From an uncultured virus (IMG/VR IMGVR_UViG_3300013127_000001) (Duplodnaviria; Heunggongvirae; Uroviricota; Caudoviricetes): 64,000 bases of DNA. This document shows, piece after piece, positions 1 through 64,000 of this stretch; position 1 is the first letter of the stretch, and every line of letters starts with the position of its first letter. Below the pieces are notes generated by a model. It did no database searches, was not told the DNA's origin, and worked only from the letters and a program-made list of their open reading frames with translations. The translations under genes and the position numbers were made by a program. The DNA is taken from IMG/VR virus record IMGVR_UViG_3300013127_000001, one strand, 5' to 3'.

Positions 1-948
1 GCCTACAGGACCGGTACTTCCAGTGGCTCCAGTAGGACCTACAGGTCCAGTTGAACCTGTCGAGCCAGAAGCTCCTTGAACACCACTAGCTCCGGTGATG
101 CCGGTTGCTCCAACCGGACCAGTACTTCCTGTCGAACCAGAAGCACCTTGGACTCCAGACGCTCCAGTTATTCCAGTAGCTCCGGTCGGACCAACAGGAC
201 CAGTACTTCCTGTCGAACCAGAAGCACCTTGGACTCCAGACGCTCCAGTTATTCCAGTAGCTCCAACAGGTCCGGTGGAACCAGTAGAGCCGGAAGCTCC
301 TTGGACACCTGAGGCACCAGTGATGCCAGTAGCGCCAGTAGGACCAACAGGACCAGTACTTCCAGTTGCACCAGTTGAACCTACAGGTCCAGTACTTCCT
401 GTACTTCCAGATGCGCCCTGTACACCTGATGCTCCGGTGATACCGGTAGCACCTTCGAGACCGACAGGACCGGTAAAACCAGTCGAACCTGAAGCTCCCT
501 GTATGCCGCTGGCTCCGGCAACACCTGTGGCTCCTGAAATTCCTGTAGATCCAATGGCACCTGTAGCCCCATCAAGCCCCGCTGTTCCTTGGACACCTGA
601 CGCTCCTTGTGCGCCAGTCGCGCCAACAGCACCTTGAGCACCTGTTGCTCCGATTGCACCTGTAGCGCCAACAGTAGAAAGCTCAATCCAGTTTGTGTTA
701 TCGCTAAGCGTATCGCTTGCACCACCCATCGACAGGTTAGCAAGTTTGTAAAGCTTGTTTTCAGCAACACTAAAAACAAGCATACCGAACGCACGTCGAT
801 CAGTAGTAATAGCGTCGCGTGCAGTATTATCTGCAACAGTACGCATACCTCCAAAACCAAGGCTGTCTTGATGTGTTGCGTAAGTATCAGCCGAATTGGT
901 TACACCTAGCGAACCGGTTACTTGAATTGAGCCTGGAGGAAATGACAT
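1..948 (-). CDS. Collagen-like (Gly-X-Thr/Ser/Gln) virion fibre protein, runs off left edge of window
   Basis: Not in the ORF track because it is open at the edge. ATG at 948 gives [15 protein letters not shown]...NWIELSTV followed by uninterrupted [15 protein letters not shown] triplets. Confidence 0.9.
116..264. repeat. 68-bp exact direct repeat (116-183 / 197-264, period 81 bp) inside the collagen gene
   Basis: ggaccagtacttcctgtcgaaccagaagcaccttggactccagacgctccagttattccagtagctcc occurs twice. Confidence 0.9.
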
Positions 949-949
949 A

Positions 950-2752
950 CTAACTCACCTGAATGTTAATTGCGCTACCAAGGATATTTTTAGTGCGGTA
1001 CACCCGATAATTCGTAGTGACACCATTAACGTTCGTAACGCTAACCAACGCGTAGCTCCAACCGTTTTGCGTATTAGAGTATGCGGCATTATCCGAGCTG
1101 TCCGCCATAGCAACAGCTAAATTAGTAGAGGTGTCCCTAAAACCAGTTACCGCGGTCGGTGAACCTAAAGAATCAGGCCAACAAAAGTATTTGTAACCTC
1201 CGGCTGCAAGTGAATACGTTCGACTTGGAGTGCTCGTTAGCGTGCTAAACACCAAAGCTTCAATATCGGCCTCTGTTAATGTTGCAGATACGTTTGTGCC
1301 TGCATAAAGTCGCCAAAGCCAAGAAACAGTAGTTAAACCACTTTGAAAAACAGTTGATTGCGTATTTGTTGCACGACCGCGCCAGCTGTAAGAATTAGGC
1401 GAGTTGAAAACAATCCCAGAGCCAATCGACACAGAGACTGGACTTGGGGACAACGGAAAAGTACCTAACACTAGGTTTCCACCAGTGACATCTAACACTT
1501 GCAAAGTGTTAGCCTGTATGTTTGCAATTTGAGTAAATCCAAAAGAAAAGTTTTGCGTACTATTCAGTGTTGTTCCGACTTCAACCGGTGAAGATTGACC
1601 AATAGCAAAAGAAGAAAAAGTAGGCGCAATGTATGGAACTAAAATTGATTCAAGAATGCTTGAAATAGGTAAACCGCTAATTGCAGAACCTGAAGCCAAA
1701 CCTCCAACCGTCGTTGTCGTTGGTGACTGTCCGCTGTAAACACTAGGACCGCTAGCTCCAGCTGCCCCTGTTGCACCGCCAATGCCTGTAGCACCGAATG
1801 CGCCTGTAGCACCGGTTAAACCTGTAGAACCAGTATCTCCGGTTGCTCCGGTAAGTCCGATAGGTCCAGTACTTCCAGTTAAACCGACATCGCCTTGGAT
1901 ACCTGACGCACCCTGAACGCCTGAAGCGCCTTGAATTCCAGATGCTCCCGTAATACCTGTAGTACCAACAGGTCCAGTAGCTCCCGCAGCACCTACAACT
2001 CCAGTAGCGCCAGTTAATCCAAGATCTCCCTGCAAACCAGAAGCACCAACAATGCCTGTTGCTCCCGCGGGGCCCGTTAAACCTGAGGGTCCTTGTAAAC
2101 CTGTTGCACCAGGTAAAGATAAACCAGTAGCACCGATCGGTCCAATTAAGCCACTAGCCCCAGAAATACCTGAAGCACCTGCAACTCCGTCAGAACCGGT
2201 AGCGCCTATTGGACCTGTAGCACCGGCTGAACCGGCACCAAAACCGGTTGCACCGGTTAAGCCCCGAGCACCAGTCGCACCCGAAGCTCCACGAACTCCC
2301 TGAGGTCCTGTTGCCCCGGGACTTCCTTTAGCTACAAGAAGTTCCCAATTTGCTGTCGCAATTGGTGGTGCCGCAGTCGTACTACCTGTAGCTACGACCA
2401 TAATGTACGCAGAGCCTTGATACTCTGCGACATTTCTTATCTGATAAACAGTGGTATTATTCCACGTTCCACGCCAAATAAGTCCAACAATACCGGTTGC
2501 ACCAGTAAGTCCTGTCGCGCCGGTAAAACCAATAACGCCAGTAGCACCTCGCGGACCAGTAGCACCTGCTGCCCCGGTGACGCCTGTTGCTCCGCGAATT
2601 GATTGGTCGGTTATGGCACCAATGTACTGACAAACTTCTTCACCGTTTTGAAACGTAAGGATTTGACGTCCATACGCATCAGTTGTTAGGTCGGCAATTG
2701 CCTGAAGATCGTCAGAATAAGGTTGTGGTAGGTAACGTACCATTCGATCCAT
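950..2752 (-). CDS. Collagen-like tail/capsid fibre protein with a short W-rich module and beta-rich C-terminal domain
   Basis: Long GAT/GAS/GLT triplet tracts, [12 protein letters not shown]...AEYQGSAY module, Ser/Thr-rich C-terminus. Confidence 0.85.
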
Positions 2753-2803
2753 CCTCGGATACGTTAATGAACGTACAGGGCAGGCATACTACTTGCCCCA
2801 ATG

Positions 2804-4027
2804 TTAAATGTGTTGTAGTCCTGGAAACCGTTGTCCTTTTAACGCAGCTAGTTCAAATTTTAAGAACTTGAACCCCTTGTCGCGATGCCAATCTGACGGA
2901 TACACCTCAGTGCAGTCAATTTGTTGAAAGCGACAACGAATGTTACCGTTACTTTTTGCAGCATGTTTTCGCGTATAAGGATACATGCTAACCGCACTGA
3001 AGTGCGATTGCCACTCGACATCCCCAAAACCCATACCTGAATGAACTTCAGGTACGATGATTGTAAGATAACCGCCAGGAACCAAAGCTTCATAGGCTTC
3101 ATTCATAAATTCTCGTACCTGCCAGCCTGGAAGTTTTTGAAGCTCAGTATCTGCTACGATGTGCCCGTACTGATTTTCACCAAAACCTTGAAGCAAATCG
3201 CGGTCTGCTTTCCATCCCTGTGACTGCAACTCAGTTAAGTTTAACTGCTGCAAACCTTCTCGCTGAAGCCAACTCTTCACAAGATTTCCAAAGTGTGTCT
3301 TTTTCAATTGTCGCGTTGTTTCTTGAATTGCCGTATTACGTAAGACAACTGTATTCTGATCAAACATTCGATACAGATAATGACAACCACCAGTGTGTTG
3401 AAATGAAGCTCCGGTCAGATATGTTTTGATCATCAACTCATGGTCATCACAGACAGACAGTTCAGGATTATGTCCACCCGCTTCATAGTAAGCCTTACGA
3501 GACCAAGCTCTAACATGGTCTGGGCAGTAATATATTTCAGAAAGCGAACGTGGCGTTACGTCAAAAGTACGGGTAGCTTTTAAGCTCCTGCCATAGATTT
3601 TAATCGAGTAATCCTGCCAACCATGCTGTCCTGAATAAGTAAACGGCGCATACTCACAAAAAGTTGAGTGCTTTTTGTATTTGAAAACCGCCGCATCTGA
3701 AAACACAAAGCCAGCTCCGCTTTGAAACCTCTGACGAATTTTTGCTAAAGAATCACCAGGCACAAGTAAGTCGTCGTGATCAAACTCAATAAACGCATCT
3801 CCTGTTGCTGCGTCGCAAGCTAAACGTTTTAGTGCGCCTACGTTATGTAGTTGTCCGCCGTCAACAATGCGTACTCGAAGATCTTGTTTAACTTGTTCTG
3901 GAATCTCAGCTCCATTGTTAGGCACAATAACCCATTCCCAATCTTCTACCGTCTGCATTCGCAATGACTTGTAGGCTTCCAACAAGTAAGTCGGCTTATG
4001 AGTCGGAGTGATTAAGCTCAGCCGCAT
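2804..4027 (-). CDS. GT2 (GT-A fold) glycosyltransferase fused to a degenerate methyltransferase-like C-terminal domain
   Basis: LSLITPTH..., WEWVIV, EFDHDD (DxD), CDDHEL; C-terminal EAYEALVPGGYLTIIVP. Confidence 0.8.
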   Translation of the reverse strand: MRLSLITPTHKPTYLLEAYKSLRMQTVEDWEWVIVPNNGAEIPEQVKQDLRVRIVDGGQLHNVGALKRLACDAATGDAFIEFDHDDLLVPGDSLAKIRQRFQSGAGFVFSDAAVFKYKKHSTFCEYAPFTYSGQHGWQDYSIKIYGRSLKATRTFDVTPRSLSEIYYCPDHVRAWSRKAYYEAGGHNPELSVCDDHELMIKTYLTGASFQHTGGCHYLYRMFDQNTVVLRNTAIQETTRQLKKTHFGNLVKSWLQREGLQQLNLTELQSQGWKADRDLLQGFGENQYGHIVADTELQKLPGWQVREFMNEAYEALVPGGYLTIIVPEVHSGMGFGDVEWQSHFSAVSMYPYTRKHAAKSNGNIRCRFQQIDCTEVYPSDWHRDKGFKFLKFELAALKGQRFPGLQHI

Positions 4028-4048
4028 AGTTTCACTTTCTGTTAGCAT

Positions 4049-4090
4049 AAAAAAAGGTTGATCGGCCTATTGTAGCCAATCAACCTTTTT
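4049..4090. terminator. Probable bidirectional intrinsic terminator
   Basis: AAAAGGTTGAT...ATCAACCTTTT inverted repeat with A/T tracts on both sides, just downstream of the head operon. Confidence 0.75.
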
Positions 4091-4114
4091 ATCACTAGCA
4101 GAACGGAATTGCTA

Positions 4115-4462
4115 TTAGCTTTCCGAGTTATACCAGCAAGGATCCACCGTAGACAACGAACCACTGGCGAGCTGAAGCATCTTCGGCGCGTCCGTGACAG
4201 TGTCTTGAAGGATTGGACTTGGTGTGTTGAGAATCTCAAGATCCCCAGATTCCACAGCAGCTTCAAACGCAGCATTAGCGCGACGCTGTACGCTACGCTC
4301 TCCGCCTTGATTGCCGCCGAGGTTTTGACGAATGTCACCAAAAACGGTGAATTCTTCATTGTTGGCCAAGGTTCGTCCGTGAGGAGGCAAGAACCCGAAT
4401 GTTTTGGCAGTGCCAGAAACATTCTTGACCGTCGAATAAAGGCAAGAAGTATCCATCGACAT
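4115..4462 (-). CDS. Hypothetical protein, likely virion structural
   Basis: 115-aa ORF with GGAG RBS, at the end of the capsid operon. Confidence 0.65.
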   Translation of the reverse strand: MSMDTSCLYSTVKNVSGTAKTFGFLPPHGRTLANNEEFTVFGDIRQNLGGNQGGERSVQRRANAAFEAAVESGDLEILNTPSPILQDTVTDAPKMLQLASGSLSTVDPCWYNSES

Positions 4463-4475
4463 GGGTTAAAGCTCC

Positions 4476-4868
4476 TTATGAGTTACCTGCCAGGATTGCA
4501 GCTTCTGCCGCCTTTACCGACAACACCGCGTTATAAACGCTGGGGTCTTCAGCAAGTTCAGCAGCAGCCTGCTTGATAGCCTGATTGCGAACAGCAAGTT
4601 GCTGTTGCGCAGCTACAGGCGAAGTACCAAGCACAGAATCGAGAGCCGAAATAGCTCCCCCGAAGCGGCTATGAGCCGCGGCTTGCTTTTCAGCACCATC
4701 AACGTGACGCAGCTTCCCAGCCAACGCAAACAAGTCGGCAGCTTCTTTTTCAGTTGTAGGCTGAATACCGTAGCTAGCCAACTTGCCGAGGAAGACCTGG
4801 GCATGCACGCCATCGAACAATTGCTGATAAGCTACTGCCGGATCCGGCAGTGGATTGTTCTTAGACAT
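4476..4868 (-). CDS. Ala-rich head-associated protein with K-x-A motifs
   Basis: TEKEA, AEKQA, AIKQA; GGAG RBS upstream of ATG 4868. Confidence 0.7.
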   Translation of the reverse strand: MSKNNPLPDPAVAYQQLFDGVHAQVFLGKLASYGIQPTTEKEAADLFALAGKLRHVDGAEKQAAAHSRFGGAISALDSVLGTSPVAAQQQLAVRNQAIKQAAAELAEDPSVYNAVLSVKAAEAAILAGNS

Positions 4869-4910
4869 CAGTGCAAACTCCAAATTCTGGATTTTAAGGT
4901 GAAAACCTTA

Positions 4911-5186
4911 CTAGCTACCTGAGTTGTTCAGGTAGGACGAAACACCACCGCCATTGGCGTAGGGGTCGTATTCTACCTGATCACTTACAGCGCCAGGAAA
5001 AGGTTTGGGTGGTTGTTCTTGCGCACTAAGGTCAAGTTCGTTGACATCAATGCGATCAACAGTGTAACTGCGGTCTTGGCCAAGATCCCGAGGGTTCTTA
5101 ACGTCTTCCGCAGTAGAGACCTGACTAAACGGGCCTCGCTGTGTCAAACTTACGTCCACGTATGGACCAGGAAATGCCTGTGGCAT
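4911..5186 (-). CDS. Hypothetical protein downstream of MCP
   Basis: AAGGAGG RBS before ATG 5186 (MPQAFPG...). Confidence 0.65.
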   Translation of the reverse strand: MPQAFPGPYVDVSLTQRGPFSQVSTAEDVKNPRDLGQDRSYTVDRIDVNELDLSAQEQPPKPFPGAVSDQVEYDPYANGGGVSSYLNNSGS

Positions 5187-5213
5187 GTAACGAATCCTCC
5201 TTGAACCAAGCAA

Positions 5214-5241
5214 AGGTTCCCGAAACTAATTTCGGGAACCT
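5214..5241 (-). terminator. Hairpin/terminator after the major capsid gene
   Basis: 12-bp stem AGGTTCCCGAAA/TTTCGGGAACCT 17 nt after the MCP stop; short T tail. Confidence 0.65.
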
Positions 5242-5258
5242 AAGCTGGCACTTGTTGG

Positions 5259-6206
5259 TTAGGTGAAGTCGACACGGGCCAGACCGGAAGTATGACCGAT
5301 CGTTCCGCCCAAAGATTCGTAAGCGAAGAATTCGATGAAGTAAGCTTCACGACGAATGTACATCGTGGTGTCTTCCAACATGTAGCTCTTGCCAATGAAC
5401 TTGGGATCTGCGAAGTGGTACATGGTGTTGGTTGGCACCAGACCCTTCTTGATCGTGATGACCCACTTGACGCCCATGCACTCGCTAAGAGTCCAGCCGT
5501 TACGCATGACTTCTTCGCTGAGGTCACCACCCATTTCGTTACGAGTAAACTTCGCAACTTCCTTGATGGTGATGTTGTTGAGCAGAACGCAGTGAACTTC
5601 GAGGTTCGACGGCGTGTTGGGCATGATTTTCAACGAATCCCAGAGAGTATCACGAGTGATACCACCGGCGATTTGCTGATATTGAACCGTACCCGACGTT
5701 GGCACAACAAGCCCGGGGCCTACCAAGGCAGTGTTCACTGCCGAAATAAACTTACCGTCCTCTTCAGCGAGCATGTCCTTGATAGCGTTGTCGCTAAGGA
5801 CCTGTCGAATATCCATGTACCAAGTACGCAGTTCGTCGACATCTTTCGTGAACTTTGGAGTCACGATACGGTCGAACGTAACCTTGTAGCGGTCGCCACG
5901 AATATAGAGGTTGGTCGGCAAAGTTGCAAAAGGAATAGAAACAGCAGCAGGGCTGTCTGGTTCCTTGTCCACAATCTTAACCGGCTTGTCGGTGTCGACT
6001 TGACGATCAAGATCGTCGTTGCTGATCGGAACAGGTGGCATGATTCGACGGTAGAAACCATCTTCACGCATCTTGGTCCGGGTGAAGTCGTTAACCGCGT
6101 CTACAGCCTGCTTTTCCAGGCTCGGATCGCGGGACGACAGCTTCTCGAAAATCGCCTGGCTCAAGAGTTTACTTTCCTCTTGAGTCATTACGCTTGAGTT
6201 AGCCAT
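5259..6206 (-). CDS. Major capsid protein (HK97 fold)
   Basis: 315 aa; strong RBS; ...REDGFYRRIMPP..., IVTPKFTKDVDELR...DIRQVLSDNAIKDMLAEEDGKF spine-helix-like pattern; position after protease, scaffold and decoration genes. Confidence 0.8.
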   Translation of the reverse strand: MANSSVMTQEESKLLSQAIFEKLSSRDPSLEKQAVDAVNDFTRTKMREDGFYRRIMPPVPISNDDLDRQVDTDKPVKIVDKEPDSPAAVSIPFATLPTNLYIRGDRYKVTFDRIVTPKFTKDVDELRTWYMDIRQVLSDNAIKDMLAEEDGKFISAVNTALVGPGLVVPTSGTVQYQQIAGGITRDTLWDSLKIMPNTPSNLEVHCVLLNNITIKEVAKFTRNEMGGDLSEEVMRNGWTLSECMGVKWVITIKKGLVPTNTMYHFADPKFIGKSYMLEDTTMYIRREAYFIEFFAYESLGGTIGHTSGLARVDFT

Positions 6207-6231
6207 TGAGGAAAACCTCCTTGTAGGATAA

Positions 6232-6252
6232 CCGGACGGGGTAACCGTCCGG
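6232..6252 (-). promoter_or_regulatory. GC-rich hairpin in the MCP leader (stabiliser or processing site)
   Basis: CCGGACGG-5nt-CCGTCCGG between the decoration gene stop and the MCP RBS. Confidence 0.5.
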
Positions 6253-6271
6253 GTTCATGACTGGGGAAATG

Positions 6272-6811
6272 TTAGTTGGGGAATACCGGGAAAGGCCAGA
6301 ATGCCAAAGCACTCTTGCCGTAACCGTTGTCCACAACGCCGCGCGACACGATGCCGACGATCATATTGGTATACAGCGTCCCAGCTCGAAGTTTGCCGGG
6401 ATTTGCACTACCAGATTTGTTTGCCGTCAGCGGTGTATTGGGAGGATAAGAAGCGGCTACGAAAGCCGTACTTACCAACTCATACGCGCCAACAGCAACC
6501 AAGGCCATAGCCTGGCCAGTCGGACTGATTGGAATCCAAACACCCGGAGTCGTCGAAGCGTCGCCACCGTCGTTCACAACATCGGGATCATCCGAGTTGT
6601 TGAACAAGAACATAGGCATCACAGCCGAGTTACCAACGCCAAGGATAAAGTTTCCAGACGGATTCAGCGAAACCACTGAACCAGCCAAAACCGGAAGATC
6701 ACCACTAGGAATCGCAGAATCGAAAGCCGCATGGTAATCAACCGCATTCATTTGCGGCCAACCCTTCAACGCATTGAGAGTGTTGGCAGTCATTTGCCGT
6801 GGAGCAGGCAT
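6272..6811 (-). CDS. Probable capsid decoration/cement protein
   Basis: 179 aa, Gly/Pro/beta-rich, directly upstream of MCP, AGGAGG RBS. Confidence 0.55.
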   Translation of the reverse strand: MPAPRQMTANTLNALKGWPQMNAVDYHAAFDSAIPSGDLPVLAGSVVSLNPSGNFILGVGNSAVMPMFLFNNSDDPDVVNDGGDASTTPGVWIPISPTGQAMALVAVGAYELVSTAFVAASYPPNTPLTANKSGSANPGKLRAGTLYTNMIVGIVSRGVVDNGYGKSALAFWPFPVFPN

Positions 6812-6866
6812 TTTATACCTCCTGAGTCCAAGTTAAGGTCATCGTTGACCTTTGATTGTGAAATAG

Positions 6867-7307
6867 TTAGGAACGCGGAGCGTTCAAAACAGCCAGAATA
6901 GCATGGTCCGACGCTTTCTTTTCAGAAGTACGTCGTCCAACGTAAGGATCATTCAAACTGTCACGTACTTGAGTAGCTGACTTAAAGCCAGCTTCTTTTT
7001 CAGTGACAGCCTGCCCCAGATCAGACGCTGCCTTCTCTGATGCAGTCTTGTAAGCCTGCATTTTGTTGATAGCGTTGACCAGCAGATCCAAGGTTTGGGC
7101 AGGGTTGTTCAACATCTCAGCAGCTGCCTGCTTTTGATGTGGAGCAACACTTCCAGTTTGCAACATCAAGTCAAGAACAGCTTGTCGCTTTGCAGCGGCC
7201 TGCTTTTCTCGAGCTCGATGCGATTGCACTTCGCCCATCAGACGGTCATTCAGTGCCGAACTAGCGGCAATGAATTCAATCGTCTGGGCTGCAAGCTTCG
7301 TATTCAT
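6867..7307 (-). CDS. Helical head-associated protein, dense in K-x-A motifs
   Basis: NTKLA, REKQA, HQKQA, AYKTA, SEKAA, TEKEA, GFKSA, SEKKA. Confidence 0.7.
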   Translation of the reverse strand: MNTKLAAQTIEFIAASSALNDRLMGEVQSHRAREKQAAAKRQAVLDLMLQTGSVAPHQKQAAAEMLNNPAQTLDLLVNAINKMQAYKTASEKAASDLGQAVTEKEAGFKSATQVRDSLNDPYVGRRTSEKKASDHAILAVLNAPRS

Positions 7308-7345
7308 TACGGAAACCTCCGTGGTTGAAAATCTGTTAAATGGAA

Positions 7346-8617
7346 CTAGCGACGAGACCGTTCCAGGACTTCCTGGATGTAATCTCTTACGCTTTTGTCA
7401 GCGGACACCTTTTTAGCAGCCGCCTTCTTGCCCTGACCTTTAGCTGAAGCTTCAACTTCCATGCCAGGGGCATCGCCAGCAGCGTCTTCAGGAGGTGCTC
7501 CTTCAGCCGGACCAGCACCGCCGCCACCTGCCATAGCCGCCTCAAGCTCTTCAGGCGAAATGCCGAGTTGTTCTAACACGGCGGCAAGCTGCGCAATGTC
7601 ATCTCCACCTTCCCCTTCTGGAGGTGCACCACCCGCCATAGCATCAGCCATTGCAGGATCTTCACCACCTTCCATGGGAGAACCACCCATCATGGCAGCA
7701 GGGTCAACACCGGCAGGCATTTCGCCCTCAGCTTTTTTTGAAAGCTCATCCTGATAACTGATAAGGAATTCAGCTACCTTGTCTGCATCTTCCGACGCAG
7801 TTTTGATGATTTCTTCCAACGTATACTGTACTAAAGAGTCAGCAGCCTTCTTATCGAAGTTACCACTCAAAAGGCCAGCAAGCTCCCAACCAGCCTGTCC
7901 GGCCAAGTCAGCAGCTTCTTTCTCATCATCATCGTCGTCATCATCGTCGTCGTCCTTCTTTTCTCCGCTGCGAAGCGAAGAAAGATCAGATCCGTCGATT
8001 TTGCCGTTGTTGTTAACGTCCAACTTGTGTTGCCCGCCAACCAATTCAGCTTGCTTCTGTAGGTTTGCCAACTCTGCTAAGAGTCGGTTACCCATATCAG
8101 CAGCTACCTTGGCGAGCTGTTCAACTGGCATCTCAGCATACTTGTACCCGTCCAACTCGCTGTTGTTTGTACGAGCAGGGTGAGTTGTATTGCCAAGACG
8201 TCCACCCGAAGCATCTTCTTTTTCAGCTTTAGCTGAAGAAGTTTCGACCGCAGGATCTTCACCAGTTGGCTCTTTCTTGGTGCCAATTTGGAGTTGATCT
8301 TGCGATGCGGTACCTGGAGGATTGATAGAGCCGCCTTCGGACTTACCGTCCACGGCCTTCTTATCCGCCACGCCTTCGGGAGTACTATCAACGGATGGCT
8401 TTCCTTGATCGGCTTTCACATCTGCGGTATTTTCCGCAGAACGAGAACCTTCAGTCGCCTCTTCCGTCGAATCATCGACATTTTTGACAGGATGTGTCGT
8501 TGGACCACCAACGCTACCAGGCTCGGTGTGAGCCTCAGCAGCGCGCTTCTCGGTGGCGGCGACTTCCCGCAAAAATCGGTCGATAGATTTCATCGACTGC
8601 ATTGCAGAATTAGTCAT
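7346..8617 (-). CDS. Scaffold/prohead core-like acidic protein
   Basis: Low-complexity acidic 423 aa, poly-Asp run, many K-x-A motifs, DVNNNGKIDGSD loop; lies between protease and MCP. Confidence 0.65.
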   Translation of the reverse strand: MTNSAMQSMKSIDRFLREVAATEKRAAEAHTEPGSVGGPTTHPVKNVDDSTEEATEGSRSAENTADVKADQGKPSVDSTPEGVADKKAVDGKSEGGSINPPGTASQDQLQIGTKKEPTGEDPAVETSSAKAEKEDASGGRLGNTTHPARTNNSELDGYKYAEMPVEQLAKVAADMGNRLLAELANLQKQAELVGGQHKLDVNNNGKIDGSDLSSLRSGEKKDDDDDDDDDDEKEAADLAGQAGWELAGLLSGNFDKKAADSLVQYTLEEIIKTASEDADKVAEFLISYQDELSKKAEGEMPAGVDPAAMMGGSPMEGGEDPAMADAMAGGAPPEGEGGDDIAQLAAVLEQLGISPEELEAAMAGGGGAGPAEGAPPEDAAGDAPGMEVEASAKGQGKKAAAKKVSADKSVRDYIQEVLERSRR

Positions 8618-8656
8618 TACGCGCTCCTTGCAAAACGGTTTTGAGTTCCGTTTTAT

Positions 8657-10141
8657 CTAGTTAAAAACTTGATTCTGACAGAGACTCAACTTGACTGTCA
8701 ATGGAAAGTCTGCGTCAGCTGCGGCGAGCCGCCACAGGCTTGCCAGTTTATACATTGCGTAGTCTTTAGCCAACCTCTCGGCCGAATCGTCACAGCTTGC
8801 AAACTTCTCATACACAAAAATCGCAGGAGCGCTTTGCCCCCGGATACAACTTAGAATGCTCCGGTCACTTACCGCAGACTGACTTAATGAATAATCAGAA
8901 GTCAATGTTGCGGCAAGCATCCTGGAACTTTCATTTGCTGTCTTCTCAATAAACACACAAGCGCCACTCTCTACTCGCAGAGGTAGCGACTCGTCCGTCG
9001 TCATTCGTGTGTAAATTCCAGGCAGAATAGCCGCAGCAGTTTTACAATGCTCTTCACGACCAACTAACCTAGAATAATCACGCAAATTCAAAATAATCTT
9101 GCGATCCGCAAGCGCTGCAAGCTGCATATCGCATTGTACCGAACCGAACGCAGCGAGCTTTTCAACGGGAAAAGCAGGCGTTATCAGCGCTCGATACATA
9201 TTAGCATCTAATGATTCCCGGATTTTTTCAATAGCAGCAAGGCCATAACCTAGCCGAATTTGTGCAGCTTGTTTTTCTGACCAGAAGCCGTGATGTCCGC
9301 TTTGATACAGAATAACATCAACAGGAGCAGTCGAAGACTCAGCCATTTTGATATAGTCCTGCATCTCAAAAATGCCACGATCAGCTGCGGCTTTAGTCAA
9401 GTAATCAGCTTTGGCTCCGTAAGCAATTCGATCGGCTGGACGGAAAACGCGACTAATATCAAACCAAGTTGGATTTGGATTATCAACATGCAAATGATGT
9501 AAATCACTGCCAACTTTAACAAGCCGTGTCAAATTATCTCGACAACCTCCAGCAGCACATTTCTCCGTCGTACAATATTCATCTCGCGTGCGAGCAGCAT
9601 GCTTGCAGAAAGAACAAACATCATGAGGCACTCGACACGCCATGCTAACAGGCATGTCTTCGCCTCTTGCAAGTTTTTCAAGTTCAGTATCAGCAACGAA
9701 TCCGCCATTGCGATCTGCCGCGGACTTTTCGGCATTTAACGCACAAAGCAGTTCAACGCGACGCATGTCTTCATTGTAGGCTGACGCCTTAACCACTCCG
9801 TAAAACGGATCACCTCGTTCTGCTTTGTTTTTGTGGTTTCTAAAAAACTTGGCAAACTTTACGAACGTATCGTGATGGTTGCGACAAGTCGCTTCTTTGA
9901 AACCATCTCCGTTGCGATTTGGCCCATAAGCCTCACTAGCACCCAACGCAATTAGATGGACAGGTACTTCATCTGCTGCAAACTTGACGTTGTCTAATGC
10001 GGGCAGAAAGGCATGACTGGCTCGTTTAAGAAACTCATTCCTGTCATTACCAATTAAACCTCGACTACTTACCTTTATAGGTTCAAGAATCCGTTCTTCA
10101 AAATCCCAACCCGAAGGCGAGACAAACTTAATGTGTGCCAT
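8657..10141 (-). CDS. Prohead (capsid maturation) protease with Cys-rich insert and K-x-A-rich C-terminal half
   Basis: GPNRNGDGF, FRNH (His), VSMAC (Ser), CSFC...C...C insert, FDISRVFRPAD; pattern of HK97-type phage prohead serine proteases and canonical position upstream of scaffold/MCP. Confidence 0.7.
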   Translation of the reverse strand: MAHIKFVSPSGWDFEERILEPIKVSSRGLIGNDRNEFLKRASHAFLPALDNVKFAADEVPVHLIALGASEAYGPNRNGDGFKEATCRNHHDTFVKFAKFFRNHKNKAERGDPFYGVVKASAYNEDMRRVELLCALNAEKSAADRNGGFVADTELEKLARGEDMPVSMACRVPHDVCSFCKHAARTRDEYCTTEKCAAGGCRDNLTRLVKVGSDLHHLHVDNPNPTWFDISRVFRPADRIAYGAKADYLTKAAADRGIFEMQDYIKMAESSTAPVDVILYQSGHHGFWSEKQAAQIRLGYGLAAIEKIRESLDANMYRALITPAFPVEKLAAFGSVQCDMQLAALADRKIILNLRDYSRLVGREEHCKTAAAILPGIYTRMTTDESLPLRVESGACVFIEKTANESSRMLAATLTSDYSLSQSAVSDRSILSCIRGQSAPAIFVYEKFASCDDSAERLAKDYAMYKLASLWRLAAADADFPLTVKLSLCQNQVFN

Positions 10142-10153
10142 AGAAATAATGCC

Positions 10154-11443
10154 TTACTGGTTTTGCGCGCGATATTGGTTTTCTAGGTTGCCGTATTCTT
10201 GTTGTGCTTGCGCACGATCTGCACTTTGATCTTGGTAATTACCTAACAAAGCACCCGCAGCTCCAGTACCAAGAGCTGTAATCAGCGATGGAATAATAGC
10301 CCGAGGATTTTTAAGTCCACGCAAACCATCTCGGCTTATGTTTTTTACTAGTGCGTCTGAATCTTTACCAAATAACGACCGTAGCTTTGCAAGAATACTT
10401 GTTTGGCCACCTCTAAAAGCAGGATTGCTGCGGCTTCCAAACAAAGTAGACGTCAAACTAGGGGTATGCCCTTGAGCTTTTAATTGTTGAGCAATTTGCT
10501 GTTTCAGCGCGTCGTCAGTTGAACCTATGAACTCGTTCATTTGCCGTTGTGCCGCTGTATTTTTGAGTTCTTCAAAAAAGCCTTTACCCATTAGATTATC
10601 AAATTGTTGAATACCTGCTGCGTTAGGGTTTTTGCTGCCAATAAGATCTTTGTATTTTACTGCAAGCTCATTTGTTAAAAGTTTGGGATCATAAGTTTCT
10701 CGACTCAAACTTCTAGCAATACCATAACCGGTACCTGCGGCTGTACCTGTAAGACCTGCACCTAATATAGCTTCAGGCGCATACGTGCTAGCCTCACCGT
10801 GAAGTTTGTTTAGCTCGTCAGGACTAATCTTCTCAAGACTACGTGGTTCTTTTACTGTTGCGGGAGTTGCTGGTGCTTGTCCTGCTGGTGCTTGTCCTGC
10901 TGGTGCTTGTCCTGCTGGTGCTTGTCCTGCTGGTGCTTGTCCTGCTGGTGCTTGTTTTGGTAGTCGGTTTTGTAACTGTGCGTATAACTTGTCAGCTACG
11001 CCTGGATTTAGAGCTAGACCTAAACCGCCACCCAAAGCACCGCCAGCGACACCACCACGTAAAGCACTAGTCAAGTAATTGTCATCGCCACTCATTGCAG
11101 CTTGACCAAGACCAGCAGCAGCGCCGAGTCCTGTACCTGTTAAACCTGCCAGCAACGTGTTACGAGATGCCGGATCAAGATTACGATAATAGCTCTTTGC
11201 TTGATCTAAACCAGTTCTAGCCTGCTGCCCGAGCTGCCCAATTCCGGATTTTAAGCTGTCTAACCACCCACCTTCGGCCATCTTTTCAGCATAACTGTGG
11301 CCGATGTCTCGAAGCACAAGCGTATTCTCTAGCGCCTCAGGTGTCATGCGACGAATACGGCCCTGATCCATTGCTTGTTTACGCAATGCTAGCAACTTCA
11401 AACCTTGTTCGTAAGTAATATCAGCTAATGATACTGGCTTCAT
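10154..11443 (-). CDS. Glycine-zipper internal virion-like protein
   Basis: RKQA, AEKMA then hydrophobic GxxxG segments (AGLTGTGLGAAAGLG, GGVAGGALGGGLG); no Cys seen. Confidence 0.7.
   Translation of the reverse strand: MKPVSLADITYEQGLKLLALRKQAMDQGRIRRMTPEALENTLVLRDIGHSYAEKMAEGGWLDSLKSGIGQLGQQARTGLDQAKSYYRNLDPASRNTLLAGLTGTGLGAAAGLGQAAMSGDDNYLTSALRGGVAGGALGGGLGLALNPGVADKLYAQLQNRLPKQAPAGQAPAGQAPAGQAPAGQAPAGQAPATPATVKEPRSLEKISPDELNKLHGEASTYAPEAILGAGLTGTAAGTGYGIARSLSRETYDPKLLTNELAVKYKDLIGSKNPNAAGIQQFDNLMGKGFFEELKNTAAQRQMNEFIGSTDDALKQQIAQQLKAQGHTPSLTSTLFGSRSNPAFRGGQTSILAKLRSLFGKDSDALVKNISRDGLRGLKNPRAIIPSLITALGTGAAGALLGNYQDQSADRAQAQQEYGNLENQYRAQNQ
10868..10955. repeat. 15-bp tandem repeat (~5.9 copies) encoding (GQAPA)n
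   Basis: tgctggtgcttgtcc repeated perfectly. Confidence 0.95.
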
Positions 11444-12788
11444 TGCGCATCACGTCCGTATAAGAAGGGGCAGCTTGTGTGTCCTTGAGTCCTTTTTCAA
11501 GCTTAAGTGTTTCACCTACTTCAAAAGGTTCAACATTGCCAACAAGTCTTTTGTTAAGCAACGGACCGATTGCTGAAGGTTGGTCAGCTAGTCGCGGAGA
11601 CAGCTGCACCATTTCATTGTATGCAGATAACACTTCTTCAGGATCATAGCCGCTAATAGGGTTATCTGGGTCACTCATGAGCTGAGTAAGCACTGTTTGT
11701 GCTTTGATTTTCCTCAGCTCATTCAAATGTTCAGGACTGTCTAGCTCGTTAATCTGATTTTCAACTGCTTTTTCTTGGCCTTTACCTGCATACTCAGAAA
11801 GCATCTTAGGTACAGCAAAACCAGTCATGGCAGAACCAGGATCAAAAGCTGTTTTTTCCCCTGCATCACTCAACAATGAGGGAGTCAACGCGGCTGGACT
11901 CCCAATTGTAGACAGGTGCAGGGGTTGGGTAAAAGACTCGTAAACATCCCTCGCTGCGGCAAGTTTAGCGTCAGCAGCAACAAACGACTGTTGTGCGCGG
12001 TACAACTCTTGAGCTTGCTTAATTATTGCTTCAATTAAAGTGTAGGGCTCTTGGTTGTAACTTACAGGCGCTTGAAAACCACCCCAGCTAGGTCGATGAT
12101 CAGAAGCTCGTTTTTCTTTTGGAAAACGCTCTGCGACATAGTTGATAAGCTGTCGACCAGTTTCTCCAAAACGAATTGAAGTCGCATGCTCTACCTGAGC
12201 TAAAGGCAACCGATCGTAAGCAAATTTACGAAAGTAATTTTCCAGCAAATGCAGTTTAAGATTAAGCTGGTCTTCCGCGGCTTGCTTTTGTCGTCGAGCT
12301 TCTTCTGCTAACCGACGATGATAATCAAAAGCAGCAAAAGCACGCTTAATACGTATACCTGCGTGTTCATCGGCAATAAGCGGATCAACTTCTGCGCTAG
12401 CCGCTTTAATAAACGTGTTCAAATCGTAGTTCAACAGTTCTTGTTTAACTGCATCATCGTACGATGGTAGTCTTGGAGGTAGCGCTGAAACCTGAGCTAC
12501 TTTTTCCTGCGACTTACCCCACATAGTGTCGTGAATGGTGTCGTAGTCTGCCAATGGAAAGCTAGCGAGTTTATCAAGCACAGACTGGTTTTCATTCCAC
12601 TGTGCAAGTTGTCTCCCTGTGTTGAAAGCACTACACGCTGACTTCAAAAAGCCAGGAGAGTAATTCAACTGTTCTGCCACTTTTTGGAGTGCAGCATTTG
12701 GAGATAAACCTTGGTTGTCCACCAAGTCTACCGCCATTTTGACTCCATCCAAGAGTCGCTGTTCATCAGACTTACTTAGTGCTTGCAT
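11421..12788 (-). CDS. Helical head-associated protein with K-x-A motifs
   Basis: LDKLA, QEKVA, FIKAA, KEKRA, GEKTA; GGAGG RBS before ATG 12788. Confidence 0.7.
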   Translation of the reverse strand: MQALSKSDEQRLLDGVKMAVDLVDNQGLSPNAALQKVAEQLNYSPGFLKSACSAFNTGRQLAQWNENQSVLDKLASFPLADYDTIHDTMWGKSQEKVAQVSALPPRLPSYDDAVKQELLNYDLNTFIKAASAEVDPLIADEHAGIRIKRAFAAFDYHRRLAEEARRQKQAAEDQLNLKLHLLENYFRKFAYDRLPLAQVEHATSIRFGETGRQLINYVAERFPKEKRASDHRPSWGGFQAPVSYNQEPYTLIEAIIKQAQELYRAQQSFVAADAKLAAARDVYESFTQPLHLSTIGSPAALTPSLLSDAGEKTAFDPGSAMTGFAVPKMLSEYAGKGQEKAVENQINELDSPEHLNELRKIKAQTVLTQLMSDPDNPISGYDPEEVLSAYNEMVQLSPRLADQPSAIGPLLNKRLVGNVEPFEVGETLKLEKGLKDTQAAPSYTDVMRNEASIIS

Positions 12789-13800
12789 GGCTTTCTTGCC
12801 CCCTCCGTCGTTCGGCAAAAATGTTTCTGCCCTCTAGTTCGTCCATTTCTTTGATCGTACGACCGAGACCTGCCTCTACGGCTTCTTCGGCGTTAATCTC
12901 AGCAGCGGACGTATCGTACTTGCCAATCAGCTGATCCTCATATAATTGAGCGCCAGACCGACCAGTGCTCCAAGGCAACTCCGCCATGAGCGCATTAACG
13001 TTTTTCTCAAACTCTGTCTTACGATCGTCTGCACCTTTACCAGACCGATGAATTTCAATCAGTCGTGAGTGGGTTGCAAACAGTTCCATTACGTTGTATT
13101 TGTTGATTTCAAATACCATCGAAGCTTGCATACTACGACGCTGAATCTGCATAGAAAACTGTTGATTGAAATAATCTGCAAGGTCTTCCGGATTTCTTAC
13201 GTGTTGATGTCGCCGAAACCCGCTGATCATAATATCGCAAACAAGCGGACCGCCAAAATATGCAAAGAACTTCAAAGTCATGTCTAAGTGCGGTCTAGCG
13301 ATTTCTCGCACAATACGCAGCGCTGTCTTTGCTTTTTTACCTCGACCAATCTTGATCTCTTCTTCGTGATCGACGTACTGGTCGTATGCCGGTAAAAGAA
13401 TGCTTTTGATAATCCAATCGTGATGTCGAAGTTTGTTGCTTACGTTGAAAAAAAGCTTTTCATACCAATCAATGGTTTCTGGAAATGTCTTTGCGTTTTC
13501 AGCAATCTCGTCAAAAGACATGCCTGCAAGAAGGCGAGCTTCAATCATCAATGCGACTTCTGGCTCGAGTGCCCGCATTTCATTGATGGTATGCGCATAA
13601 TAAAGCCCGGGGTTGCTGTGTAATGCGCGATCTCGCACAGTACTGCCTTTATCCCAGTCAACCAAAAAAGTCTTGTAACCCTGAATCCATTTATCGTCGT
13701 GTCGCGTACAACGTTGTGGAGGTACAGACTGTCTCAAACGAAGAACACGTTCATGTCTCCAGTATGGTTTTTGAAAGGGATCACCCTGATAAACATCCAT
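12772..13800 (-). CDS. Hypothetical protein
   Basis: 342-aa ORF in operon, overlapping the next gene. Confidence 0.7.
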   Translation of the reverse strand: MDVYQGDPFQKPYWRHERVLRLRQSVPPQRCTRHDDKWIQGYKTFLVDWDKGSTVRDRALHSNPGLYYAHTINEMRALEPEVALMIEARLLAGMSFDEIAENAKTFPETIDWYEKLFFNVSNKLRHHDWIIKSILLPAYDQYVDHEEEIKIGRGKKAKTALRIVREIARPHLDMTLKFFAYFGGPLVCDIMISGFRRHQHVRNPEDLADYFNQQFSMQIQRRSMQASMVFEINKYNVMELFATHSRLIEIHRSGKGADDRKTEFEKNVNALMAELPWSTGRSGAQLYEDQLIGKYDTSAAEINAEEAVEAGLGRTIKEMDELEGRNIFAERRRGQESHASTK

Positions 13801-13821
13801 GCTAACTTTCAAGGGTATCTC

Positions 13822-14481
13822 CTAAACTACACCATCGGCGCGGCAAGTATATGCAATTTGAAACTTCAGAATTTCAGCCATACCTACTGTTAAAACTTCA
13901 AGCCACATTGCCGAATTTCTTGCTCGCATTGTAGGGCTACGATTGTCTTTGTTTTCGTAAGCCTGGTTGATGTCAAAATCAGTGTAATCCGTTCCACCAA
14001 CTTTGTTAAAAGTGTACATCAAATGAGTAATTGGCGCAGTCGTCGGATCAAAGGGTTTAGTCTGCCAAAGCAAACCGCTACCCATTTCTGCCGAAACATA
14101 AGCTATGTCGGTGATAAACTCAGTATCACTTACAACTTCAGTGACAGTTTGCAAAGTGTTATAAGAAGACTCAACGCAACCTTTGATTTCAATTTCGTCG
14201 CCAACAATCAAATTGTGGGGCTCTGAAGTTTCAACAACAATGTAACCACCATCGTCATCGATGTCGGTAATTTCTCCAGAATGTTGCACATTTATATCGT
14301 TAGCTGCAACACAAGCACCTCGACGATCGTAAATGTTACATACGGCATTTTCTGGATGATCATCCAGCTGAGTAAGAATTACTCTTTCCAATACTCCACG
14401 CGGCGGCATTGGCAATTCAACCGCTACCGGAACACCACAAGGAAATTCAAACTCAACCACTCGAGAATAGCCAGATGACAT
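13822..14481 (-). CDS. Beta-rich hypothetical protein, probably structural
   Basis: IVVETSEPHNLIVGDEIEIKG...YN...VTEVVSDTEF module of a type common in phage structural proteins. Confidence 0.6.
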   Translation of the reverse strand: MSSGYSRVVEFEFPCGVPVAVELPMPPRGVLERVILTQLDDHPENAVCNIYDRRGACVAANDINVQHSGEITDIDDDGGYIVVETSEPHNLIVGDEIEIKGCVESSYNTLQTVTEVVSDTEFITDIAYVSAEMGSGLLWQTKPFDPTTAPITHLMYTFNKVGGTDYTDFDINQAYENKDNRSPTMRARNSAMWLEVLTVGMAEILKFQIAYTCRADGVV

Positions 14482-14484
14482 AAG

Positions 14485-17046
14485 TTAATTCCTTCCCGTC
14501 TCTTCGAGGTTAACGTCTCCTTGGTCAAACGGCGATTCAATTGTCTTCTCTTTCAAGAACAACGTGATATCTCCTAAAGACTCAAAGGCATTTCGCAAGC
14601 TATCTTCAAGTTCAGGTAGATCACTCTTACCGTAACGATCTTCGTATTCTTCCTGATGCCAGTAGAAATTAAACAACAGACGACCGAGAGAATCTAGAGC
14701 TTCTACTAAGTCAGACAAGTGTCGTTCAACCAGTGAGTCCTGGCGTACAGACTTGAGCATACCGGAAATCATCGAAGTATCGAAGACCTCTTTCTGCCCA
14801 CCCATTGCTGCTTGCTGTGCAATTTGAACAGATTGTTGAAAGTCCTTGGCTTCAAAATTCTGCCAAGGGTTCCAAATACCTGGGTCAGTCTGATCAGCAG
14901 ATAGATCGTTAAGACGATAAGCAGCAGCCGCACCGTACTGCGTAGGCACTGCGGTACTGGGACCATACTGTTCAACACTTCGATCTTCTGCAAAGTCATC
15001 GTAGATTGGTGCATTAGGCCCGCCTTGAAGAATACTTGCGTTCGGCATTGCATTCTTTTCGGTACCGTAGCCTGGAGCATACCGGATCCGATATATTGCG
15101 TGACCTTTTCGTTCAGTCTGTGTAAGCATTTCACGTGCGATTTTTTCACGCAAACCATGCACGCTGACAAGATTCCACAAAGCTGCTTTTTTAGTCATCC
15201 GATCTTGGCCCATCGGCGAGCTGATATAGACGTCTGTGCCTGTATGATGCAACTTCAGTTGTGCTGTTTTTTCGTAAAACATCAGCTGAATGTCATCAAT
15301 CTTGCCCAGTTGAATAGGCGGCATATCTGAACGAGTATCACAACCGCACCAAGGCATTAATTCGCCCGGCTTTGGTTTTTGTGGTTCAGACAGTTTCAAA
15401 AATTTAACTGACGGTGGTACGCGCAGTTCGCCACCAATTGCACGAATTGCAGTACCTCGATGTCCTTCTTTATTGATGTACAACATAGCCCCATACGGGC
15501 TTGGCATGTTATATCCTTCCAAAGAAAACTGATCAGGCACTTTAGAAGCTAACCCTGGCGGACGACGTTCGTTGTAGTCAATATTGGTTTTGAAATCTAC
15601 GCGATAACGCCCTTCGCCGTAGCTAGACTGAACATGAAAAGGCACAGTTCCAGAGCCACAAGTGTCGATACCGATGTATTCTGCACCTTCTTGTAAGTTA
15701 TCGCCAGACTCAAGACCGTCAAACCAATCTTGCCATTCATCTCGTTCAGCAACTTGATCCGCCCAAATATTGCCTGCATAAGTATTTAACCAACGTTTTG
15801 GGCTACCGTCCAACCGGATCAAAGTGACCATAGGTTCACGGCCACGGTTAGATGCGCCGTGCATTACGACCAGCATCTTGTTAAATTCACCGGGCTTTTC
15901 AAGCACACGATACAAATCGGTTTCTGTGGGATTAGACAACTTAGCCTCAACCTGTACGTTGTAAGCTCGGCTGGTTGCACTATCCTCACGGCCATCCTGA
16001 ATAAGAACCGTGTCTCGAAGAAGTTTTTGACGTTCATCTTCATTCAAGTCACTGCTGTCGACAGAACCAGGACCAACATCGCTTTTGATGTCTTCTACGT
16101 TTTCTTTTCCTCGAGATCCGGGTTCCGTACCTCGCATTACTACAAATTCAGAAACGTAAAGCCGAAGTTTGCCTTCTTTAACGTGATTGACTGGTTCGGC
16201 CGGTCGTTCTGTCGGAATCAACAAACTACCAGGCATGTAAGGCTTTGGTGCCAGCCCTGGCATAATATTAGATGCTTGTTTTTCAACATTGTCTCGCAGT
16301 TCAAGCGCCCAACGAGAAAAACAGTCTGCACCGTAAAATTTCTGCATGCCTTGCTTTATAGTCGGATAACGCTCAGCCAACGCGTGCGCAGTTTTTAGTA
16401 ACAGAAAACTCTGCGGCATGACGAGGTTAAAATCCAGATTTTGAGCTGACTTGGTCAAAGCCGCAGCGAAAGGCTCCGCCACAATTGCAGCCTGATACAG
16501 CTTTTCCGGCCCAACGCCTTTGTAGAGTGAGCTAGCCATCTTAGTCTTAAAGGCAGCTAGCAAAGGAAGTACAGGTTGAAGCCAAGACGTATCGCTCGCA
16601 CGCTTGCCGCCACCGACTGACGGTGGAATAGACAGTGTACGCACGTCAGGATAAATACCACCAAGCTCCCGTAACTTACTGGCCTCTGAAGCTTCCCCTA
16701 GTACGTGAGGCTTACGACTCATGATGTAGTTGATCCAATTTTCTTTCATCGGAACAAATGAGTCGTTGTTTTTCATGTACAGAAGCTCATGACCTTTTAA
16801 GTCACCGTTCAAGAAAAACACCGGCGCGTAAAGCCATTGTTTGTCAATGTTGAAACCAAAAATACCTACGGCTTTGGTGTTATCTTCATTTCGATCGACA
16901 AGCTGAAAGCCAACCATGTGGTCAAGCAAACGAGGAGCTTTATCTCGAAGATAAGCATAAGCTAGGCTAGAAAATGCCTGCTCAAATTCAGTTTCACCAC
17001 CGCTACCGCCTAGATTGGCGTGTTTTGTCAAAGATCGCTTGTACAT
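14485..17046 (-). CDS. Large hypothetical virion-associated protein with K-x-A motifs
   Basis: 853 aa; LTKHA, GGKRA, LTKSA, VEKQA, YEKTA, TEKNA; GGAAGG RBS. Confidence 0.7.
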   Translation of the reverse strand: MYKRSLTKHANLGGSGGETEFEQAFSSLAYAYLRDKAPRLLDHMVGFQLVDRNEDNTKAVGIFGFNIDKQWLYAPVFFLNGDLKGHELLYMKNNDSFVPMKENWINYIMSRKPHVLGEASEASKLRELGGIYPDVRTLSIPPSVGGGKRASDTSWLQPVLPLLAAFKTKMASSLYKGVGPEKLYQAAIVAEPFAAALTKSAQNLDFNLVMPQSFLLLKTAHALAERYPTIKQGMQKFYGADCFSRWALELRDNVEKQASNIMPGLAPKPYMPGSLLIPTERPAEPVNHVKEGKLRLYVSEFVVMRGTEPGSRGKENVEDIKSDVGPGSVDSSDLNEDERQKLLRDTVLIQDGREDSATSRAYNVQVEAKLSNPTETDLYRVLEKPGEFNKMLVVMHGASNRGREPMVTLIRLDGSPKRWLNTYAGNIWADQVAERDEWQDWFDGLESGDNLQEGAEYIGIDTCGSGTVPFHVQSSYGEGRYRVDFKTNIDYNERRPPGLASKVPDQFSLEGYNMPSPYGAMLYINKEGHRGTAIRAIGGELRVPPSVKFLKLSEPQKPKPGELMPWCGCDTRSDMPPIQLGKIDDIQLMFYEKTAQLKLHHTGTDVYISSPMGQDRMTKKAALWNLVSVHGLREKIAREMLTQTERKGHAIYRIRYAPGYGTEKNAMPNASILQGGPNAPIYDDFAEDRSVEQYGPSTAVPTQYGAAAAYRLNDLSADQTDPGIWNPWQNFEAKDFQQSVQIAQQAAMGGQKEVFDTSMISGMLKSVRQDSLVERHLSDLVEALDSLGRLLFNFYWHQEEYEDRYGKSDLPELEDSLRNAFESLGDITLFLKEKTIESPFDQGDVNLEETGRN

Positions 17047-17083
17047 AGTTCCTTCCATGAGCGATGGCTCTCGGCTGTTGAAG

Positions 17084-17365
17084 TTACTGAATTGGATTGA
17101 TCTGATCGTATGGATTCCACCCGCCGCCTAAATCGCCAGATTGGACTTTGCGAAAAAATTCGGCACGTTTTTCAAAAACAACTGCCGCAGCAACTGCTGA
17201 AGCTTGCTTATCTAGCGCTTCATCATTTTCTGCAAGTTGTTCTAGCTTAGGTTTTTGTTTTTTCTTTCGGGATTTCAACGAAGGTGGCAAAAGGTAAGCG
17301 CTTGCCGCCTTAACGTCTATTCCTCCAAGCGTCGGTTTATTGAACATCCTATCCATCCAAATCAT
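17084..17365 (-). CDS. Small K-x-A-motif protein
   Basis: DVKAA, LDKQA, FEKRA. Confidence 0.55.
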   Translation of the reverse strand: MIWMDRMFNKPTLGGIDVKAASAYLLPPSLKSRKKKQKPKLEQLAENDEALDKQASAVAAAVVFEKRAEFFRKVQSGDLGGGWNPYDQINPIQ

Positions 17366-17430
17366 ACAGAAAGAAACTAGCTTGACTAATCAGTTTAGCC
17401 TTTTGTGTAGGAACCTCGCAAGATAAGTCA

Positions 17431-20400
17431 TTATTTTGCCTGCGATGCCCAGCTGCGGTAGTTAACTAGCCCAGCTTCCGCTTCGGCTATTTCTTGTTCC
17501 AATCTTGCACGGTGACTGGGATCTCGTTGAGCTTCCGGCGAACGAAGTTCTTGCGACAGAGTAATTATTCGGTTTTTCTTGCCCTTCACAGCATTACGTA
17601 CATAGTCATTAAAATCACCTGTACCAAAGTAGCCAACTTCTTGGCTGTACAGTTTAAGCAACCCATTGTACTCGGTTTTTTGATTTTCAAGCCGTTCTTT
17701 CCGCACTTGTTGTTCAGGCGTAAGATTTCCTTGCGCTGCAAAAGCAGCCAGCTCTGAGTCAATACTTTTTGTTGTTCCAACAATGGCATCACGGAAATTG
17801 TGACCACCGCTTAACCAATTCTGCTTACCTATATTCCAATTTGCAGTTTCATCATCTAGCGCGTTTGCTCTTGCTTGCGAATCTTGAATCTGCTTGTCCA
17901 GTTCGTCTGCTTGTTGTTGTTTTTGTTGTCTCATTGCAGGAGACATTGTCTGACTTTGCGCAGCTTCTAGTCTGATACTATCTCGCTGTTTCGCAAATTC
18001 CTGTTGTTGCTGTGTTTCAAGTTTTTGCGAAAGCTGTCTGTCAGTGTCCGCTGCGCGGCTGTTTGCATCTGTTCCGGTAATGATGTCTGTAGCTTTATTG
18101 ATTGCAGCGTTTTGGAATTCCATACCGGTTTCCCAAGTCTGCGTACCTGCACCAGCAATCATCTGCACGTTTTCTACAGGACTGAGAACTTGCAATGGTG
18201 CTTGATACAACGTGTGCCAGCCGTCTTTGAACGAAAGAATGTCTCTAAATTTTTGAGCTGTATCGTTTGTAGTCTGATCCCAGCCTTTATTGTATAGATT
18301 GTGTCCTACATTAACACTCTCTAGTGCGACACCAACAGGTACAGCAGCTTTACCTACGACTTTCATTGTGTTACCTAAAAAACCAGTCGCCTTTGCTGCC
18401 GCAGCAGCGTCATCTGCTACAGATGCTGTTTGTGCCGCTGCTCGCCCTAAGCCAGCAGCATTACCGATTGTCGAATTGCCACTTCGTGCTGCGGCCACGG
18501 CAGACGGTCCAAAATTCATTGCTTTGATTGTGTTATCGTAAATCTGAGATGCTGCTGAAGGTGATTGGTCACCTAATACCTGGTCAGAAGGTGATGCCTC
18601 CGAATTTGAAAATTCAGGTGAAACTTCTGGAGTGAATGTTGGAGGTGTAGGCAAAGACGGTGGCGATGCGGGCAAAGGCGGCGGAGCTTTTGGCGAGCTA
18701 GGCGGAGGTACCGGCATTCTAGCTGGAGGCGAAGTAGGTACACCTGGAAACGTAGGAGCTGTTGGTTCAAAATCCAAATCAGAATCCCTGGAACTAGGCA
18801 AAAAACGCGTATGTCCCGCAGATGTTGCTAAAGTGCTAAAACTCCTTTGCAATTGCATCCAATCAGTTTGCGCCTGCGCCGGAGTTACAGGTAACGGCGG
18901 TTTGGGCGTACCTACAGGTGTTTGCTGCGGTGCTTGTTGTGGACTTGAAGGCATTTGTGCCGTAGGTTTAATTTCAGTAGCAACGCTGCTTGTTGGCATA
19001 ATGTTATTGTCGTTGTTTCCAGTTACCGGAGGCTGTGCCGCCAAAGTATTCGCTGATAATCTTGGCGTCTTAGGTGTACCCTGGAGTCCAGTGCCTTGTG
19101 ACTTAGGCTCTTCAGCAAGCTTGTAACGACCACCAAAAAAAGTGTGGTTAGCAAGTTTAGGTGGAGCAACAGGTTCTGGTAATTCAGGAACTTCAACCTT
19201 AGGTAATTGGTACGGTGCTTTCGGTTTAACCACAGCACGTTCAGGTACTGAACCAAAATCAGTGCCAGTTGCAAGGCTTGGAACAAAACTTGTTCCTCGC
19301 TCTTCGCTTGTACCGCCTCGCGCCACAGACTCGAGCAAACTCTTTTTAAGCCCTGACCCGTACATCTGAGTCATCCAGTCCGGATCATGTTGCAACTGAT
19401 ACATGCCGCGAACCATATGCGGCTCAAACGGTGGTGGGTTCTTATGAACCGGCACAGTTGTTACACCAAATTCTTCAAAGTCTTTCAACATTGAAGGGCG
19501 AATCTTTGTACCAATTGTGTAGTGCAATACAGGCCGTTCAAGATACTGACCTACTGCTTTCCTAGGTGTAAGTCGTTCGTGGCCTTCTCTAGGCTTGTAA
19601 GTATGCTCCAGCGTAGAGTAAGGAACGATATCGTCTGGCGCATTGTCTTCAGTTTCTTCTGTTAACCTCACATGATTGATCAATCCACGTGCCAGTAACT
19701 CGATGTTACGTCGATGCCCTTGCATACCTGAGTTTGACATTGCCTTGCGAAACTCGTTAACAAAATACCGACGACCTTCGCCTACACCTTTGTACTGCGT
19801 GATAAGTGCAGGATTTGGAATACCGTCAGAAAGCATATCCCCGGCTTCAATCTCATCGCCTTTCTTGACTTTGACTTCAAAACCTTCACCCACGTAATGC
19901 TTCTGATCATTAATTGTTACAAAATGACCGCCAGCAGGTGCAGGTTCAACTCTCTGCACGACACCATCAACAGTAGCATGTGAAGCACCGCCCTGCATCT
20001 TTTTCGGTACTTGAATTAGCTGGTTGATGTACTGAAAACCACCAACGGCTTTTTCTTGTCCTGCCACACCCCCGGAATGCTTGGCAGATAATTGCCCTTG
20101 ACTGATCGGCTCACTAAGAGCCTGCGCTGCTTGTAAACCAACCTGTTCTCCACGACCAGGCAACGTACCGTTTTCTCTGATTCCAACGTCTCGCGCGTAC
20201 ACGCCACCTTCGGGACTACCACCAACAAGTGGACTGCGAATCAGCAGTCGTTTAACTCCTAGCCTATCGAGATGCTTGAGAATCTTAGGTGTCAACGGCG
20301 TATGCTTTTTGTAAGGCCCAGCGTCTCTTGCCAGCAAAGCACCTTCATTATCCATATCGCCTGTGTCTACAATCATACCACGCGCAGGCGCTTCTGGATC

Positions 20401-21093
20401 TGTGTCTTCTTCTCCATCTTCGCCCATGACAACAAGACGATGACCGGCCTGATTAAGCTGCTTAGACAAAAAACCAGCTTCCTGCGTTGCAAACTTAGTC
20501 GCAATAATACCTCGTCTTGCGCCGTAAGTGCCTGCCCAATACTCCTCCGGCGAAAGGCCTTCGCTGTAGCTGCGAAGCACTGGAATAGGAATAACTTCAT
20601 CACGGTGGTCCGAATAAAGCATGTCTGCCGCAAGTAAGCTTGCTAGGTTCATCGGCTTTCCGCGGCTACCTGACAAAACTTGCATACCTAACGGATTACC
20701 TGATTGAATTGCTTCTTCCAGTACTGCTTTTTGCTGTGAAGAAGATTCTCGGCCAACAACTCGAATGATTCTGTCAGTTCGCTGCTGATCTGTTAATGAA
20801 TCGTCAGCTAAAATTCCGCGCAATTCGCCTTGAATACGCTGCCTAACTTCATTGGCGACTTTACTGCGACGAAGATGCCGCATACCGAAAGACATACCAC
20901 CTTGATCTTGAGCAGCGCGTTGGCCTATTTGATTCATCCGAAAAGATACTTCACGGTACTTTTCAGGGTGTTGTCTTGCTACTTGCTGCAACAACGAATG
21001 TACTCCCTTATTATCGAGTACACGAGAATAGTCTCGCAACTCTTCGGGAAGTGCATCATTGATTAATAGCTGACCAACAGTCGTATTAAGCAT
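17431..21093 (-). CDS. Phage RNA polymerase beta' C-terminal subunit fused to a ~600-aa Pro-rich linker and helical domain
   Basis: TTVGQLL; SGSRG; bridge helix YGARRGIIATKFATQEAGFLSKQL; trigger loop GEQVGLQAAQALSEPISQGQLSAKHSGG; HRRNIELLAR. All align by eye to the C-terminal two-thirds of bacterial RpoC. Confidence 0.9.
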   Translation of the reverse strand: MLNTTVGQLLINDALPEELRDYSRVLDNKGVHSLLQQVARQHPEKYREVSFRMNQIGQRAAQDQGGMSFGMRHLRRSKVANEVRQRIQGELRGILADDSLTDQQRTDRIIRVVGRESSSQQKAVLEEAIQSGNPLGMQVLSGSRGKPMNLASLLAADMLYSDHRDEVIPIPVLRSYSEGLSPEEYWAGTYGARRGIIATKFATQEAGFLSKQLNQAGHRLVVMGEDGEEDTDPEAPARGMIVDTGDMDNEGALLARDAGPYKKHTPLTPKILKHLDRLGVKRLLIRSPLVGGSPEGGVYARDVGIRENGTLPGRGEQVGLQAAQALSEPISQGQLSAKHSGGVAGQEKAVGGFQYINQLIQVPKKMQGGASHATVDGVVQRVEPAPAGGHFVTINDQKHYVGEGFEVKVKKGDEIEAGDMLSDGIPNPALITQYKGVGEGRRYFVNEFRKAMSNSGMQGHRRNIELLARGLINHVRLTEETEDNAPDDIVPYSTLEHTYKPREGHERLTPRKAVGQYLERPVLHYTIGTKIRPSMLKDFEEFGVTTVPVHKNPPPFEPHMVRGMYQLQHDPDWMTQMYGSGLKKSLLESVARGGTSEERGTSFVPSLATGTDFGSVPERAVVKPKAPYQLPKVEVPELPEPVAPPKLANHTFFGGRYKLAEEPKSQGTGLQGTPKTPRLSANTLAAQPPVTGNNDNNIMPTSSVATEIKPTAQMPSSPQQAPQQTPVGTPKPPLPVTPAQAQTDWMQLQRSFSTLATSAGHTRFLPSSRDSDLDFEPTAPTFPGVPTSPPARMPVPPPSSPKAPPPLPASPPSLPTPPTFTPEVSPEFSNSEASPSDQVLGDQSPSAASQIYDNTIKAMNFGPSAVAAARSGNSTIGNAAGLGRAAAQTASVADDAAAAAKATGFLGNTMKVVGKAAVPVGVALESVNVGHNLYNKGWDQTTNDTAQKFRDILSFKDGWHTLYQAPLQVLSPVENVQMIAGAGTQTWETGMEFQNAAINKATDIITGTDANSRAADTDRQLSQKLETQQQQEFAKQRDSIRLEAAQSQTMSPAMRQQKQQQADELDKQIQDSQARANALDDETANWNIGKQNWLSGGHNFRDAIVGTTKSIDSELAAFAAQGNLTPEQQVRKERLENQKTEYNGLLKLYSQEVGYFGTGDFNDYVRNAVKGKKNRIITLSQELRSPEAQRDPSHRARLEQEIAEAEAGLVNYRSWASQAK

Positions 21094-21108
21094 CCGTGCG
21101 TCTCCGGC

Positions 21109-21792
21109 CTAGTCGTCGCCTTCTTCTACTACACCGAATACAGCAGCTACATCCGCTTCTGTGATTTCTTCTTGCGATTCGGCAATGACACTTTCAACTT
21201 GTTTTTCAGTCGGTTCAAGAACCTTTACTGATTCTTTTTTCTTTCTGCCTTTTTTGTTGGCTTTCACTTTTGGAGGAGGAGGCATGATTTCGTCGATATC
21301 AGTTAGATCTGATTTTTGCTCAACCTGCTTAAGCACCGGTTCAAGAACAAGGGAAACATGTGGAGCAGGTTGTATTTCTTTAATTGCGTCAAAAATAAAC
21401 GCAACTCCGTCAGCTTGTTCTCGAGTCAGTACGTTCCTGCCCACTGCCATATCTACCGCAGTCTGCGCTTGTCGAACATGTTCAGGCGAATTGCAAAACA
21501 CTTGAATGTGAGTTGCATTGGCTTGAATCGAAGTAATGATTTCTGAAACAATCGTTTGCGGTTGCTCCATTCGCAAAATTGCCAATTGTTTAGTTGGCTT
21601 TACAGCGACAGGTCCTACAGGTTCAGCTGCTGATGCGTAGTACTTATTGGAAGAAGCTGTTAAATCGCTACCTTTGTGCTGATAACTAGGAAATGTTGGT
21701 GGATTCTTACGTCCTTCCCTTGTACCGCGAAACTCCAACGGCGTCTTTGAGCCGTAATATGCTTTATCAACACTTCGTAGCGGATCAGCCAT
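21109..21792 (-). CDS. Hypothetical protein between RNAP genes
   Basis: 227-aa ORF in operon. Confidence 0.65.
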   Translation of the reverse strand: MADPLRSVDKAYYGSKTPLEFRGTREGRKNPPTFPSYQHKGSDLTASSNKYYASAAEPVGPVAVKPTKQLAILRMEQPQTIVSEIITSIQANATHIQVFCNSPEHVRQAQTAVDMAVGRNVLTREQADGVAFIFDAIKEIQPAPHVSLVLEPVLKQVEQKSDLTDIDEIMPPPPKVKANKKGRKKKESVKVLEPTEKQVESVIAESQEEITEADVAAVFGVVEEGDD

Positions 21793-21793
21793 C

Positions 21794-22018
21794 TTACACC
21801 TTTAGTTTCGTAGAAATAACTGTCTCATTGATTCCTAACTTCTGTAAGTTAGCATTAAAATTCTGATCTTCACAGTGCGAGACTAAAACACTTTCTGAAG
21901 TTCCAAACAAAGCTGCAACACAAACGGGTGTACCGTTTGGCATGCGAATTACCACTTGAGAAGCCTCCACGCGAAGTGGAGGCTGTCCAATGGATTGAAT
22001 AATTTCAACAAAAAACAT
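21794..22018 (-). CDS. Small hypothetical protein between RNAP genes
   Basis: 74 aa, AAAGG RBS, tightly packed. Confidence 0.6.
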   Translation of the reverse strand: MFFVEIIQSIGQPPLRVEASQVVIRMPNGTPVCVAALFGTSESVLVSHCEDQNFNANLQKLGINETVISTKLKV

Positions 22019-22033
22019 CGGATAGCCTTTCTA

Positions 22034-22717
22034 TTAAGAAGCAACCCGATTTCGCAAAACAAGTGCTGCGGCCAGATTCGCAGTATTGCGAGTACTGGCA
22101 TGTGCTTCCTTCAACACTTGCGGATATTCGTACGCAGTGCCTGCTTCCCATTCTTCTCCCGCAGCTTTCATTGGCTGAATAGGTGCAATCTGACCTAAAC
22201 CTCCACCTTTGCCTCCGTCAGGAGTTGCCGCTGCAAAACCAGCACCGCCTTGTGCAATTTGGTTCAAATCTTCCGGCGTTGCGACCATGTCTTGAGCCGG
22301 GATATGAATACCCATAGCATCCACAATCTTAGCCAACATTTTCTTGATCTGCATAATCTCAACGTTGACATCAATCTTAGGCTTGATGCCCGGGCCACCG
22401 GCTTGCGGGCCACTTTGACCGCCGCCACCTCCATTTGCTGCCATTGCTTGCTGAACTGCCATTTGAATCATCGGCATTAATGCAGCCATAGGATCACCAC
22501 CGCCTGACGGAGGCGCACCGCCTGCCGCAGCAGGATCCATTGGAGGCGCACCGCCTGCCGCAGCAGGATCCATTGGAGGCGCACCGCCTGCCGCAGCAGG
22601 ATCACCTCCTGGAGGAGCTGCACCCATAGACGGATCGCCCACAGCCACAAAAGCCATCTTGTCGAGCTGCCGAACGTTTTGGCGAGCCTGTTCCAACAGT
22701 TTAGTGTTAATGGTCAT
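22034..22717 (-). CDS. Gly/Pro/Met-rich low-complexity K-x-A protein
   Basis: LDKMA|F, PMKAA, VLKEA; AAGGAG RBS. Confidence 0.7.
   Translation of the reverse strand: MTINTKLLEQARQNVRQLDKMAFVAVGDPSMGAAPPGGDPAAAGGAPPMDPAAAGGAPPMDPAAAGGAPPSGGGDPMAALMPMIQMAVQQAMAANGGGGGQSGPQAGGPGIKPKIDVNVEIMQIKKMLAKIVDAMGIHIPAQDMVATPEDLNQIAQGGAGFAAATPDGGKGGGLGQIAPIQPMKAAGEEWEAGTAYEYPQVLKEAHASTRNTANLAAALVLRNRVAS
22509..22603. repeat. 33-bp tandem repeat (~2.9 copies) encoding MDPAAAGGAPP
   Basis: ggaggcgcaccgcctgccgcagcaggatccatt repeated. Confidence 0.95.
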
Positions 22718-22744
22718 CAGAAACTCCTTATCTGCTTCAAGCAG

Positions 22745-25700
22745 TTATGATTCTAAGATTTGAACGCGATCATCAATAGACACATCGCCTCGTTCGTAAG
22801 CACGACGCATGTCTGCAAGCGTACGAAAAATCTTTTTCGGTCGCTCGCTTACCGACTTAGTCGCGTGATACAGACCACCAATATACTCATTTGCTGGTGC
22901 GTGCATCACTGACTTAAAGTCTGACAGACTAAACAAGTTTCGGCTAGGCAAAAGTCTTTCAATTGCCTCTTTCCTTGCTTCTTCAGTACTTGGAACGTGG
23001 TAGTTCATAGCATCGCCATCAAAATCCGCATTGAAACCTTTTACAATTAGCGGACTGATTTGCAATGTGCTGCCTTTGGTAATTCTAGGCTTCATAGCCA
23101 TAATTCCAAACTTGTGAAGCACCGGCGCACGGCTAATATACACCGGCCGATTGTCCATTTCTTCCATCAGTATTTCACGTGCTAGCTTAGTCTTGTTTGC
23201 AACTTGCTCTCGAGCAGCTCGCAAAGACATACCCTGGCGAACAAGACGACGAGTTACAAACTTATCGTATGCTTTGAAAGCTTGCTCTTCCGGCAATCCA
23301 ACTGAGTCCATATCCAGGTCTGGATTCGGGGTAATTACAGCCCGGCCAACATTATCTACCGTGGTAGAAATCAGTTTACGTTGTAACGTACCGAACTTCG
23401 GGCTGCTTCCAAATACGGATTTTAAGATGCCTTGAACCTTACGATCGCGGCTTTTTTGACTGATTGGATCTCCTAATCCAGTTACCGCCTTAAACGCATT
23501 GTAAGTTGCCAAGCGTTCTGGTCCGGACGCATTTGAACCAAGCTCACCTTGAATTGCTTTCAAGTTTGAGTTCGCTTCAAACAACTCCTTGTACAAATAG
23601 TTTGCATCGTTAATTAGCGGCATGTCGTTAGACATCATACTTACTGGCCTGAATTGCGGTGGCAATACAGGCACTTTCGAGAGCACATAATCACTAGGTT
23701 TCAATCCAAGCTTTTGTGCGCTTTTAAGATAACCTAGTTTACGCACTGCTGCGTCTCGTTCTGAAGCTCGACCTGCCGAAATAACATTACGCGTCTTTTC
23801 AATCTCTTTCTCGAGATTCATGTCCTCAAGCGCTTTCTTTATTGCCTGAGGCCCGCTGCCGTGCTTAGATAAGTTTTCAGTGCCAGTAATAATGCCTTGA
23901 AATTGCTTTTGCGTTAGCCCTAGCATTTTACGAATCGGTTCTTCCATAACAGGATTTGGCATTGGCTCATGCAGTCGCATAAAGCTCCAACGATTTCCAC
24001 CGTGTCCACCTGTTTTAGAACGATCAAACAAACCGCCTGGAATTTCTTTTAGATCGTTATTCCAGTCAACACCTTCCGCACTGGTAATCTCACGATCACC
24101 CGCAAGCTCATCAATGTCTTTGTCTGTTAAAGCCATGATGTTGGTTTGAGTGCCTTGCTTAACTACGTTCACACCTGCTGCTCGAAGTTGGTTGACAAAC
24201 TTCTGATAAACATGCGGAACCTTAGTAGCTTGCGGATTGTAACCTGACATAAACTGAAGCCAGTATTGATCGTTCTTCTGTCCGCGAACTGCGCTAATGT
24301 CTTGTAACGTAGATGTTGCGCCGTGAGACAGCAGTGCGTTAGTATCAAGCATACCAATGCGCTTTGAACCTTCAGCTCCACCTTTTGCCGGTGTATCTTC
24401 CATCGTGTAAGCACCACCGCCGCGACCTTGAGTTTTACTTTCGGCCGTATGATGCAGCTTCATGAAAAACCGATTACCGGTAGCAATACCCTTAATCTTT
24501 TGCTCTTTTGAAGGATCGACAATATCCTCCAAATCTGATAATCCTTCTTTGCCTAACTCCTGCATGACCCACTCAGCCATGTCTTTAGAACTATCAAAGT
24601 CTTGTACCTTGATTGGTTTTCCTCGCTTAGCTGCAATTTTACCCAGAAGCAGCTCTGCCATTTGCGCTGGATTCGTTCGCGTAATTACGCCGAGAGGATT
24701 CAATAACACTTCAAAAAGCTGACCGTCGGCACCACGCGGCATTTGATCATCTGGAATGACGTCAGCAATGACCCCTTTGTCCCCATAACGTCCCGATAGT
24801 TTATCTCCAACTTTAGTCGTGCTGGCAGCTTTAACAACAACAGTCGGCCCTGTTTTACCCATGACTACGTCGGTAACAACTCCAGGGTCATGATGGTTCC
24901 AAAGCACAGTTGCGTCGTTAAAGCCTGACTGACTTTGCTTGTGAACTTTGTTGTACGCAGATTCTTTTTGAGTCGCCCCCAAGATCAACGGATCACCATA
25001 CTGCACTTCCGTACCTGGCTTAATAACACCATTGTCATCCAGTTTAGCTAACGTAGCCTTGTCAAACTTGCCGGGGAAAAGCTGAATGAACGACTTCTTC
25101 CCAAACTTAGTTTTATCGTTTAACTCCAACTCATGTTGGTACATGTGCTCAGAGGCCATCTTTTTTGCAAAGCCTTCTGAAATTACTACTGCGTCTTCAA
25201 AGTTTTTACCTTGCCAAGCAATGTAAGCTGTACGGGCATTGCGCCCTAAAGCTGTAGCGCCGGTAGAATCAGTAAAGTTAGAACGAGCTAACAGCTGATT
25301 TGGCGTAAATCTGTCCCCAGGCCTGACAGCTGCGGCCTGATGAATAAACGTCTTACGGTTAAAAGGAAAATTCTGATACAAGTCATGAGTTTCTTCAGAG
25401 CCGTCCTCGTAACGTACTTTGATTTCGTCATCTGTGACCGCAGTAACTATACCCCCCTTTGGAGCTCGCAAAGCGCCCATTGCTTTAGCATACTGCTCTT
25501 CAAAACTTTCACTACCATCAGTGCCTGGAACTGCGGACTGAACCAGCGGTGCCTCGGCTTCTCGAATTGGTAATGCTTGCGTTGTCATACGGCTAGCCAT
25601 GACCAAACGCTGACCTTTGACTTGACTCTTCATTGGAATGATGTTTGACAATGGATTGAATGCCTCTTCCATTGCAGGAAGCTCAAGATCAATCTCACTC

Positions 25701-27193
25701 TTAGGTACATACATCATCTTGCCGCCACGCATAGCCGCTACTCGAGGACTATCACTTTGTTGACTACCGGGAAACCCGATAGTCATGTCCGCAACTTGCT
25801 GTGGTGTTTTGAACATCAGCTCGCCAGTACGAACATCCCTAAACTGAGAATACAGCTTGCCATCACTGCCTTTCTTTGCTCCTCTCGCAAGATAAGTATC
25901 AACACCTACTTTTCCTGACTCGGGTGTACGCAACGGATCCACGTAACCGAACATAGAAGGCTGAACGCTTCTAGCTTCTTTCGGAATTGCGTCAGTGCTT
26001 GGAATCCCGCCCTCACCTAGACGACTTACCGCCGTAGTTTTGTCATATAGCTCAGCCGGGTTAATTTCTTCAATCGCCTGTCCAAGTCCGCTAGTCATCA
26101 ACGCAGCCATTAGTTGCTTACCTAATGCGCTTGAAGGCATACTTTGTAAATTACCTTTTCCAGATATTTGCCAAAGCAGCTGTCTACGCAATCCACCTTT
26201 ATCTCTCGCAATGCGTTCAGCAAACAAGTCTTCAGGCCCCATAAATTGCTGATATGTTAAAGCATCACGATCGTCAGGTTCTTCTTCGTTACGACTGACT
26301 CTTACAAGCTTCTTCGTAATGTCTAAGACTGCATCTAATGTTAGATTTTTGTGTGGTTTGCCCAGCGTGCGACGTGTGACTTCTGGATCCAGTTCCATCT
26401 TGGCAAACTTATCAATCAATGCTTGACGCTGACTAGGTTCATCACCTTGCATCTCTTTTGCACTAAGAAACTTTTGCTTTAGCTTCTTGTATTCTGCCGC
26501 ATCATCAGCATTGTAATTGGAGGCAAAAAGATCTCTTCCCCAAGCCTCTTTCATTTGATCTGGAGTTGCTCCTAGGGCTTTTAGCAGCGGAGTTAAACCT
26601 ACCGTACCTTGCCCGACGCGAATTTTGAATTGACCTTTTTCTGGGTCAAGAAAATATCGGTGAGATACACCTTTGCCTGGCATGATGTTAGCGTGCGACT
26701 CGATTTCACCATTATCTCGAACGCGTGTGTAAACCCCAGGCAATAATCGCTGCTGGTTCTTCAGCGTATACTCTGTGCCATTATTGATAAACGTACCGCG
26801 TTCAGTTAGGTAAGGAACGCTAGCCAAGACAGATCGCTTACGATCAATAACTTGCTGTGTTGCGTTATCAACAAGTTCCCAGGTGCCTCGCAGCCTTCTG
26901 CCGCGACTTAATCCGTTCAAGATTGCGGCCTTCTGGTCTCGCTTACTGACTCGTTCAGGATCTTGATAGTCAACTTCCGACAAACGCAGCGTGTGCCGGT
27001 CATTTGATATAGGCTCAATGCTTCTAGCCGCACTCAGCACATTATCGTAAATCCTAGTCCTAGTCTTGTCGGTGTCACCAAAGTCACGGTAATCGACCGC
27101 GGAAGCTGGTGGTTGCACCGGAGCAACTGGAGGAGCCGGAGTTAAGAGCGAAGGTGCGTTAGGCTCAAGCAAATTTGGCGTGAGCGGCTCCAT
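22745..27193 (-). CDS. Phage RNA polymerase large subunit: full beta fused to the beta' N-terminal part with the catalytic motif
   Basis: beta motifs GTFINNGTE, DPLRTPESGKVG, NFEDAVVISE, GDKLSGRYGDKGVI, LNPLGV, MKLHH; beta' motifs PVLPPQFRP, GRAVI, RAPVLH, NADFDGD (23012-23032). Confidence 0.95.
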   Translation of the reverse strand: MEPLTPNLLEPNAPSLLTPAPPVAPVQPPASAVDYRDFGDTDKTRTRIYDNVLSAARSIEPISNDRHTLRLSEVDYQDPERVSKRDQKAAILNGLSRGRRLRGTWELVDNATQQVIDRKRSVLASVPYLTERGTFINNGTEYTLKNQQRLLPGVYTRVRDNGEIESHANIMPGKGVSHRYFLDPEKGQFKIRVGQGTVGLTPLLKALGATPDQMKEAWGRDLFASNYNADDAAEYKKLKQKFLSAKEMQGDEPSQRQALIDKFAKMELDPEVTRRTLGKPHKNLTLDAVLDITKKLVRVSRNEEEPDDRDALTYQQFMGPEDLFAERIARDKGGLRRQLLWQISGKGNLQSMPSSALGKQLMAALMTSGLGQAIEEINPAELYDKTTAVSRLGEGGIPSTDAIPKEARSVQPSMFGYVDPLRTPESGKVGVDTYLARGAKKGSDGKLYSQFRDVRTGELMFKTPQQVADMTIGFPGSQQSDSPRVAAMRGGKMMYVPKSEIDLELPAMEEAFNPLSNIIPMKSQVKGQRLVMASRMTTQALPIREAEAPLVQSAVPGTDGSESFEEQYAKAMGALRAPKGGIVTAVTDDEIKVRYEDGSEETHDLYQNFPFNRKTFIHQAAAVRPGDRFTPNQLLARSNFTDSTGATALGRNARTAYIAWQGKNFEDAVVISEGFAKKMASEHMYQHELELNDKTKFGKKSFIQLFPGKFDKATLAKLDDNGVIKPGTEVQYGDPLILGATQKESAYNKVHKQSQSGFNDATVLWNHHDPGVVTDVVMGKTGPTVVVKAASTTKVGDKLSGRYGDKGVIADVIPDDQMPRGADGQLFEVLLNPLGVITRTNPAQMAELLLGKIAAKRGKPIKVQDFDSSKDMAEWVMQELGKEGLSDLEDIVDPSKEQKIKGIATGNRFFMKLHHTAESKTQGRGGGAYTMEDTPAKGGAEGSKRIGMLDTNALLSHGATSTLQDISAVRGQKNDQYWLQFMSGYNPQATKVPHVYQKFVNQLRAAGVNVVKQGTQTNIMALTDKDIDELAGDREITSAEGVDWNNDLKEIPGGLFDRSKTGGHGGNRWSFMRLHEPMPNPVMEEPIRKMLGLTQKQFQGIITGTENLSKHGSGPQAIKKALEDMNLEKEIEKTRNVISAGRASERDAAVRKLGYLKSAQKLGLKPSDYVLSKVPVLPPQFRPVSMMSNDMPLINDANYLYKELFEANSNLKAIQGELGSNASGPERLATYNAFKAVTGLGDPISQKSRDRKVQGILKSVFGSSPKFGTLQRKLISTTVDNVGRAVITPNPDLDMDSVGLPEEQAFKAYDKFVTRRLVRQGMSLRAAREQVANKTKLAREILMEEMDNRPVYISRAPVLHKFGIMAMKPRITKGSTLQISPLIVKGFNADFDGDAMNYHVPSTEEARKEAIERLLPSRNLFSLSDFKSVMHAPANEYIGGLYHATKSVSERPKKIFRTLADMRRAYERGDVSIDDRVQILES

Positions 27194-27196
27194 CAC

Positions 27197-28078
27197 TTAT
27201 TCTTGCTCCGACTCAACAGGCGTAGGAACTGCGTAAATCTCGGGTGGTTGTATTTTAGCTTGGCGTCTTGCTCGTTCTTCCATCGCTTTTCGCAATAAAG
27301 ATTGCTTACTGTTTCTTTGCATCGCTTTGTTGACTAAGTGATAGCCCAACGGTGCTGTTGCCGCAGTGTAAGCTAAACCCAAACCTAAACCAGCTCCAGT
27401 CAGATTTGGTGATATCTTATCAGCTAACCATGCAAGTGTAGACTTAGATTGCTCGGGATCTGCTTGTTTATACAAGTTGAACGCAGTATCTAGCGCTTCG
27501 TCAGTTCCTTTTTTGTAAGAGCCAAGCAACGCTTTTTCATACTCTGCCTTGGCTCGATCAAGATCGCTGTCAACTTCTTTTTCTCGCTGCTTATTCAGAA
27601 TCGCGTCAACACCTTTCCAGCCGCCGTAAGCTGCCAGCGGTGCACCTAGTAACATTGCTGGAGCAAAGTAATCCAAGCCAATTTGGGAAGTAGCTTTAGA
27701 GTTATCGTTACCAAAAAGCGCTTGCTTCTCAGGATAAGCAACGGGCATTTCTACCGTACGCTGTGTTTTTTTACGACGCTTACTGTCTGACAAATTAGTC
27801 AAACCAGAGTAACCACGAACAGCTGCACCTAAACCACCTGCCAACAACATAGTTTTTATGATGTTTTTGGTCGCATCTTCTTGCAGCTTAGTATTATGTC
27901 TTTGCTGTACATGTGCGTTTATTACTGCCGGATCGACTAAAGGCTTCGGCCCGGCTACGCTTTTGAATGCACCTTTGAGTCCGCTCGTGGCGTTGCCGAT
28001 AAGTGAGCTTAAACTCCAACCTTCGTTTTCAGCTTTTTTGATCTCTCCAAGCAAATTTTTAGCGTCGTTTGCGTCCAT
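27197..28078 (-). CDS. Glycine-zipper K-x-A protein
   Basis: IKKA, PEKQA|LF, LYKQA, each followed by a hydrophobic Gly/Ala segment. Confidence 0.7.
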   Translation of the reverse strand: MDANDAKNLLGEIKKAENEGWSLSSLIGNATSGLKGAFKSVAGPKPLVDPAVINAHVQQRHNTKLQEDATKNIIKTMLLAGGLGAAVRGYSGLTNLSDSKRRKKTQRTVEMPVAYPEKQALFGNDNSKATSQIGLDYFAPAMLLGAPLAAYGGWKGVDAILNKQREKEVDSDLDRAKAEYEKALLGSYKKGTDEALDTAFNLYKQADPEQSKSTLAWLADKISPNLTGAGLGLGLAYTAATAPLGYHLVNKAMQRNSKQSLLRKAMEERARRQAKIQPPEIYAVPTPVESEQE

Positions 28079-28094
28079 GAAACAGCCCTGCAAA

Positions 28095-28463
28095 TCAAAG
28101 GTTAGGAGTGTAAGGCGTTGGTTTTCCGTCTTCCAGGAAATACTCCAGCCATTCTACATAAATGTGATGAAACTTGTCGCCGTCAATTCGCCAGCGTTCG
28201 ATAAACACTAGTTGATACCAAGAGTTAGCAATACCATCCATTATTTTCAGGTAAACTGCATTTTGCTCAGGATCACCAGTGTAAAACGTACCGTTTTTTG
28301 GATCAGCTACACGTACAACCCGTTCTTCGTACTCTTCATTGCGAAGTAACGGTGGTTGTTGCCCCCGGAAAGGTAAACCATCAATATCAGCCCGTTCCCA
28401 ATATAGCTGACCACGCCCATTACCGTCCTTGTGGCTTGTGAACTTAACCAAACTGTTAGTCAT
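28095..28463 (-). CDS. Hypothetical protein
   Basis: 122 aa, AAGGGG RBS. Confidence 0.65.
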   Translation of the reverse strand: MTNSLVKFTSHKDGNGRGQLYWERADIDGLPFRGQQPPLLRNEEYEERVVRVADPKNGTFYTGDPEQNAVYLKIMDGIANSWYQLVFIERWRIDGDKFHHIYVEWLEYFLEDGKPTPYTPNL

Positions 28464-28471
28464 GCAACCCC

Positions 28472-28894
28472 TTACAAGTAAACGCGACCAGTACGTTTGC
28501 GATCTTTCTTGTACTGTCGCAACTGTTGTTGTCGATTAAGTTGTTGAGACATTCGACGATATGTATCAATCAATTCTTGTTTTTTCACGTCTTCAACCGC
28601 TGCGGCATCATCGACGTCTGTTGCTTTGTTTGACATGTAAGCCGCCAGTCCGCCGATTGCCGGAGGAGCTGCCAAGCCCAGCATAGCTAAAGGTATAGTC
28701 GATTTAGCCAAGTCAATCGTAGATTTGCCGGTGTCAACTGTCGCCTTAAGTGGATTATTGACAAAATCCATAAAAGCTTGCTTGCTAAAGCAATCCGCAG
28801 CTTGCTTAGCCAAGTTGTGAGTCTGTTCAGGAGACAATCCTTCTTCCACGCAACGCGCTAAGAATCCTAGTTTGAACGCTTCTTGTGGTAGCAT
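28472..28894 (-). CDS. Small K-x-A protein with one hydrophobic segment
   Basis: AKQAA, FSKQA|F, then LAMLGLAAPPAIGGLAAY. Confidence 0.7.
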   Translation of the reverse strand: MLPQEAFKLGFLARCVEEGLSPEQTHNLAKQAADCFSKQAFMDFVNNPLKATVDTGKSTIDLAKSTIPLAMLGLAAPPAIGGLAAYMSNKATDVDDAAAVEDVKKQELIDTYRRMSQQLNRQQQLRQYKKDRKRTGRVYL

Positions 28895-28908
28895 CCCTGC
28901 TGCTCCTA

Positions 28909-29043
28909 TTAACTGTTTTTGCTGAATAGGCTTTTGACTTTGTCAATTGCCAACTGATACAGAGACTTGACCCACGCCGGTTGTGGTAAAACATTCCACC
29001 CGACAATCAAGCCAGCTACAAACGCTAAAACATATTCGAGCAT
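28909..29043 (-). CDS. 44-aa membrane peptide (below the ORF-track cutoff)
   Basis: GGAGG RBS; MLEYVLAFVAGLIVGWNVLPQPAWVKSLYQLAIDKVKSLFSKNS; fills the gap between neighbours. Confidence 0.7.
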   Translation of the reverse strand: MLEYVLAFVAGLIVGWNVLPQPAWVKSLYQLAIDKVKSLFSKNS

Positions 29044-29057
29044 GATGACCTCCAAGG

Positions 29058-29465
29058 TTAACCGTCAATCGGATTGTTTTTAAGCGTGGACAAGCTAGAG
29101 GGCATGACCACGGTCACAGGCAAATCCATTGCCTTATGACGCCGCACAGTCGGATCCTGAGGAATGCCTTGCTCTTTGGCTTTTCGTACCAACTCAATGG
29201 CTTCCTCAATAAACTTCATGTGTCGTTCTACTTCATCAGAGTGCATGAAGCCTTCATTGTCTTTCTTCTTGCCGTTAGACAACATTTCACTGATCGCGTT
29301 TAGACGATACAGAAATTCACGCACAGAAACAACACCGTAGCCGTTGTCTCGACTATCTTCCCAATGTAATTGTCCTCTATCTGCCCACCAACGAACAGCT
29401 CGAGGATTATTACGCGGACCGAAGAAAACAACTCCGGCGTTGTTCGTGTTCAACAATATCGTCAT
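29058..29465 (-). CDS. Hypothetical protein
   Basis: 135 aa, AAGGA RBS. Confidence 0.65.
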   Translation of the reverse strand: MTILLNTNNAGVVFFGPRNNPRAVRWWADRGQLHWEDSRDNGYGVVSVREFLYRLNAISEMLSNGKKKDNEGFMHSDEVERHMKFIEEAIELVRKAKEQGIPQDPTVRRHKAMDLPVTVVMPSSLSTLKNNPIDG

Positions 29466-29487
29466 CGCAGTCCTTCAATTCCGGAAT

Positions 29488-29898
29488 TTAGAAAATGATA
29501 GGTTCAGTCAAAGCCGCAGCACTGCCAGCTTCAATGTTTGTAGTCCAGCCCAACTTGGAGAAAATATTCACCATAGCGTCGATCCAGGCGCTGGCCAACG
29601 TCAAAATCAAGCTACGTAATGCCGTATCTAACAACCCTTCCAGCGGGCCAGGTAATCCAGTCAACGGAATAGGTCGAATGACAATGTCGTAAAAACGACC
29701 TATTGCCAGCAAAACTACGTCTTTCTTGTCGTGACCGCTGCCATAACCCAGACTCTCGACAAGTCGAATGAACGTAGCCGTTGCATTGTAAACCAGACTT
29801 AACGCGTCGTTAAAAGATAGCTTACCATCTTCCACTCGCTCGCGATAAGTTTGATTGATCTGTTCAATTGAATCCTTCAAGTCATCGTACAAGCCCAT
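29488..29898 (-). CDS. Amphipathic helical hypothetical protein
   Basis: 136 aa, AAGG RBS. Confidence 0.6.
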   Translation of the reverse strand: MGLYDDLKDSIEQINQTYRERVEDGKLSFNDALSLVYNATATFIRLVESLGYGSGHDKKDVVLLAIGRFYDIVIRPIPLTGLPGPLEGLLDTALRSLILTLASAWIDAMVNIFSKLGWTTNIEAGSAAALTEPIIF

Positions 29899-29907
29899 AA
29901 TGCACCT

Positions 29908-31002
29908 TTAGTTAAAAAGTTTTGGAACTAATGTATTCAACACGCCAGCTATTGCTCCAGTGCGGCCTAACAATTGTTGTGTTCCTTCAGGCATTCCTGT
30001 CAGCAGGCCTAGACCGTAACCAACTGCCCTACCAGCAACATAACCTTGTAAACCACCACCAGCCGCACCCATTGCCGTACCAAACAGTCCCATTTGATGT
30101 GGAGTAACAACTCCAGGTTGAGACCGAGGGTCTGGCATTTGGTTAGCACCATACACCGCACCCATCGTCATTGCCGTAGTCTGTGGATTAGCCCGAGTTC
30201 CCCAAAGTACACGGCCAAGTTCGTCCGTACGAATCAAGGGCATTTCCTCAAACGATGGTCCACCTATTGTACCTAACTCTGCGTGTTTTGAAACAAAGTG
30301 ATCTACGGCATCTTTGTATCTTTGTCCAATAATGCTGTGTTCAAAGCCGTCTTCTGGAAAACCCTGCCATAAGGTTGGATCATTAAAGTTGCGGCCTTCG
30401 TGCCAATTAACTAACCCCGGAGTTGCACCAAGCGCTGCACCCCCTAATCCGCCCATTAACGCTAGTCTTTTGCGAAGCGTACCGCGGTCATCCCTTGCCC
30501 ACTGAGGTAACAGCTTTTCACCTAAGTATCCTGCCCCATAACCTAAGCCAGCGCCCAGCAACCCACTAGCAATCGTAGAAGCAATCGGCCGACCACCAAA
30601 ACCAGGAATATCTTTAGAGGGAAAAAACTGCAAAGCTTCACCTAACCTACGAATAGTAGGTGAATACGCTACCTTAACCCACCAGTCTTGAAGGTCGTAA
30701 CCTGTCAAAGGTTCTGCTCGAACATTTTCCGCACCTACTTTTTCAGCGAGTGCTGTTAAACCCCAAGCGTATTCTTCAAGATCAATTCTAGGTCGAACGT
30801 ATAAAGCCGCCTTTTCTTGCGTTGGGCTCCAATATACACTCAGATCAGTTTTGGTGTAGACGTCAGAAATTGCGGCACAAAGATCTAGCGCCGGAGCTGC
30901 ACACTTTTCTGTCAGGATGTCAATAGTTCCTGGAAAGTCGTAATGCAAACTGACGTCAAGCAATTGTTCTAAGTTCAAATCAGCTATGTCGGAATTAGAC
31001 AT
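29908..31002 (-). CDS. Glycine-zipper K-x-A protein
   Basis: QEKAA, WVKVA, VSKHA; GLLGAGLGYGAGYLG, GGLGGAALG, GAAGGGLQG segments. Confidence 0.7.
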   Translation of the reverse strand: MSNSDIADLNLEQLLDVSLHYDFPGTIDILTEKCAAPALDLCAAISDVYTKTDLSVYWSPTQEKAALYVRPRIDLEEYAWGLTALAEKVGAENVRAEPLTGYDLQDWWVKVAYSPTIRRLGEALQFFPSKDIPGFGGRPIASTIASGLLGAGLGYGAGYLGEKLLPQWARDDRGTLRKRLALMGGLGGAALGATPGLVNWHEGRNFNDPTLWQGFPEDGFEHSIIGQRYKDAVDHFVSKHAELGTIGGPSFEEMPLIRTDELGRVLWGTRANPQTTAMTMGAVYGANQMPDPRSQPGVVTPHQMGLFGTAMGAAGGGLQGYVAGRAVGYGLGLLTGMPEGTQQLLGRTGAIAGVLNTLVPKLFN

Positions 31003-31052
31003 CCTAGCTCTCCTGCGCTTCTTGTAGTTTAACGCAAACCAGCCTTTTAGAG

Positions 31053-31742
31053 CTAGTCAAAGCTTACCGGTGCTCTTTTTCTGATCCGACAAGTAATTGA
31101 ATCATAGGTTACAGGTACGATTTCTACTGCCTGAATTTCCTGGTGAAGCCAATGCCATTCTACGCGACTAATGAAGTAGTCACTATTATCGTTGAATTTA
31201 CTCTGCTGTAAATCCAGCAATAATTGTAAAGTGTTATTATCGGCAGTACATCCGTGAGTTTCTGCATAGTCAACATGGCTAGTATGCAAATCCTCGATAA
31301 TGTACGTACCGCCAGGTTTCAAATGAAAGAACAGCTCGGCAAAAGATACTTGTTGTTGTCGCATCGTATGCCCGCCGTCATCAATAATCAGATCCAGATC
31401 TTTAGGCATTGAACGCAACTGCTTGCGGTTAGTTTGATCCAACCGTAACAGCTCTACATTAGGACCCAATACTATCGGAGGAACTTCTCGTTCCTCCGGC
31501 ATTACCAGGTCAGCCGCGTAAATTTTTTCTGCTTGTTGGAAGTACTCGTGCCACATTCGCAGTGACCCGCCAAGCAAAATACCTATCTCTAGCATTCTAA
31601 TCGGCTTATCTCGCATTGAAGACAGCCAATAGTCATACAGCACTGTAAAGTGATGATGTACAGCTTTGTCCGTATGATGCTTAATTCCAAGTTCCTGTAA
31701 AGTAAGGCCGTTAAATAGCACACTTATCTCCCACACAAGCAA
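31053..31742 (-). CDS. Class I SAM-dependent methyltransferase, sugar O-methyltransferase-like (start uncertain)
   Basis: HTDK, MLEIGI..GGSLRMW, LIIDDGGH, LKPGGTYIIEDL (MycE/TylE-like pattern). Confidence 0.8.
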   Translation of the reverse strand: MLVWEISVLFNGLTLQELGIKHHTDKAVHHHFTVLYDYWLSSMRDKPIRMLEIGILLGGSLRMWHEYFQQAEKIYAADLVMPEEREVPPIVLGPNVELLRLDQTNRKQLRSMPKDLDLIIDDGGHTMRQQQVSFAELFFHLKPGGTYIIEDLHTSHVDYAETHGCTADNNTLQLLLDLQQSKFNDNSDYFISRVEWHWLHQEIQAVEIVPVTYDSITCRIRKRAPVSFD

Positions 31743-33948
31743 ACTGTTGATGCAAATCAGTGGTGTCCGTTTTCTCGTAACGAATAAGCTTCGCCCAATT
31801 AATCTTCGGAAAACTACTCAGCCTTGCTTCATAATCTTTTTGCGAAATAGCCTCATACGGAGCCAGCGAATACAACCCGCCGTCGTAAGGCAAGAAACTT
31901 AAACCGCCAACGATGTCCCAGTTGTCGTATACCCATTTACCGACATCCAACCATTCGTCTGGGCGTACATAAATCGTGACGCTAGGATTGTGTTCAGTCC
32001 AATGCACTTTGAAAGTCTTCCACTGCTCTAACTGGCTGATTGCAGTTTGCGACTCAAGCAACACCCCGCCGTCTGGTGCCTTCATTGGAAACTCAAGAAC
32101 AAGTCCACTTCCGTCATAGTCGGTAAAGCAAGGAACGCCCTCGTCTCGCAACATCTGAGCTACGGGATTAGTAGCATTGGCTCGCACGCGACGAACATAG
32201 TAAACGCCGTGATGCCCTTTGAATCCAGCTGCGGTATGGAAAAAAACACTGGAATCGCCAGAAGGTTTGATACAAGTTGTAGCGGTTGATGGGTTAATAC
32301 CAAACCGCGCAGACCACTCTGCATTGACCTCAATTACCTTGTTGCGCAGTTGCGTTAACGCCGATGCCGCGATCGTGTTGTCTTGAAATAGTGCGTGATC
32401 TAAAAAGCCTAGCAAATCAACGCCAAGCAAACGCTCTTCTTCGCTGTTCTTGACCCACTCTTCGCCGATGTAATTAAAGTCGGTCATTGTGGATTGCAAC
32501 GTTCCCCAGATCGTAGCCAAAACAACTTTACGTTCAATTTCTTCGTACGTGTCTTCCGGTCGAATCACTGCGATTGAAAGATTGCAAAATTGCTTGTGTC
32601 GCAAAACAATTTCGCCGCAAGGGTTAATTCCAAAAAGATGTCCCGCGTACTTGCGTCGCTTAGGAAACTGCTTTTTAAGTCCACCGCGATTAAAAATACC
32701 GCGTTCGCCTGAACCACTCTTAGCCAAGCTCAACCACTCTTCCATCCACGTAATCGGGTCAGGCTTTTCGTTGTACACCGCAGAGTTGTTTGCCTGATTT
32801 CTTTGGTCGTTCGTGTTCCAGAACTCACCTTGTTTACAATCTCGCATTTCGCGATCGTTCAAGTCAGACAGACTAATACCACTGGCTCGACGAACGCCGC
32901 CCATACGAACAATGCGGTGCGCAAAGCAGTTGATGTCGTGCAAGTCGAGACTAGAAAGATACTTTCCTTGTCGAGACAAAATCTTCGCTTTTGCAAATTC
33001 AAAAAGATCTTTTAACGGCCCCGGCCCTGACGATTTACCGCCTTTGGTTTTAAGCGGCGTTCCTGCGGGTCGAATCTTGCTGTAATCAAACTGAACGTCT
33101 TCGCCGTTCCACCAGGTGTTCAAACCATGCTTGTAAGCATCGCACCAACCTTCTGTTGTGTCTTCCACAACATACGTTGGTATTTCCGCCATTTGTTTCT
33201 GTCGCTTGACTCGAGGAAATTTTTCAACTGCAAACTCCGCTTCAACTGAAAAACCAACACCCGTGCCCTGCATCAGAATGTAAAGCTCTTCTGCCATATC
33301 CGTCGTGTTTTGCAAGAACTGAAACGAGCAGTTGTACACACCAACATGGCAACGTTCGAGTGCTGGTCCGGCCATTTGAACACAGCGCATTGAAGGACTT
33401 GCTTCAAGCTGCAATAAACTAGTCCGTAAATTACCCCACTCCTTTTCAGTAAGCGCATACTGTCGAAAATTGCAGTGGTTAATAAAAAAGCCCAAGACTC
33501 TATCAACAGTCTCAGGCCATGTTTCACGTCTTCCTTTTTTATCATCGAAGCGAGCAAACTTGTCCAGTGCTTGAAACTTCTGAATTTCATGACTGAAGTA
33601 TTTGTCGTTCTCAGCAAACGCCGCAAGCACTTCATCTGAAACAGGAGCTTCTTCTCGCTTCAGTCGTTTTGTCTCGCGAAAAATAATGTACGCTTTGGCG
33701 GCTAAAAACAAACCGCTAGCCATCAGTTGCGTCTCGACCATGTTCTGCAAAACTTCAACGTCAATTACATCAGACTGTAGCACTATCAAGTTTTCCACTT
33801 GAAGGCTGATTAGCTCGCAGATGTCTTTTGCTTCTCGTGAGTCGTACTCCAGTTCGGCAAGACATCGCTGCACTGCCGCGTAGATTCGGTTCCTGTCAAA
33901 ATCAACAATGCTGCCATTCCGTTTCTTGACTTGCTTCGTCATTACCAT
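31711..33948 (-). CDS. nrdJ: Class II (B12-dependent) ribonucleotide reductase, RTPR type, with N-terminal ATP cone
   Basis: VKKRNGSIVDFDRNRI ATP cone; PSMR, YNC, GTGVGF, GGVRR, NPCGE, KPSG, C-terminal CVGDKC; no small-subunit gene nearby. Confidence 0.9.
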   Translation of the reverse strand: MVMTKQVKKRNGSIVDFDRNRIYAAVQRCLAELEYDSREAKDICELISLQVENLIVLQSDVIDVEVLQNMVETQLMASGLFLAAKAYIIFRETKRLKREEAPVSDEVLAAFAENDKYFSHEIQKFQALDKFARFDDKKGRRETWPETVDRVLGFFINHCNFRQYALTEKEWGNLRTSLLQLEASPSMRCVQMAGPALERCHVGVYNCSFQFLQNTTDMAEELYILMQGTGVGFSVEAEFAVEKFPRVKRQKQMAEIPTYVVEDTTEGWCDAYKHGLNTWWNGEDVQFDYSKIRPAGTPLKTKGGKSSGPGPLKDLFEFAKAKILSRQGKYLSSLDLHDINCFAHRIVRMGGVRRASGISLSDLNDREMRDCKQGEFWNTNDQRNQANNSAVYNEKPDPITWMEEWLSLAKSGSGERGIFNRGGLKKQFPKRRKYAGHLFGINPCGEIVLRHKQFCNLSIAVIRPEDTYEEIERKVVLATIWGTLQSTMTDFNYIGEEWVKNSEEERLLGVDLLGFLDHALFQDNTIAASALTQLRNKVIEVNAEWSARFGINPSTATTCIKPSGDSSVFFHTAAGFKGHHGVYYVRRVRANATNPVAQMLRDEGVPCFTDYDGSGLVLEFPMKAPDGGVLLESQTAISQLEQWKTFKVHWTEHNPSVTIYVRPDEWLDVGKWVYDNWDIVGGLSFLPYDGGLYSLAPYEAISQKDYEARLSSFPKINWAKLIRYEKTDTTDLHQQFACVGDKCAI

Positions 33949-34192
33949 CTCCTGCGGATTACTCTAAGACACATTTCACTCTACTTAGACCAAAGCACGT
34001 TTGGGGTGACATCCAGTACAAGGGCAGAAATTTTGTCTGGCAAGCAATTGACACAAAGATGCAATTGCATTGACTCCATTCCACGGTAAATCCCTTCCAA
34101 CCAAACCTTCGGACCAAAGAGGTTATCAGTATAGCCGCGAGGCACTTTCCACTCCAGAGTCATGTCCTGAAAGAATACGTGCCTTAGCTATT

Positions 34193-34732
34193 TTAGGTCG
34201 TATGATCGCGGGTTACCCAAATAGATGAATTGAGAAAATACTCACCTTCTGGTCTCGTTTGAAGTTGACGCATAGGGTCATAGGCCAGTATCAAATTATG
34301 CCCCAGCACAGAATGCTCCCTGCACCATTCGTACCATTCAATTAATTTGTCAGGTACGGTAAGAACCGAGCAAGTCACGTTACAGCAAACGTGCAGCGAA
34401 GGTTTTGCATCTGTCACAACTGCTGTAACTGTCGCAGGTAGTTGCTTCAGCAACTTTGCAGTCTGCTCATTTTGCTGTTGTGGTTCAATGTGCAAATGCG
34501 AAGGTACTGGTAATACATGCTTAGCTAGCCAGTAAGCGGTACCGCCCATTGCTTGAATAAAAATCTTCGCACGCAATGCAGATGCCACATGTCCATTCAG
34601 TTGGTCGAGCAATTGAGTAAAAGCAAATCCAGGTAATTGCGGTTTGACGTACAGCTCAGCTGGTTCGTAATTTTGCACATGAATTAATGGCGTTAAACGA
34701 AAATCTTCTTCGATGTAATCTTCTATACGCAT
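34193..34732 (-). CDS. Hypothetical protein
   Basis: 179-aa ORF in operon. Confidence 0.55.
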   Translation of the reverse strand: MRIEDYIEEDFRLTPLIHVQNYEPAELYVKPQLPGFAFTQLLDQLNGHVASALRAKIFIQAMGGTAYWLAKHVLPVPSHLHIEPQQQNEQTAKLLKQLPATVTAVVTDAKPSLHVCCNVTCSVLTVPDKLIEWYEWCREHSVLGHNLILAYDPMRQLQTRPEGEYFLNSSIWVTRDHTT

Positions 34733-34744
34733 GCAGTACTTTCA

Positions 34745-35599
34745 TCACTTGAACATAGTCATCGTGTCAGTACACAGCACTGGTTTGTTAGCTAAGCGAA
34801 AGATTACAGCAGCTTGATTGCGATCGCTTTCAACAAACAATTTTGCATTATTGTCCTGATAATAAGCTTTTGCTTTCCTTACTGCATGGTCATTTGCTTT
34901 TCTTCGCTCTTCAGCTGTAGGTGCAGGGTGCATGATCAACTTTTTGTACTGCACCCCGTGCTTGCGTAACCACAACTCTGTTTCTTTTCGATACTTTTCA
35001 ATTCGACTGGTTACTACTGCAATAATCGGTACGTGTGGTGGAAACAACGGTTTTGCGTCGGTAACGTGATGCTCAAATTCAGGATCTACATTGTTTTCAT
35101 GTCTGTGCGTCCAATCTGCACAGATAACGCCGTCCATATCGCACATTGCGTACTGCAACCACCAGTTTCGATGCCAGTTCCACCCAAAAATTCGCGGCAT
35201 TGGTACTTCGCGAAAAAAGCAATCTACAAGGCTGTGCTCTGAAGCTCGGTACACTGCGCCGTAAGTTATTTTTAATGTAGACTGATCTGCTAGCTTTGAT
35301 CGAAGTTCACGAAACGTAACGCTTTGATTACTTGATGAATCATCTACAAGTAACAATCTGTTACCTACTGCTTTTTTAGCGGCAGGATTATTGTCTCTCA
35401 AAGTTGCTCGTTCAATTGCACCTTCCGGTTGTCGAAGCAAATCAGATAACTCTACTAACCTGATGTTGCGTCGTAACGCAATGTAAGTAGCCGGAATTAA
35501 ACCACTACGTGGTACTCCACAGACAGCATCAAAATAAGGTAGCTGTCTTTCCCACAAAGCAATGTCTCGATAAAGATCGTCCAAGCTTACAAAGTTCAT
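34745..35599 (-). CDS. Phosphoribosyltransferase-like domain fused to a HAD-family phosphatase
   Basis: GVPRSG, LLLVDDS (PRT loop); CDMDGVI, VTSR, FVESD (HAD motifs). Confidence 0.75.
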   Translation of the reverse strand: MNFVSLDDLYRDIALWERQLPYFDAVCGVPRSGLIPATYIALRRNIRLVELSDLLRQPEGAIERATLRDNNPAAKKAVGNRLLLVDDSSSNQSVTFRELRSKLADQSTLKITYGAVYRASEHSLVDCFFREVPMPRIFGWNWHRNWWLQYAMCDMDGVICADWTHRHENNVDPEFEHHVTDAKPLFPPHVPIIAVVTSRIEKYRKETELWLRKHGVQYKKLIMHPAPTAEERRKANDHAVRKAKAYYQDNNAKLFVESDRNQAAVIFRLANKPVLCTDTMTMFK

Positions 35600-36183
35600 G
35601 ACTTTACAGCTATTGCCCCTACTTCAGGAATACTGTGCTTTTGCCCATGCCTGCGAGTACCGGATTCTACTGGAATTACGCGGTTAAACCCAGCGGTGAT
35701 CAAACAAGCAACCAAATGATGTTGATCAAAAACTGCTTTATGGTGCGTCTGCGGAATAGGTCTTTCTGGTGATAGCAACTCTACCGCATCTTCACCGTAA
35801 GTAAAAATTCTACCATTAACCCATGTCATCCAGTCACTGTTTGGGTTAAACACTCTCCAATTATCGCCGCAGCGTTGTTTGAGATAGCACTGCACAATGT
35901 ATGCAAAATCAGGAACATACACTTCAAATTCTCCACCCACTTTAAGCACACGAAAAACTTCTTGAAGCGCTGTCACTGTACGGTACCAAGGAACATGTTC
36001 CAGAACATGCGAAGCAAATATTAAGTCATAAGTATTGTCTTCAAAAGGAAAGCGGTCTTTACCCCACAACGCCGTGCTTGTCGGATTACCGACTTTGCCG
36101 TCAACAGTGTCTGCTTCTGGAAACACTACAGAACGACCACTAACTGTACCAGGACCAATTTCCAGTATGCGCTTAGTTTCCAT
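35596..36183 (-). CDS. Class I SAM-dependent methyltransferase (Methyltransf_11-like)
   Basis: ILEIGPG, FPFEDNTYDLIFASHVLEH, RVLKVGG. Confidence 0.85.
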   Translation of the reverse strand: METKRILEIGPGTVSGRSVVFPEADTVDGKVGNPTSTALWGKDRFPFEDNTYDLIFASHVLEHVPWYRTVTALQEVFRVLKVGGEFEVYVPDFAYIVQCYLKQRCGDNWRVFNPNSDWMTWVNGRIFTYGEDAVELLSPERPIPQTHHKAVFDQHHLVACLITAGFNRVIPVESGTRRHGQKHSIPEVGAIAVKS

Positions 36184-36634
36184 CTCGTTCCTTGTAGTCT
36201 GATAAATCGGTTGTTGGAATAGGCTTGCCGTCCCATAACATTCTTGAGTGTGGTCCAGCTGCTCGCGTTACTTGTGCGTAGTCTGTAACAATCTCATCAT
36301 CAGCAGCTATCGGTTTGCTGGCAATCAATCTGTAATTGTCGCCTTCACGCACTAACTTGGAATTGGCGTTTTGTTGATGATTGCAATAACGAGCCATCTC
36401 TGTCAAATTCCAGATTTTAGCACCAAATTCATCCTCGCCTCCGCTAGTCAGCGCAACGCCAAGCACGTCTCCAGGCTTGTAATCTTGTGCAGCAAAAATT
36501 CCTTGTCCGGCAATTTCTGAGTCACCAATATACCAGCCAGCACGGCTGCTTGCGGCCTTAATGTACAAATTATGCACAGCAGAAAAACCATCAACAGCGA
36601 CGCCTGTCCGTAATCGTTGTGCCAATGCGCTCAT
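36173..36634 (-). CDS. SET-domain protein (putative lysine methyltransferase)
   Basis: SEIAGQGIFA, ARYCNH...N, IASKPIAADDEIVTDY. Confidence 0.85.
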   Translation of the reverse strand: MSALAQRLRTGVAVDGFSAVHNLYIKAASSRAGWYIGDSEIAGQGIFAAQDYKPGDVLGVALTSGGEDEFGAKIWNLTEMARYCNHQQNANSKLVREGDNYRLIASKPIAADDEIVTDYAQVTRAAGPHSRMLWDGKPIPTTDLSDYKERDGN

Positions 36635-36647
36635 TTTGTTTTCCTTA

Positions 36648-36676
36648 TTGACTTGTCCCCAATAAGTAGCTAGTGT
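36648..36676 (+). promoter_or_regulatory. Sigma70-like promoter for csrA
   Basis: TTGACT-17 bp-TAGTGT upstream of AAGGAG RBS. Confidence 0.55.
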
Positions 36677-36714
36677 ATCTGAGTCAGACGTTTATTTCAC
36701 GGAAGGAGAAACCA

Positions 36715-36933
36715 ATGCTCGTATTAAGTCGCAAAAAAGGCGAAAGCATCCAAATCGGAGAAGACATCACTGTCACGGTAGTGGAGATTCGCGGAGATAA
36801 GGTTCGACTGGGTGTCGAAGCAGCTCGAGATGTGCCGGTGCATCGGCAAGAAGTGATTGAAGCAATTCGTAAAGCTAGAAAACTCACGGAAGAGTCCAAT
36901 CCGGAAGTTTCAGATCCGCCGACTGACTCGTAG
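36715..36933 (+). CDS. csrA: Carbon storage regulator CsrA/RsmA RNA-binding protein
   Basis: MLVLSRKKGESIQIGEDITVTVVEIRGDKVRLGVEAARDVPVHRQEV; AAGGAG RBS. Confidence 0.95.
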   Translation: MLVLSRKKGESIQIGEDITVTVVEIRGDKVRLGVEAARDVPVHRQEVIEAIRKARKLTEESNPEVSDPPTDS

Positions 36934-37453
36934 TTTTACTGGTAGCGTTTGCAGCTAAGACACCAGTTTTACGACAAGCAATCACGATCGAAAATTCAGA
37001 GTCGCCCTCGATCTTGGTAGGTAATCCGTAACTCCTCCGGAGCTTACCAAGATCGGGGGATCGGACTCGCAAATGCCAACAAGTAGCAACACCTGGCCAA
37101 CCTTTTGCTTGCGATTCTTCTAAGTTACCTAGTGTGTAGGTATAAGGTTTTCCTCGCTCACTAATCTTGTCTGCACCGCCAGCTAATTCAAGCTCCTCTG
37201 GCGTCATAACTACGATGCCAGCCCGAACTGCACCTCCGTCAATACTCGAGGGTAAACTAATCCCAGGTTCGTGCATCGCGTCAAAAATACCGCGCACAAG
37301 AGCTGTCGGCACCGCTACGATTAAGTAGCCTGACGCTGTTGCCTGTAACAAGCCTGACATCTTTACTTCAGCCCGTTTTTCTTTGTCTTGAAGCACTTCG
37401 TAAAGCAACAAGTGACGATAGTCGGGCAAATCGGTAACAGAAATCAAACTCAT
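36884..37453 (-). CDS. Hypothetical K-x-A protein (possibly degenerate 2H-phosphoesterase fold)
   Basis: GAGG RBS before ATG 37453; KEKRA near N-terminus; overlaps csrA 3' end. Confidence 0.6.
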   Translation of the reverse strand: MSLISVTDLPDYRHLLLYEVLQDKEKRAEVKMSGLLQATASGYLIVAVPTALVRGIFDAMHEPGISLPSSIDGGAVRAGIVVMTPEELELAGGADKISERGKPYTYTLGNLEESQAKGWPGVATCWHLRVRSPDLGKLRRSYGLPTKIEGDSEFSIVIACRKTGVLAANATSKTTSQSADLKLPDWTLP

Positions 37454-37460
37454 AACGACC

Positions 37461-37949
37461 TCAAGGTTTGATAAGCGTGGCAACCAACGCTGCAAACGAA
37501 ATAAGAGCAGTAATCAACATGCCGCTAATTCCAACAACAAGTTGCGTCCTTGTCAACATTCTAGATGCGTTGATTGAGTTTGCGTGTCTGCTTACTTCGT
37601 CAATTAGTTTTGTGTGATTCTGGACTGCGTTCTCCAGAATACTCAATCGCTGTACAAGTGAAGGCTGTCCGTTGCCGTCTCGAACAACTTTACACAGGCT
37701 TGTTATGTCCTGACTCATCCTTTCCAGTTTTGCTTCCATGATTGCAATACGCTGCACTACTTCGATATGCTCATCCCGACGACTCTCGACCGCGTCTGCA
37801 AAGTTGTGTGTCACATCGGACAACAAACCAATAATTTCTTCCTGACGACCCCAACCCACTTCAGGTGGATCATCTTGTCTGATTGAAGACTTAATTACTT
37901 GCAGTCGTTCTTGTACCCGCGCTAAAGGTGGTCGTGATTCGTTTGTCAT
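37461..37949 (-). CDS. Coiled-coil protein with C-terminal transmembrane helix
   Basis: Heptad-like central region; C-terminal LVVGISGMLITALISFAALVATLI. Confidence 0.7.
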   Translation of the reverse strand: MTNESRPPLARVQERLQVIKSSIRQDDPPEVGWGRQEEIIGLLSDVTHNFADAVESRRDEHIEVVQRIAIMEAKLERMSQDITSLCKVVRDGNGQPSLVQRLSILENAVQNHTKLIDEVSRHANSINASRMLTRTQLVVGISGMLITALISFAALVATLIKP

Positions 37950-37968
37950 TTAATCATCCTTGAAAAAT

Positions 37969-38176
37969 GCAGGAAATATAGTGACCCCCTGGGATCCCCT
38001 ACCCCAGGCCCGTTGTGTTGGCTGCTACACCAACACTGACAACAGTCTTTCAGGTGCGACTGAAGTTCCACCAACCACTTGTTTTGCACTAAGGTGATTA
38101 TCCCGGTCGCTATGCTGCTGTCCTAGCTGCTGCGCACCTCCTAACCTACCGGCACCCGCGGTAAAGTCACTCCTGC
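37969..38176 (-). ncRNA. Candidate structured RNA (~210 nt), sRNA or leader
   Basis: Ends pair (GCAGGA-GTGAC...GTCAC-TCCTGC); internal stems CCGGT/ACCGG, AATCAC/GTGGTT, TTCAG/CTGAA, GTGTTGG/CCAACAC, CCTGGG/CCCAGG; TATAAT immediately upstream. Confidence 0.5.
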
Positions 38177-38178
38177 CG

Positions 38179-38208
38179 ATTATACAAGTTACCCACAAGT
38201 GTCGTCGA
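38179..38208 (-). promoter_or_regulatory. Sigma70-like promoter
   Basis: TCGACG-18 bp-TATAAT on the minus strand, just after a terminator. Confidence 0.5.
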
Positions 38209-38232
38209 GCGATGTTACCGTTAGCCCGAAAC

Positions 38233-38267
38233 AAAAAACCGGACAAGATGGAGGATCTTGTCCGGTT
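38233..38267 (-). terminator. Intrinsic terminator with CCTCC loop
   Basis: 13-bp perfect stem AACCGGACAAGAT/ATCTTGTCCGGTT followed by a T run. Confidence 0.8.
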
Positions 38268-38339
38268 CATGAAATGTGTCCCAGTTTACCGCTGGTGCGG
38301 ACAGTATATGCGGACAAAACGCTTTCGCAAAGATTTACT

Positions 38340-38915
38340 TCAATCGTACTGCCAGAATCTCCCTAAAATATCTAGCATTGAAGCTTCTGCATTGCGCTCT
38401 TGCATCATCGTCAGCCAATGATCTGCTTTCTTTACCGATTCCAACAATTTGTCTTTCTTGATCGCGCCCACTTCTTTCAGTTCATTTACCAGCGCCAACA
38501 GAAGAATTGCAATAGGGCTAGGCACATACGTGGACTCGACTGTTTCAGCTAAAGTATCAGTAGTGATGTGATTCACTTCGTCCGAAGATTCAACAGCGGT
38601 TAACAGTTGCTGAGCATCTTTAACGTAAACGTAAGTCGCGAAAACTTTAACGTTTGTTTCTTCAGGTGGATTATCTACGTCATACAGAATTTCGTTCGGC
38701 AAAATTAGCAAATCATCTGATAATGCCTTATTTTCCAGATGATTACTTGAGTATTGCACCTGCATTAAACACGGATAATCCTTTGGCATCGATGACATGT
38801 GGATAGAAATTAATTGCAAATCCAGATGTGTTGCAATGTCTCGTGCCATATTACCGCAAGCTTGCTCAAAATCCTTTCTATCTTTTAGCAATACGAAGCT
38901 GCCAATAATCGTCAT
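38340..38915 (-). CDS. Hypothetical protein
   Basis: ATGA overlap with the luxR-like gene stop. Confidence 0.65.
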   Translation of the reverse strand: MTIIGSFVLLKDRKDFEQACGNMARDIATHLDLQLISIHMSSMPKDYPCLMQVQYSSNHLENKALSDDLLILPNEILYDVDNPPEETNVKVFATYVYVKDAQQLLTAVESSDEVNHITTDTLAETVESTYVPSPIAILLLALVNELKEVGAIKKDKLLESVKKADHWLTMMQERNAEASMLDILGRFWQYD

Positions 38916-39127
38916 TCCACTAACCCTTTCTTGTGCGCCCAAAGCCCCACAGCCAACTTAGAAGACAAATTCAACTTCTTGCGAATACGTGTTACATACG
39001 TCTTTACGGTTTCATAGCCCAACCCAAGTTCTTGCGCAATTTCATAATACTTTTTGTTTTTGCCGATCAAAGCAACAACTTGTCGTTCGCGAGCAGTCAG
39101 ATGTTCGATACCTTTAGATTCTTGCAT
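38912..39127 (-). CDS. Stand-alone LuxR/GerE-type HTH regulator
   Basis: LTARERQVVALI...YEIAQELGLGYETVKTYVTRIRKKL. Confidence 0.9.
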   Translation of the reverse strand: MQESKGIEHLTARERQVVALIGKNKKYYEIAQELGLGYETVKTYVTRIRKKLNLSSKLAVGLWAHKKGLVE

Positions 39128-39141
39128 TACGCTAACCTGTG

Positions 39142-39900
39142 TTAGTACAAAAACGGATCGTTCACAAACTCACGCACGTCCGCAGGTACTTTTTCTAGTA
39201 AATCTGTCCAATTTGCTACACGATATCGTATTTCACGCCGCTGCACTTTTCTATGATTAGGAATACAGGCAGGACTGAATTCCAGTTCAAGAAATTCAAA
39301 TAGTCTTTCAAGTACGCCGCGAAAATCCAACAGCAACTCATGATACGGTATTATTGCACGGTCAGGACAGTAACGATCGAGTTTCATTGAAACTGCGGAA
39401 TGATTTCTACAGAAATCTGTCAACGCTCTTACGTCTACGTAGATCGCGCTACCTACAAACGGAACATCTAACCCCAATGCTTGTTGTCTCGCAACAAAGC
39501 AGGCTACTGGATTCCTACTTACGTGCACGACGCAAAAATCTCCTCGTCTTGATCTTTGATCCACATAATCCCAAAGATCGTAATCTCGAAACGTGTCGTA
39601 ATTGATTTTTACGCCCACAGCTTTTTCTTCGTTGAGCGTGTTATCAAAAATCTTGTTGTTCAAATACTGCTCTACACTCAGACACTGAGGTACAAAGTGG
39701 TCTTCAAATTTACCGTTGAATCCGAAGTAGTTTGCATGTTCCGCCTTGCGTATTTTTTCATCCGAATGAAGAACATCGCCATGACACACCATATAAGGAT
39801 GCGCGTTAAGTGCGGACTGAAGCAAACCATAACCAGAATGATAATTACCTGCCAAAACAAAGTTTAGTGTTTCGGGATTGTCCTCGTTATACCACGCCAT
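39142..39900 (-). CDS. Sulfotransferase-like protein (Stf0-like; degenerate PAPS loop)
   Basis: AGNYHSGYGLLQSALNAHP, AVGVK, HVSRNP, YHELL...LFEFLEL. Confidence 0.6.
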   Translation of the reverse strand: MAWYNEDNPETLNFVLAGNYHSGYGLLQSALNAHPYMVCHGDVLHSDEKIRKAEHANYFGFNGKFEDHFVPQCLSVEQYLNNKIFDNTLNEEKAVGVKINYDTFRDYDLWDYVDQRSRRGDFCVVHVSRNPVACFVARQQALGLDVPFVGSAIYVDVRALTDFCRNHSAVSMKLDRYCPDRAIIPYHELLLDFRGVLERLFEFLELEFSPACIPNHRKVQRREIRYRVANWTDLLEKVPADVREFVNDPFLY

Positions 39901-39928
39901 GAGGCTTCCTTCCGGGCGGCTTACCCTG

Positions 39929-40735
39929 CTAGCGAACTGTGAAGTTGTAAGATTGCAATACAACCTTCAGATGCTCCATATCTACAGCATTTAAGCCGAC
40001 CGGCACTTTACCGCGTTCTGCGCTTTCTCCTAAGGTAAAGAACTGCTCTTGGGTGAGTTCATTCCCTCCGTGATACATCGCAACCGACAAAAGTGGCCAG
40101 TGCAATCCCTGCACGAAAGCGTTGTGCATGTTATTACAAACAACGGTCTCAAGACCGGCTTGTTTCATTCTGGCTAAGAGCTCATCGTATTCATAAATGT
40201 TCAAGTCTTCGTTGAATTGCCATGGTTGCAATTCTGGACTTAATCTAGGAAACAGCATTGTGCAAGGAATGCCTTGGTCCTTACGCAACAAATGCAGTAG
40301 CGGACGAATTTCACCGCTGTCTGGAGCGTCTGGTATCAGTGCCGCGGAGACATCTACTCGTAACTGATAACGCAGCATACAAGGACCTTGCCGTCGATGT
40401 GCCATCTGGTACATCAAACGATCCCTATGAAAATAGTCGTCATCGTCTAGACAAATGACCCACTCACCGCGAGCTACACGTAAGCCGTGGTTTTTCATTG
40501 CTGCGGAATTTAGCCCAGCAGGTACATGTACCTCAATGACCTGACACCCGACTCCAATCATCTCATCTGTGTTCATTGACTCATTTGTCAGAATTTTTGT
40601 GTCAGTGCCGTTGACGATAACAAGCTCGTACGGAGTGTACTGCTGGTACACAAACTGATTAACGACTTTGCGGGCTAGCGTTTGTCGTCGAGGGTTGGCA
40701 ATAGTCAAAATAGCTGAAACCAATGGTCCACTCAC
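39929..40735 (-). CDS. GT2 glycosyltransferase (start uncertain)
   Basis: PLVSAI, YELVIV, NHGLRVARGEWVICLDDDD. Confidence 0.8.
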   Translation of the reverse strand: MSGPLVSAILTIANPRRQTLARKVVNQFVYQQYTPYELVIVNGTDTKILTNESMNTDEMIGVGCQVIEVHVPAGLNSAAMKNHGLRVARGEWVICLDDDDYFHRDRLMYQMAHRRQGPCMLRYQLRVDVSAALIPDAPDSGEIRPLLHLLRKDQGIPCTMLFPRLSPELQPWQFNEDLNIYEYDELLARMKQAGLETVVCNNMHNAFVQGLHWPLLSVAMYHGGNELTQEQFFTLGESAERGKVPVGLNAVDMEHLKVVLQSYNFTVR

Positions 40736-40825
40736 GAACACGTACCTTTTCAATTAAGTTACAGGAATGTGCAAAATAAATCGCTGATTTGCCTGCGAGA
40801 TTTGTACCCTAAAATGGTGACAAGG

Positions 40826-41164
40826 TCAAGTGAAGTGCGTCACATAAAATCTCCAAATTTGTGCGTAGCAAACACCCCAACTAGCTCGATGCGGTTCAGC
40901 GGCCACTCCGTTGATATCCTGATCAAGCGCATGAGCATATTCGTGCAGTAATGTGTCAATCGCAGACAGCGTGGCAAGCTGCGTATCTACCTCAATTACA
41001 AAGCGAGCAATTGATCCGTCTTTTTTGAGATAAGCAATACAACTGCCACAAAGCTTTTGTTTTTCCAGCCCTTTACAAACAATGCGCAAAGGACACGACA
41101 ATGGAAATTCTCGTCGCAGCTTTCGAGCGATTGTTTGAAACTGTTTACCGTATTGCGGTGCCAT
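40826..41164 (-). CDS. Small HExxH zincin-like protein
   Basis: DTLLHEYAHAL...H; AAGGAGG RBS before ATG 41164. Confidence 0.7.
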   Translation of the reverse strand: MAPQYGKQFQTIARKLRREFPLSCPLRIVCKGLEKQKLCGSCIAYLKKDGSIARFVIEVDTQLATLSAIDTLLHEYAHALDQDINGVAAEPHRASWGVCYAQIWRFYVTHFT

Positions 41165-41189
41165 AGTACCCTCCTTGGTTATGGCGTGT

Positions 41190-42518
41190 TCAACTTCCGA
41201 GAGGTCTCCCGGTGTAACTGTTGATGTTGACCTGCATTCTTGCGATAGGGCCCTCATCGTGATCCCAGACAAAGGCCATAGCGCCTCGCTGTTGCCAGTT
41301 AAACGCTTTAAGCCTGTGCCAGGCATTAGGCGGTGTTAAAGACGGTAAGTACTCTACACTGACGCCTTGTTCTTCCATCATCACTGGACTACCAGAACCT
41401 TTGCGGTGCTGATCGCCCAAGTGCCACTCACGAAAACAAGTCTTAGACCATTGTTCTTTAGCCTCGTGTGCCATCAATCCAGCTAATCGAATTGGCTTTA
41501 CGTGATGTCCGTGATCAAAACCGACCAAGTTCACACCATAATGCCAAAACTTGTAAGGAGACGGATCTACGATTACGTTGACGTTAGCGTTTTGTCTGTA
41601 GTAAGCTCGCAGCACATGACCCAAACTGAAAGCAGAAACTTGATCGTGGTTTCCACTAATTTGAATCACGCGAACAGGAGCGACCTTAGATAACCGTTCT
41701 ACGATGGCAATTCCAAGCTCAATTGCCTTTTCGTATACCGTAAAATACGACACGCCTTCTGGCTGTAGTGTGCCTTTCGTTGTCGTGTGCATCAAATTGT
41801 CGTGGTGCATAAAGTCGTTGCCAAATGGAAAGACAATTTCTTCAAAAGCACCGTAACTAGCTGCACGTGCAAGCAGCCGATCAACAGTCCACATGCAAAG
41901 CTGCGAACATTGATTCAAATCCCAAGCGTGATCGCTTTCACCCTTGAAACAAAGCATTCCTAGGTGAGGATCCATCAAAGAAACCTCAAGAGCTCGACGA
42001 GTTTTAGTCGTACGCCCTTTAAGATACTTAACGCGAACTTGAGTTGGTCCGTGTTTAGACAGCTTGTCTAGCAGTTTTTCAATTGCAATCTTTTCATCTC
42101 GCTTTCGCCGCAAGATGACTTTGATTTGACGCAATCCGGTTTTATAGATGCCACCGTCTGACTTACCGCCAGCTTGTTCCCAAACATTGGTGATAACTCG
42201 CTCGACCTCAAAAAGCGCGAGGTCAATTCCGGATTTTAAGATCAACTCTTCGTAAGTGTGGATCTGCTCACCGAGATACTCAATCTCGGTGACAGAACCT
42301 TTTTCTTGAATGTTAACCTTCTCCTTAGCTGCAACTACTTTTTCTTGTCCCAAATCTTTTCGCAATTTGGTAAGTAGTCCAGCAGTGTTTAACCGATGCC
42401 AAATACAGGATCGGGAGACTTTTAACTTCTCTGCGACTTTCGCTAGGTTTCCTCGGTTAACTAGCGCTAAAGAATACAACTCCTGTTCTGCTGGAAAATC
42501 AGCTCGCGACTTAGCCAT
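41190..42518 (-). CDS. Calcineurin-like metallophosphoesterase with N-terminal HTH
   Basis: GNLAKVAEKLKVSRS HTH; DPHLG, GNDFMH, GNHD, HGH, GDQH. Confidence 0.8.
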   Translation of the reverse strand: MAKSRADFPAEQELYSLALVNRGNLAKVAEKLKVSRSCIWHRLNTAGLLTKLRKDLGQEKVVAAKEKVNIQEKGSVTEIEYLGEQIHTYEELILKSGIDLALFEVERVITNVWEQAGGKSDGGIYKTGLRQIKVILRRKRDEKIAIEKLLDKLSKHGPTQVRVKYLKGRTTKTRRALEVSLMDPHLGMLCFKGESDHAWDLNQCSQLCMWTVDRLLARAASYGAFEEIVFPFGNDFMHHDNLMHTTTKGTLQPEGVSYFTVYEKAIELGIAIVERLSKVAPVRVIQISGNHDQVSAFSLGHVLRAYYRQNANVNVIVDPSPYKFWHYGVNLVGFDHGHHVKPIRLAGLMAHEAKEQWSKTCFREWHLGDQHRKGSGSPVMMEEQGVSVEYLPSLTPPNAWHRLKAFNWQQRGAMAFVWDHDEGPIARMQVNINSYTGRPLGS

Positions 42519-42566
42519 CGTTTATCCTCCATGACTTGGTAATGCTGCATCATGCAACTCGCCTTT

Positions 42567-43604
42567 TCATTCGTAGATCCAATGCTTGGTTTTTTGCGCC
42601 CAAGTCAAAATGCGTTCCAACGTTTCATCAAACGAGAACGGAGGTACGAATCCTGTAGCCTTGAGCCTTGTATCAACCAGCGCATAACGCCGATCGTAAC
42701 CAGGCCGAACCTGTTGACCAAGGACGAGATGTTTCAACAGCGGTCTATCCAACTTGTCAGATACAAGTTGTGCAAGTTCCTGAACGCTAAGTTCCTTTTC
42801 TCCAATGATGTGGAACCGTTCAGGTCGACTTTGTGCCTCACGGCACATTGTTGGTGTAACTTGTTCGCAGATGTGAACCAACGCAGCAGCCATATTCTTT
42901 GCGTCAAGCCAGACGCGGCGAGAAGTTGTTTTACCGTCTGGCTCAGCAAACAAAGTCATAGGCTCTCCACAGCTGATCCGTTTAATTGCAAGTGGCAGGA
43001 ACTTTTCAGGATCTTGCCATTCGCCAATGACGTTCATGGTGTTAGTGATAACCACAGGTACGTCGTAAGTCCGCCAGTAAGAAATCGCAAGTGCTTCCTG
43101 CGCGGCCTTACTGGCAGAGTATGGATTACTTGGAATAATTGTATCCCATTCATGGTGTCCAGGACTATCCCAACCTGCATCTCCGTAGATTTCATCTGTA
43201 GATACTTGAATAAACATACCTGTTGGATTGTTCCGTGCCAGCTCTAGCATATTAAAAATCAAAGAACAATTGTTGTGCCAGCACGCTCCAGGGTCGTGTA
43301 CACTTTTGGTTACAGCGCTGTCACTGGCCATACTGATAATGACATCAATTGGTTTCTCAAACAACTGACGCCGAATCGGCTCAGTAAACGGGTGCGTCAA
43401 ATCCCAAACATGCGTTTTCAGCCTGGCAATTTGATCTTGAGTCAAATCAGACAGCGCTGCCTGAAGTCGGGCTCCACTGCTTTTTAGATGCGGTTTCCAG
43501 CTCTCAATGCCCACAACCTTCCAGTCGGTATGCTTGAGAATCCAGTTCAACGTATGCGCGCCGATGAAACCGCCGATACCTGTCAACAAAATTCGCTTGC
43601 TCAT
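42567..43604 (-). CDS. rmlB: dTDP-glucose 4,6-dehydratase-like NAD-dependent epimerase/dehydratase
   Basis: LLTGIGGFIG, VSTDEIYG, PSNPYSASKA, QDPEKFLP, RPGYDRRY. Confidence 0.85.
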   Translation of the reverse strand: MSKRILLTGIGGFIGAHTLNWILKHTDWKVVGIESWKPHLKSSGARLQAALSDLTQDQIARLKTHVWDLTHPFTEPIRRQLFEKPIDVIISMASDSAVTKSVHDPGACWHNNCSLIFNMLELARNNPTGMFIQVSTDEIYGDAGWDSPGHHEWDTIIPSNPYSASKAAQEALAISYWRTYDVPVVITNTMNVIGEWQDPEKFLPLAIKRISCGEPMTLFAEPDGKTTSRRVWLDAKNMAAALVHICEQVTPTMCREAQSRPERFHIIGEKELSVQELAQLVSDKLDRPLLKHLVLGQQVRPGYDRRYALVDTRLKATGFVPPFSFDETLERILTWAQKTKHWIYE

Positions 43605-43647
43605 AAGCTTCCTTTCTGTAATGAAAAACACCCTAAATTCATTACAA

Positions 43648-44829
43648 CTACAGAGGAATTTCTGTAGCTGCACTGTAAGCAGAACTTTCTAAACAACGCT
43701 CAAGAATCTCGCGTAAGTCTTTAGTCCAATTCGCGTAAATTTTCTCCAACGGGTACATCGCATCTAGGACACATTGTCTTCCAAGATTTACCCGCTGCTG
43801 CATTTCATCCAAGTGCTGGTAAATGTAACTTAACTGATCTGGCAAATACTCGTACATCAAATCACACCATACCATGAACTGTTTTTTGGGATCATAGATG
43901 TCAGGGTACACAAGCACGTTAGAGCATTCAGGTTTGATAACCACGCAACCACAAGCTAATGCCTCGAAGTCGCGAATACACCAAGGTGACCAACCCCAAG
44001 GACTGATTACAACCTTGCTCTCAAGCAAATGATCGACGTATTCGTACGGATACTGTAACCGCCGAATTGTTCTGTTGTTCTTTAAGTCGCCTTCGTAGTT
44101 GTCGTAATCCAGGTAGTACTTATTGTTTGCAGGCAATATATCCCACATTGAAGCTAAGTGCTGACGCATTGCCGTTGGACAGCACAAATCATTACGCCAG
44201 CCGTAACGACTCCGTCCGGCAAAAGAAAGATCAATTGAGCGAGCTTTCAATGGCTTAATTTTTTGATCAATGTAGCGATAGACATCATCAGGAAACGGCT
44301 CAACTGTAGGTCTATTTAACGGTAAAAGCTTGGCTTGCACTTGAGGTAACAGTTGCGGCCTTTCAGTGCGTACGTCTGGACCTGCATCGTATAGCTCTCT
44401 ATTTTTGTAAGCGTAAGCATGGTAATCGCTACCCCAGCCGCGCCGTTGTTGTACCTTTTCGTCACGATAAACCACACCTGTCATGTAAAACCTAACTTGC
44501 GGATGTTCCAGAACTCGACGCACTATTGGATCAAAATGCGCATAATCTTCTGAACTATCGCAAATTATTGGAGTGTCTTGGCAATCCAGAAGTCCACGAT
44601 AAGAGGTGTTTGTTATAAGCCAAGAGATATCATCACGCTGATGTTTCATTTCGCGATCAGGTATATGACCAACCGGAATAATCATTACGTCACAAGGTTG
44701 AGACGAATCATCTTGTACAGTGATCCGATGATGTTCGAGATATGGATTATTTTTTGACCATAAGTAATTCGTACGAAGCCATCGCGTTGATCGGTAAACC
44801 TTAAAACGATTAACGTATAAGCGTTCCAT
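43648..44829 (-). CDS. GT-B-like glycosyltransferase-related protein
   Basis: C-terminal YVDHLLESKVVISPWG...CIRDFEALACGCVVIKP. Confidence 0.65.
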   Translation of the reverse strand: MERLYVNRFKVYRSTRWLRTNYLWSKNNPYLEHHRITVQDDSSQPCDVMIIPVGHIPDREMKHQRDDISWLITNTSYRGLLDCQDTPIICDSSEDYAHFDPIVRRVLEHPQVRFYMTGVVYRDEKVQQRRGWGSDYHAYAYKNRELYDAGPDVRTERPQLLPQVQAKLLPLNRPTVEPFPDDVYRYIDQKIKPLKARSIDLSFAGRSRYGWRNDLCCPTAMRQHLASMWDILPANNKYYLDYDNYEGDLKNNRTIRRLQYPYEYVDHLLESKVVISPWGWSPWCIRDFEALACGCVVIKPECSNVLVYPDIYDPKKQFMVWCDLMYEYLPDQLSYIYQHLDEMQQRVNLGRQCVLDAMYPLEKIYANWTKDLREILERCLESSAYSAATEIPL

Positions 44830-45509
44830 TAAAAGTACCAATCTGAATTGACGTAATGAGGCTGTTGACCTCGAGGATTCCATGACCAATACAGATAACG
44901 TAAATCATGCAAGAACTCTTGCATCTTCTTTCTAGAATGTTCAGGCAAGTTTTGTAACCTGATGCTTTGCAAGCAATTAGAAGCGTTGACGTAAGGTAAA
45001 CAAAACGGAACTACTGCTGCCGAGTCTTCAGTAAAGAACTCAATCAATGTTTTGTTGCCGCTTTCTACTCGATAAAACCTCATGTCTTGTCGTTTTGTTT
45101 TTGCCATGTGCAACCAACTGACAACAAACTCGACAATTGCTTGTGCAGGTTTTCCCTTGTAGTTTTTTTGGAAACCAACCAAGTGTTTACAAGCCATATC
45201 TAGCTGTACTGTTTTTCGCTCGCTATGAAACAAGCCGTGAAAGTACAAACTGTTGAGCACTCGCATTGGATCTCGCACTAGAAACGTAACGGTAGCTTGT
45301 TTGAGTGCAGGATGATCTAAAAAAGGAACAACCGCTGACGAAATCTCATACTGTTTAGCCTGGGCCCATCGAGATTCGATACTGTCGTAGGTTGTAGTAG
45401 CATCAAAAGAATAACCAACCTCATAACCACTGCGCTGCAACAATTGACCGATGTAACCGAGCCCGCCTCTCGGCCAGCCCGCAATTAAGTGACGACCGTT
45501 GGTTGACAT
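44829..45509 (-). CDS. Sulfotransferase-like protein
   Basis: IAGWPRGGLGYI (PAPS-loop-like), LVRDPMRVLNS, YRVE. Confidence 0.55.
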   Translation of the reverse strand: MSTNGRHLIAGWPRGGLGYIGQLLQRSGYEVGYSFDATTTYDSIESRWAQAKQYEISSAVVPFLDHPALKQATVTFLVRDPMRVLNSLYFHGLFHSERKTVQLDMACKHLVGFQKNYKGKPAQAIVEFVVSWLHMAKTKRQDMRFYRVESGNKTLIEFFTEDSAAVVPFCLPYVNASNCLQSIRLQNLPEHSRKKMQEFLHDLRYLYWSWNPRGQQPHYVNSDWYF

Positions 45510-45967
45510 GGTAAATCCCTAAGCAAATCCCAAATTTTTCGCATCAACTGTAACTCACTGTCTTGTAGCTCAAGGCACTGAGGTGTTGAAACTAATCTGT
45601 TTTCAAGTTCCGTAAGATACTTGTGCACGCCTTGTGAGTCTTCTTTATTTCGCAACGGCGTCACATACTTCCAACGAAAAGCTTCTTCACCATGCTCCAC
45701 CGCCACAAAGTCTGGAGAATCAGGGTGTAGACAACGAAGCATAAATTCATCTTCGTCCCATTCGCAAATATTGAAGGCAACAATAACCGTTGGTAAGCCT
45801 AATTTTCGGTATGAGCGACGAAACCAACCTTGATCTTTGTGGTACATTCGCCGAATAGCGTAAAACCGAACGCGACCTTTGTGCAATTCAATGCAAAATT
45901 GTCCGGTTTCTCGCAGCTCCGGACTACCTACGAATACATGTTTCAACCAACTAAAAAAAGAGGTCAT
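45485..45967 (-). CDS. Hypothetical protein
   Basis: 160 aa, overlaps both neighbours. Confidence 0.6.
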   Translation of the reverse strand: MTSFFSWLKHVFVGSPELRETGQFCIELHKGRVRFYAIRRMYHKDQGWFRRSYRKLGLPTVIVAFNICEWDEDEFMLRCLHPDSPDFVAVEHGEEAFRWKYVTPLRNKEDSQGVHKYLTELENRLVSTPQCLELQDSELQLMRKIWDLLRDLPCQPTVVT

Positions 45968-46550
45968 GTTTAGGTACGTCCTTTAGTAACGGTGCTGCTT
46001 TATCCTTCTCAGAAATGATTCGCCGCTTGCTGGTCCAATTCGACGTTCTCCAAAAAATACCAACGTTCGGATCTTCTGGATTGAAGCTGCGTTCAGACTT
46101 AGGGCAATAAGGTTTGTTCTGCATGTAAACTACATGCGCTTGATGTGTCAGTACACCAAAACCGTGAGCAAACCCAGAAGGAACATACAACGATGCTCTA
46201 TAGTTCTCCCGCTCCCAGCCATGAGCATCACCCTCAAAAACACCATCAGACAAAACGTACTTATGCCAACGGCCGAACGTTTTACTGTCTAAGCGTAAAT
46301 CTACCACAACGTCCTCAATACGCCCAAGCACTACTGTGACATACTTGTAGATGTCTGCTGGTGGAATCTGCCAGTGCATGCCGCGAATAGTACCGACAAC
46401 GGAGTAACTGTGGTTTACTTGAGCCACAGGCCATTTGTGTTTAGGCGCAGAGTACATTTCTTGAAACGTACCGCGTTCGTCGAAAAACAGCCGGTTAACG
46501 ATTAGCTCAGGAACCTCACTAACAGAGTCATCAAACAAAGAATCGCTCAC
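45951..46550 (-). CDS. rmlC: dTDP-4-dehydrorhamnose 3,5-epimerase
   Basis: DERGTFQE, QVNHSYS..GTIRGMH, VVVDLR..SKTFG, YVPSGFAHGF, SEKD. Confidence 0.9.
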   Translation of the reverse strand: MSDSLFDDSVSEVPELIVNRLFFDERGTFQEMYSAPKHKWPVAQVNHSYSVVGTIRGMHWQIPPADIYKYVTVVLGRIEDVVVDLRLDSKTFGRWHKYVLSDGVFEGDAHGWERENYRASLYVPSGFAHGFGVLTHQAHVVYMQNKPYCPKSERSFNPEDPNVGIFWRTSNWTSKRRIISEKDKAAPLLKDVPKHDLFF

Positions 46551-47341
46551 TGGTTTGCTCCTTGATTGATTACTTGTGTTGCTGCGGAATGCAGACTTTC
46601 AAATGTACCAGCGTCTGACCACCAACAAGGTATCATTTGTGCTACCAATCTGGCCTGCTCTGAGTATCGCTGATTAACGTCTGTAATTTCTAACTCGCCG
46701 CGGGCTGACGGTTTAAGCGACCTGACGTAGTCAAAGACTTCTGGCGTATAAAAATAAGTGCCAGTTACGATTGCCGGAGTCAGCCCCTTTTCAACAAAGT
46801 TTTGCAACTGCTCATCCTTTGGCTTTTCGATGATCTCATAAGGAACAAACCAGTCTAACGACTGGTCACCCTTACGTCGCCGAAAAGCTACGCCAAACCG
46901 CTTACAATCTTCAAGAGACGAAACGTCAACGGTCAACACCATTGCACCAAAACCATTGTTTCTGACTGTTTCAAACTTCTTAAGGTAAGGACCAATGTGC
47001 TTTCCATAGATGTTATCGCCAAGCATGACACAGAAGTTGTCATCTTCTACAAAGTCTTGAGCCAGCCTGAGCGCGTCAGCAATACCGCCTTCGCCTTCCT
47101 GATATGCGTAAGCTAGTCGCTTCAAACCAAACTCTTTGCCGTTGTGCAGCAAATTCAAAAAGTGGCCTGCGTAATTGCCGCCTGTTACGATCAAGACCTC
47201 GTCAATACCTGCTTTGACCATGTTCTCAATAGGATAGTAGATCATAGGCCGATCCCATACCGGCAACAAATGCTTGTTAGTCACGCGTGTCAGCGGCGAC
47301 AACCGCGTTCCCAAACCGCCTGCAAGAATAACACCACGCAT
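46547..47341 (-). CDS. rmlA: Glucose-1-phosphate thymidylyltransferase
   Basis: GVILAGGLGTRLSPLT..TNKHLLPV, LGDN, EKP, SARGELEITDVN, WSDAGT. Confidence 0.9.
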   Translation of the reverse strand: MRGVILAGGLGTRLSPLTRVTNKHLLPVWDRPMIYYPIENMVKAGIDEVLIVTGGNYAGHFLNLLHNGKEFGLKRLAYAYQEGEGGIADALRLAQDFVEDDNFCVMLGDNIYGKHIGPYLKKFETVRNNGFGAMVLTVDVSSLEDCKRFGVAFRRRKGDQSLDWFVPYEIIEKPKDEQLQNFVEKGLTPAIVTGTYFYTPEVFDYVRSLKPSARGELEITDVNQRYSEQARLVAQMIPCWWSDAGTFESLHSAATQVINQGANQ

Positions 47342-47373
47342 AATTTTTCCTTCAAAGTGGTTGGTGTAGCAAA

Positions 47374-47398
47374 GCAGCGGGACGAAGTGTCCCGCTGC
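47374..47398 (-). terminator. GC-rich hairpin, probable terminator
   Basis: GCAGCGGGAC-5nt-GTCCCGCTGC then TTT on the minus strand. Confidence 0.6.
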
Positions 47399-47432
47399 AA
47401 GGTTCAATTCCGGATTTTACGACCGCAAGCAA

Positions 47433-47954
47433 TTAGCGATAATGCGCGGACCAGTAAAATCGGCCGTCATTGCCCTGAACTACTGCTCGAGCAATAAGAC
47501 GGCTTTCAGATACATTGCTGTAGCAATGATTAGGTTGTTCGGCACTAAAAGACGTACCTGTGCCTGCATACGAACAACCCGGTGCAACTCCAAGTGGATG
47601 GCCAGAGGCACGACGAGAAGCAAGAATCTGCGCCTCTCGCAAAGCATGCTCGTAAGCACGCTGGTCTCTGTTGACAATCCGACTGCTGATTCCGCTCACT
47701 ACGTTGTGAACGACATTACCAACAGCCTGCACTACGTTCTGGACAGGCCGTGCGTTTTGGACGTACGCACTGCTAACCGGAACACCGTTGACTGCAATAA
47801 GCACCTCTCCTGGTGCTAAGTTGAAGTCACTGGCATTGTAGCCCTGAACAACTACTCTGCTGGTCGTGCAAACTCTATTTACGCACTGTTGTCCGTAACT
47901 GAAAGTAGCACTACCAAAAACCAAAGCCAAGAAACACAAAAATTGTCGCATCAT
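47433..47954 (-). CDS. Signal-peptide-bearing secreted hypothetical protein
   Basis: MRQFLCFLALVFGSATFSYG signal; GGAGG RBS. Confidence 0.7.
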   Translation of the reverse strand: MMRQFLCFLALVFGSATFSYGQQCVNRVCTTSRVVVQGYNASDFNLAPGEVLIAVNGVPVSSAYVQNARPVQNVVQAVGNVVHNVVSGISSRIVNRDQRAYEHALREAQILASRRASGHPLGVAPGCSYAGTGTSFSAEQPNHCYSNVSESRLIARAVVQGNDGRFYWSAHYR

Positions 47955-47974
47955 TACCTCCTATGCAACATCTC

Positions 47975-48265
47975 CTAAAAAAACGGTCCATAGTCGTCCT
48001 GAACATAGACCGGAGTACCAGGACCGCAGTAAGCACCTCGAATGTTAAACTCGAAATGCTCAGATGCGTCGTCCCACGTTAAACCGTCGTTGACCAAGCC
48101 TTGCAAAATCATTTTAGTGCTATAAGCAACGACAACCCTTCCTTCACCTACTTCTACCAACCCTAAAATAGCATCATCGTGTCCGTCAGCAAGTAGGACT
48201 TCTTCCAACTCCTGCATCTCGACTTGTTCAATGATCGCTGCGCGTTTGGGATGAATCTTTGTCAT
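47975..48265 (-). CDS. Small phage hypothetical protein
   Basis: LADGHDDAILG...EHFEFNIRGAYCGPGTP, a pattern I recall from small phage proteins. Confidence 0.7.
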   Translation of the reverse strand: MTKIHPKRAAIIEQVEMQELEEVLLADGHDDAILGLVEVGEGRVVVAYSTKMILQGLVNDGLTWDDASEHFEFNIRGAYCGPGTPVYVQDDYGPFF

Positions 48266-48268
48266 GGT

Positions 48269-48403
48269 TTACTCCCAAAAAACCCAAGTCAAAACAGCTA
48301 ACGAAACCACCATTAGCGTTGCGCCAATGATACAAAACAGTAATTCCATACCCGGCACAGGCACCCAGTTACCGTCATCTTCATCAGGCCATTGTTCAGT
48401 CAT
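48269..48403 (-). CDS. Small membrane protein
   Basis: ATGA overlap with upstream stop; single TM. Confidence 0.55.
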   Translation of the reverse strand: MTEQWPDEDDGNWVPVPGMELLFCIIGATLMVVSLAVLTWVFWE

Positions 48404-48969
48404 GCTTTTCCTTTCAAAGCGCGTACTCGTCGACGAACAGAAGGTTTTTTGGGCGGTGTTTTTGTTTTCTTTTGCTGTAAGTGTTTTTTTGCTGCGATGA
48501 CAGGACAATATTCAGCGTGCTGTATGTCCAACGAAGAAGTAAGCTGTACGCCATTTGACCATTTCATTGCAATAGATGCACCACAAACAGGACACACAAT
48601 GGCACCAGGTCCGTTGTCGTCATGCAGTTCAAGCATGTTTGTATCTGCAAGAATCTCAATCGTAGTGTCGCTAAACACATTGGCTGGCTTGACTGTCTCT
48701 TTCTCTTCAAACTTTTTCTTAAGTTCAGTTGTTTCTGCTTTTTGCATTTCATTTACAGCCACTTTTAACGCTTCGTACTGCGTCCATGTAATATCTACCT
48801 TGTGCGTCTCGTTGGAGTTTTGGATTTCAAGACTGAAACCTTCGCCGCTCCACCAAGTTTGTGCCATCAAATAAGACTTACCTAAGTGATCGTCCAGCTC
48901 AGCGTAAACTGAGTGTGTAGTCTGTACTGAAGGTTTTTTAATCAACCCAAACGGTAACTCTTCATCCAT
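48400..48969 (-). CDS. Hypothetical protein with CxxC...HxxxC putative Zn site
   Basis: CPVC...HAEYC; basic C-terminus. Confidence 0.6.
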   Translation of the reverse strand: MDEELPFGLIKKPSVQTTHSVYAELDDHLGKSYLMAQTWWSGEGFSLEIQNSNETHKVDITWTQYEALKVAVNEMQKAETTELKKKFEEKETVKPANVFSDTTIEILADTNMLELHDDNGPGAIVCPVCGASIAMKWSNGVQLTSSLDIQHAEYCPVIAAKKHLQQKKTKTPPKKPSVRRRVRALKGKA

Positions 48970-49004
48970 TGTAACTTCTTTCTTGCAGTGTAACTTTGCG
49001 ACTG

Positions 49005-49475
49005 TTACTGTGCCATTCGCTTGATAACACGTGGGCGTCTTCGCTGCGTAGATGAAAACGGATCGACAGGAATTTTCTTTTCTGTCTCTCGCTGCTTTTC
49101 TTCTAATTGCTCAATTTGTTCTGTCAAAATGGAGATTTGTTGCCGCATACTCATCAGCTGCGACAACACTTCGCCGATATTTCGCAACAACAAATGCTGA
49201 GCCTGACTAATCGTTTCTTGTTTGTTGCTTATCATCAGCACATATTTACCAAGCTGCGTTACCTCCGATCGCAAATCGCCTACAGATTGCCTTTGATAAC
49301 AATCTAACTCTTCGGATGGTAACCACATTGCTGCTTGCGCAGCTTTAGTTGCTTCATAAGGCGAAGGATAAAGTTTAGGGTTTTGAGCCATCATGTGCTC
49401 AATAAAGCCACTTGGAATTTTTTTGCCAAGTTCTCCCGGTTCGCCTTGAACCCCTTTGTCTCCAGACCAGCTCAT
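49005..49475 (-). CDS. Coiled-coil hypothetical protein
   Basis: ATG 49475 with GGGGTG RBS. Confidence 0.55.
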   Translation of the reverse strand: MSWSGDKGVQGEPGELGKKIPSGFIEHMMAQNPKLYPSPYEATKAAQAAMWLPSEELDCYQRQSVGDLRSEVTQLGKYVLMISNKQETISQAQHLLLRNIGEVLSQLMSMRQQISILTEQIEQLEEKQRETEKKIPVDPFSSTQRRRPRVIKRMAQ

Positions 49476-49548
49476 ATTTTCACCCCAAGTACATCCCATG
49501 TAACCGCTCACGCAGAAGCAATATAGCGTGTCCCCCAAAAGAAGACAA

Positions 49549-50310
49549 CTACATTCGGATAAAATCACCAGTAGGTCCGTTCCAACCCATGTATCGCCAG
49601 TGAGTACGCACAATCAATGTACTAGCTATTTCACGTGCCAGCATGTTTTCAATGTCGTAGTACTTGTATTCAGGCTGCTGCAAGTCTACAAGAATTCGCT
49701 TGATTCTTGTAAAGTGTGCCTCGGTTTGCTGTTTACCCCAACCATAAATAACCGTAGGTAGCACAATACGTGGGCTATCTGGATGAGCCGCTGGATTTCT
49801 AGCTAAAGACCAGTCAATACCAGCTGCATCAATCCAGGGCCGAATATCAGTAGACTGTTGCTTTGGAAAGTAATAGCAACCTTTTGGTAGCGTGTTGAGT
49901 TGGTCTTCGTTTAGACCTTCAAACATGTACCTGCTTGAAACTTTAATAACGTGATCTGCTTCACGAACCAAGTCGTTACAAACAAAATCGCACGCAATTA
50001 AAAGGTGGCATTCACCTATGCTCTTGTTTCCGCAGCTGCGAATTTGCAAAGCAATCGCAGGATCAAAAGACTCAACGTGAATGTAAGTCAGTTCAGGAAA
50101 GGCATTGCCGAACCATTCACCGTAGTTCGGTCTAGAAGCGTCACAAAGCACGACGCGAGCATTAGGCAGCTGAAGTTGAATAGAGTGCAGCGTTGCTACC
50201 GTTTGAATCAGACGTTCAGAAGCAACAAAGACGCTACGAATACTTCCGTTTTCTGTCCGAACACCATGTTCGGGCATAATCACGGATGTGATCAGAACAA
50301 CAGTTTCCAC
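49549..50310 (-). CDS. Glycosyltransferase-like hypothetical protein
   Basis: VLITSVI...ERLIQT..TLHSI, NKSIGE, KVSSRY, DIE; inside the sugar island. Confidence 0.5.
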   Translation of the reverse strand: METVVLITSVIMPEHGVRTENGSIRSVFVASERLIQTVATLHSIQLQLPNARVVLCDASRPNYGEWFGNAFPELTYIHVESFDPAIALQIRSCGNKSIGECHLLIACDFVCNDLVREADHVIKVSSRYMFEGLNEDQLNTLPKGCYYFPKQQSTDIRPWIDAAGIDWSLARNPAAHPDSPRIVLPTVIYGWGKQQTEAHFTRIKRILVDLQQPEYKYYDIENMLAREIASTLIVRTHWRYMGWNGPTGDFIRM

Positions 50311-50328
50311 GTGTATTTCCTGATAGCT

Positions 50329-50360
50329 AAAAAAAAAAGCGGACTGTTTTACCAGCCCGC
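50329..50360 (-). terminator. Intrinsic terminator
   Basis: GCGGGCTG-gtaaaa-CAGTCCGC followed by T10. Confidence 0.85.
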
Positions 50361-50382
50361 CATTATAGCAATCAGAAAACCT

Positions 50383-50586
50383 TCAAGAAGCATCTTTTGG
50401 TTTCCCAAAAAACGCTTCTGTCACATAACTCAATCCCATGACTGCACCAAACGTAACACCAAAAGTCATCACTAGCTGTACCGCGGTCTTTTCGCCAATT
50501 AGGCCCCAAATACCAAGCACAGCCATAACAGCAGCAAGTAGCACAAGTAACGCTAACATGCTGCCAAAAACTTTACGGTAGATCAC
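50383..50586 (-). CDS. Small two-TM membrane protein
   Basis: Two hydrophobic helices; GTGA overlap with upstream stop. Confidence 0.65.
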   Translation of the reverse strand: MIYRKVFGSMLALLVLLAAVMAVLGIWGLIGEKTAVQLVMTFGVTFGAVMGLSYVTEAFFGKPKDAS

Positions 50587-51311
50587 TGTGCCCTTCCTAG
50601 TAAACTTCTTCCAGTTGGTGAGTTTTGAAATGTGTTTCTTGCTTGTCCGAAAGCGTTACCAGTAGCAGTACCGATGTCAGTCATACCTTGCTGAACATCT
50701 CTTGCCGTGCTCCGAACGTCTCTTGCCGCGTTGTTGACCATGTTTCTTGCTTGCCCGTAACCGGTACCAACAGTATCCCCTAGGCCAGCCATAGTGTTGT
50801 TCACACCCTGCACGCCTTGCTGAATAGCGTTGCCTACGCCCTGCACACCTTGCTGGATACCTTTTCCTGTGGCTGAATTGCTAAACGAATTATAGGCCGA
50901 ATTAGCAGCGCCACCGAGATCAGACATGACTTGACCCGCGCCTTGTCGTAAATTTTTCATCATCGGATTAATTGCGTTTCTCGCGTGTCCATAAGCAGTA
51001 CCAATGGCGTCACCTACGTAACCTGCACCGTCTTCTAGCTTCTTAGCTAGATAGCTAAGAAAAGCTCGCTTCTCAAAAGCATACTGCGAAAGTAACGCAG
51101 CATATTTGATTCGTACATCTCGACTCGCATTTACTGCTGCTGCCTTTTGCAAACCTGCAAAATTGTAGGTAGCTAATTCTTGTCGCAGCACATACATGTT
51201 TAGTGCATGTCTGGCCAGTTTGATCCTCAAATTTCTCTCAGCACTTTCCTTGTAGAATTGCTTTTCAAGCAAAACACGGATCTGTACTTGTTTTTCTGTG
51301 CCGTTATTCAT
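50583..51311 (-). CDS. K-x-A protein with Gly/Asn/Gln amphipathic repeats
   Basis: LQKAA, RIKYA, FEKRA|F, then IQQGVQGVGNA-type repeats. Confidence 0.7.
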   Translation of the reverse strand: MNNGTEKQVQIRVLLEKQFYKESAERNLRIKLARHALNMYVLRQELATYNFAGLQKAAAVNASRDVRIKYAALLSQYAFEKRAFLSYLAKKLEDGAGYVGDAIGTAYGHARNAINPMMKNLRQGAGQVMSDLGGAANSAYNSFSNSATGKGIQQGVQGVGNAIQQGVQGVNNTMAGLGDTVGTGYGQARNMVNNAARDVRSTARDVQQGMTDIGTATGNAFGQARNTFQNSPTGRSLLGRAQ

Positions 51312-51339
51312 AATACGTCCTTGTTGGTTGCAAACCAAA

Positions 51340-52809
51340 TTACTGAAGAAGGTTTTCGACAAAATTACCAATCATCCGACAACGATCTGGCGCATTAGCA
51401 AAATGCACAATCCAGGCATCGGATAACCCAGCTTCAAATGCTCCTGGATTGTGTAAATTGAACCACCATTGCCAGTTTGCACGTGAATCTAAGTAACCAA
51501 GCGTTAATCCTGATTTTACTGCATCCTGTATGCGATATTCTAGCCAAATTTGTTCAGAACAGTGAGATGTTCCAATATTTACAGTTGGCCGATCCCAAAT
51601 ATGTCTCGCGCTGTGCCTTGTGAGTACAATTCCGGAATTTAAGCAAGTTTCTGGGTTTGGCAGCTGCACCTGTGCTAGTTTGGAGACCGTATTGCGTTCT
51701 TCGACTAACCAGCGTTTATCTGCTAGTTTTGACCAGTCGTTATGGCAAACAATGTCTTCTGTGTGTAGTTCAAAGAGGTTAGGACAATGCTCCATAATTA
51801 CCGCATCAGCATCTACAAACAAAACTTCTTCGTATTGCTCGGCAAAATGCCGAACACGAAACTTTTCCATTGGGCCCCAAGCTTCTGTGCTGTTATCTAA
51901 GTCAATAAAATCCGCATTTACGCGTTCGCAGTACGCCTGCATAAATGGTCGAGTAAGTAAAAACATACCTTGGTAATTAGGGCCTGTAGCTACAGTTACT
52001 ACTGCGCGATTACGACCCGACTTAGGTCGTTTGTTTCCCCAAACAAAGTAAGCTCTTATCATCGCTAGCTTAGCTGGACTTAGTTTCGTAAGCTCTTCAA
52101 AATTAGCAGCTAACTGGTGCTCACAATACACACCCCAGTCTGCCAAAACTTTTTTCTTGGCTTTTGAAAAGAATTCCATGTCGAAACCCCAAGGCCACAT
52201 AGGGTCTTTTGTTGGTCTGTTTTCCCAAGTAATTTCAGCTTCTTGATAGTCTTTGACTGAAATCACAAAACAACCAAAACCTGTTCCAGCAACTTCTTCA
52301 ACTCCAACACCTGCTTTATCTGAAACCGTTTCATGCAGATCTCGCCAAAGTATCCACTTGTTTGATTTACGTACGTTGTAAACGCCAGACACAACAAGCA
52401 CATCTTTAGATAATGACGCTACAAGCTTTTTGTAAGCGTTCAAAGGTGGGACAACGTCGTCTTCCACAACAAACAGCACTTCACCTTCAAGTACTGTTTT
52501 GGCGTGGTTGTAAATAGCAATCATGACTTGATTGACTTCTTCAAAGTTGTGTAACCGATGTCGGTCGGCTAACGACTTTTTGTCTGAAAACGTTTGAGCT
52601 TCGTAGACTACGTTAGGATAGTCACAAGCCTTAACCCAGGCCTGAATCAGTTCTCCAAACTCAGATGAGCCACTAGTATCAAGCAAATAAAGTTTGCAAT
52701 TAGCTTTGTCGATGTCTTGCTGATTTAAGAAGTTAGCAAGCGAAGCCCAGCAACTAGTACGACCAGACAGCGGTATAAACAAAGTCACATCAATTGCACC
52801 ATCGCTCAC
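51340..52809 (-). CDS. Two-domain glycosyltransferase (two GT-A domains)
   Basis: FVVEDDVVPP, GTGFGC, GFD; second domain VLFVDAD, LNSGIV, EQ, IVHFA. Confidence 0.75.
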   Translation of the reverse strand: MSDGAIDVTLFIPLSGRTSCWASLANFLNQQDIDKANCKLYLLDTSGSSEFGELIQAWVKACDYPNVVYEAQTFSDKKSLADRHRLHNFEEVNQVMIAIYNHAKTVLEGEVLFVVEDDVVPPLNAYKKLVASLSKDVLVVSGVYNVRKSNKWILWRDLHETVSDKAGVGVEEVAGTGFGCFVISVKDYQEAEITWENRPTKDPMWPWGFDMEFFSKAKKKVLADWGVYCEHQLAANFEELTKLSPAKLAMIRAYFVWGNKRPKSGRNRAVVTVATGPNYQGMFLLTRPFMQAYCERVNADFIDLDNSTEAWGPMEKFRVRHFAEQYEEVLFVDADAVIMEHCPNLFELHTEDIVCHNDWSKLADKRWLVEERNTVSKLAQVQLPNPETCLNSGIVLTRHSARHIWDRPTVNIGTSHCSEQIWLEYRIQDAVKSGLTLGYLDSRANWQWWFNLHNPGAFEAGLSDAWIVHFANAPDRCRMIGNFVENLLQ

Positions 52810-52832
52810 TTTAAGTACCCTTAAACAACGTC

Positions 52833-52898
52833 AAAAGAAAAACAGTAGGCCCGAGAGACTTAACTCGAATCGAGACTTTAACTCTCGAGCCTACTGTT
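52833..52898 (-). terminator. Long hairpin terminator
   Basis: 17-bp stem AACAGTAGGCTCGAGAG/CTCTCGGGCCTACTGTT followed by TTTCTTTT. Confidence 0.75.
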
Positions 52899-52931
52899 CA
52901 ATTTACAACTAGCAACGCAACTTGCGATTGA

Positions 52932-53465
52932 CTAGCCTTCTGAGTCCGTCTCGGTTTCTTCACCGACAATTGACAGCCCGATTTCACCAGGAGCAGGAGG
53001 CGCAACAACATCCTTGAGTTCAAACGCTGCCAAGCTAGGCTCAGAGCGATTGCCTGCGTCATCAATGTCAACCAAGGCTACCGAAATTTCGGAATCTTGA
53101 TCTCCCTTGAGAGTCTCGGACGATGTCGCGTCAGCCGAAAGCTCAATGACATCTTGGCTACCGTCGCCAAAGTTAACCGTTAGTTCGCGACGAACAACGT
53201 CCGGCGCGGACTTGGGTGGGAGTACCACCTGAAAAAGAATTTTGTCTGCCATAGGATCTTCTCCTGTAATTGAGATACGCAACAAACCGGGGTTACTGCA
53301 TCGCAACAAAATGTCACGAAGCACTGCATCAATTGTGTCAAAACGTAGTAGTAACTCACGCTTTGACGAGTCTTGGTTAGCAAGAATTTTTTCTTGGTTT
53401 GCCAAGATCTGGTTAAGCTTTCGCTGATTAAAAAACTCCCACATAACGGCTTTCCTTATGGTCAT
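52932..53465 (-). CDS. Hypothetical protein, beta-rich C-terminal part; strong internal start at 53252
   Basis: VDIDDAGNRSEP FN3-like end; AGGAG RBS before MADKILF. Confidence 0.55.
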   Translation of the reverse strand: MTIRKAVMWEFFNQRKLNQILANQEKILANQDSSKRELLLRFDTIDAVLRDILLRCSNPGLLRISITGEDPMADKILFQVVLPPKSAPDVVRRELTVNFGDGSQDVIELSADATSSETLKGDQDSEISVALVDIDDAGNRSEPSLAAFELKDVVAPPAPGEIGLSIVGEETETDSEG

Positions 53466-53654
53466 AATTTAACCGCGAATCGCGGTCGCTCCCAGCAAGT
53501 ATACTTGTATCTTCCGGGAACGAGCCCGACCGAGATACAGATCACCTGCCTTTCTGGGTTGATGTTTCCATAGCAATTCTCCTCCGTCCGTGAAGAGGCT
53601 ACGACTGCCGAATTAACAGCATCATCTAATATAGCAGGACATACCAAAACAAGT

Positions 53655-55280
53655 CTAGTCTGGCTGTCTCGTACATGCTCGTGAAAAAGCAAGCTGCATT
53701 GACTCGTTTCTCAGCTTTCCGCGTTCAAGTACTACATTTTCTGCTTCAAAATTCCCTGTTGGATAATGTAACACTTCGCCAACTAGTTTTGTTAGATTTC
53801 CGCTAATTTTCAAATGACTACTAAACGGAGTGCGATCGTGACCCAATCGCCACAAGAGTTCAAGCTTAGTGTTAGCGCCAAATGGCAAACTCTCATCAAA
53901 CCGCAAATCGCTATCGTCTCGAAAGATTAATTGCGGTTCACTACATTCAGCCGCACCTAAGCGACGAAAAGGAATACTCAAATAACGGTACTCATCGCGT
54001 TGAATCTCTTCCAAGATAGGTTGAATTCCTTGCAGCTCAAAAAAACAGTCTCCATCTAATACGGCTGTATACCTTGTAAGTTTTGAACCTATCTCAATCG
54101 CCACATTTCTTGCTTTGTTTATACCAATACCATGTACTTTGAAATCTTCCAGTGTAGTAGGACAAACTGCGGGAAAAGGAATCTCTACGTAAGGAGCGTT
54201 GTACTGATTCAAAAGCTTACGAATTCTCGTCGAGTACTCGACATCAAAAATGCGGTTAAGAATGTAAAACTTGAATACGCCTGGAAAGTCTGGTTCGGTT
54301 TTCAGGACAGACTGTAAAAACTCTTCTCGTTTACCAAGGATATCTCGCGGAGGATTTTCGTTACCAATAATGCGTATCAGCGTCAGTATGTTTTTTACTA
54401 CGCCTTTTCCTTTTGCTGTCTCAGCGGTGGCTTGAAATGGTTTTGACTGAGGTTGAGTAGAAACTGTTAAAGGTACTGGTTTTGCGGATAAAGTAGGCTC
54501 TCGCAGTTTGTTTTTTACTGCTCTTGTTGTTGCAGTTTCTTCGCATCGACCAACCCAAGGTGGTTCTATCAACTGCCTTTCAAGCTCTGTCTTAACGTAT
54601 TGAAATAAATGTGCGTTTTCTGCTGGATCCCGCCAACAAGCAAAACCGGCTGTCATCATAAAATAAATCTGCATTCGGTAACTGTTAGGTTGAGGATTAC
54701 GCCAGCCTGTATCGCCGTGAACCATTCCTTCCGTGAACATAACCATGTCACCAGGATTCAGAGTAGGTACCACAATAGATGGATGATCAAACTTACTTTG
54801 GTAGATTTGTTCAAACACTTGCAGACCAGACCTAGGCTCTACTGACTTATGACTGCCGGGTACATAACAAAATCCACCTGTACTTGGACTCTGACCCTCT
54901 AAACAAAATCCGAAATTTAAGCGACCGGTAATAACTCTAGAAGATCGCCCACTAGGATTACCGTAAAAGCAAGCGTGCTGGTTAGATTGCGGCCCTCCGT
55001 GTAACTGTGCAATTGTTTTTTCGTTAGACATCAGCCCAAATGCGTGATCAAATCGAAAATGTTCTCCCGCTAAATCATTTGCTAGCTCAAGCAGTACAGG
55101 TTGTGTTAGCATTTCCCAAAAAATGCGCCCTAAGTGCATGACAGGAAATTTCCACGGAACATTGTTTGGCCAGTTGTTGTGGATCAACTTTTTAGCTTCA
55201 TCAATTTGTGCTGCTGTAAGTACCTGCGGAATAATTGCAACACCGGTGCACTCGAAACTGTAAGCATGAACCGGATCCAT
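53655..55280 (-). CDS. PhyH-like Fe(II)/2OG oxygenase fused to a GT-A-like domain
   Basis: QLHGG, GGFCYVPGSHK, PGDMVMFTEGMVHG; C-terminal INKARN, VLDGDC. Confidence 0.75.
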   Translation of the reverse strand: MDPVHAYSFECTGVAIIPQVLTAAQIDEAKKLIHNNWPNNVPWKFPVMHLGRIFWEMLTQPVLLELANDLAGEHFRFDHAFGLMSNEKTIAQLHGGPQSNQHACFYGNPSGRSSRVITGRLNFGFCLEGQSPSTGGFCYVPGSHKSVEPRSGLQVFEQIYQSKFDHPSIVVPTLNPGDMVMFTEGMVHGDTGWRNPQPNSYRMQIYFMMTAGFACWRDPAENAHLFQYVKTELERQLIEPPWVGRCEETATTRAVKNKLREPTLSAKPVPLTVSTQPQSKPFQATAETAKGKGVVKNILTLIRIIGNENPPRDILGKREEFLQSVLKTEPDFPGVFKFYILNRIFDVEYSTRIRKLLNQYNAPYVEIPFPAVCPTTLEDFKVHGIGINKARNVAIEIGSKLTRYTAVLDGDCFFELQGIQPILEEIQRDEYRYLSIPFRRLGAAECSEPQLIFRDDSDLRFDESLPFGANTKLELLWRLGHDRTPFSSHLKISGNLTKLVGEVLHYPTGNFEAENVVLERGKLRNESMQLAFSRACTRQPD

Positions 55281-55304
55281 AACTAACTACTTTCATTATC
55301 TCAA

Positions 55305-55964
55305 CTACGGATAAAGCACACACAAACGATTGCCAACTAAACGACGTTTATGTTGAGAGTACCAGCCAGCTTTAAGTGCAGCTTCAACTCCTTGCTTAAC
55401 GCCTTCAAAAGCCTCAGTGTAATCGTCGAGCACAACAATTGCAGCAGGCCACAATTCCCTGATCGTTTGAAGTCGCACAAGAACAGCGTTGTACTCATGA
55501 TGGTCATCAATCAAGATCAACGTAGGCTGCAACAAAAACTTGTCTTTCAATTCGTACAGTGTTTGACGGCTAATTTGCCCTTGAAACATCCGAATTCGAT
55601 TTTTCCACTGAAACGTATTGTTTTGAAAATGCTGAAGCGCAGTACCTATACCTTGCCAGTAATCTGTTGGTATCTCTTTTTTTGGTATACGCATTCTCGT
55701 TTCGTACGCGTTTATGGGCTCGTAATTTATTTGGTCTCTTGTAAGCGTCCAGTTGTCTACGCAGACTACTTGAAGATCTGAACGACAAAGTAGCGCTGAC
55801 GTAGTGCTTCCTGCGCCGAGAAAAGAGCCGAGCTCCATGTAAACACTACCAGGTTGTAGTCTTCGCAATTCTTCCTGCAAAGCGTGCGAGGCTTCAAGCG
55901 TCCACCAGTAACACGGCGAACGTCCGATAGCGTGTTTGTTTTCCGGATAATAGACCTGCTGCAC
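55305..55964 (-). CDS. Class I SAM methyltransferase (Methyltransf_24-like)
   Basis: MELGSFLGAGS, CVDNW, ILIDDHHEY, VLDDY. Confidence 0.75.
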   Translation of the reverse strand: MQQVYYPENKHAIGRSPCYWWTLEASHALQEELRRLQPGSVYMELGSFLGAGSTTSALLCRSDLQVVCVDNWTLTRDQINYEPINAYETRMRIPKKEIPTDYWQGIGTALQHFQNNTFQWKNRIRMFQGQISRQTLYELKDKFLLQPTLILIDDHHEYNAVLVRLQTIRELWPAAIVVLDDYTEAFEGVKQGVEAALKAGWYSQHKRRLVGNRLCVLYP

Positions 55965-55967
55965 TTA

Positions 55968-56606
55968 TTACTCGCTTTCTGTAAACAAGTTACCTGCCTT
56001 GCATTTCTCAAAATCAGTTTCGTAACCAAACTTCTCAAAGTCATCGCCCCACAAATCCTGCACAAGCTCGAGACAAGCTGGACTTTGCTCGTAAAAGTAA
56101 TCCCAAGTATATCGGTTTGGAGGGCCTGAATTGATTTTTGGAACAAGTACACCCTTAAGCTGCGGTATTTTAGCTAAGTCTTGCTCAAACTTTTCCTGCC
56201 TTACAACAAAATCAACAGGTTTTAGCATTTGCTCAGTATGCCAGGAACAACGCCAGTTTGTGTAAAACGTGTTTTGAAGAAACGGTAACCGCAAAAAACT
56301 CTCGAAGCTAGGCAATCCGTTTTTGTAGGTTTGCCGCCAAGCGTTAGTCAGCCTGTCTACAGGACGGCAAATTGCATGATAGCAACTAAATCTCCAAAGA
56401 CTTACCGCTCGCGAATAGGGATGTCGCACTGTAATAAACAATGTGTAACAACCAAAATGCGCCTGCCAAACTGCATCGTGAGGTGTATCTCCTCTAGAAA
56501 CGCCTCTCGCATTAAACGGCGACTGGACAAGAACTGCCGCCATGCTATTTGAGCCGGTACGCGGTGGATGCAGATAAACAAGTTTAGCGTCGTCACTTAC
56601 GTACAT
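55968..56606 (-). CDS. Sulfotransferase family 2 protein
   Basis: YLHPPRTGSNSM, VRHPYSRAVSLW, DFVVRQE, DFEKFGY. Confidence 0.8.
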   Translation of the reverse strand: MYVSDDAKLVYLHPPRTGSNSMAAVLVQSPFNARGVSRGDTPHDAVWQAHFGCYTLFITVRHPYSRAVSLWRFSCYHAICRPVDRLTNAWRQTYKNGLPSFESFLRLPFLQNTFYTNWRCSWHTEQMLKPVDFVVRQEKFEQDLAKIPQLKGVLVPKINSGPPNRYTWDYFYEQSPACLELVQDLWGDDFEKFGYETDFEKCKAGNLFTESE

Positions 56607-57030
56607 AATTTTCCTCCTGGAAGTACTGTCGTAACAACGTACTTGATACACCTTGTGTATAAGGTACATACAGCAAAGTAATGTTGTTGTCGTCGAGCCA
56701 AGTTTGTGTAAAGTTCATTTGAGCATAGTAGTCTTTAGTTGCCCAGTCTGAACCAATTACAATAAAATCAGGTCGTACAGACAAGATTGTTGGCTTAGAA
56801 TCTTCACCGTCAACATTAGGAATAACGTCATCAACATAGCGACAAGCTCGCAACACAATCTCTCGCTGTTGAAAGTTCCAGATAGGAACTTGTTTCTTAT
56901 ACCGAGCCACAAATTCATCAGTATTCAATGCGACAACGACACGATCGCCTATCTTCTTGCACTGAGCAAGTAGATTAACATGCCCAGGATGAAACAAATC
57001 AAAAGTACCACCGGTGTACACCGTTTTCAT
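56593..57030 (-). CDS. TagD/RfaE-like cytidylyltransferase
   Basis: YTGGTFDLFHPGH, ACRYVDDVI, GSDW, GVSST. Confidence 0.85.
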   Translation of the reverse strand: MKTVYTGGTFDLFHPGHVNLLAQCKKIGDRVVVALNTDEFVARYKKQVPIWNFQQREIVLRACRYVDDVIPNVDGEDSKPTILSVRPDFIVIGSDWATKDYYAQMNFTQTWLDDNNITLLYVPYTQGVSSTLLRQYFQEENYVRK

Positions 57031-57677
57031 AACTCAATATTACCTACCTTGTCTCCGCCGTAATTGCTCTTGAACTTGACTAAATCAATTTGAGACCAGT
57101 ACTCTCGTTTACGTCCTTTTGTTCCTAAAGTAAAGTCGTCTGAAGCTGCGTGATCTAGTACTGGGTGTCCACACAAACCTGCTTTTGCTCCTTTGAAAAA
57201 TTGGCCTTCTTCTCTTACGATTTTGCGCTTTAGTTCAACTAAATTTTGTTCGTATCCACGGTAACTATTGAGTTGTGCTTGTCGTTCAATCAAATGATCT
57301 GTCCGGCACAATCCCATATTGTTTTGCCCGTAAATAACTAACGGCATGAATTCACCGATTTTCAAAAGCAAATCGAGTTTATTACGAAACTCTAAACCAG
57401 CTTCGCAGGTGTCGTGCATAAGAAACCAGTAGCGATCTGGTTCAGGAAAATAATCAAGAATTGCAAGAGGCGCGGTAAACTCAAAAGCGCGAATCGGCAC
57501 ACGATAAGCCTGAATACCGTAATTGGTTATCAAAGGTCCAAATTCAGCTGTTTCATCGCCGACAAAAAACCAAATCAAGTCTGGATCGTAGCCAAGCCGA
57601 AGCAGGCTAGGCACAATTACAGGAAGCGTGTGGCGGTAAAAATCACGATTACTGCTAATTGCAAAATTAACGCTCAT
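57027..57677 (-). CDS. Glycosyltransferase-like hypothetical protein
   Basis: FEFTA, YWFLMHDTC, KFKSN; inside the sugar island. Confidence 0.5.
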   Translation of the reverse strand: MSVNFAISSNRDFYRHTLPVIVPSLLRLGYDPDLIWFFVGDETAEFGPLITNYGIQAYRVPIRAFEFTAPLAILDYFPEPDRYWFLMHDTCEAGLEFRNKLDLLLKIGEFMPLVIYGQNNMGLCRTDHLIERQAQLNSYRGYEQNLVELKRKIVREEGQFFKGAKAGLCGHPVLDHAASDDFTLGTKGRKREYWSQIDLVKFKSNYGGDKVGNIEL

Positions 57678-57699
57678 AGTTACCTTTCTAAGTGTAAGA

Positions 57700-57947
57700 G
57701 GGTGAGCTGGGTAGTTGCACCTGGTGTCGGTCAGTCCAGGACCTTACCTCAGGCGAGACATGTCGTCTGCTTCGACAGAGGCCTCAGGTTCTGCGTGGGG
57801 GAGAAGGAAACTCCGGAGTTCTGAAACTCCCTTTATCCACTGCAACAACTACCCGAAACGTTGATAGCGAGGATTTTCTCCGGCAACGTTCTGACACAAT
57901 CCCTTGCGTCCTACTACTAACGGTGGTTAGGGAAGGCGAGTTCACCC
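57700..57947 (+). ncRNA. Candidate highly structured RNA (~250 nt)
   Basis: Closing helix GGGTGAGCT/AGTTCACCC, nested GGGTAGTTG/CAACTACCC, plus CCTGG/CCAGG, TGTCG/CGACA, GGAGTT/AACTCC, AACGTTG/CAACGTT, CTAAC/GTTAG; G-U pairs favour the plus strand. Confidence 0.55.
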
Positions 57948-57993
57948 ACCTCGCGGTTAATAGCTACTTTTTCACCATGCAGATTGTACCAAA

Positions 57994-59754
57994 TTATTGG
58001 TAAGCTGCTTGCTGCTGCTGCTGTTGTTGAATAATGTTTCCTTGTTGTTGTGGCGCAGTGCCTTGCGTCGGATCCTCAATAAACTGCTGTACACGGCCGT
58101 CTTCATTTGCTTTTTGCTGTGCCGCTTGCTGTGCGGCTACTGAAGCTTGTGGTGAGCCGTTATAAGCCTCCATCAGCTTCGGAATATGCGGATTTTGCAT
58201 CAACATATAAGCCAAAGGCAAACCAATACCGCCGAGAGCTGCACCACTGCCACCACCAAGACCATAACCAAGTGCAGCACCTCCGCCACCAAGCAACAAC
58301 GGAATCAACCAATTCTGATTCTGGCTAAAAAACTGACCAGCCTGGCCACCAAGACCGCCGAGCAAGTTACTAAGACTAAAGTTGCCTTGTGCGTCAGTAA
58401 ACTGACCCATCATATTGTTAGCTCGCTGAGAAGCGTCTTGCACGCCTTGCACAGCTTGACTGCCTTGTGCAAGTAGGTTGTCTAGCTCACCAAGACGTTG
58501 CTGCACTGCTGGGTTTTGAAATGCAGCATCTGCCAGTGCTTTTTCATCTGGCTTCATACCAGCCAGGCCGCGCTCAATAGCTCCAGGCAACTGCATTCCA
58601 CCGTATCCAATACCACCAAGAGCTGCACCAGCACCGATAGTACCTAGGTTCCTTCTAGCAATACCGGGAGCTGCGGCAATGCCGCGACCAGCAGCTCCCA
58701 ACGGATACTTTGCAAGATACAAAGGATCCATGTGTTGCACTATTGGAGTAGTATTTATTTTCGTACCTGGAATTCTTCCGGGCAAAAGACCAGCAAGCTG
58801 ACCATAGCGTGCAAATTCTGACGGATTTACATCATAACCTAAAGCGTTTGCACCCATACCCATGGTGTAACCAGCACCTGCACCACCCATGGCACGACGC
58901 TGGATATCTTGAATTGTTCTACCTGCATTAGGTGCAAACCTGCCAAGTGTGCCTCCTGTCAAAGCACCAACTCCCATGCTGCTCAACACGCCAGTCAAAG
59001 AAGGGTCTTCAGACATTAAGCCTGTATGCGGATTAAATGCACCCGTTCCTGCCCCTGTTAATGCTTGTTGTGCAATAGGACTGTTTTTGACAGCGCTTGC
59101 AGTGTTACTTACTGCTTGTCCTGCTCGCGCTAACGGACTAACAGCTTTCTGAGCTACAGGCGCTGCTTTTTGTACTACATTTGCAGCGTCATCTGCCATA
59201 GGTGCTACTGCTTTTGCAGCAGGCGCAAAGTAACGGCCAGCTGCACCTAAACCCTTCTGTAAATACGGCAAGGCTCTTGTGGCTACTTGCAAAAAAGCAA
59301 TCTTTTCAATTCCGGAATTTAGTTCGCTGGCTACTTTTTTGCCAAAGCGATCGCTGGCAAGTTTTACTGCCTGCCGAATTTCCTGCTCACCCATGCCAGC
59401 CTGAATTAGTCGACCAAAAAAGTTAGCCTGAAAACTGTTGAGCCCAGCCTTCTTCATGTACGCATCCAAGCTTTTGAAAGCGTCTTCACCTTTAGCGTCG
59501 GCCGCAGGATCAATCTTGTACTTCTTGTGACCTTCACCAGCCGCAGATGGATCCATGTTACAGCCAGACATTGCACGCTTGGCCATGGCTTGCTGAATAC
59601 CGCCAGCGTCAGCTGATGTCGCATGCACAGGTTGTGTCTTGGACAGCGGATTTGGATTTGTTGGAAGCGTGCTTCCCGCGGGAAACGAAGCAGCATATTG
59701 ATTGTTCATGAGCGGCATGGGCATGAAACCACGCTGAGATGGTGTATTAAACAT
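57994..59754 (-). CDS. Large glycine-zipper K-x-A protein with Gln-rich tail
   Basis: AAGGAGG RBS before ATG 59754; AKRA, MKKA, VKLA, IEKIA|F, then many GxxxG segments. Confidence 0.75.
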   Translation of the reverse strand: MFNTPSQRGFMPMPLMNNQYAASFPAGSTLPTNPNPLSKTQPVHATSADAGGIQQAMAKRAMSGCNMDPSAAGEGHKKYKIDPAADAKGEDAFKSLDAYMKKAGLNSFQANFFGRLIQAGMGEQEIRQAVKLASDRFGKKVASELNSGIEKIAFLQVATRALPYLQKGLGAAGRYFAPAAKAVAPMADDAANVVQKAAPVAQKAVSPLARAGQAVSNTASAVKNSPIAQQALTGAGTGAFNPHTGLMSEDPSLTGVLSSMGVGALTGGTLGRFAPNAGRTIQDIQRRAMGGAGAGYTMGMGANALGYDVNPSEFARYGQLAGLLPGRIPGTKINTTPIVQHMDPLYLAKYPLGAAGRGIAAAPGIARRNLGTIGAGAALGGIGYGGMQLPGAIERGLAGMKPDEKALADAAFQNPAVQQRLGELDNLLAQGSQAVQGVQDASQRANNMMGQFTDAQGNFSLSNLLGGLGGQAGQFFSQNQNWLIPLLLGGGGAALGYGLGGGSGAALGGIGLPLAYMLMQNPHIPKLMEAYNGSPQASVAAQQAAQQKANEDGRVQQFIEDPTQGTAPQQQGNIIQQQQQQQAAYQ

Positions 59755-59788
59755 AGACGCCTCCTTGGCCTTTGAAGTGTGAGCAGTA

Positions 59789-61747
59789 TTATCGTGCAAC
59801 AAGGCGTTGCAAAGCAATTTGAGCTGCGGACTTTTCTTCGTCATCAGCTTGATCTTTCTGACTGCGAAGCATCCACAAGTGCTTTTCTAGCTTGTGGGTC
59901 ATGTCTTGCAGCATATTGCTAGTAACAGGATCTGAGTCGGTGCTTTTGATCGCTTTGTTGAACATGTCGCACAAGCTTTTCAGCCTGGTTGTCAGCTCGT
60001 TAACAATTAAAGGCGGGCTCATGAACTTTAGCGGGAGCGCCGCCATCGCCGTTTGAGCTGCCATTTCTTCCACCAGACCAGAAGCTGGGTGACCCAACGC
60101 AACCATCCTTTCGGCAATGTCATCGCTTGTCTCCACAAGAGTACCGTAAACTTCATCCAAAAAGTCATGCAGCGGCTTGAACATGGTGCCTCGAGCATTC
60201 CAATGACAATGCTTAAACAACAGGCTCAGGTCGATGCAGTTAAAAACCAGATTTTGTAGCGTGTCTTGCATGCCGTCAGCTGCTTGTTTCATTGGACTAC
60301 CTTCTTCTCTTAAAACGTCACGAAACTGCTCGTTGAGCTTCTCCTTGCGAGCAGCCAGCGCTTCAAGGATTTCGTCACCTGTACGTTGCCGCTTAGCTCC
60401 CAAAAGTCTCATTATAAGCGATGGGTCTTGACTTTCCGAGATGTATCTACGCACTGCTACGTTTTTTAGATCTTCTGGTAGCCCAGTATGACTGTCAAAG
60501 CGCAAACCACGGCCGCGAGCCTGACTAGAACGGCTTTCATGCCAGTGCGGATCAAGCAACTGGATCAAGTTCGTGCCTTTAGTACTAATGCCTTCTGCCC
60601 CAGCAGGACCAAGCAGCAAAGCTCTGAGCTTACCTTCGTTATAATCTTGCAGAGCTTGTCGTCGTGCCTGTACTGGCATGCTGCCGTGGAACATGCCATA
60701 AGGTATCTTGTCTCGCTTGAGTGCCGCAGCATAAGGCTGGAGCCCTGCATCAATGTAGTTGGAGTAGATAATTGCTTTCTTACGCGGATCAGTTTCAAGC
60801 TCTGCTTTGAGATCAGTCATGGCTTGCTGAAGCTTGCCAGACTCCTCAAACGCGTTTAGTGGATTCTTGTCTGCCCTGAACGGCATCGTAGAAAGACTGG
60901 ACTGCCGAAGACCTGTCAAAAAAGAGTTCAAACTAGCAAGTTCCTGCCTTGTTAGCGGAAACTCTTGGTCTAGCTTCCAGGCCCAACCTAGCGGAATTTT
61001 TGATCGAATGGCTTTCTGTATGCGTTTCTGGTCTTTAGACAGTGGTACACGCACTGTTTGCTCGTCAACGTTTACACCTTCAGGTGTCTTGCTAGGCTGA
61101 TAATCTACCTTGCCTTTGAGTAACTCGCGCAGCTTGGGCTCGTTTTTGAGCACACCTTCTTCACCTACGCCTTGGCCGGTAATGCGACTAAGCCAAGATG
61201 GGTAGACTTTCTTGTAACCAACAAACTGTTGCTCAAAGGTTTCAGGGCTTATTTGCTTGTTGTGCAGCAGGCTTAGCAAACCAGCCAAGTCGCTTGGTGC
61301 ATTAGTTACAGGCGTACCTGTAAGCAGCATCACGTTCTTGGCTTTTTGTGCTGCTTTGGCTGCGGCTCGAGAACTAGCAGTGTTTGGATTACGAAGTCTG
61401 TGTGCTTCGTCAAATATCAGCGTTTCGGTGTCTGGAGCTGGCTCTTTGCCCATACCAAGTCCGGTATAGCTTAATACCTCAGGCTGAGAGCCTTCTGTAA
61501 ACTTCTCAATCTCTTTCTCATAGTTTGGCCTGAGTGACGCAGGAGCCACAGCAGCATAAGGCCCACCAGCGGCTTCAGCTGCTGCCAGACTGGATAAGCT
61601 CTTACCGGAACCAAGTCCATGGTAAAGTAACAGCCGGTTATCTCCCTCCTGCAAGCGCTGTTTGACGCGCTCTTGATGCTCTTGAAGCTGTACGTCTGGC
61701 TTGAGCGCGGCTTGCTTGGCCAGTTCCGTAATTTGGGAAGCTACCAT
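59789..61747 (-). CDS. SNF2-family ATPase/helicase fused to a Dps (ferritin-like) domain
   Basis: HGLGSGKS, DEAH, LTGTP, AGAEG, QARGRGLR; then MKQAA and HCHWN...LHDFLDE...DDIAER, LEKHLWML. Confidence 0.9.
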   Translation of the reverse strand: MVASQITELAKQAALKPDVQLQEHQERVKQRLQEGDNRLLLYHGLGSGKSLSSLAAAEAAGGPYAAVAPASLRPNYEKEIEKFTEGSQPEVLSYTGLGMGKEPAPDTETLIFDEAHRLRNPNTASSRAAAKAAQKAKNVMLLTGTPVTNAPSDLAGLLSLLHNKQISPETFEQQFVGYKKVYPSWLSRITGQGVGEEGVLKNEPKLRELLKGKVDYQPSKTPEGVNVDEQTVRVPLSKDQKRIQKAIRSKIPLGWAWKLDQEFPLTRQELASLNSFLTGLRQSSLSTMPFRADKNPLNAFEESGKLQQAMTDLKAELETDPRKKAIIYSNYIDAGLQPYAAALKRDKIPYGMFHGSMPVQARRQALQDYNEGKLRALLLGPAGAEGISTKGTNLIQLLDPHWHESRSSQARGRGLRFDSHTGLPEDLKNVAVRRYISESQDPSLIMRLLGAKRQRTGDEILEALAARKEKLNEQFRDVLREEGSPMKQAADGMQDTLQNLVFNCIDLSLLFKHCHWNARGTMFKPLHDFLDEVYGTLVETSDDIAERMVALGHPASGLVEEMAAQTAMAALPLKFMSPPLIVNELTTRLKSLCDMFNKAIKSTDSDPVTSNMLQDMTHKLEKHLWMLRSQKDQADDEEKSAAQIALQRLVAR

Positions 61748-61992
61748 GGAATTCTGCTTACCAGCAAAGCTAAAGAAACCGCCACACAAAGCAGTCCAAG
61801 CCAGCCCAGAATTTTGATCGGTGACTTAGTGTGCTTCAAAGAAGCTAGAAACATCAAGTCAGTCACTACTGTCCACATAGCAAACAGCAGCGTTAGCAGT
61901 GGCCAGTTAAACCAAGCCAAAGCCAAAGTGCTCAAAGGCAAGCCAATGAGCACCAAGACAACAATGCTGACCAAGAATGCTAGGCTTTCCAT
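61741..61992 (-). CDS. Small multi-TM membrane protein
   Basis: Three hydrophobic segments; overlaps the start of the next gene. Confidence 0.6.
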   Translation of the reverse strand: MESLAFLVSIVVLVLIGLPLSTLALAWFNWPLLTLLFAMWTVVTDLMFLASLKHTKSPIKILGWLGLLCVAVSLALLVSRIPW

Positions 61993-61995
61993 AAT

Positions 61996-64000
61996 TTAGC
62001 AGTTCCATTTTCGCAAAGATTTGTTGATACGACTGTCTGGATCGTTTGCCGTTTCTTTACTGGTAAGCTTGCTCTTCATGCCGCCCATCCTGGCGCAAAA
62101 GCTGGCTTTGCGCCCTGCACGCTCGCCTTTGGGATTGCTTTCAGTAACTGGCGGCTTGATGTCGTGACCCTGTGCTTTGAGGCTGGCACGGCCTTTAGCG
62201 TTAAGCCCGCCTGAATCGCTCTGGCCTTCTTCGCGGGTCCAAGCACCTTCAGCTTGCTTAACTGCCAGTCGAGCCATTTTTTGAATTGGCGAATTGTCGT
62301 CAAAGCCACATTCACCGTCAGGCTTACCGCAACCACAGCTACACGCTTCAGCTCCTGCTTTCAAACTACCAAGACCGCCAGAAGCTGCGCCGGAAAGCAT
62401 ACCTGTCAATACGTTCATTAATCGACTTTTATCTTTTCCAGTTTCAGGATTTACGCCAGGGTTTTCAGCTAATCCTTTCAAGCCACCAAAAGCGCTACCT
62501 AAAACCAAGCTAGGAACGGCATTCATTGCCAATTGCGCTATAGCGTTTGCTTTCTTTTCTTCCTTTGGTTTACGCTCAAATTTCTCTTTCTTCTCAGCCT
62601 CAGGTTTAGCTTCGTTAGTCGCTTCAGACTCATCATTTTCAAACAGCTCAGGGTAGCTGGCCCGCATCGCATCTAACTTGGTGCGACCACGAAGCCGGTC
62701 ATAGAGCACCTCAGGCAAACCACGGGGAAAGTTGCGGGTAATGCCGCTTTTGCGAGGATGGTTCCATCGCAAGCCGATATAGGGGCTAATGCCGTAATCA
62801 GAGTTGACAGAAGGAGTAACGCCCATCGAAAAGCCTTTCCGGGGGCCACCAATGTCGATACCAGCCAACGGTATGGGCAACGTGCCTAGCAGATTGGTGT
62901 AGCCAAGCTCGCCACCAATGCCGCGACCTTTAGGATGCAGGCCCAAACTACCGCCGCCCCAAGCTAAAAACGCCTGCTTAATGTGCTGGTCGATGTTTGC
63001 TTGCTTCACTTTACTTTTTTTTTTCTTACCTGAACCGGCCGGTCGACAGCTGTCTTCACTGTAAGGTGCCTTGCCGGGTACAGGCTCATAACCTTTCCAG
63101 CAACGGGCTTGCTTAACTGCTTCCCGGGCAAGTAAAGCTACATCGCTTATGGAGAACGCCTCTTTTTCTTCCATTTTTGATCTACGCTCAAACGTTTGAG
63201 GTTTGCTTTCAGTCGGACTGGCAAGCTGCGTTTTGATGTTCTGACCGTAACCATGAAGTAAAGATGCGGGCGGGCCTACATAAGGTAGGTTACCAAGCGT
63301 ATAAAGGGCACTGCGAGCGCCACGCTGCTCAGGAATTGTTCGTTCACCTCGCATTGCTTTGACAGCTTCAACCTGTCCAGTGCGGTGCGGTCCACGCAAA
63401 GGCAACAGAAAAGCAGACAAAGCTGACAGCTTAGGATCTTTAGAATTAACTTTACCGGCCGCAGAATCTTCGTCATAAAAATGTCCGATTCGCTTCATTT
63501 CATTACGACGAACACGACCTGCATTTAACTTACCAGCTATTGCTCCAAGAAGCGCACCTGCACCGCCAAGTGTAGTAGGGGCTTCGCCGCTTGCTCTGCC
63601 TGTGAGGTAGTTTAAGCCTATACCAGCTCCTGTGCCTAATAACCCACCTAACCCTCCACCAACTAAAGAGTGACCAACAGTTTGCATATAAGGATGACGC
63701 ACGCCAAAAGTAGTCTTTTCACCAATAGCATCAGCCATGGCCTGAGTTCGACCCGCACGTTCTCCACCCCAATGTACTGGAGCTAGGTAATCAGCTAACG
63801 CTCCGCCCACGCTGTTCATGTCCACAATCTTCTTAGAAGGCGAATCTTTCTTTTTAGGCTTGTCTTCGTCTTCGGCCGCTTGCTTGACTGAAACCAAGAG
63901 TTGAGCGGCTTGGCGATGCAGCATGTTCAACGCGTCGCTGGCTTCTTTCTCTTTGACCTTCTCTGGCAGCTTTTTACCGCGGCTGGAATCATTCCATTCG
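61996..64000 (-). CDS. Modular K-x-A-punctuated polyprotein-like virion protein (5' end outside window)
   Basis: Frame stays open to the edge (EWNDSSRGKKLPEKVKEKEA...); modules separated by KQA/KEA/KKA; C-terminal AWTREEG...SFCARM...SLRKWNC domain. Confidence 0.8.
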   Translation of the reverse strand, partial: EWNDSSRGKKLPEKVKEKEASDALNMLHRQAAQLLVSVKQAAEDEDKPKKKDSPSKKIVDMNSVGGALADYLAPVHWGGERAGRTQAMADAIGEKTTFGVRHPYMQTVGHSLVGGGLGGLLGTGAGIGLNYLTGRASGEAPTTLGGAGALLGAIAGKLNAGRVRRNEMKRIGHFYDEDSAAGKVNSKDPKLSALSAFLLPLRGPHRTGQVEAVKAMRGERTIPEQRGARSALYTLGNLPYVGPPASLLHGYGQNIKTQLASPTESKPQTFERRSKMEEKEAFSISDVALLAREAVKQARCWKGYEPVPGKAPYSEDSCRPAGSGKKKKSKVKQANIDQHIKQAFLAWGGGSLGLHPKGRGIGGELGYTNLLGTLPIPLAGIDIGGPRKGFSMGVTPSVNSDYGISPYIGLRWNHPRKSGITRNFPRGLPEVLYDRLRGRTKLDAMRASYPELFENDESEATNEAKPEAEKKEKFERKPKEEKKANAIAQLAMNAVPSLVLGSAFGGLKGLAENPGVNPETGKDKSRLMNVLTGMLSGAASGGLGSLKAGAEACSCGCGKPDGECGFDDNSPIQKMARLAVKQAEGAWTREEGQSDSGGLNAKGRASLKAQGHDIKPPVTESNPKGERAGRKASFCARMGGMKSKLTSKETANDPDSRINKSLRKWNC

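Follow-up and report, generated by a model that had tools for sequence, protein, structure and literature searches.

Lys-x-Ala as a candidate cleavage motif of the prohead protease of an uncultured phage

The head-assembly proteins of an uncultured virus (IMG/VR IMGVR_UViG_3300013127_000001) are rich in Lys-x-Ala (K-x-A), and we consider it probable (about 0.65) that the virus's own prohead serine protease recognizes and cuts this motif; the enzyme is encoded at 8657-10141 of the window, the whole stretch of 64,000 nucleotides that was analysed. From the statistics, specificity and conservation of the motif, the fold of the enzyme and the positions of the sites, we infer that the protease cuts at K-x-A, that it does so after Ala and that extra proteins may be packaged. 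The original prediction had proposed K-x-A as the code of this protease and as a mark of virion cargo. The motif proved real, specific and conserved, and it occurs alongside a protease of predicted gp21/assemblin fold at positions typical of cleavage sites; the wider cargo claim held only in part.

To our knowledge, few phages have a prohead protease whose cleavage rule has been established, and in the T4/phiKZ type these rules all end in Glu. Our literature search found no paper that joins a prohead or maturation protease with a Lys-x-Ala motif, and, judged from sequence, Lys-x-Ala most likely marks where the enzyme cuts, by a rule so far undescribed in phages. If the reading is correct, the rule would link phage enzymes to the Ala|Ser rule of herpesviruses and would cover thousands of uncultured 170-235 kb phages and also three groups available in culture, namely Salmonella phage Arash, Vibrio phages D69/D148/D181 and Bacillus phage G, in which it is therefore directly testable. 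Mature capsid, scaffold and portal-region proteins would become predictable from sequence, and in this clade the rule would point to candidate packaged enzymes, such as an SNF2-Dps fusion and a SET-domain protein. If the cargo reading were true as well, the packaged effector set could be read from sequence alone.

Frequency, specificity and distribution of K-x-A

The head module of the window comprises the following motif-bearing ORFs and site.

4476..4883 (-), small protein downstream of the major capsid protein (MCP) gene; 5 K-x-A against 1.5 expected
5259..6206 (-), MCP, HK97-type by homology (phage G gp27, Arash MCP)
6105..6113 (-), K32-Q-A34 of the MCP, candidate propeptide cleavage site, from conservation
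6867..7307 (-), small head-module protein; 8 K-x-A against 2.0 expected
7346..8617 (-), acidic scaffold-like protein; 13 K-x-A against 4.8 expected
8657..10141 (-), prohead protease, from AF2 fold, homology and K-x-A count
11421..12818 (-), head-module protein of unknown fold; 14 K-x-A against 3.6 expected
14485..17058 (-), 857-aa head-module protein; 11 K-x-A against 3.8 expected
17084..17365 (-), 93-aa ORF; 3 K-x-A, with residues 19 and 53 as strong PSSM matches

The 72 ORFs of the window contain 165 K-x-A, against 102.0 expected from composition-keeping shuffles, and 78 of these lie in the head module (4476-17365; 27.0 expected). There was no excess in the RNAP block (23 against 22.8) or in the metabolic/sugar block (35 against 29.5), and the tail fibre had 2 (2.7 expected). 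In 57994-63930, plain K.A occurred 20 times (15.8 expected) and the extended form [LIMFVE]K.A[ASF] 7 times (1.0 expected). The shuffle P was <= 0.006 in seven of the 72 ORFs (4476-4883, 6867-7307, 7346-8617, 8657-10141, 11421-12818, 14485-17058 and 29908-31002). The predicted enrichment over composition-shuffled controls was thus found, as was the inconspicuousness of the motif in metabolic/sugar enzymes, and every example that had been quoted is present in a window ORF: LEKQA (residue 32 of the MCP, 5259-6206), FSKQAF (residue 38 of 28472-28894), IEKIAF (residue 181 of 57994-59844), FEKRAF (residue 101 of 50583-51371), GEKTAF (residue 322 of 11421-12818), LDKMAF (residue 20 of 22034-22717) and PEKQAL (residue 123 of 27197-28093). 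The count of "about 15 other ORFs" was overstated, since chance accounts for most of the isolated K-x-A found beyond the head module.

Among residue pairs one position apart, K.A reached a z of 6.3 and was outscored only by collagen G..G. In seven motif-rich ORFs, K.A occurred 70 times against 20.0 expected (z 12.2), 3.5-fold over composition-keeping shuffles, and EK.A[AS] 14 times against 0.3. The motif was specific for both register and residues: in the same ORFs R.A was not enriched (13 against 15.2), nor were the register and residue controls A.K, AK, KA, K.S, K.G and K...A; E.A stood at 22 against 22.6, and no x-x-E pair was among the top pairs. The fuller consensus is hydrophobic-E-K-x-A-[A/S], in which Lys is the most constrained residue, Glu preceding it is enriched 4.5-fold, and A/S directly follows the motif Ala at 36 of 66 window sites and 41 of 67 Arash/D69 sites. 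As a control of the method, the same pair statistic was run on the prohead-core genes of T4, where I.E and L.E came out on top, in agreement with the known gp21 motif. An independent PSSM, built from Arash and D69, gave 32 matches in the window (4.1 expected), biased to the N-terminus (11 of 20 against 6.6 expected). Paralogy as the source of the motif was rejected, since the motif-rich ORFs are not paralogs.

K.A was also the top pair in 63 of 76 relative loci and exceeded twice the expectation in all 150 protease-family representatives (2097 against 603 in total), with the reservation that the relatives behind these counts are not independent samples. The protease family numbers 3,822 clusters at 50% identity in a public protein library. 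Distant relatives, the cultured phages Arash, Vibrio D69 and phage G (gp19/gp21) among them, are enriched for K.A in the same head genes. One locus, L076, has an MCP-like gene, no protease homolog and no K.A enrichment. The MCP of phage G is without K-x-A, which we count against the cleavage reading.

The protease and its putative head-module substrates

The following sites were assigned in the protease ORF.

9827..9835 (-), H103-K-N, candidate catalytic His, invariant in 30 sequences
9638..9646 (-), S166-M-A, candidate nucleophile, invariant in 30 sequences
9386..9394 (-), K250-A-A in the linker, candidate release site like the herpes R-site, from conservation
8741..8749 (-), K465-L-A, candidate site like the herpes M-site, from conservation

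The protease gene is part of the head-assembly module and has the genes of scaffold and MCP as neighbours. On the minus strand the order is 14485-17058, ..., 11421-12818, 10154-11443, protease 8657-10141, scaffold 7346-8617, 6867-7307, 6272-6811 and MCP 5259-6206, and Arash, D69 and phage G share this order of head-module genes. The protein, homologous to phage G gp19 and Arash gp222, consists of a protease part (residues ~16-234), a disordered linker and a helical, scaffold-like C-terminal domain, and carries 16 K-x-A (3.6 expected). Its AF2 model (pLDDT 76.9) aligned over residues 16-234 with T4 gp21 (5jbl_A) in VIA-align with a Z of 8.6 and an rmsd of 3.2 (140 of 165 residues), and with the herpes proteases of HSV-2 (1at3) and HCMV at Z 5.7 and 4.8; the top three Foldseek matches were 5jbl chains (E 0.1-0.17). 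By this model, the protease has the T4 gp21/herpes assemblin fold. At the level of sequence, no Pfam family was found at E <= 1 and no PHROG at E <= 0.001, profile-profile comparison with T4 gp21 in hhalign gave no alignment (probability 0.4%), and a PDB sequence search with the protease profile returned nothing at E <= 1. Since there was no Pfam/MEROPS match to S77 (T4-type) or S78 (HK97-type), we file the protease as a fold-level relative and not as a member of a sequence family. A Pfam search of ten head-module and other ORFs at E <= 1 likewise gave nothing meaningful.

Because the profile comparison with T4 gp21 was empty, the candidate catalytic residues are assigned by conservation only. 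H103 and S166, 63 residues apart and in the order His then Ser, do not vary across 30 sequences; H62 and H218 do vary among them, which gives no support for a His-Ser-His triad. Inteins sit directly after the equivalent of H103 in 5 of 39 long homologs and right after S-M-A in at least 17 of 39 intein-bearing homologs.

Sites 39, 250 and 465 of the protease are retained in 93-98% of 54 homologs, at flank identities of 0.20-0.42. K250-A-A lies inside a segment (236-273) with pLDDT < 50 in the AF2 model and is retained in 96% of the homologs (flanking identity 0.20). K465-L-A, retained in 93%, is 27 residues before the C-terminus and is followed by a conserved tail (L481, T482, Q489 and N490 at >= 90%). 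A number of conserved K-x-A fall within the folded part of the protease, where structure could account for their conservation, and this counts against the cleavage reading. In the scaffold (7346-8617), sites 24, 256 and 397, of which 397 is 26 residues short of the C-terminus, are retained in 84-94% of 50 homologs, and in all clades shown a K-x-A is found 15-45 residues ahead of a conserved basic C-tail. Sites 46 and 83 of 11421-12818 are retained in 96-98% of 45 homologs. In 14485-17058, which is homologous to the abundant Arash virion protein gp218, the motifs lie mostly within the first 260 residues. In tblastn, the MCP matched the Arash MCP at 28.7% (E 2e-30) and the major head protein of phage G at E 1e-5. 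K32 and A34 are the first invariant columns across 25 MCPs, down to 29% identity, and the site was found in every MCP listed save the outlier L076. The residue after Ala at this site varies (V, I, E, A, G), which counts against cleavage after Ala. The AF2 model of the MCP (mean pLDDT 53.8) is too poor to place K32-A34 on the HK97 fold, and a predicted complex of protease residues 15-240 with MCP residues 1-70, run without controls, scored 0.05 against a mark of 0.32, and we base no conclusion on it.

As we envisage it, the protease would co-assemble with the scaffold proteins and the capsid protein in the procapsid and would bind its substrate as an extended strand, with Lys in the S3 pocket and Ala in S1, to cut after Ala. 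The capsid protein would lose ~34 N-terminal residues, and 7346-8617, 6867-7307, 4476-4883, 11421-12818 and the N-terminal part of 14485-17058 would be chopped to peptides. Cleavage at K250-A-A would free the protease from its own C-terminal scaffold-like domain and cleavage at K465-L-A would detach the conserved 27-residue tail, mirroring the R and M sites of pUL26.

Comparison with known proteases and other readings of the motif

T4 gp21 recognizes (L/I)-x-E and acts on the gp23/gp24 propeptides, the scaffold protein gp22, gp67, gp68 and internal proteins with capsid-targeting leaders; herpes proteases follow the rule V/L/I-x-A|S, and the HK97 protease gp4 removes the delta-domain of gp5. 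Like T4 gp21, the window protease has the fold of 5jbl (Z 8.6) and is encoded in a head module beside the scaffold and MCP genes; its motif is dense in scaffold and protease, with a single copy close to the N-terminus of the MCP, the specificity residues stand at i and i+2, and short motif-ended leaders occur on unrelated proteins, whose packaging would be the counterpart here. Unlike gp21, it has a 220-residue helical C-domain, sequence-level similarity is absent and the motif is K-x-A, not (L/I)-x-E. As with motifs of the T4/phiKZ type, K-x-A is enriched in head-internal proteins as well as in scaffold and protease, and one copy is found close to the N-terminus of the MCP; it is Lys and Ala that are fixed and not a Glu at P1, and since there is no x-x-E signal either, we regard the motif as a variant apart from the T4/phiKZ rules. 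In HK97, too, a prohead protease of the same fold superfamily removes the N-terminal part of an HK97-fold MCP, as the window protease would, but the window propeptide would be only ~34 residues long, the scaffold proteins are separate and the motif differs.

The prohead proteases of the jumbo phages phiKZ (gp175) and SPN3US (gp245) cut at S/A/G-x-E (excerpts of PMC5694885 and PMC10052503). Many head and ejection proteins there carry N-terminal propeptides that end in the motif, with several motifs per propeptide, the protease cleaves itself and a virion RNA polymerase gene block is nearby (PMC5694885, PMC10052503). The window would share these traits, with candidate propeptides and a predicted self-cleavage, and it too has an RNA polymerase gene block. 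The differences are that P1 would be Ala instead of Glu, with Lys at P3, and that MCP and protease of the window belong to the Arash/phage G-type lineage. Herpes pUL26 is built of protease, R-site, scaffold, M-site and MCP-binding tail; in the pUL26 of PrV the linker site is YLQA-T226 and cleavage at VQA-S488 removes 37 residues (excerpt of PMC4498786). The window protein likewise begins with a protease that by its model belongs to this fold superfamily (Z 5.7 with HSV-2, 4.8 with HCMV), with an Ala-bearing candidate linker site after the protease domain (K250-A-A, compared with YLQA-T226) and a second candidate near the C-end (K465-L-A, 27 residues, compared with VQA-S488). Here, too, Ala would be P1 and a small residue P1', but P3 would be Lys and not Val/Leu/Ile, and the main scaffold would come from a separate downstream gene (7346-8617), where herpesviruses have the nested in-frame UL26.5.

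Two features support K-x-A as a protease site: it sits at the MCP N-terminus, in the scaffold, in the protease linker and C-tail and in N-terminal leaders, which is the layout of the sites of such proteases, and the placing of Lys at i and Ala at i+2 agrees with the P3-x-P1 pattern of the T4, phiKZ and herpes enzymes. K-x-A could instead be an uncleaved docking motif that binds a common partner (inner capsid surface, portal or protease C-domain) for incorporation into the procapsid. Its enrichment in proteins that must co-assemble, the many copies per scaffold protein, suited to multivalent binding, its place within AF2-predicted helical sequence and its occurrence at residues 2-4 of a free-standing Dps would all fit. 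We consider docking unlikely in view of the strict Lys/Ala at i/i+2 with a small next residue and no Arg, which resembles the strand-like P3-x-P1 recognition of gp21, phiKZ and herpes proteases, of the location of the sites in linkers, leader ends and C-tails, and of the recovery of the true T4 cleavage motif by the same statistic.

The capsid-protein maturation site of HK97 is cut after Lys, and the motif might be a protease site of this kind (E-K|x-A), with Ala at P2'. The strong constraint on Lys, the enriched Glu before it and the variable residue after Ala at the MCP site speak for this position; that Arg never replaces Lys, which is unusual for a basic S1 pocket, that A/S is strongly preferred after Ala, as in the herpes A|S rule, and that P3-x-P1 is the usual spacing of the family make it improbable. 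Finally, scaffold-like proteins are A/E/K-rich and predicted helical, and chance alone would give the window 102 K-x-A, but an origin in Ala/Lys/Glu-rich helical composition or chance is close to refuted by the excess of K.A over composition-keeping shuffles, the lack of enrichment of A.K, AK, KA, K...A and E.A, the conservation of single sites far above their flanks, the invariance of the MCP site at 29% identity and the lack of paralogy among the motif-rich ORFs.

Leaders, joints and possible cargo outside the head module

Outside the head module, the following features carry the motif.

22034..22717 (-), Pro/Gly/Met-repeat protein; variable leader ending K20-M-A-F-V
28472..28894 (-), small protein with a hydrophobic segment; K30-Q-A-A-D
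29908..31002 (-), 364-aa protein, C-terminal half Gly-rich and hydrophobic; 5 K-x-A against 1.1 expected, P 0.004
36173..36634 (-), SET-domain protein (Pfam SET); leader ending K26-A-A-S just ahead of the domain
50583..51371 (-), protein with a tape-measure-like helical part; K-x-A at 51, 76, 89 and 101
59789..61789 (-), SNF2 helicase + Dps/ferritin fusion (Pfam, PHROGs)
59825-59833 (-), K-x-A of SNF2-Dps, 11 residues from the C-end
60281-60289 (-), K-x-A of SNF2-Dps, SNF2/Dps joint
61709-61717 (-), K-x-A of SNF2-Dps, N-leader
61996..63999 (-), multi-module ORF ending in DUF6321 and running off the window

In SNF2-Dps, Pfam places SNF2 at ~122-431 and ferritin/Dps at 510-646, and K-x-A at residues 25, 501 and 653 flank both domains, in agreement with the predicted position at module boundaries. 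Leaders ending in K-x-A are found in this protein (residue 25, or 11 if translation starts at M15), the SET protein (26), 22034-22717 (20) and 28472-28894 (30), and 61996-63999 has one K-Q-A ~10 residues before DUF6321 and another near its predicted N-terminus. A related-locus search with the SNF2-Dps protein found no relative; its modules were then sought directly in the records of five relatives. From one ORF to another, relatives combine SNF2, Dps, DUF6321, kinase, NUDIX and peptidase modules differently, with K-x-A where the modules meet, which suits the predicted release of effectors from polyproteins. Against such release, Dps is a separate gene in the closest relative, and the window Dps has an in-frame ATG of its own with a weak SD-like sequence. 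The separate gene starts MKQAAD, and this start (M-K-Q-A-A-D, G001) would leave a 4-residue leader, a poor fit to a site that needs upstream residues.

The original prediction had further held that the motif identifies virion cargo far from the structural genes. In Arash, such a use as a genome-wide marker of virion proteins is unsupported: outside four head genes, 26 matches were found against 20.8 expected, which is chance, and the virion-abundant helicase gp217, to which the SNF2 part of the window protein is 34% identical, and the RNAP subunits are without the motif. We count this against the cleavage and cargo readings. The Arash paper does not mention a protease or cleavage, and its proteome coverage values (e.g., 100% from 2 peptides) are too coarse to resolve N-termini. 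For the window itself the claim fared better, with 11 PSSM matches outside the head module against ~3 expected and several leader and joint sites conserved in homologs, as had been anticipated. In this clade, the same code would probably trim leaders and joints of SNF2-Dps, the SET protein and ORFs 22034, 28472, 29908 and 50583. More broadly, we tentatively suggest, as a doubtful extension, that a very large prohead-protease clade cuts after Ala in the manner of herpesviruses, with Lys at P3, and that the window's lineage also loads capsid cargo (SNF2, Dps, SET methyltransferase, NUDIX, kinase and peptidase modules) and releases it from leaders and shuffled polyproteins.

Several sites outside the head module are conserved, and the leaders vary. 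K-x-A-F-V of 22034-22717 is retained in the window and four of five relatives despite differing leader length, and the K-x-A of the SET protein and of 28472-28894 in 4 of 4 and 6 of 6 aligned sequences, respectively. All six sequences compared for 29908-31002 retain site 110, and four of the six retain site 33. ORF 50583-51371, which matches PHROG tape-measure families at E 1e-6, has two strong PSSM matches against 0.05 expected, and its sites 51, 76 and 89 are retained in the relatives that cover them (34-46% identity).

Enrichment of Lys-x-Ala in the head module

The original prediction held that Lys-x-Ala (K-x-A) is the code of the encoded prohead protease, that it releases effectors from polyproteins, and that it marks virion cargo even far from the structural cluster. 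The long ORFs of the window are all on the minus strand and include, besides a class II ribonucleotide reductase, the following.

Main gene groups of the window
1-2752, minus strand: collagen-like tail fibres
4476-17365, minus strand: head-assembly module
17431-21093, minus strand: multisubunit RNA polymerase, C-terminal part of beta' (1220 aa)
22745-27196, minus strand: multisubunit RNA polymerase, beta and the N-terminal part of beta' in one fusion (1483 aa)
31053-57677, minus strand: sugar block (glycosyl-, sulfo-, and methyltransferases, dTDP-sugar enzymes, a cytidylyltransferase, and a PhyH-like dioxygenase), which suggests elaborate modification of sugar or DNA
57994-64000, minus strand: multi-module ORF cluster, including an SNF2 helicase fused to a Dps/ferritin domain

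ORF 5259-6206 encodes the major capsid protein (MCP), which shares 28.7% identity with the protein annotated as MCP in Salmonella phage Arash; the major head protein of phage G is also related, and 75 IMG/VR contigs, mostly of 150 to 235 kb, encode a relative. ORF 8657-10141, the protease, is matched by Arash gp222 and by phage G gp19, the latter being listed as a head maturation protease in a phage G paper (PMC12484599). The two collagen-repeat tail-fibre genes are adjacent and share approximately 46 to 51% identity over the repeat region.

The 72 non-overlapping ORFs of the minus strand, 20,866 residues in all, contain 165 K-x-A, with 102.0 expected from within-ORF shuffles. The predicted enrichment over composition-shuffled controls was indeed found, and the excess was individually significant (P ≤ 0.006) in 7 of the 72 ORFs. 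When all residue pairs were scanned without bias, K.A (K-x-A written as a pair) was the best-scoring pair one position apart (z = 6.3) and was exceeded only by the collagen G..G. The head module had 78 motifs versus 27.0 expected. No excess was seen in the RNA polymerase block (23 versus 22.8), the tail-fibre block (2 versus 2.7), or, as already noted with the original prediction, the metabolic/sugar block (35 versus 29.5), with 31053-57677 likewise free of excess. Both RNA polymerase genes adjoin the head module and carry the motif at chance level; their Arash homologs have top abundance in the virion proteome (PMC10585845).

In the seven richest ORFs, K.A was found 70 times versus 20.0 expected (z = 12.2) and EK.A[AS] 14 times versus 0.3, and R.A, A.K, AK, KA, K...A, K.S, K.G, and E.A did not exceed expectation. 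The extended consensus, hydrophobic(-2)-E(-1)-K-x-A-[A/S](+3)-[D/E](+4), was identical in the window and in Arash and Vibrio phage D69. Because no paralogy links the motif-rich ORFs, inheritance of a shared repeat does not account for the motif. As a control of the method, the same pair statistic was run on T4 genes 67, 68, 21, and 22; its top pairs were I.E (15 versus 5.9) and L.E (16 versus 7.0), the established cleavage motif of gp21, and K.A was unremarkable.

Conservation in relatives and head proteins

K.A ranked first among the pairs in 63 of 76 loci, which are not 76 independent tests because the loci are related; it ranked 2 to 7 in 11 more, and two outliers had ranks 69 and 268. The deep branches are separate lineages and do count: K.A was found 71 times versus 35.3 expected in locus L074 and 76 times versus 33.4 in locus L075, and Arash gp220, gp222, gp223, and gp225 had 10, 7, 8, and 7 versus 3.0, 3.0, 3.0, and 1.8, with 11, 8, 10, and 6 versus 4.0, 3.0, 2.9, and 1.5 in the Vibrio D69 counterparts. 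Enrichment was weaker in phage G (gp19, 8 versus 2.5; gp21, 7 versus 3.0), the MCP of which is devoid of K-x-A. The rank-268 locus, L076 (IMGVR_UViG_3300036791_001907), encodes a protein only weakly related to the MCP (37.5% identity, E = 8e-15); within the fetched 20 kb, a protease homolog was not found and the ORFs had no K.A excess, and these 20 kb make the locus a natural negative control.

Conservation of K-x-A in homologs, also predicted, was borne out. The first columns of the MCP that are invariant in 25 sequences of down to 29% identity are K32 and A34, and the segment upstream of them varies in sequence and length. Among 54 distinct protease homologs, site K39 is retained by 98%, K250 by 96%, and K465 by 93%, with an identity of just 0.20 to 0.42 in the 16 positions around them. 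Sites 24, 256, and 397 of the scaffold-like protein 7346-8617 are kept in 84 to 94% of 50 homologs, and sites 46 and 83 of ORF 11421-12818 in 96 to 98% of 45. Many other sites turn over, yet the density is maintained. Scaffold proteins of all clades have one to three K-x-A located 15 to 45 residues ahead of a conserved basic C-tail. ORF 10154-11443, between the protease gene and 11421-12818, has a (PAGQA)n repeat, Gly/Ala-rich hydrophobic stretches, and K-x-A at residues 22 and 54; a homolog was present in only two to five of the fetched loci.

The prohead protease and its putative specificity

Sequence-based methods detected no relationship for protease 8657-10141. In an AF2 model derived from an alignment of 30 sequences (mean pLDDT, 76.9), a mixed alpha/beta N-domain (approximately residues 16 to 234) is followed by a low-confidence linker (236 to 273) and a helical C-domain (274 to 494). 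The top three Foldseek matches in the PDB were T4 gp21 chains (E = 0.1 to 0.17), and VIA-align gave a Z of 8.6 with gp21 (rmsd, 3.2; 140/165 residues), followed by the HSV-2 (Z = 5.7) and HCMV (Z = 4.8) proteases, with unrelated MCE-domain proteins next (Z ≤ 4.8). When 1.84 billion representatives were searched with a profile, 3,822 proteins fell into the family at E ≤ 0.001 and 2,112 of them at the stricter E ≤ 1e-30. In each of the 150 representatives listed, K.A was more than twice as frequent as expected (2097 versus 603 in total), with R.A at 1.09-fold and A.K at 0.73-fold.

H103 and S166 are invariant in the 30-sequence alignment. Among the best 150 of the 3,822 proteins, 39 are at least 600 residues long because of intein-like insertions of approximately 120 to 400 residues each (homologs P0005 to P0137; L004:2066-4690). 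The four insertion points all lie within the most conserved protease motifs; the protease gene of the window itself has no such insertion.

Insertion points of intein-like elements in the 39 long homologs
Directly after S166-M-A (window 9638-9646, minus strand): at least 17
Directly after H103 (window 9827-9835, minus strand): 5
Before N-R-N-G-D (residues 74 to 79): approximately 10
Before C176: 3

Since inteins usually occupy catalytic motifs, their positions support H103 and S166 as candidate residues of the active centre.

We favour, with a probability of roughly 0.65, K-x-A as a putative cleavage motif that an assemblin-fold prohead protease would read as P3-x-P1. The protease would cut after Ala and would act on the N-terminus of the MCP, on the scaffold proteins, on itself (linker and tail), and on a small number of proteins with leaders. 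Of its conserved sites, K250-A-A falls within the disordered linker behind the protease domain, and K465-L-A is located 27 residues from the C-terminus, before a conserved tail. This layout parallels that of herpesvirus pUL26, for which PMC4498786 gives the order protease, R-site (YLQA-T226 in PrV), scaffold part, and M-site (VQA-S488), the last of which removes the MCP-binding tail. T4 gp21 and phiKZ gp175/SPN3US gp245 are the same kind of system (PMC5694885; PMC10052503); the specificity proposed here is herpes-like, unlike theirs. The same conserved sites could instead be docking motifs that are not cleaved, which we regard as unlikely, and a cut after Lys rather than Ala is somewhat less likely still. 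That the pattern reflects composition or chance is very improbable, in view of the excess over composition-shuffled controls. A literature search turned up no paper in which a "prohead protease" or "maturation protease" occurs together with any of K-X-A, KXA, and Lys-X-Ala, and the Arash paper (PMC10585845) does not discuss processing.

Sites outside the head module and module joints

A PSSM trained on Arash and D69 sites only (threshold, ≥9 bits) gave 32 hits in the window versus 4.1 expected, 21 of them in ORFs of 4476-17365, including one in the scaffold, GMEVEASA, that has no Lys. The other 11 were at 22034, in RNA polymerase (chance level), and at 36884, 50583 (two), 51340, 57994, 59789 (two), and 61996 (two). 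When only ORFs with one or two hits were considered, the first 80 residues contained 11 of the 20 (6.6 expected; P ~0.016); the corresponding count in the complete relative G002 was 12 of 21 (6.6 expected; P ~0.006). The entire G002 genome had 39 hits versus 13.6 expected, clustered in the head module, the multi-module ORFs at 58 to 69 kb, three small ORFs at 84.8 to 86.2 kb, and one ORF at 182.5 kb. The last (G002, locus L094, 182513-183697, minus strand; 394 aa) lies far from the head module and has 17 K-x-A and 8 strong hits versus 0.32 expected; it is possibly a second scaffold-like protease substrate, and the window has no counterpart. The outside sites are mostly kept across the genomes of five relatives.

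Conserved sites outside the head module
ORF 22034-22717, minus strand: K-x-A-F-V at residue 20, in 5/6 sequences with very different leader lengths
ORF 28472-28894, minus strand: residue 30, kept in 6/6
ORF 29908-31002, minus strand: residue 110, kept in 6/6; residue 33, kept in 4/6
SET-domain protein 36173-36634, minus strand: residue 26, kept in 4/4
ORF 50583-51371, minus strand: residues 51, 76, and 89, kept in the relatives covering them (34 to 46% identity)

A window-derived PSSM gave 44 hits in the Arash genome versus 22.0 expected, 18 of them in gp220, gp222, gp223, and gp225 (1.25 expected). Since the remainder was only 26 versus 20.8, the motif is not a general virion-protein marker in Arash. 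Its proposed use as a marker of distant virion cargo has only partial support, from the conserved sites in a few ORFs outside the head module.

The proposed release of effectors from polyproteins likewise found only partial support. The SNF2-Dps fusion (59789-61789) is real, and its SNF2 part has 34% identity with Arash gp217, which with 1148 spectra is among the most abundant virion-proteome proteins, beside the RNA polymerase subunits (Table 2, PMC10585845). The window protein has an additional N-terminal leader ending in L-A-K-Q-A-A that is absent from Arash, and leaders of differing sequence in relatives likewise end in K-x-A approximately 10 residues ahead of a conserved LQPHQ. In the relative G001, SNF2 is followed by a K-x-A-rich linker and DUF6321, and Dps is a separate gene starting with M-K-Q-A-A-D; in G002, a P-loop kinase is followed by T-L-A-K-Q-A-A-T and then Dps. 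NUDIX and metallopeptidase modules of relatives are joined via K-x-A to a common C-terminal domain. This rearrangement of modules with K-x-A at the joints fits putative cleavable joints. However, the junction motif may be no more than the N-terminus of Dps, given that free-standing Dps starts with MKQAAD and that a weak GAAGG precedes an in-frame ATG of the window Dps.

After its K-x-A leader, ORF 22034-22717 has tandem GGAPPMDPA-like Pro/Gly/Met repeats, the number of which varies among relatives. DUF6321 (window 61996-63999, residues 593 to 665 of the open frame) is always at the extreme C-terminus in eight PHROG families with profile lengths of 99 to 928 and resembles a transferable C-terminal module borne by phage proteins that are otherwise unrelated.

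What the first reader, a model, noticed from the sequence alone, without database searches (positions are those of the whole stretch)
17431..27193. Both RNA polymerase subunits (~2,700 aa) appear completely cysteine-free: likely virion-packaged, injected multisubunit RNAP
Seen: reading both translations (1483 and 1220 aa) I find no Cys, whereas neighbouring enzymes such as the RNR have many. The genes sit among head/K-x-A genes. Known: the N4 virion RNAP lacks Cys, attributed to passage through the periplasm. Inference: a bacterial-type double-psi-barrel RNAP that is packaged, unfolded and injected to start early transcription.
Basis: partly seen in the sequence, partly recalled or inferred. 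Interest (0 to 1): 0.85.

Follow-up and report, generated by a model that had tools for sequence, protein, structure and literature searches.

The report
Cysteine-free, zinc-free packaged phage RNA polymerase
An uncultured freshwater phage encodes a bacterial-type RNA polymerase in two chains with no cysteine and neither of the usual zinc sites, most likely because the enzyme, with its sigma factor and a helicase, is carried inside the virus particle and delivered into the host with the DNA.

Summary
Confirmed: 0 Cys in 2,702 residues, about 33 expected. The chains are not beta and beta'. They are beta fused to the catalytic front of beta' (1482 aa), and the back of beta' plus a ~560-aa passenger behind a Lys-x-Ala motif (1220 aa). 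Zinc ribbon I is deleted and zinc site II is substituted.

The rule holds in relatives: 0.007-0.022% Cys outside inteins, 2.1-2.3% inside them. So it acts on the mature protein. The sigma (5 of 5 relatives) and the helicase core are also Cys-free.

In cultured Salmonella phage Arash, the orthologues of both chains, the sigma and the helicase are among the best-covered virion proteins (PMC10585845).

Virion packaging is likely (~0.85), and injection for early transcription is probable (~0.75). The periplasm explanation is weak: these phages have tail sheaths, and phiKZ's injected RNAP keeps cysteines.

This scan has already reported the same feature, including the cleavable tail, on at least eight other windows. 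New variant of a known kind.

The parts
22745..27193 (-). ORF A, 1482 aa: whole RNAP beta (to about residue 1012) fused without linker to the N-terminal, catalytic half of beta'; 0 Cys
   Evidence: Pfam Rpb2_6, Rpb2_3, Rpb1_1, Rpb1_2; PDB beta' matches; model of residues 283-1482, mean pLDDT 81.2, matches bacterial RNAP beta chains at E about 1e-48
23012..23032 (-). Catalytic NADFDGD motif (residues 1388-1394 of ORF A), intact
23996..24037 (-). Place of the deleted beta' zinc ribbon (Zn-I); GLFD-x3-TGG(H)GG replaces GLFC..IFGP plus ribbon
   Evidence: Profile positions 36-79 align to beta' 13-54 and 109+ to beta' 150+, so 29 positions stand for 95 residues; the same short form in the loci printed, including Arash and D69
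19114..21093 (-). ORF B core (residues 1-660): C-terminal half of beta' (bridge helix, trigger loop region); 0 Cys
   Evidence: Pfam Rpb1_5; aligns to beta' 659-1167 of PDB 8k60_D
20182..20238 (-). Former Zn-II site: RSPLVGGSPEGGVYARDVG where bacteria and Arash have RS/TxxxC...GxCxxCxG
19114..19158 (-). Two K-L-A motifs (residues 646 and 658) at the core/passenger junction; predicted head-protease cut site (inferred, no cut observed)
   Evidence: K-x-A in the junction of 57 of 59 tailed close homologues (shuffle mean 22.8, max 35) and 91 of 118 distant ones (shuffle mean 51.9, max 67)
17431..19113 (-). Passenger of about 560 aa: Pro/Ser/Thr-rich linker (to 860), Ala/Gly-rich helices (861-1010), Gln-rich helical end; 0 Cys; swappable and dispensable
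   Evidence: composition; low-confidence helical model, no fold match; no match in complete genomes G004 and G006
21109..22717 (-). Two 227-aa ORFs of unknown function between the RNAP genes (1 and 0 Cys), syntenic in close relatives
59789..61747 (-). SNF2-type helicase, orthologue of Arash virion protein gp217 (34%); helicase core Cys-free, K-Q-A before a ferritin/Dps passenger with 3 Cys
8657..10141 (-). Probable prohead protease (14 Cys), candidate K-x-A cutter
   Evidence: 39% over 203 aa to Arash gp222, which hits the PHROG head maturation protease; Atlas neighbours S77/S78/S80
5259..6206 (-). Major capsid protein, orthologue of Arash gp226 (29%), with an aligned N-terminal K-x-A (EKQA / VKEA); 2 Cys

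Best explanation
The two genes encode the phage's only recognisable RNA polymerase, a bacterial-type two-barrel core split at an unusual point. It is made late and loaded into the prohead with a Cys-free sigma factor and a Cys-free SNF2 helicase. The head protease probably trims K-x-A-linked passengers, including the 560-aa tail on beta'C. On infection the chains leave through the tail in a loosened state and transcribe early genes without host synthesis. Cysteine was purged because thiols in a crowded, oxidising particle would cross-link cargo and block exit or refolding. Zn-I was lost in the lineage's common ancestor. The four Zn-II ligands were the last Cys kept (Arash, D69) and were then lost once in the large clade holding this window. 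SHOWN: identity, layout, Cys absence, loss of both zinc sites, family-wide rule, intein contrast, virion abundance of the Arash orthologues. INFERRED: packaging in this phage, K-x-A cleavage, unfolding, ejection, early role, and the chemical reason.
For: Homologues: 91 of the 120 best ORF A hits and 109 of the 120 best ORF B hits have no Cys. Outside long inserts 39/177,762 and 8/112,986 residues, inside inteins 183/8,061 and 34/1,591. In the 150 best 50%-identity representatives: core 21/95,522, inserts 461/21,429, tails 39/68,624. Neighbours in the same loci keep Cys: RNR 2.38%, protease 2.66%, the 857-aa protein 0.94%. Arash virion MS (PMC10585845 Table 2): Gp206 is the most detected protein. 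Unique peptides per 100 aa among 45 proteins I picked: sigma gp10 10.3 (0 Cys), capsid 9.8, gp206 8.4 (1 Cys), helicase gp217 8.1 (0 Cys), gp216 6.6, portal 5.5; primase 0.2, ligase 0.6, RNR alpha 1.4; terminase and the second sigma (3 Cys) not listed. A gp10-like sigma with 0 Cys in 5 of 5 close genomes, each with one RNAP beta match. The Zn-II-less forms lie on one side of a branch with SH-aLRT 100 (58 against 4 rows). Known injected cargo shows the same trait: Schitoviridae vRNAP 0.00075% Cys (PMC11445570); the 2180-aa phi14:2 structural protein has 2 Cys, both at its termini.
Against: No virion, protein or RNA data exist for this phage. The virion evidence is from a 30%-identical orthologue, purified on one sucrose gradient, with 116 proteins listed; the authors allow carry-over. 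PhiKZ vRNAP subunits gp178, gp180 and gp80 keep 13 Cys in 2,390 aa, so the trait is not required for injected multisubunit RNAPs. Arash capsid and tail proteins are Cys-free too, so the trait does not prove ejection. No alpha-subunit dimerisation domain was found in 5 of 5 relatives, so assembly without host alpha is unproven. Homologues are related and not independent. Only the best 120 of 2,123 and of 1,501 hits, and 150 of 4,040 representatives, were counted.
Confidence: 0.72

Rival explanations
1. One reading: cysteine is excluded specifically because the unfolded chains cross the host periplasm, where Dsb enzymes would form disulfides, as proposed for N4. Planctomycete hosts, hinted at by metagenome bins, would fit.
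For: Periplasm rationale and data for Schitoviridae (PMC11445570). Podovirus-type crAss cargo is Cys-poor. 9 of 19 genome-contig loci lie in Planctomycetota bins, the closest in a Gemmataceae bin at 72%. Inside the virion-associated set the purge is selective: the protease and the Dps passenger keep Cys.
Against: Tail-sheath homologues in 5 of 5 relatives and Arash; by established knowledge a contractile tube reaches the inner membrane. PhiKZ vRNAP keeps Cys. Arash gp216 keeps four Cys while it is in the virion. Bins are not host evidence.
Confidence: 0.3
2. The polymerase is an ordinary cytoplasmic, non-virion enzyme. Cysteine and zinc were lost for zinc economy or resistance to oxidative stress during infection, and the Arash proteomics signal is carry-over of an abundant protein.
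For: One RNAP beta match per genome, so the enzyme probably also serves later transcription. The Arash preparation holds metabolic enzymes. Both zinc sites are gone.
Against: Zinc economy explains 8 Cys, not the purge of non-zinc Cys in the RNAP, sigma and helicase. Cytoplasmic enzymes of the same phages keep 1-3% Cys, and inteins in the same chains keep about 2.2%. Likely carry-over enzymes give 2-11 unique peptides against 128 and 40 for the RNAP chains. A K-x-A-linked passenger sits on beta'C.
Confidence: 0.12
3. The RNAP is packaged but stays with the particle or the entry channel, anchored by the passenger's Ala/Gly-rich helices, and pulls the genome in by transcription.
For: Precedent proposed for DEV/N4 and P23-45 (passages). 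The passenger is Cys-free with Ala/Gly-rich helices.
Against: Best 19-residue hydropathy in ORF B is only 1.27. 51 of 110 anchored homologues lack a long tail. Tails fall into 91 unrelated clusters among 118. No match to this tail in two complete genomes.
Confidence: 0.08

Closest known systems
Salmonella phage Arash Gp206 + Gp216, sigma Gp10, helicase Gp217 (OQ632216; PMC10585845); Vibrio phages D69, D148, D181
   Same: Same beta+beta'N / beta'C layout (30% over 96% of ORF A), Zn-I deleted, nearly Cys-free; orthologous capsid, protease and helicase; K-x-A motifs
   Different: Arash and D69 keep the four Zn-II Cys and have no passenger on beta'C (606-609 aa). The sections I read note the RNAP in virions but not the Cys pattern, the zinc loss or the split.
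N4/DEV (Schitoviridae) virion RNAP
   Same: Cys-free, packaged; the model for how this may work
   Different: Single-chain T7-like enzyme of about 3,500 aa in podoviruses; unrelated fold
phiKZ virion multisubunit RNAP (gp178, gp149, gp180, gp80)
   Same: Two-barrel, split subunits, packaged and shown to be injected (PMC10612078 passages)
   Different: More chains and far more diverged; keeps Cys (13 in the 2,390 aa of three subunits fetched); phiKZ has a second, non-virion RNAP
crAss-like phi14:2 gp66 virion RNAP
   Same: Two-barrel, packaged, transcribes early genes under rifampicin (bioRxiv 2020.03.07.982082 passages); nearly Cys-free
   Different: Single chain, QDE-1-like, podovirus
mReC (Weinheimer and Aylward 2020, PMC7481178); YerA41 and RHph_Y65-type phage RNAPs
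   Same: Bacterial-like beta/beta' in tailed phages
   Different: Separate beta; YerA41 and Y65 keep CxC/CxxC clusters (16 Cys in 1,998 and 16 in 1,127 aa) and have a Gp23-type capsid, which this lineage lacks

Membership tests
Two-barrel multisubunit RNAP, bacterial type | Beta and beta' domains with intact NADFDGD | tested here: met
Two-barrel multisubunit RNAP, bacterial type | Two Cys4 zinc sites in beta' | tested here: not met
   Zn-I deleted, Zn-II substituted
Two-barrel multisubunit RNAP, bacterial type | Own alpha subunit for core assembly | tested here: not met
   PF01000 in 0 of 5 relatives, 14 of 14 controls; only stand-alone alpha-CTD frames in 3 of 5. The window's own genome is not held.
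Arash/D69-type phage RNAP | Beta fused to beta'N, separate beta'C, in a head operon with orthologous capsid and protease | tested here: met
Arash/D69-type phage RNAP | Gp10-like sigma and gp217-like helicase in the genome | tested here: inconclusive
   Helicase in the window and 3 of 5 relatives; sigma in 5 of 5 relatives, but no Pfam sigma match among the 58 window ORFs scanned
Virion RNAPs (functional class) | Present in purified virions | not testable with these tools
   Only for the Arash orthologues
Virion RNAPs (functional class) | Early transcription without host RNAP or translation | not testable with these tools
   No such experiment in the Arash sections read; 'rifamp' has 0 occurrences in its main text
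N4-like vRNAP | Single-chain T7-like polymerase | tested here: not met
   two-barrel domains
mReC | Capsid best hit PF07068 (Gp23) | tested here: not met
   No match in G004, Arash or D69; positive in YerA41 and Y65; no Pfam hit for the window capsid
mReC | Placement in the mReC clade of an RNAP tree | not tested
   mReC sequences were not fetched

The most novel reading that the evidence does not exclude
A widespread lineage of about 200-kb contractile-tailed phages packages a complete ready-made transcription kit (two-chain RNAP, sigma, SNF2 helicase). Its bacterial-type RNAP folds and works with no zinc, no cysteine and no alpha subunit after ejection, and its beta'C chain serves as a carrier that loads freely exchangeable passenger proteins into the head, to be cut off at K-x-A.
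Probability: 0.4. Interest if true: 0.8.

Novelty: new variant of a known kind. Interest (0 to 1): 0.6.

Why it matters
Both beta' zinc sites are kept in the cellular and YerA41/Y65-type RNAPs I checked, and by recalled literature they serve assembly and promoter or terminator contacts. A natural zinc-free, Cys-free two-chain enzyme, with living intermediates that keep only Zn-II, makes their role directly testable. It would also be a convenient enzyme for site-specific labelling. It extends the 'no cysteine in packaged cargo' rule from single-chain podovirus polymerases to a multisubunit enzyme of sheath-tailed phages, which challenges the periplasm explanation. A cultured model (Arash) exists.

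Tried and rejected
No whole genome is held for the window, so genome-wide questions were put to related virus records. Passenger: single-sequence model mean pLDDT 55.1, no Foldseek match at E<=0.001, Atlas scores <=0.85, no strong transmembrane segment; fold and function remain open. Protease against PDB sequences: nothing meaningful. A Pfam Sigma70_r2 search gave no match over the cut-off in 5 relatives, so a second sigma is not established there. No RNA holder was listed. No promoter analysis was done. The careful tree did not finish; the quick tree has no cellular outgroup and uses only residues aligned to the query. No complex prediction was run, since halves of a split RNAP would pass by likeness. 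Rejected: chance, codon-level bias, assembly error, zinc loss as sole cause, mReC membership. Literature searches that found no description of the Cys or zinc loss, the split or K-x-A processing in this lineage. The library lacks most subscription papers. The Arash supplements (xlsx not read, docx not readable) and preprint supplements may bear on this.
Full report
OBSERVATION. Both ORFs are real and contain no cysteine: 0 in 1482 and 0 in 1220 residues. Forty-six other hand-picked genes of the window average 1.22% Cys, giving 33.0 expected and P about 5e-15. Against the non-zinc rate of a cellular RNAP the core would still hold 7.8, P about 4e-4. The off-frames carry 44-74 TGY triplets each. 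A run not marked as a possible source shows the same DNA with no listed difference. The DNA occurs in freshwater and freshwater-sediment metagenomes, and ORF B's cluster sits on contigs up to 204,384 bases.

WHAT THE GENES ARE. ORF A is all of beta joined directly to the front of beta', including an intact NADFDGD at 1388. A model of residues 283-1482 built on 78 sequences is confident (mean pLDDT 81.2) and matches bacterial RNAP beta chains. ORF B residues 1-660 are the back of beta'. The remaining 560 residues are not polymerase.

ZINC SITES. Zn-I is deleted: 29 profile positions span what is 95 residues in bacterial beta', and Arash and D69 share the short form. Zn-II is substituted: the window reads RSPLVGGSPEGGVYARDVG where bacteria, Arash, D69, L050, L068 and L070 have the Cys ligands. 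In Arash gp216 and D69 these four ligands are the only Cys of the chain, and the large chain has 1 and 2. In a quick tree of 62 rows the 58 Zn-II-less rows form one side of a branch with SH-aLRT 100. Since cellular enzymes have Zn-II, the simplest reading is a general purge first and loss of the last ligands once, later. The tree has no cellular outgroup, so this order is inferred.

THE RULE IN RELATIVES. Both chains are Cys-free in 6 of 6 close loci. Of the best 120 of 2,123 ORF A hits, 91 have none; of the best 120 of 1,501 ORF B hits, 109 have none. Most remaining Cys lie in inteins: 0.022% and 0.007% outside long inserts against 2.27% and 2.14% inside. The best 150 of 4,040 representatives at 50% clustering agree: 0.022% core, 2.15% inserts, 0.057% tails, with 23 of the 39 tail Cys in three zinc-finger-like tails. 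Inteins splice out after translation (established knowledge), so selection acts on the mature chain. RNR, protease and the adjacent 857-aa protein keep 2.38%, 2.66% and 0.94%. Cellular and YerA41/Y65 RNAPs keep 0.37-1.42%.

VIRION EVIDENCE. The closest cultured relatives are Salmonella phage Arash and Vibrio phages D69, D148 and D181 (about 30% over 94-96% of ORF A). The window's capsid, probable protease and helicase also have Arash orthologues. In PMC10585845 (sections 11 and 16 with Table 2, and passages) Gp206 is the most detected virion protein (3,516 spectra, 128 peptides) and Gp216 is fifth. The preparation is a single sucrose gradient with 116 proteins, and the authors allow carry-over. 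I normalised unique peptides by length for 45 proteins picked from the regions fetched: sigma gp10 10.3 per 100 aa, capsid 9.8, gp206 8.4, helicase gp217 8.1, gp216 6.6, portal 5.5. Metabolic and replication enzymes give 0.2-2.9, and terminase and the second sigma are not listed. Raw spectra separate these groups less well (ligase 1.38 per residue, portal 1.51, gp206 2.31). Gp10 and gp217 have no Cys. Gp10-like sigmas in 5 of 5 close genomes have none, and each of those genomes has one RNAP beta match. The window's helicase core is Cys-free, while its Dps passenger behind K-Q-A has three; in relative L103 a different, Cys-bearing module occupies that place.

THE PASSENGER. Of 120 close ORF B homologues, 110 had my anchor motif: 59 tailed, 51 short. 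K-x-A lies in the junction of 57 of 59, against a shuffle mean of 22.8 (max 35 of 500) and 32 of 536 windows further along the tails. Among distant representatives it is 91 of 118 (shuffle mean 51.9, max 67), and the tails fall into 91 clusters. This tail has no match in two complete genomes. The same motif is aligned at the capsid N-terminus in the window and Arash and is dense in scaffold-region proteins. I infer a head-protease site; no cut has been observed. The tail's fold is unresolved.

Cys depletion is documented for Schitoviridae ejection proteins and attributed, as a suggestion, to periplasmic passage (PMC11445570 passages); unfolding of N4 vRNAP is still a model (PMC13434306 passages). 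But three of phiKZ's vRNAP subunits, an enzyme shown to be injected (PMC10612078 passages), hold 13 Cys in 2,390 aa; gp149 was not fetched. Arash's capsid and major tail proteins are Cys-free without being injected. Five of 5 relatives encode a sheath homologue. The trait therefore points to virion residence; the route and the cause remain open. Host is unknown: 9 of 19 genome-collection loci are in Planctomycetota bins, a hint only.

MECHANISM AND ODDS. Packaged about 0.85; delivered and used for early transcription about 0.75; passenger cut at K-x-A about 0.7; periplasm as the specific cause about 0.3. No alpha dimerisation domain was found in 5 relatives, so the core either assembles without alpha or borrows the host's.

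COMPARISON AND NOVELTY. It works like N4, crAss and phiKZ virion RNAPs but belongs to none of them. It fails the mReC capsid test (PMC7481178, parts 1-2 of 6 and passages). It belongs to the Arash/D69-type lineage, in the sub-clade without any zinc site. Searches found no paper describing the Cys purge, zinc loss, split or K-x-A passengers; subscription papers and the supplements I could not or did not read may. The scan has noted the same features on other genomes; these notes are not independent support. Verdict: real, a new variant of a known kind, interest 0.6.

Noticed in passing
P0050, P0065, P0069, P0073; L088: An intein sits at the catalytic motif itself: ADFDGN-C...I(Y/W)D-TMN. The residue before the intein is Asn where the third catalytic Asp should be, and the insert ends in Asp where inteins usually end in Asn. 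Canonical splicing would give DFDGN; how the Asp is restored, if it is, is unexplained.
   Followed up: partly
window 59789-61747 (-): SNF2 helicase fused through K-Q-A to a ferritin/Dps domain; in L103 the helicase carries a DUF6321-like module instead and Dps is a separate gene.
   Followed up: partly
window 57994-59844, 61996-63930, 10154-11443, 27197-28093 (-): Glycine-zipper-rich, mostly Cys-poor proteins with K-x-A motifs, likely head cargo; across 46 genes K-x-A density and Cys content are anticorrelated (Spearman -0.56).
   Followed up: partly
window 31053-57677 (-): Long block of sugar-nucleotide and modification genes: glycosyltransferases, RmlA/RmlC-like, GDP-mannose dehydratase-like, sulfotransferases, methyltransferases, cytidylyltransferase, a SET domain.
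   Followed up: no
G001, G002, G004: Stand-alone RNAP alpha-CTD frames of 104-124 aa, with no alpha dimerisation domain in the same records.
   Followed up: no
P0331, P0340, P0347: A few beta'C tails carry zinc-finger-like, Cys-rich modules, exceptions to the Cys-free tails.
   Followed up: no
window 950-2752 (-): Collagen-repeat tail-fibre-like protein, 600 aa.
   Followed up: no
L076-L094: This phage RNAP occurs inside bacterial MAG bins, 9 of 19 loci labelled Planctomycetota; such contigs could mislead rpoB/rpoC-based taxonomy.
   Followed up: no
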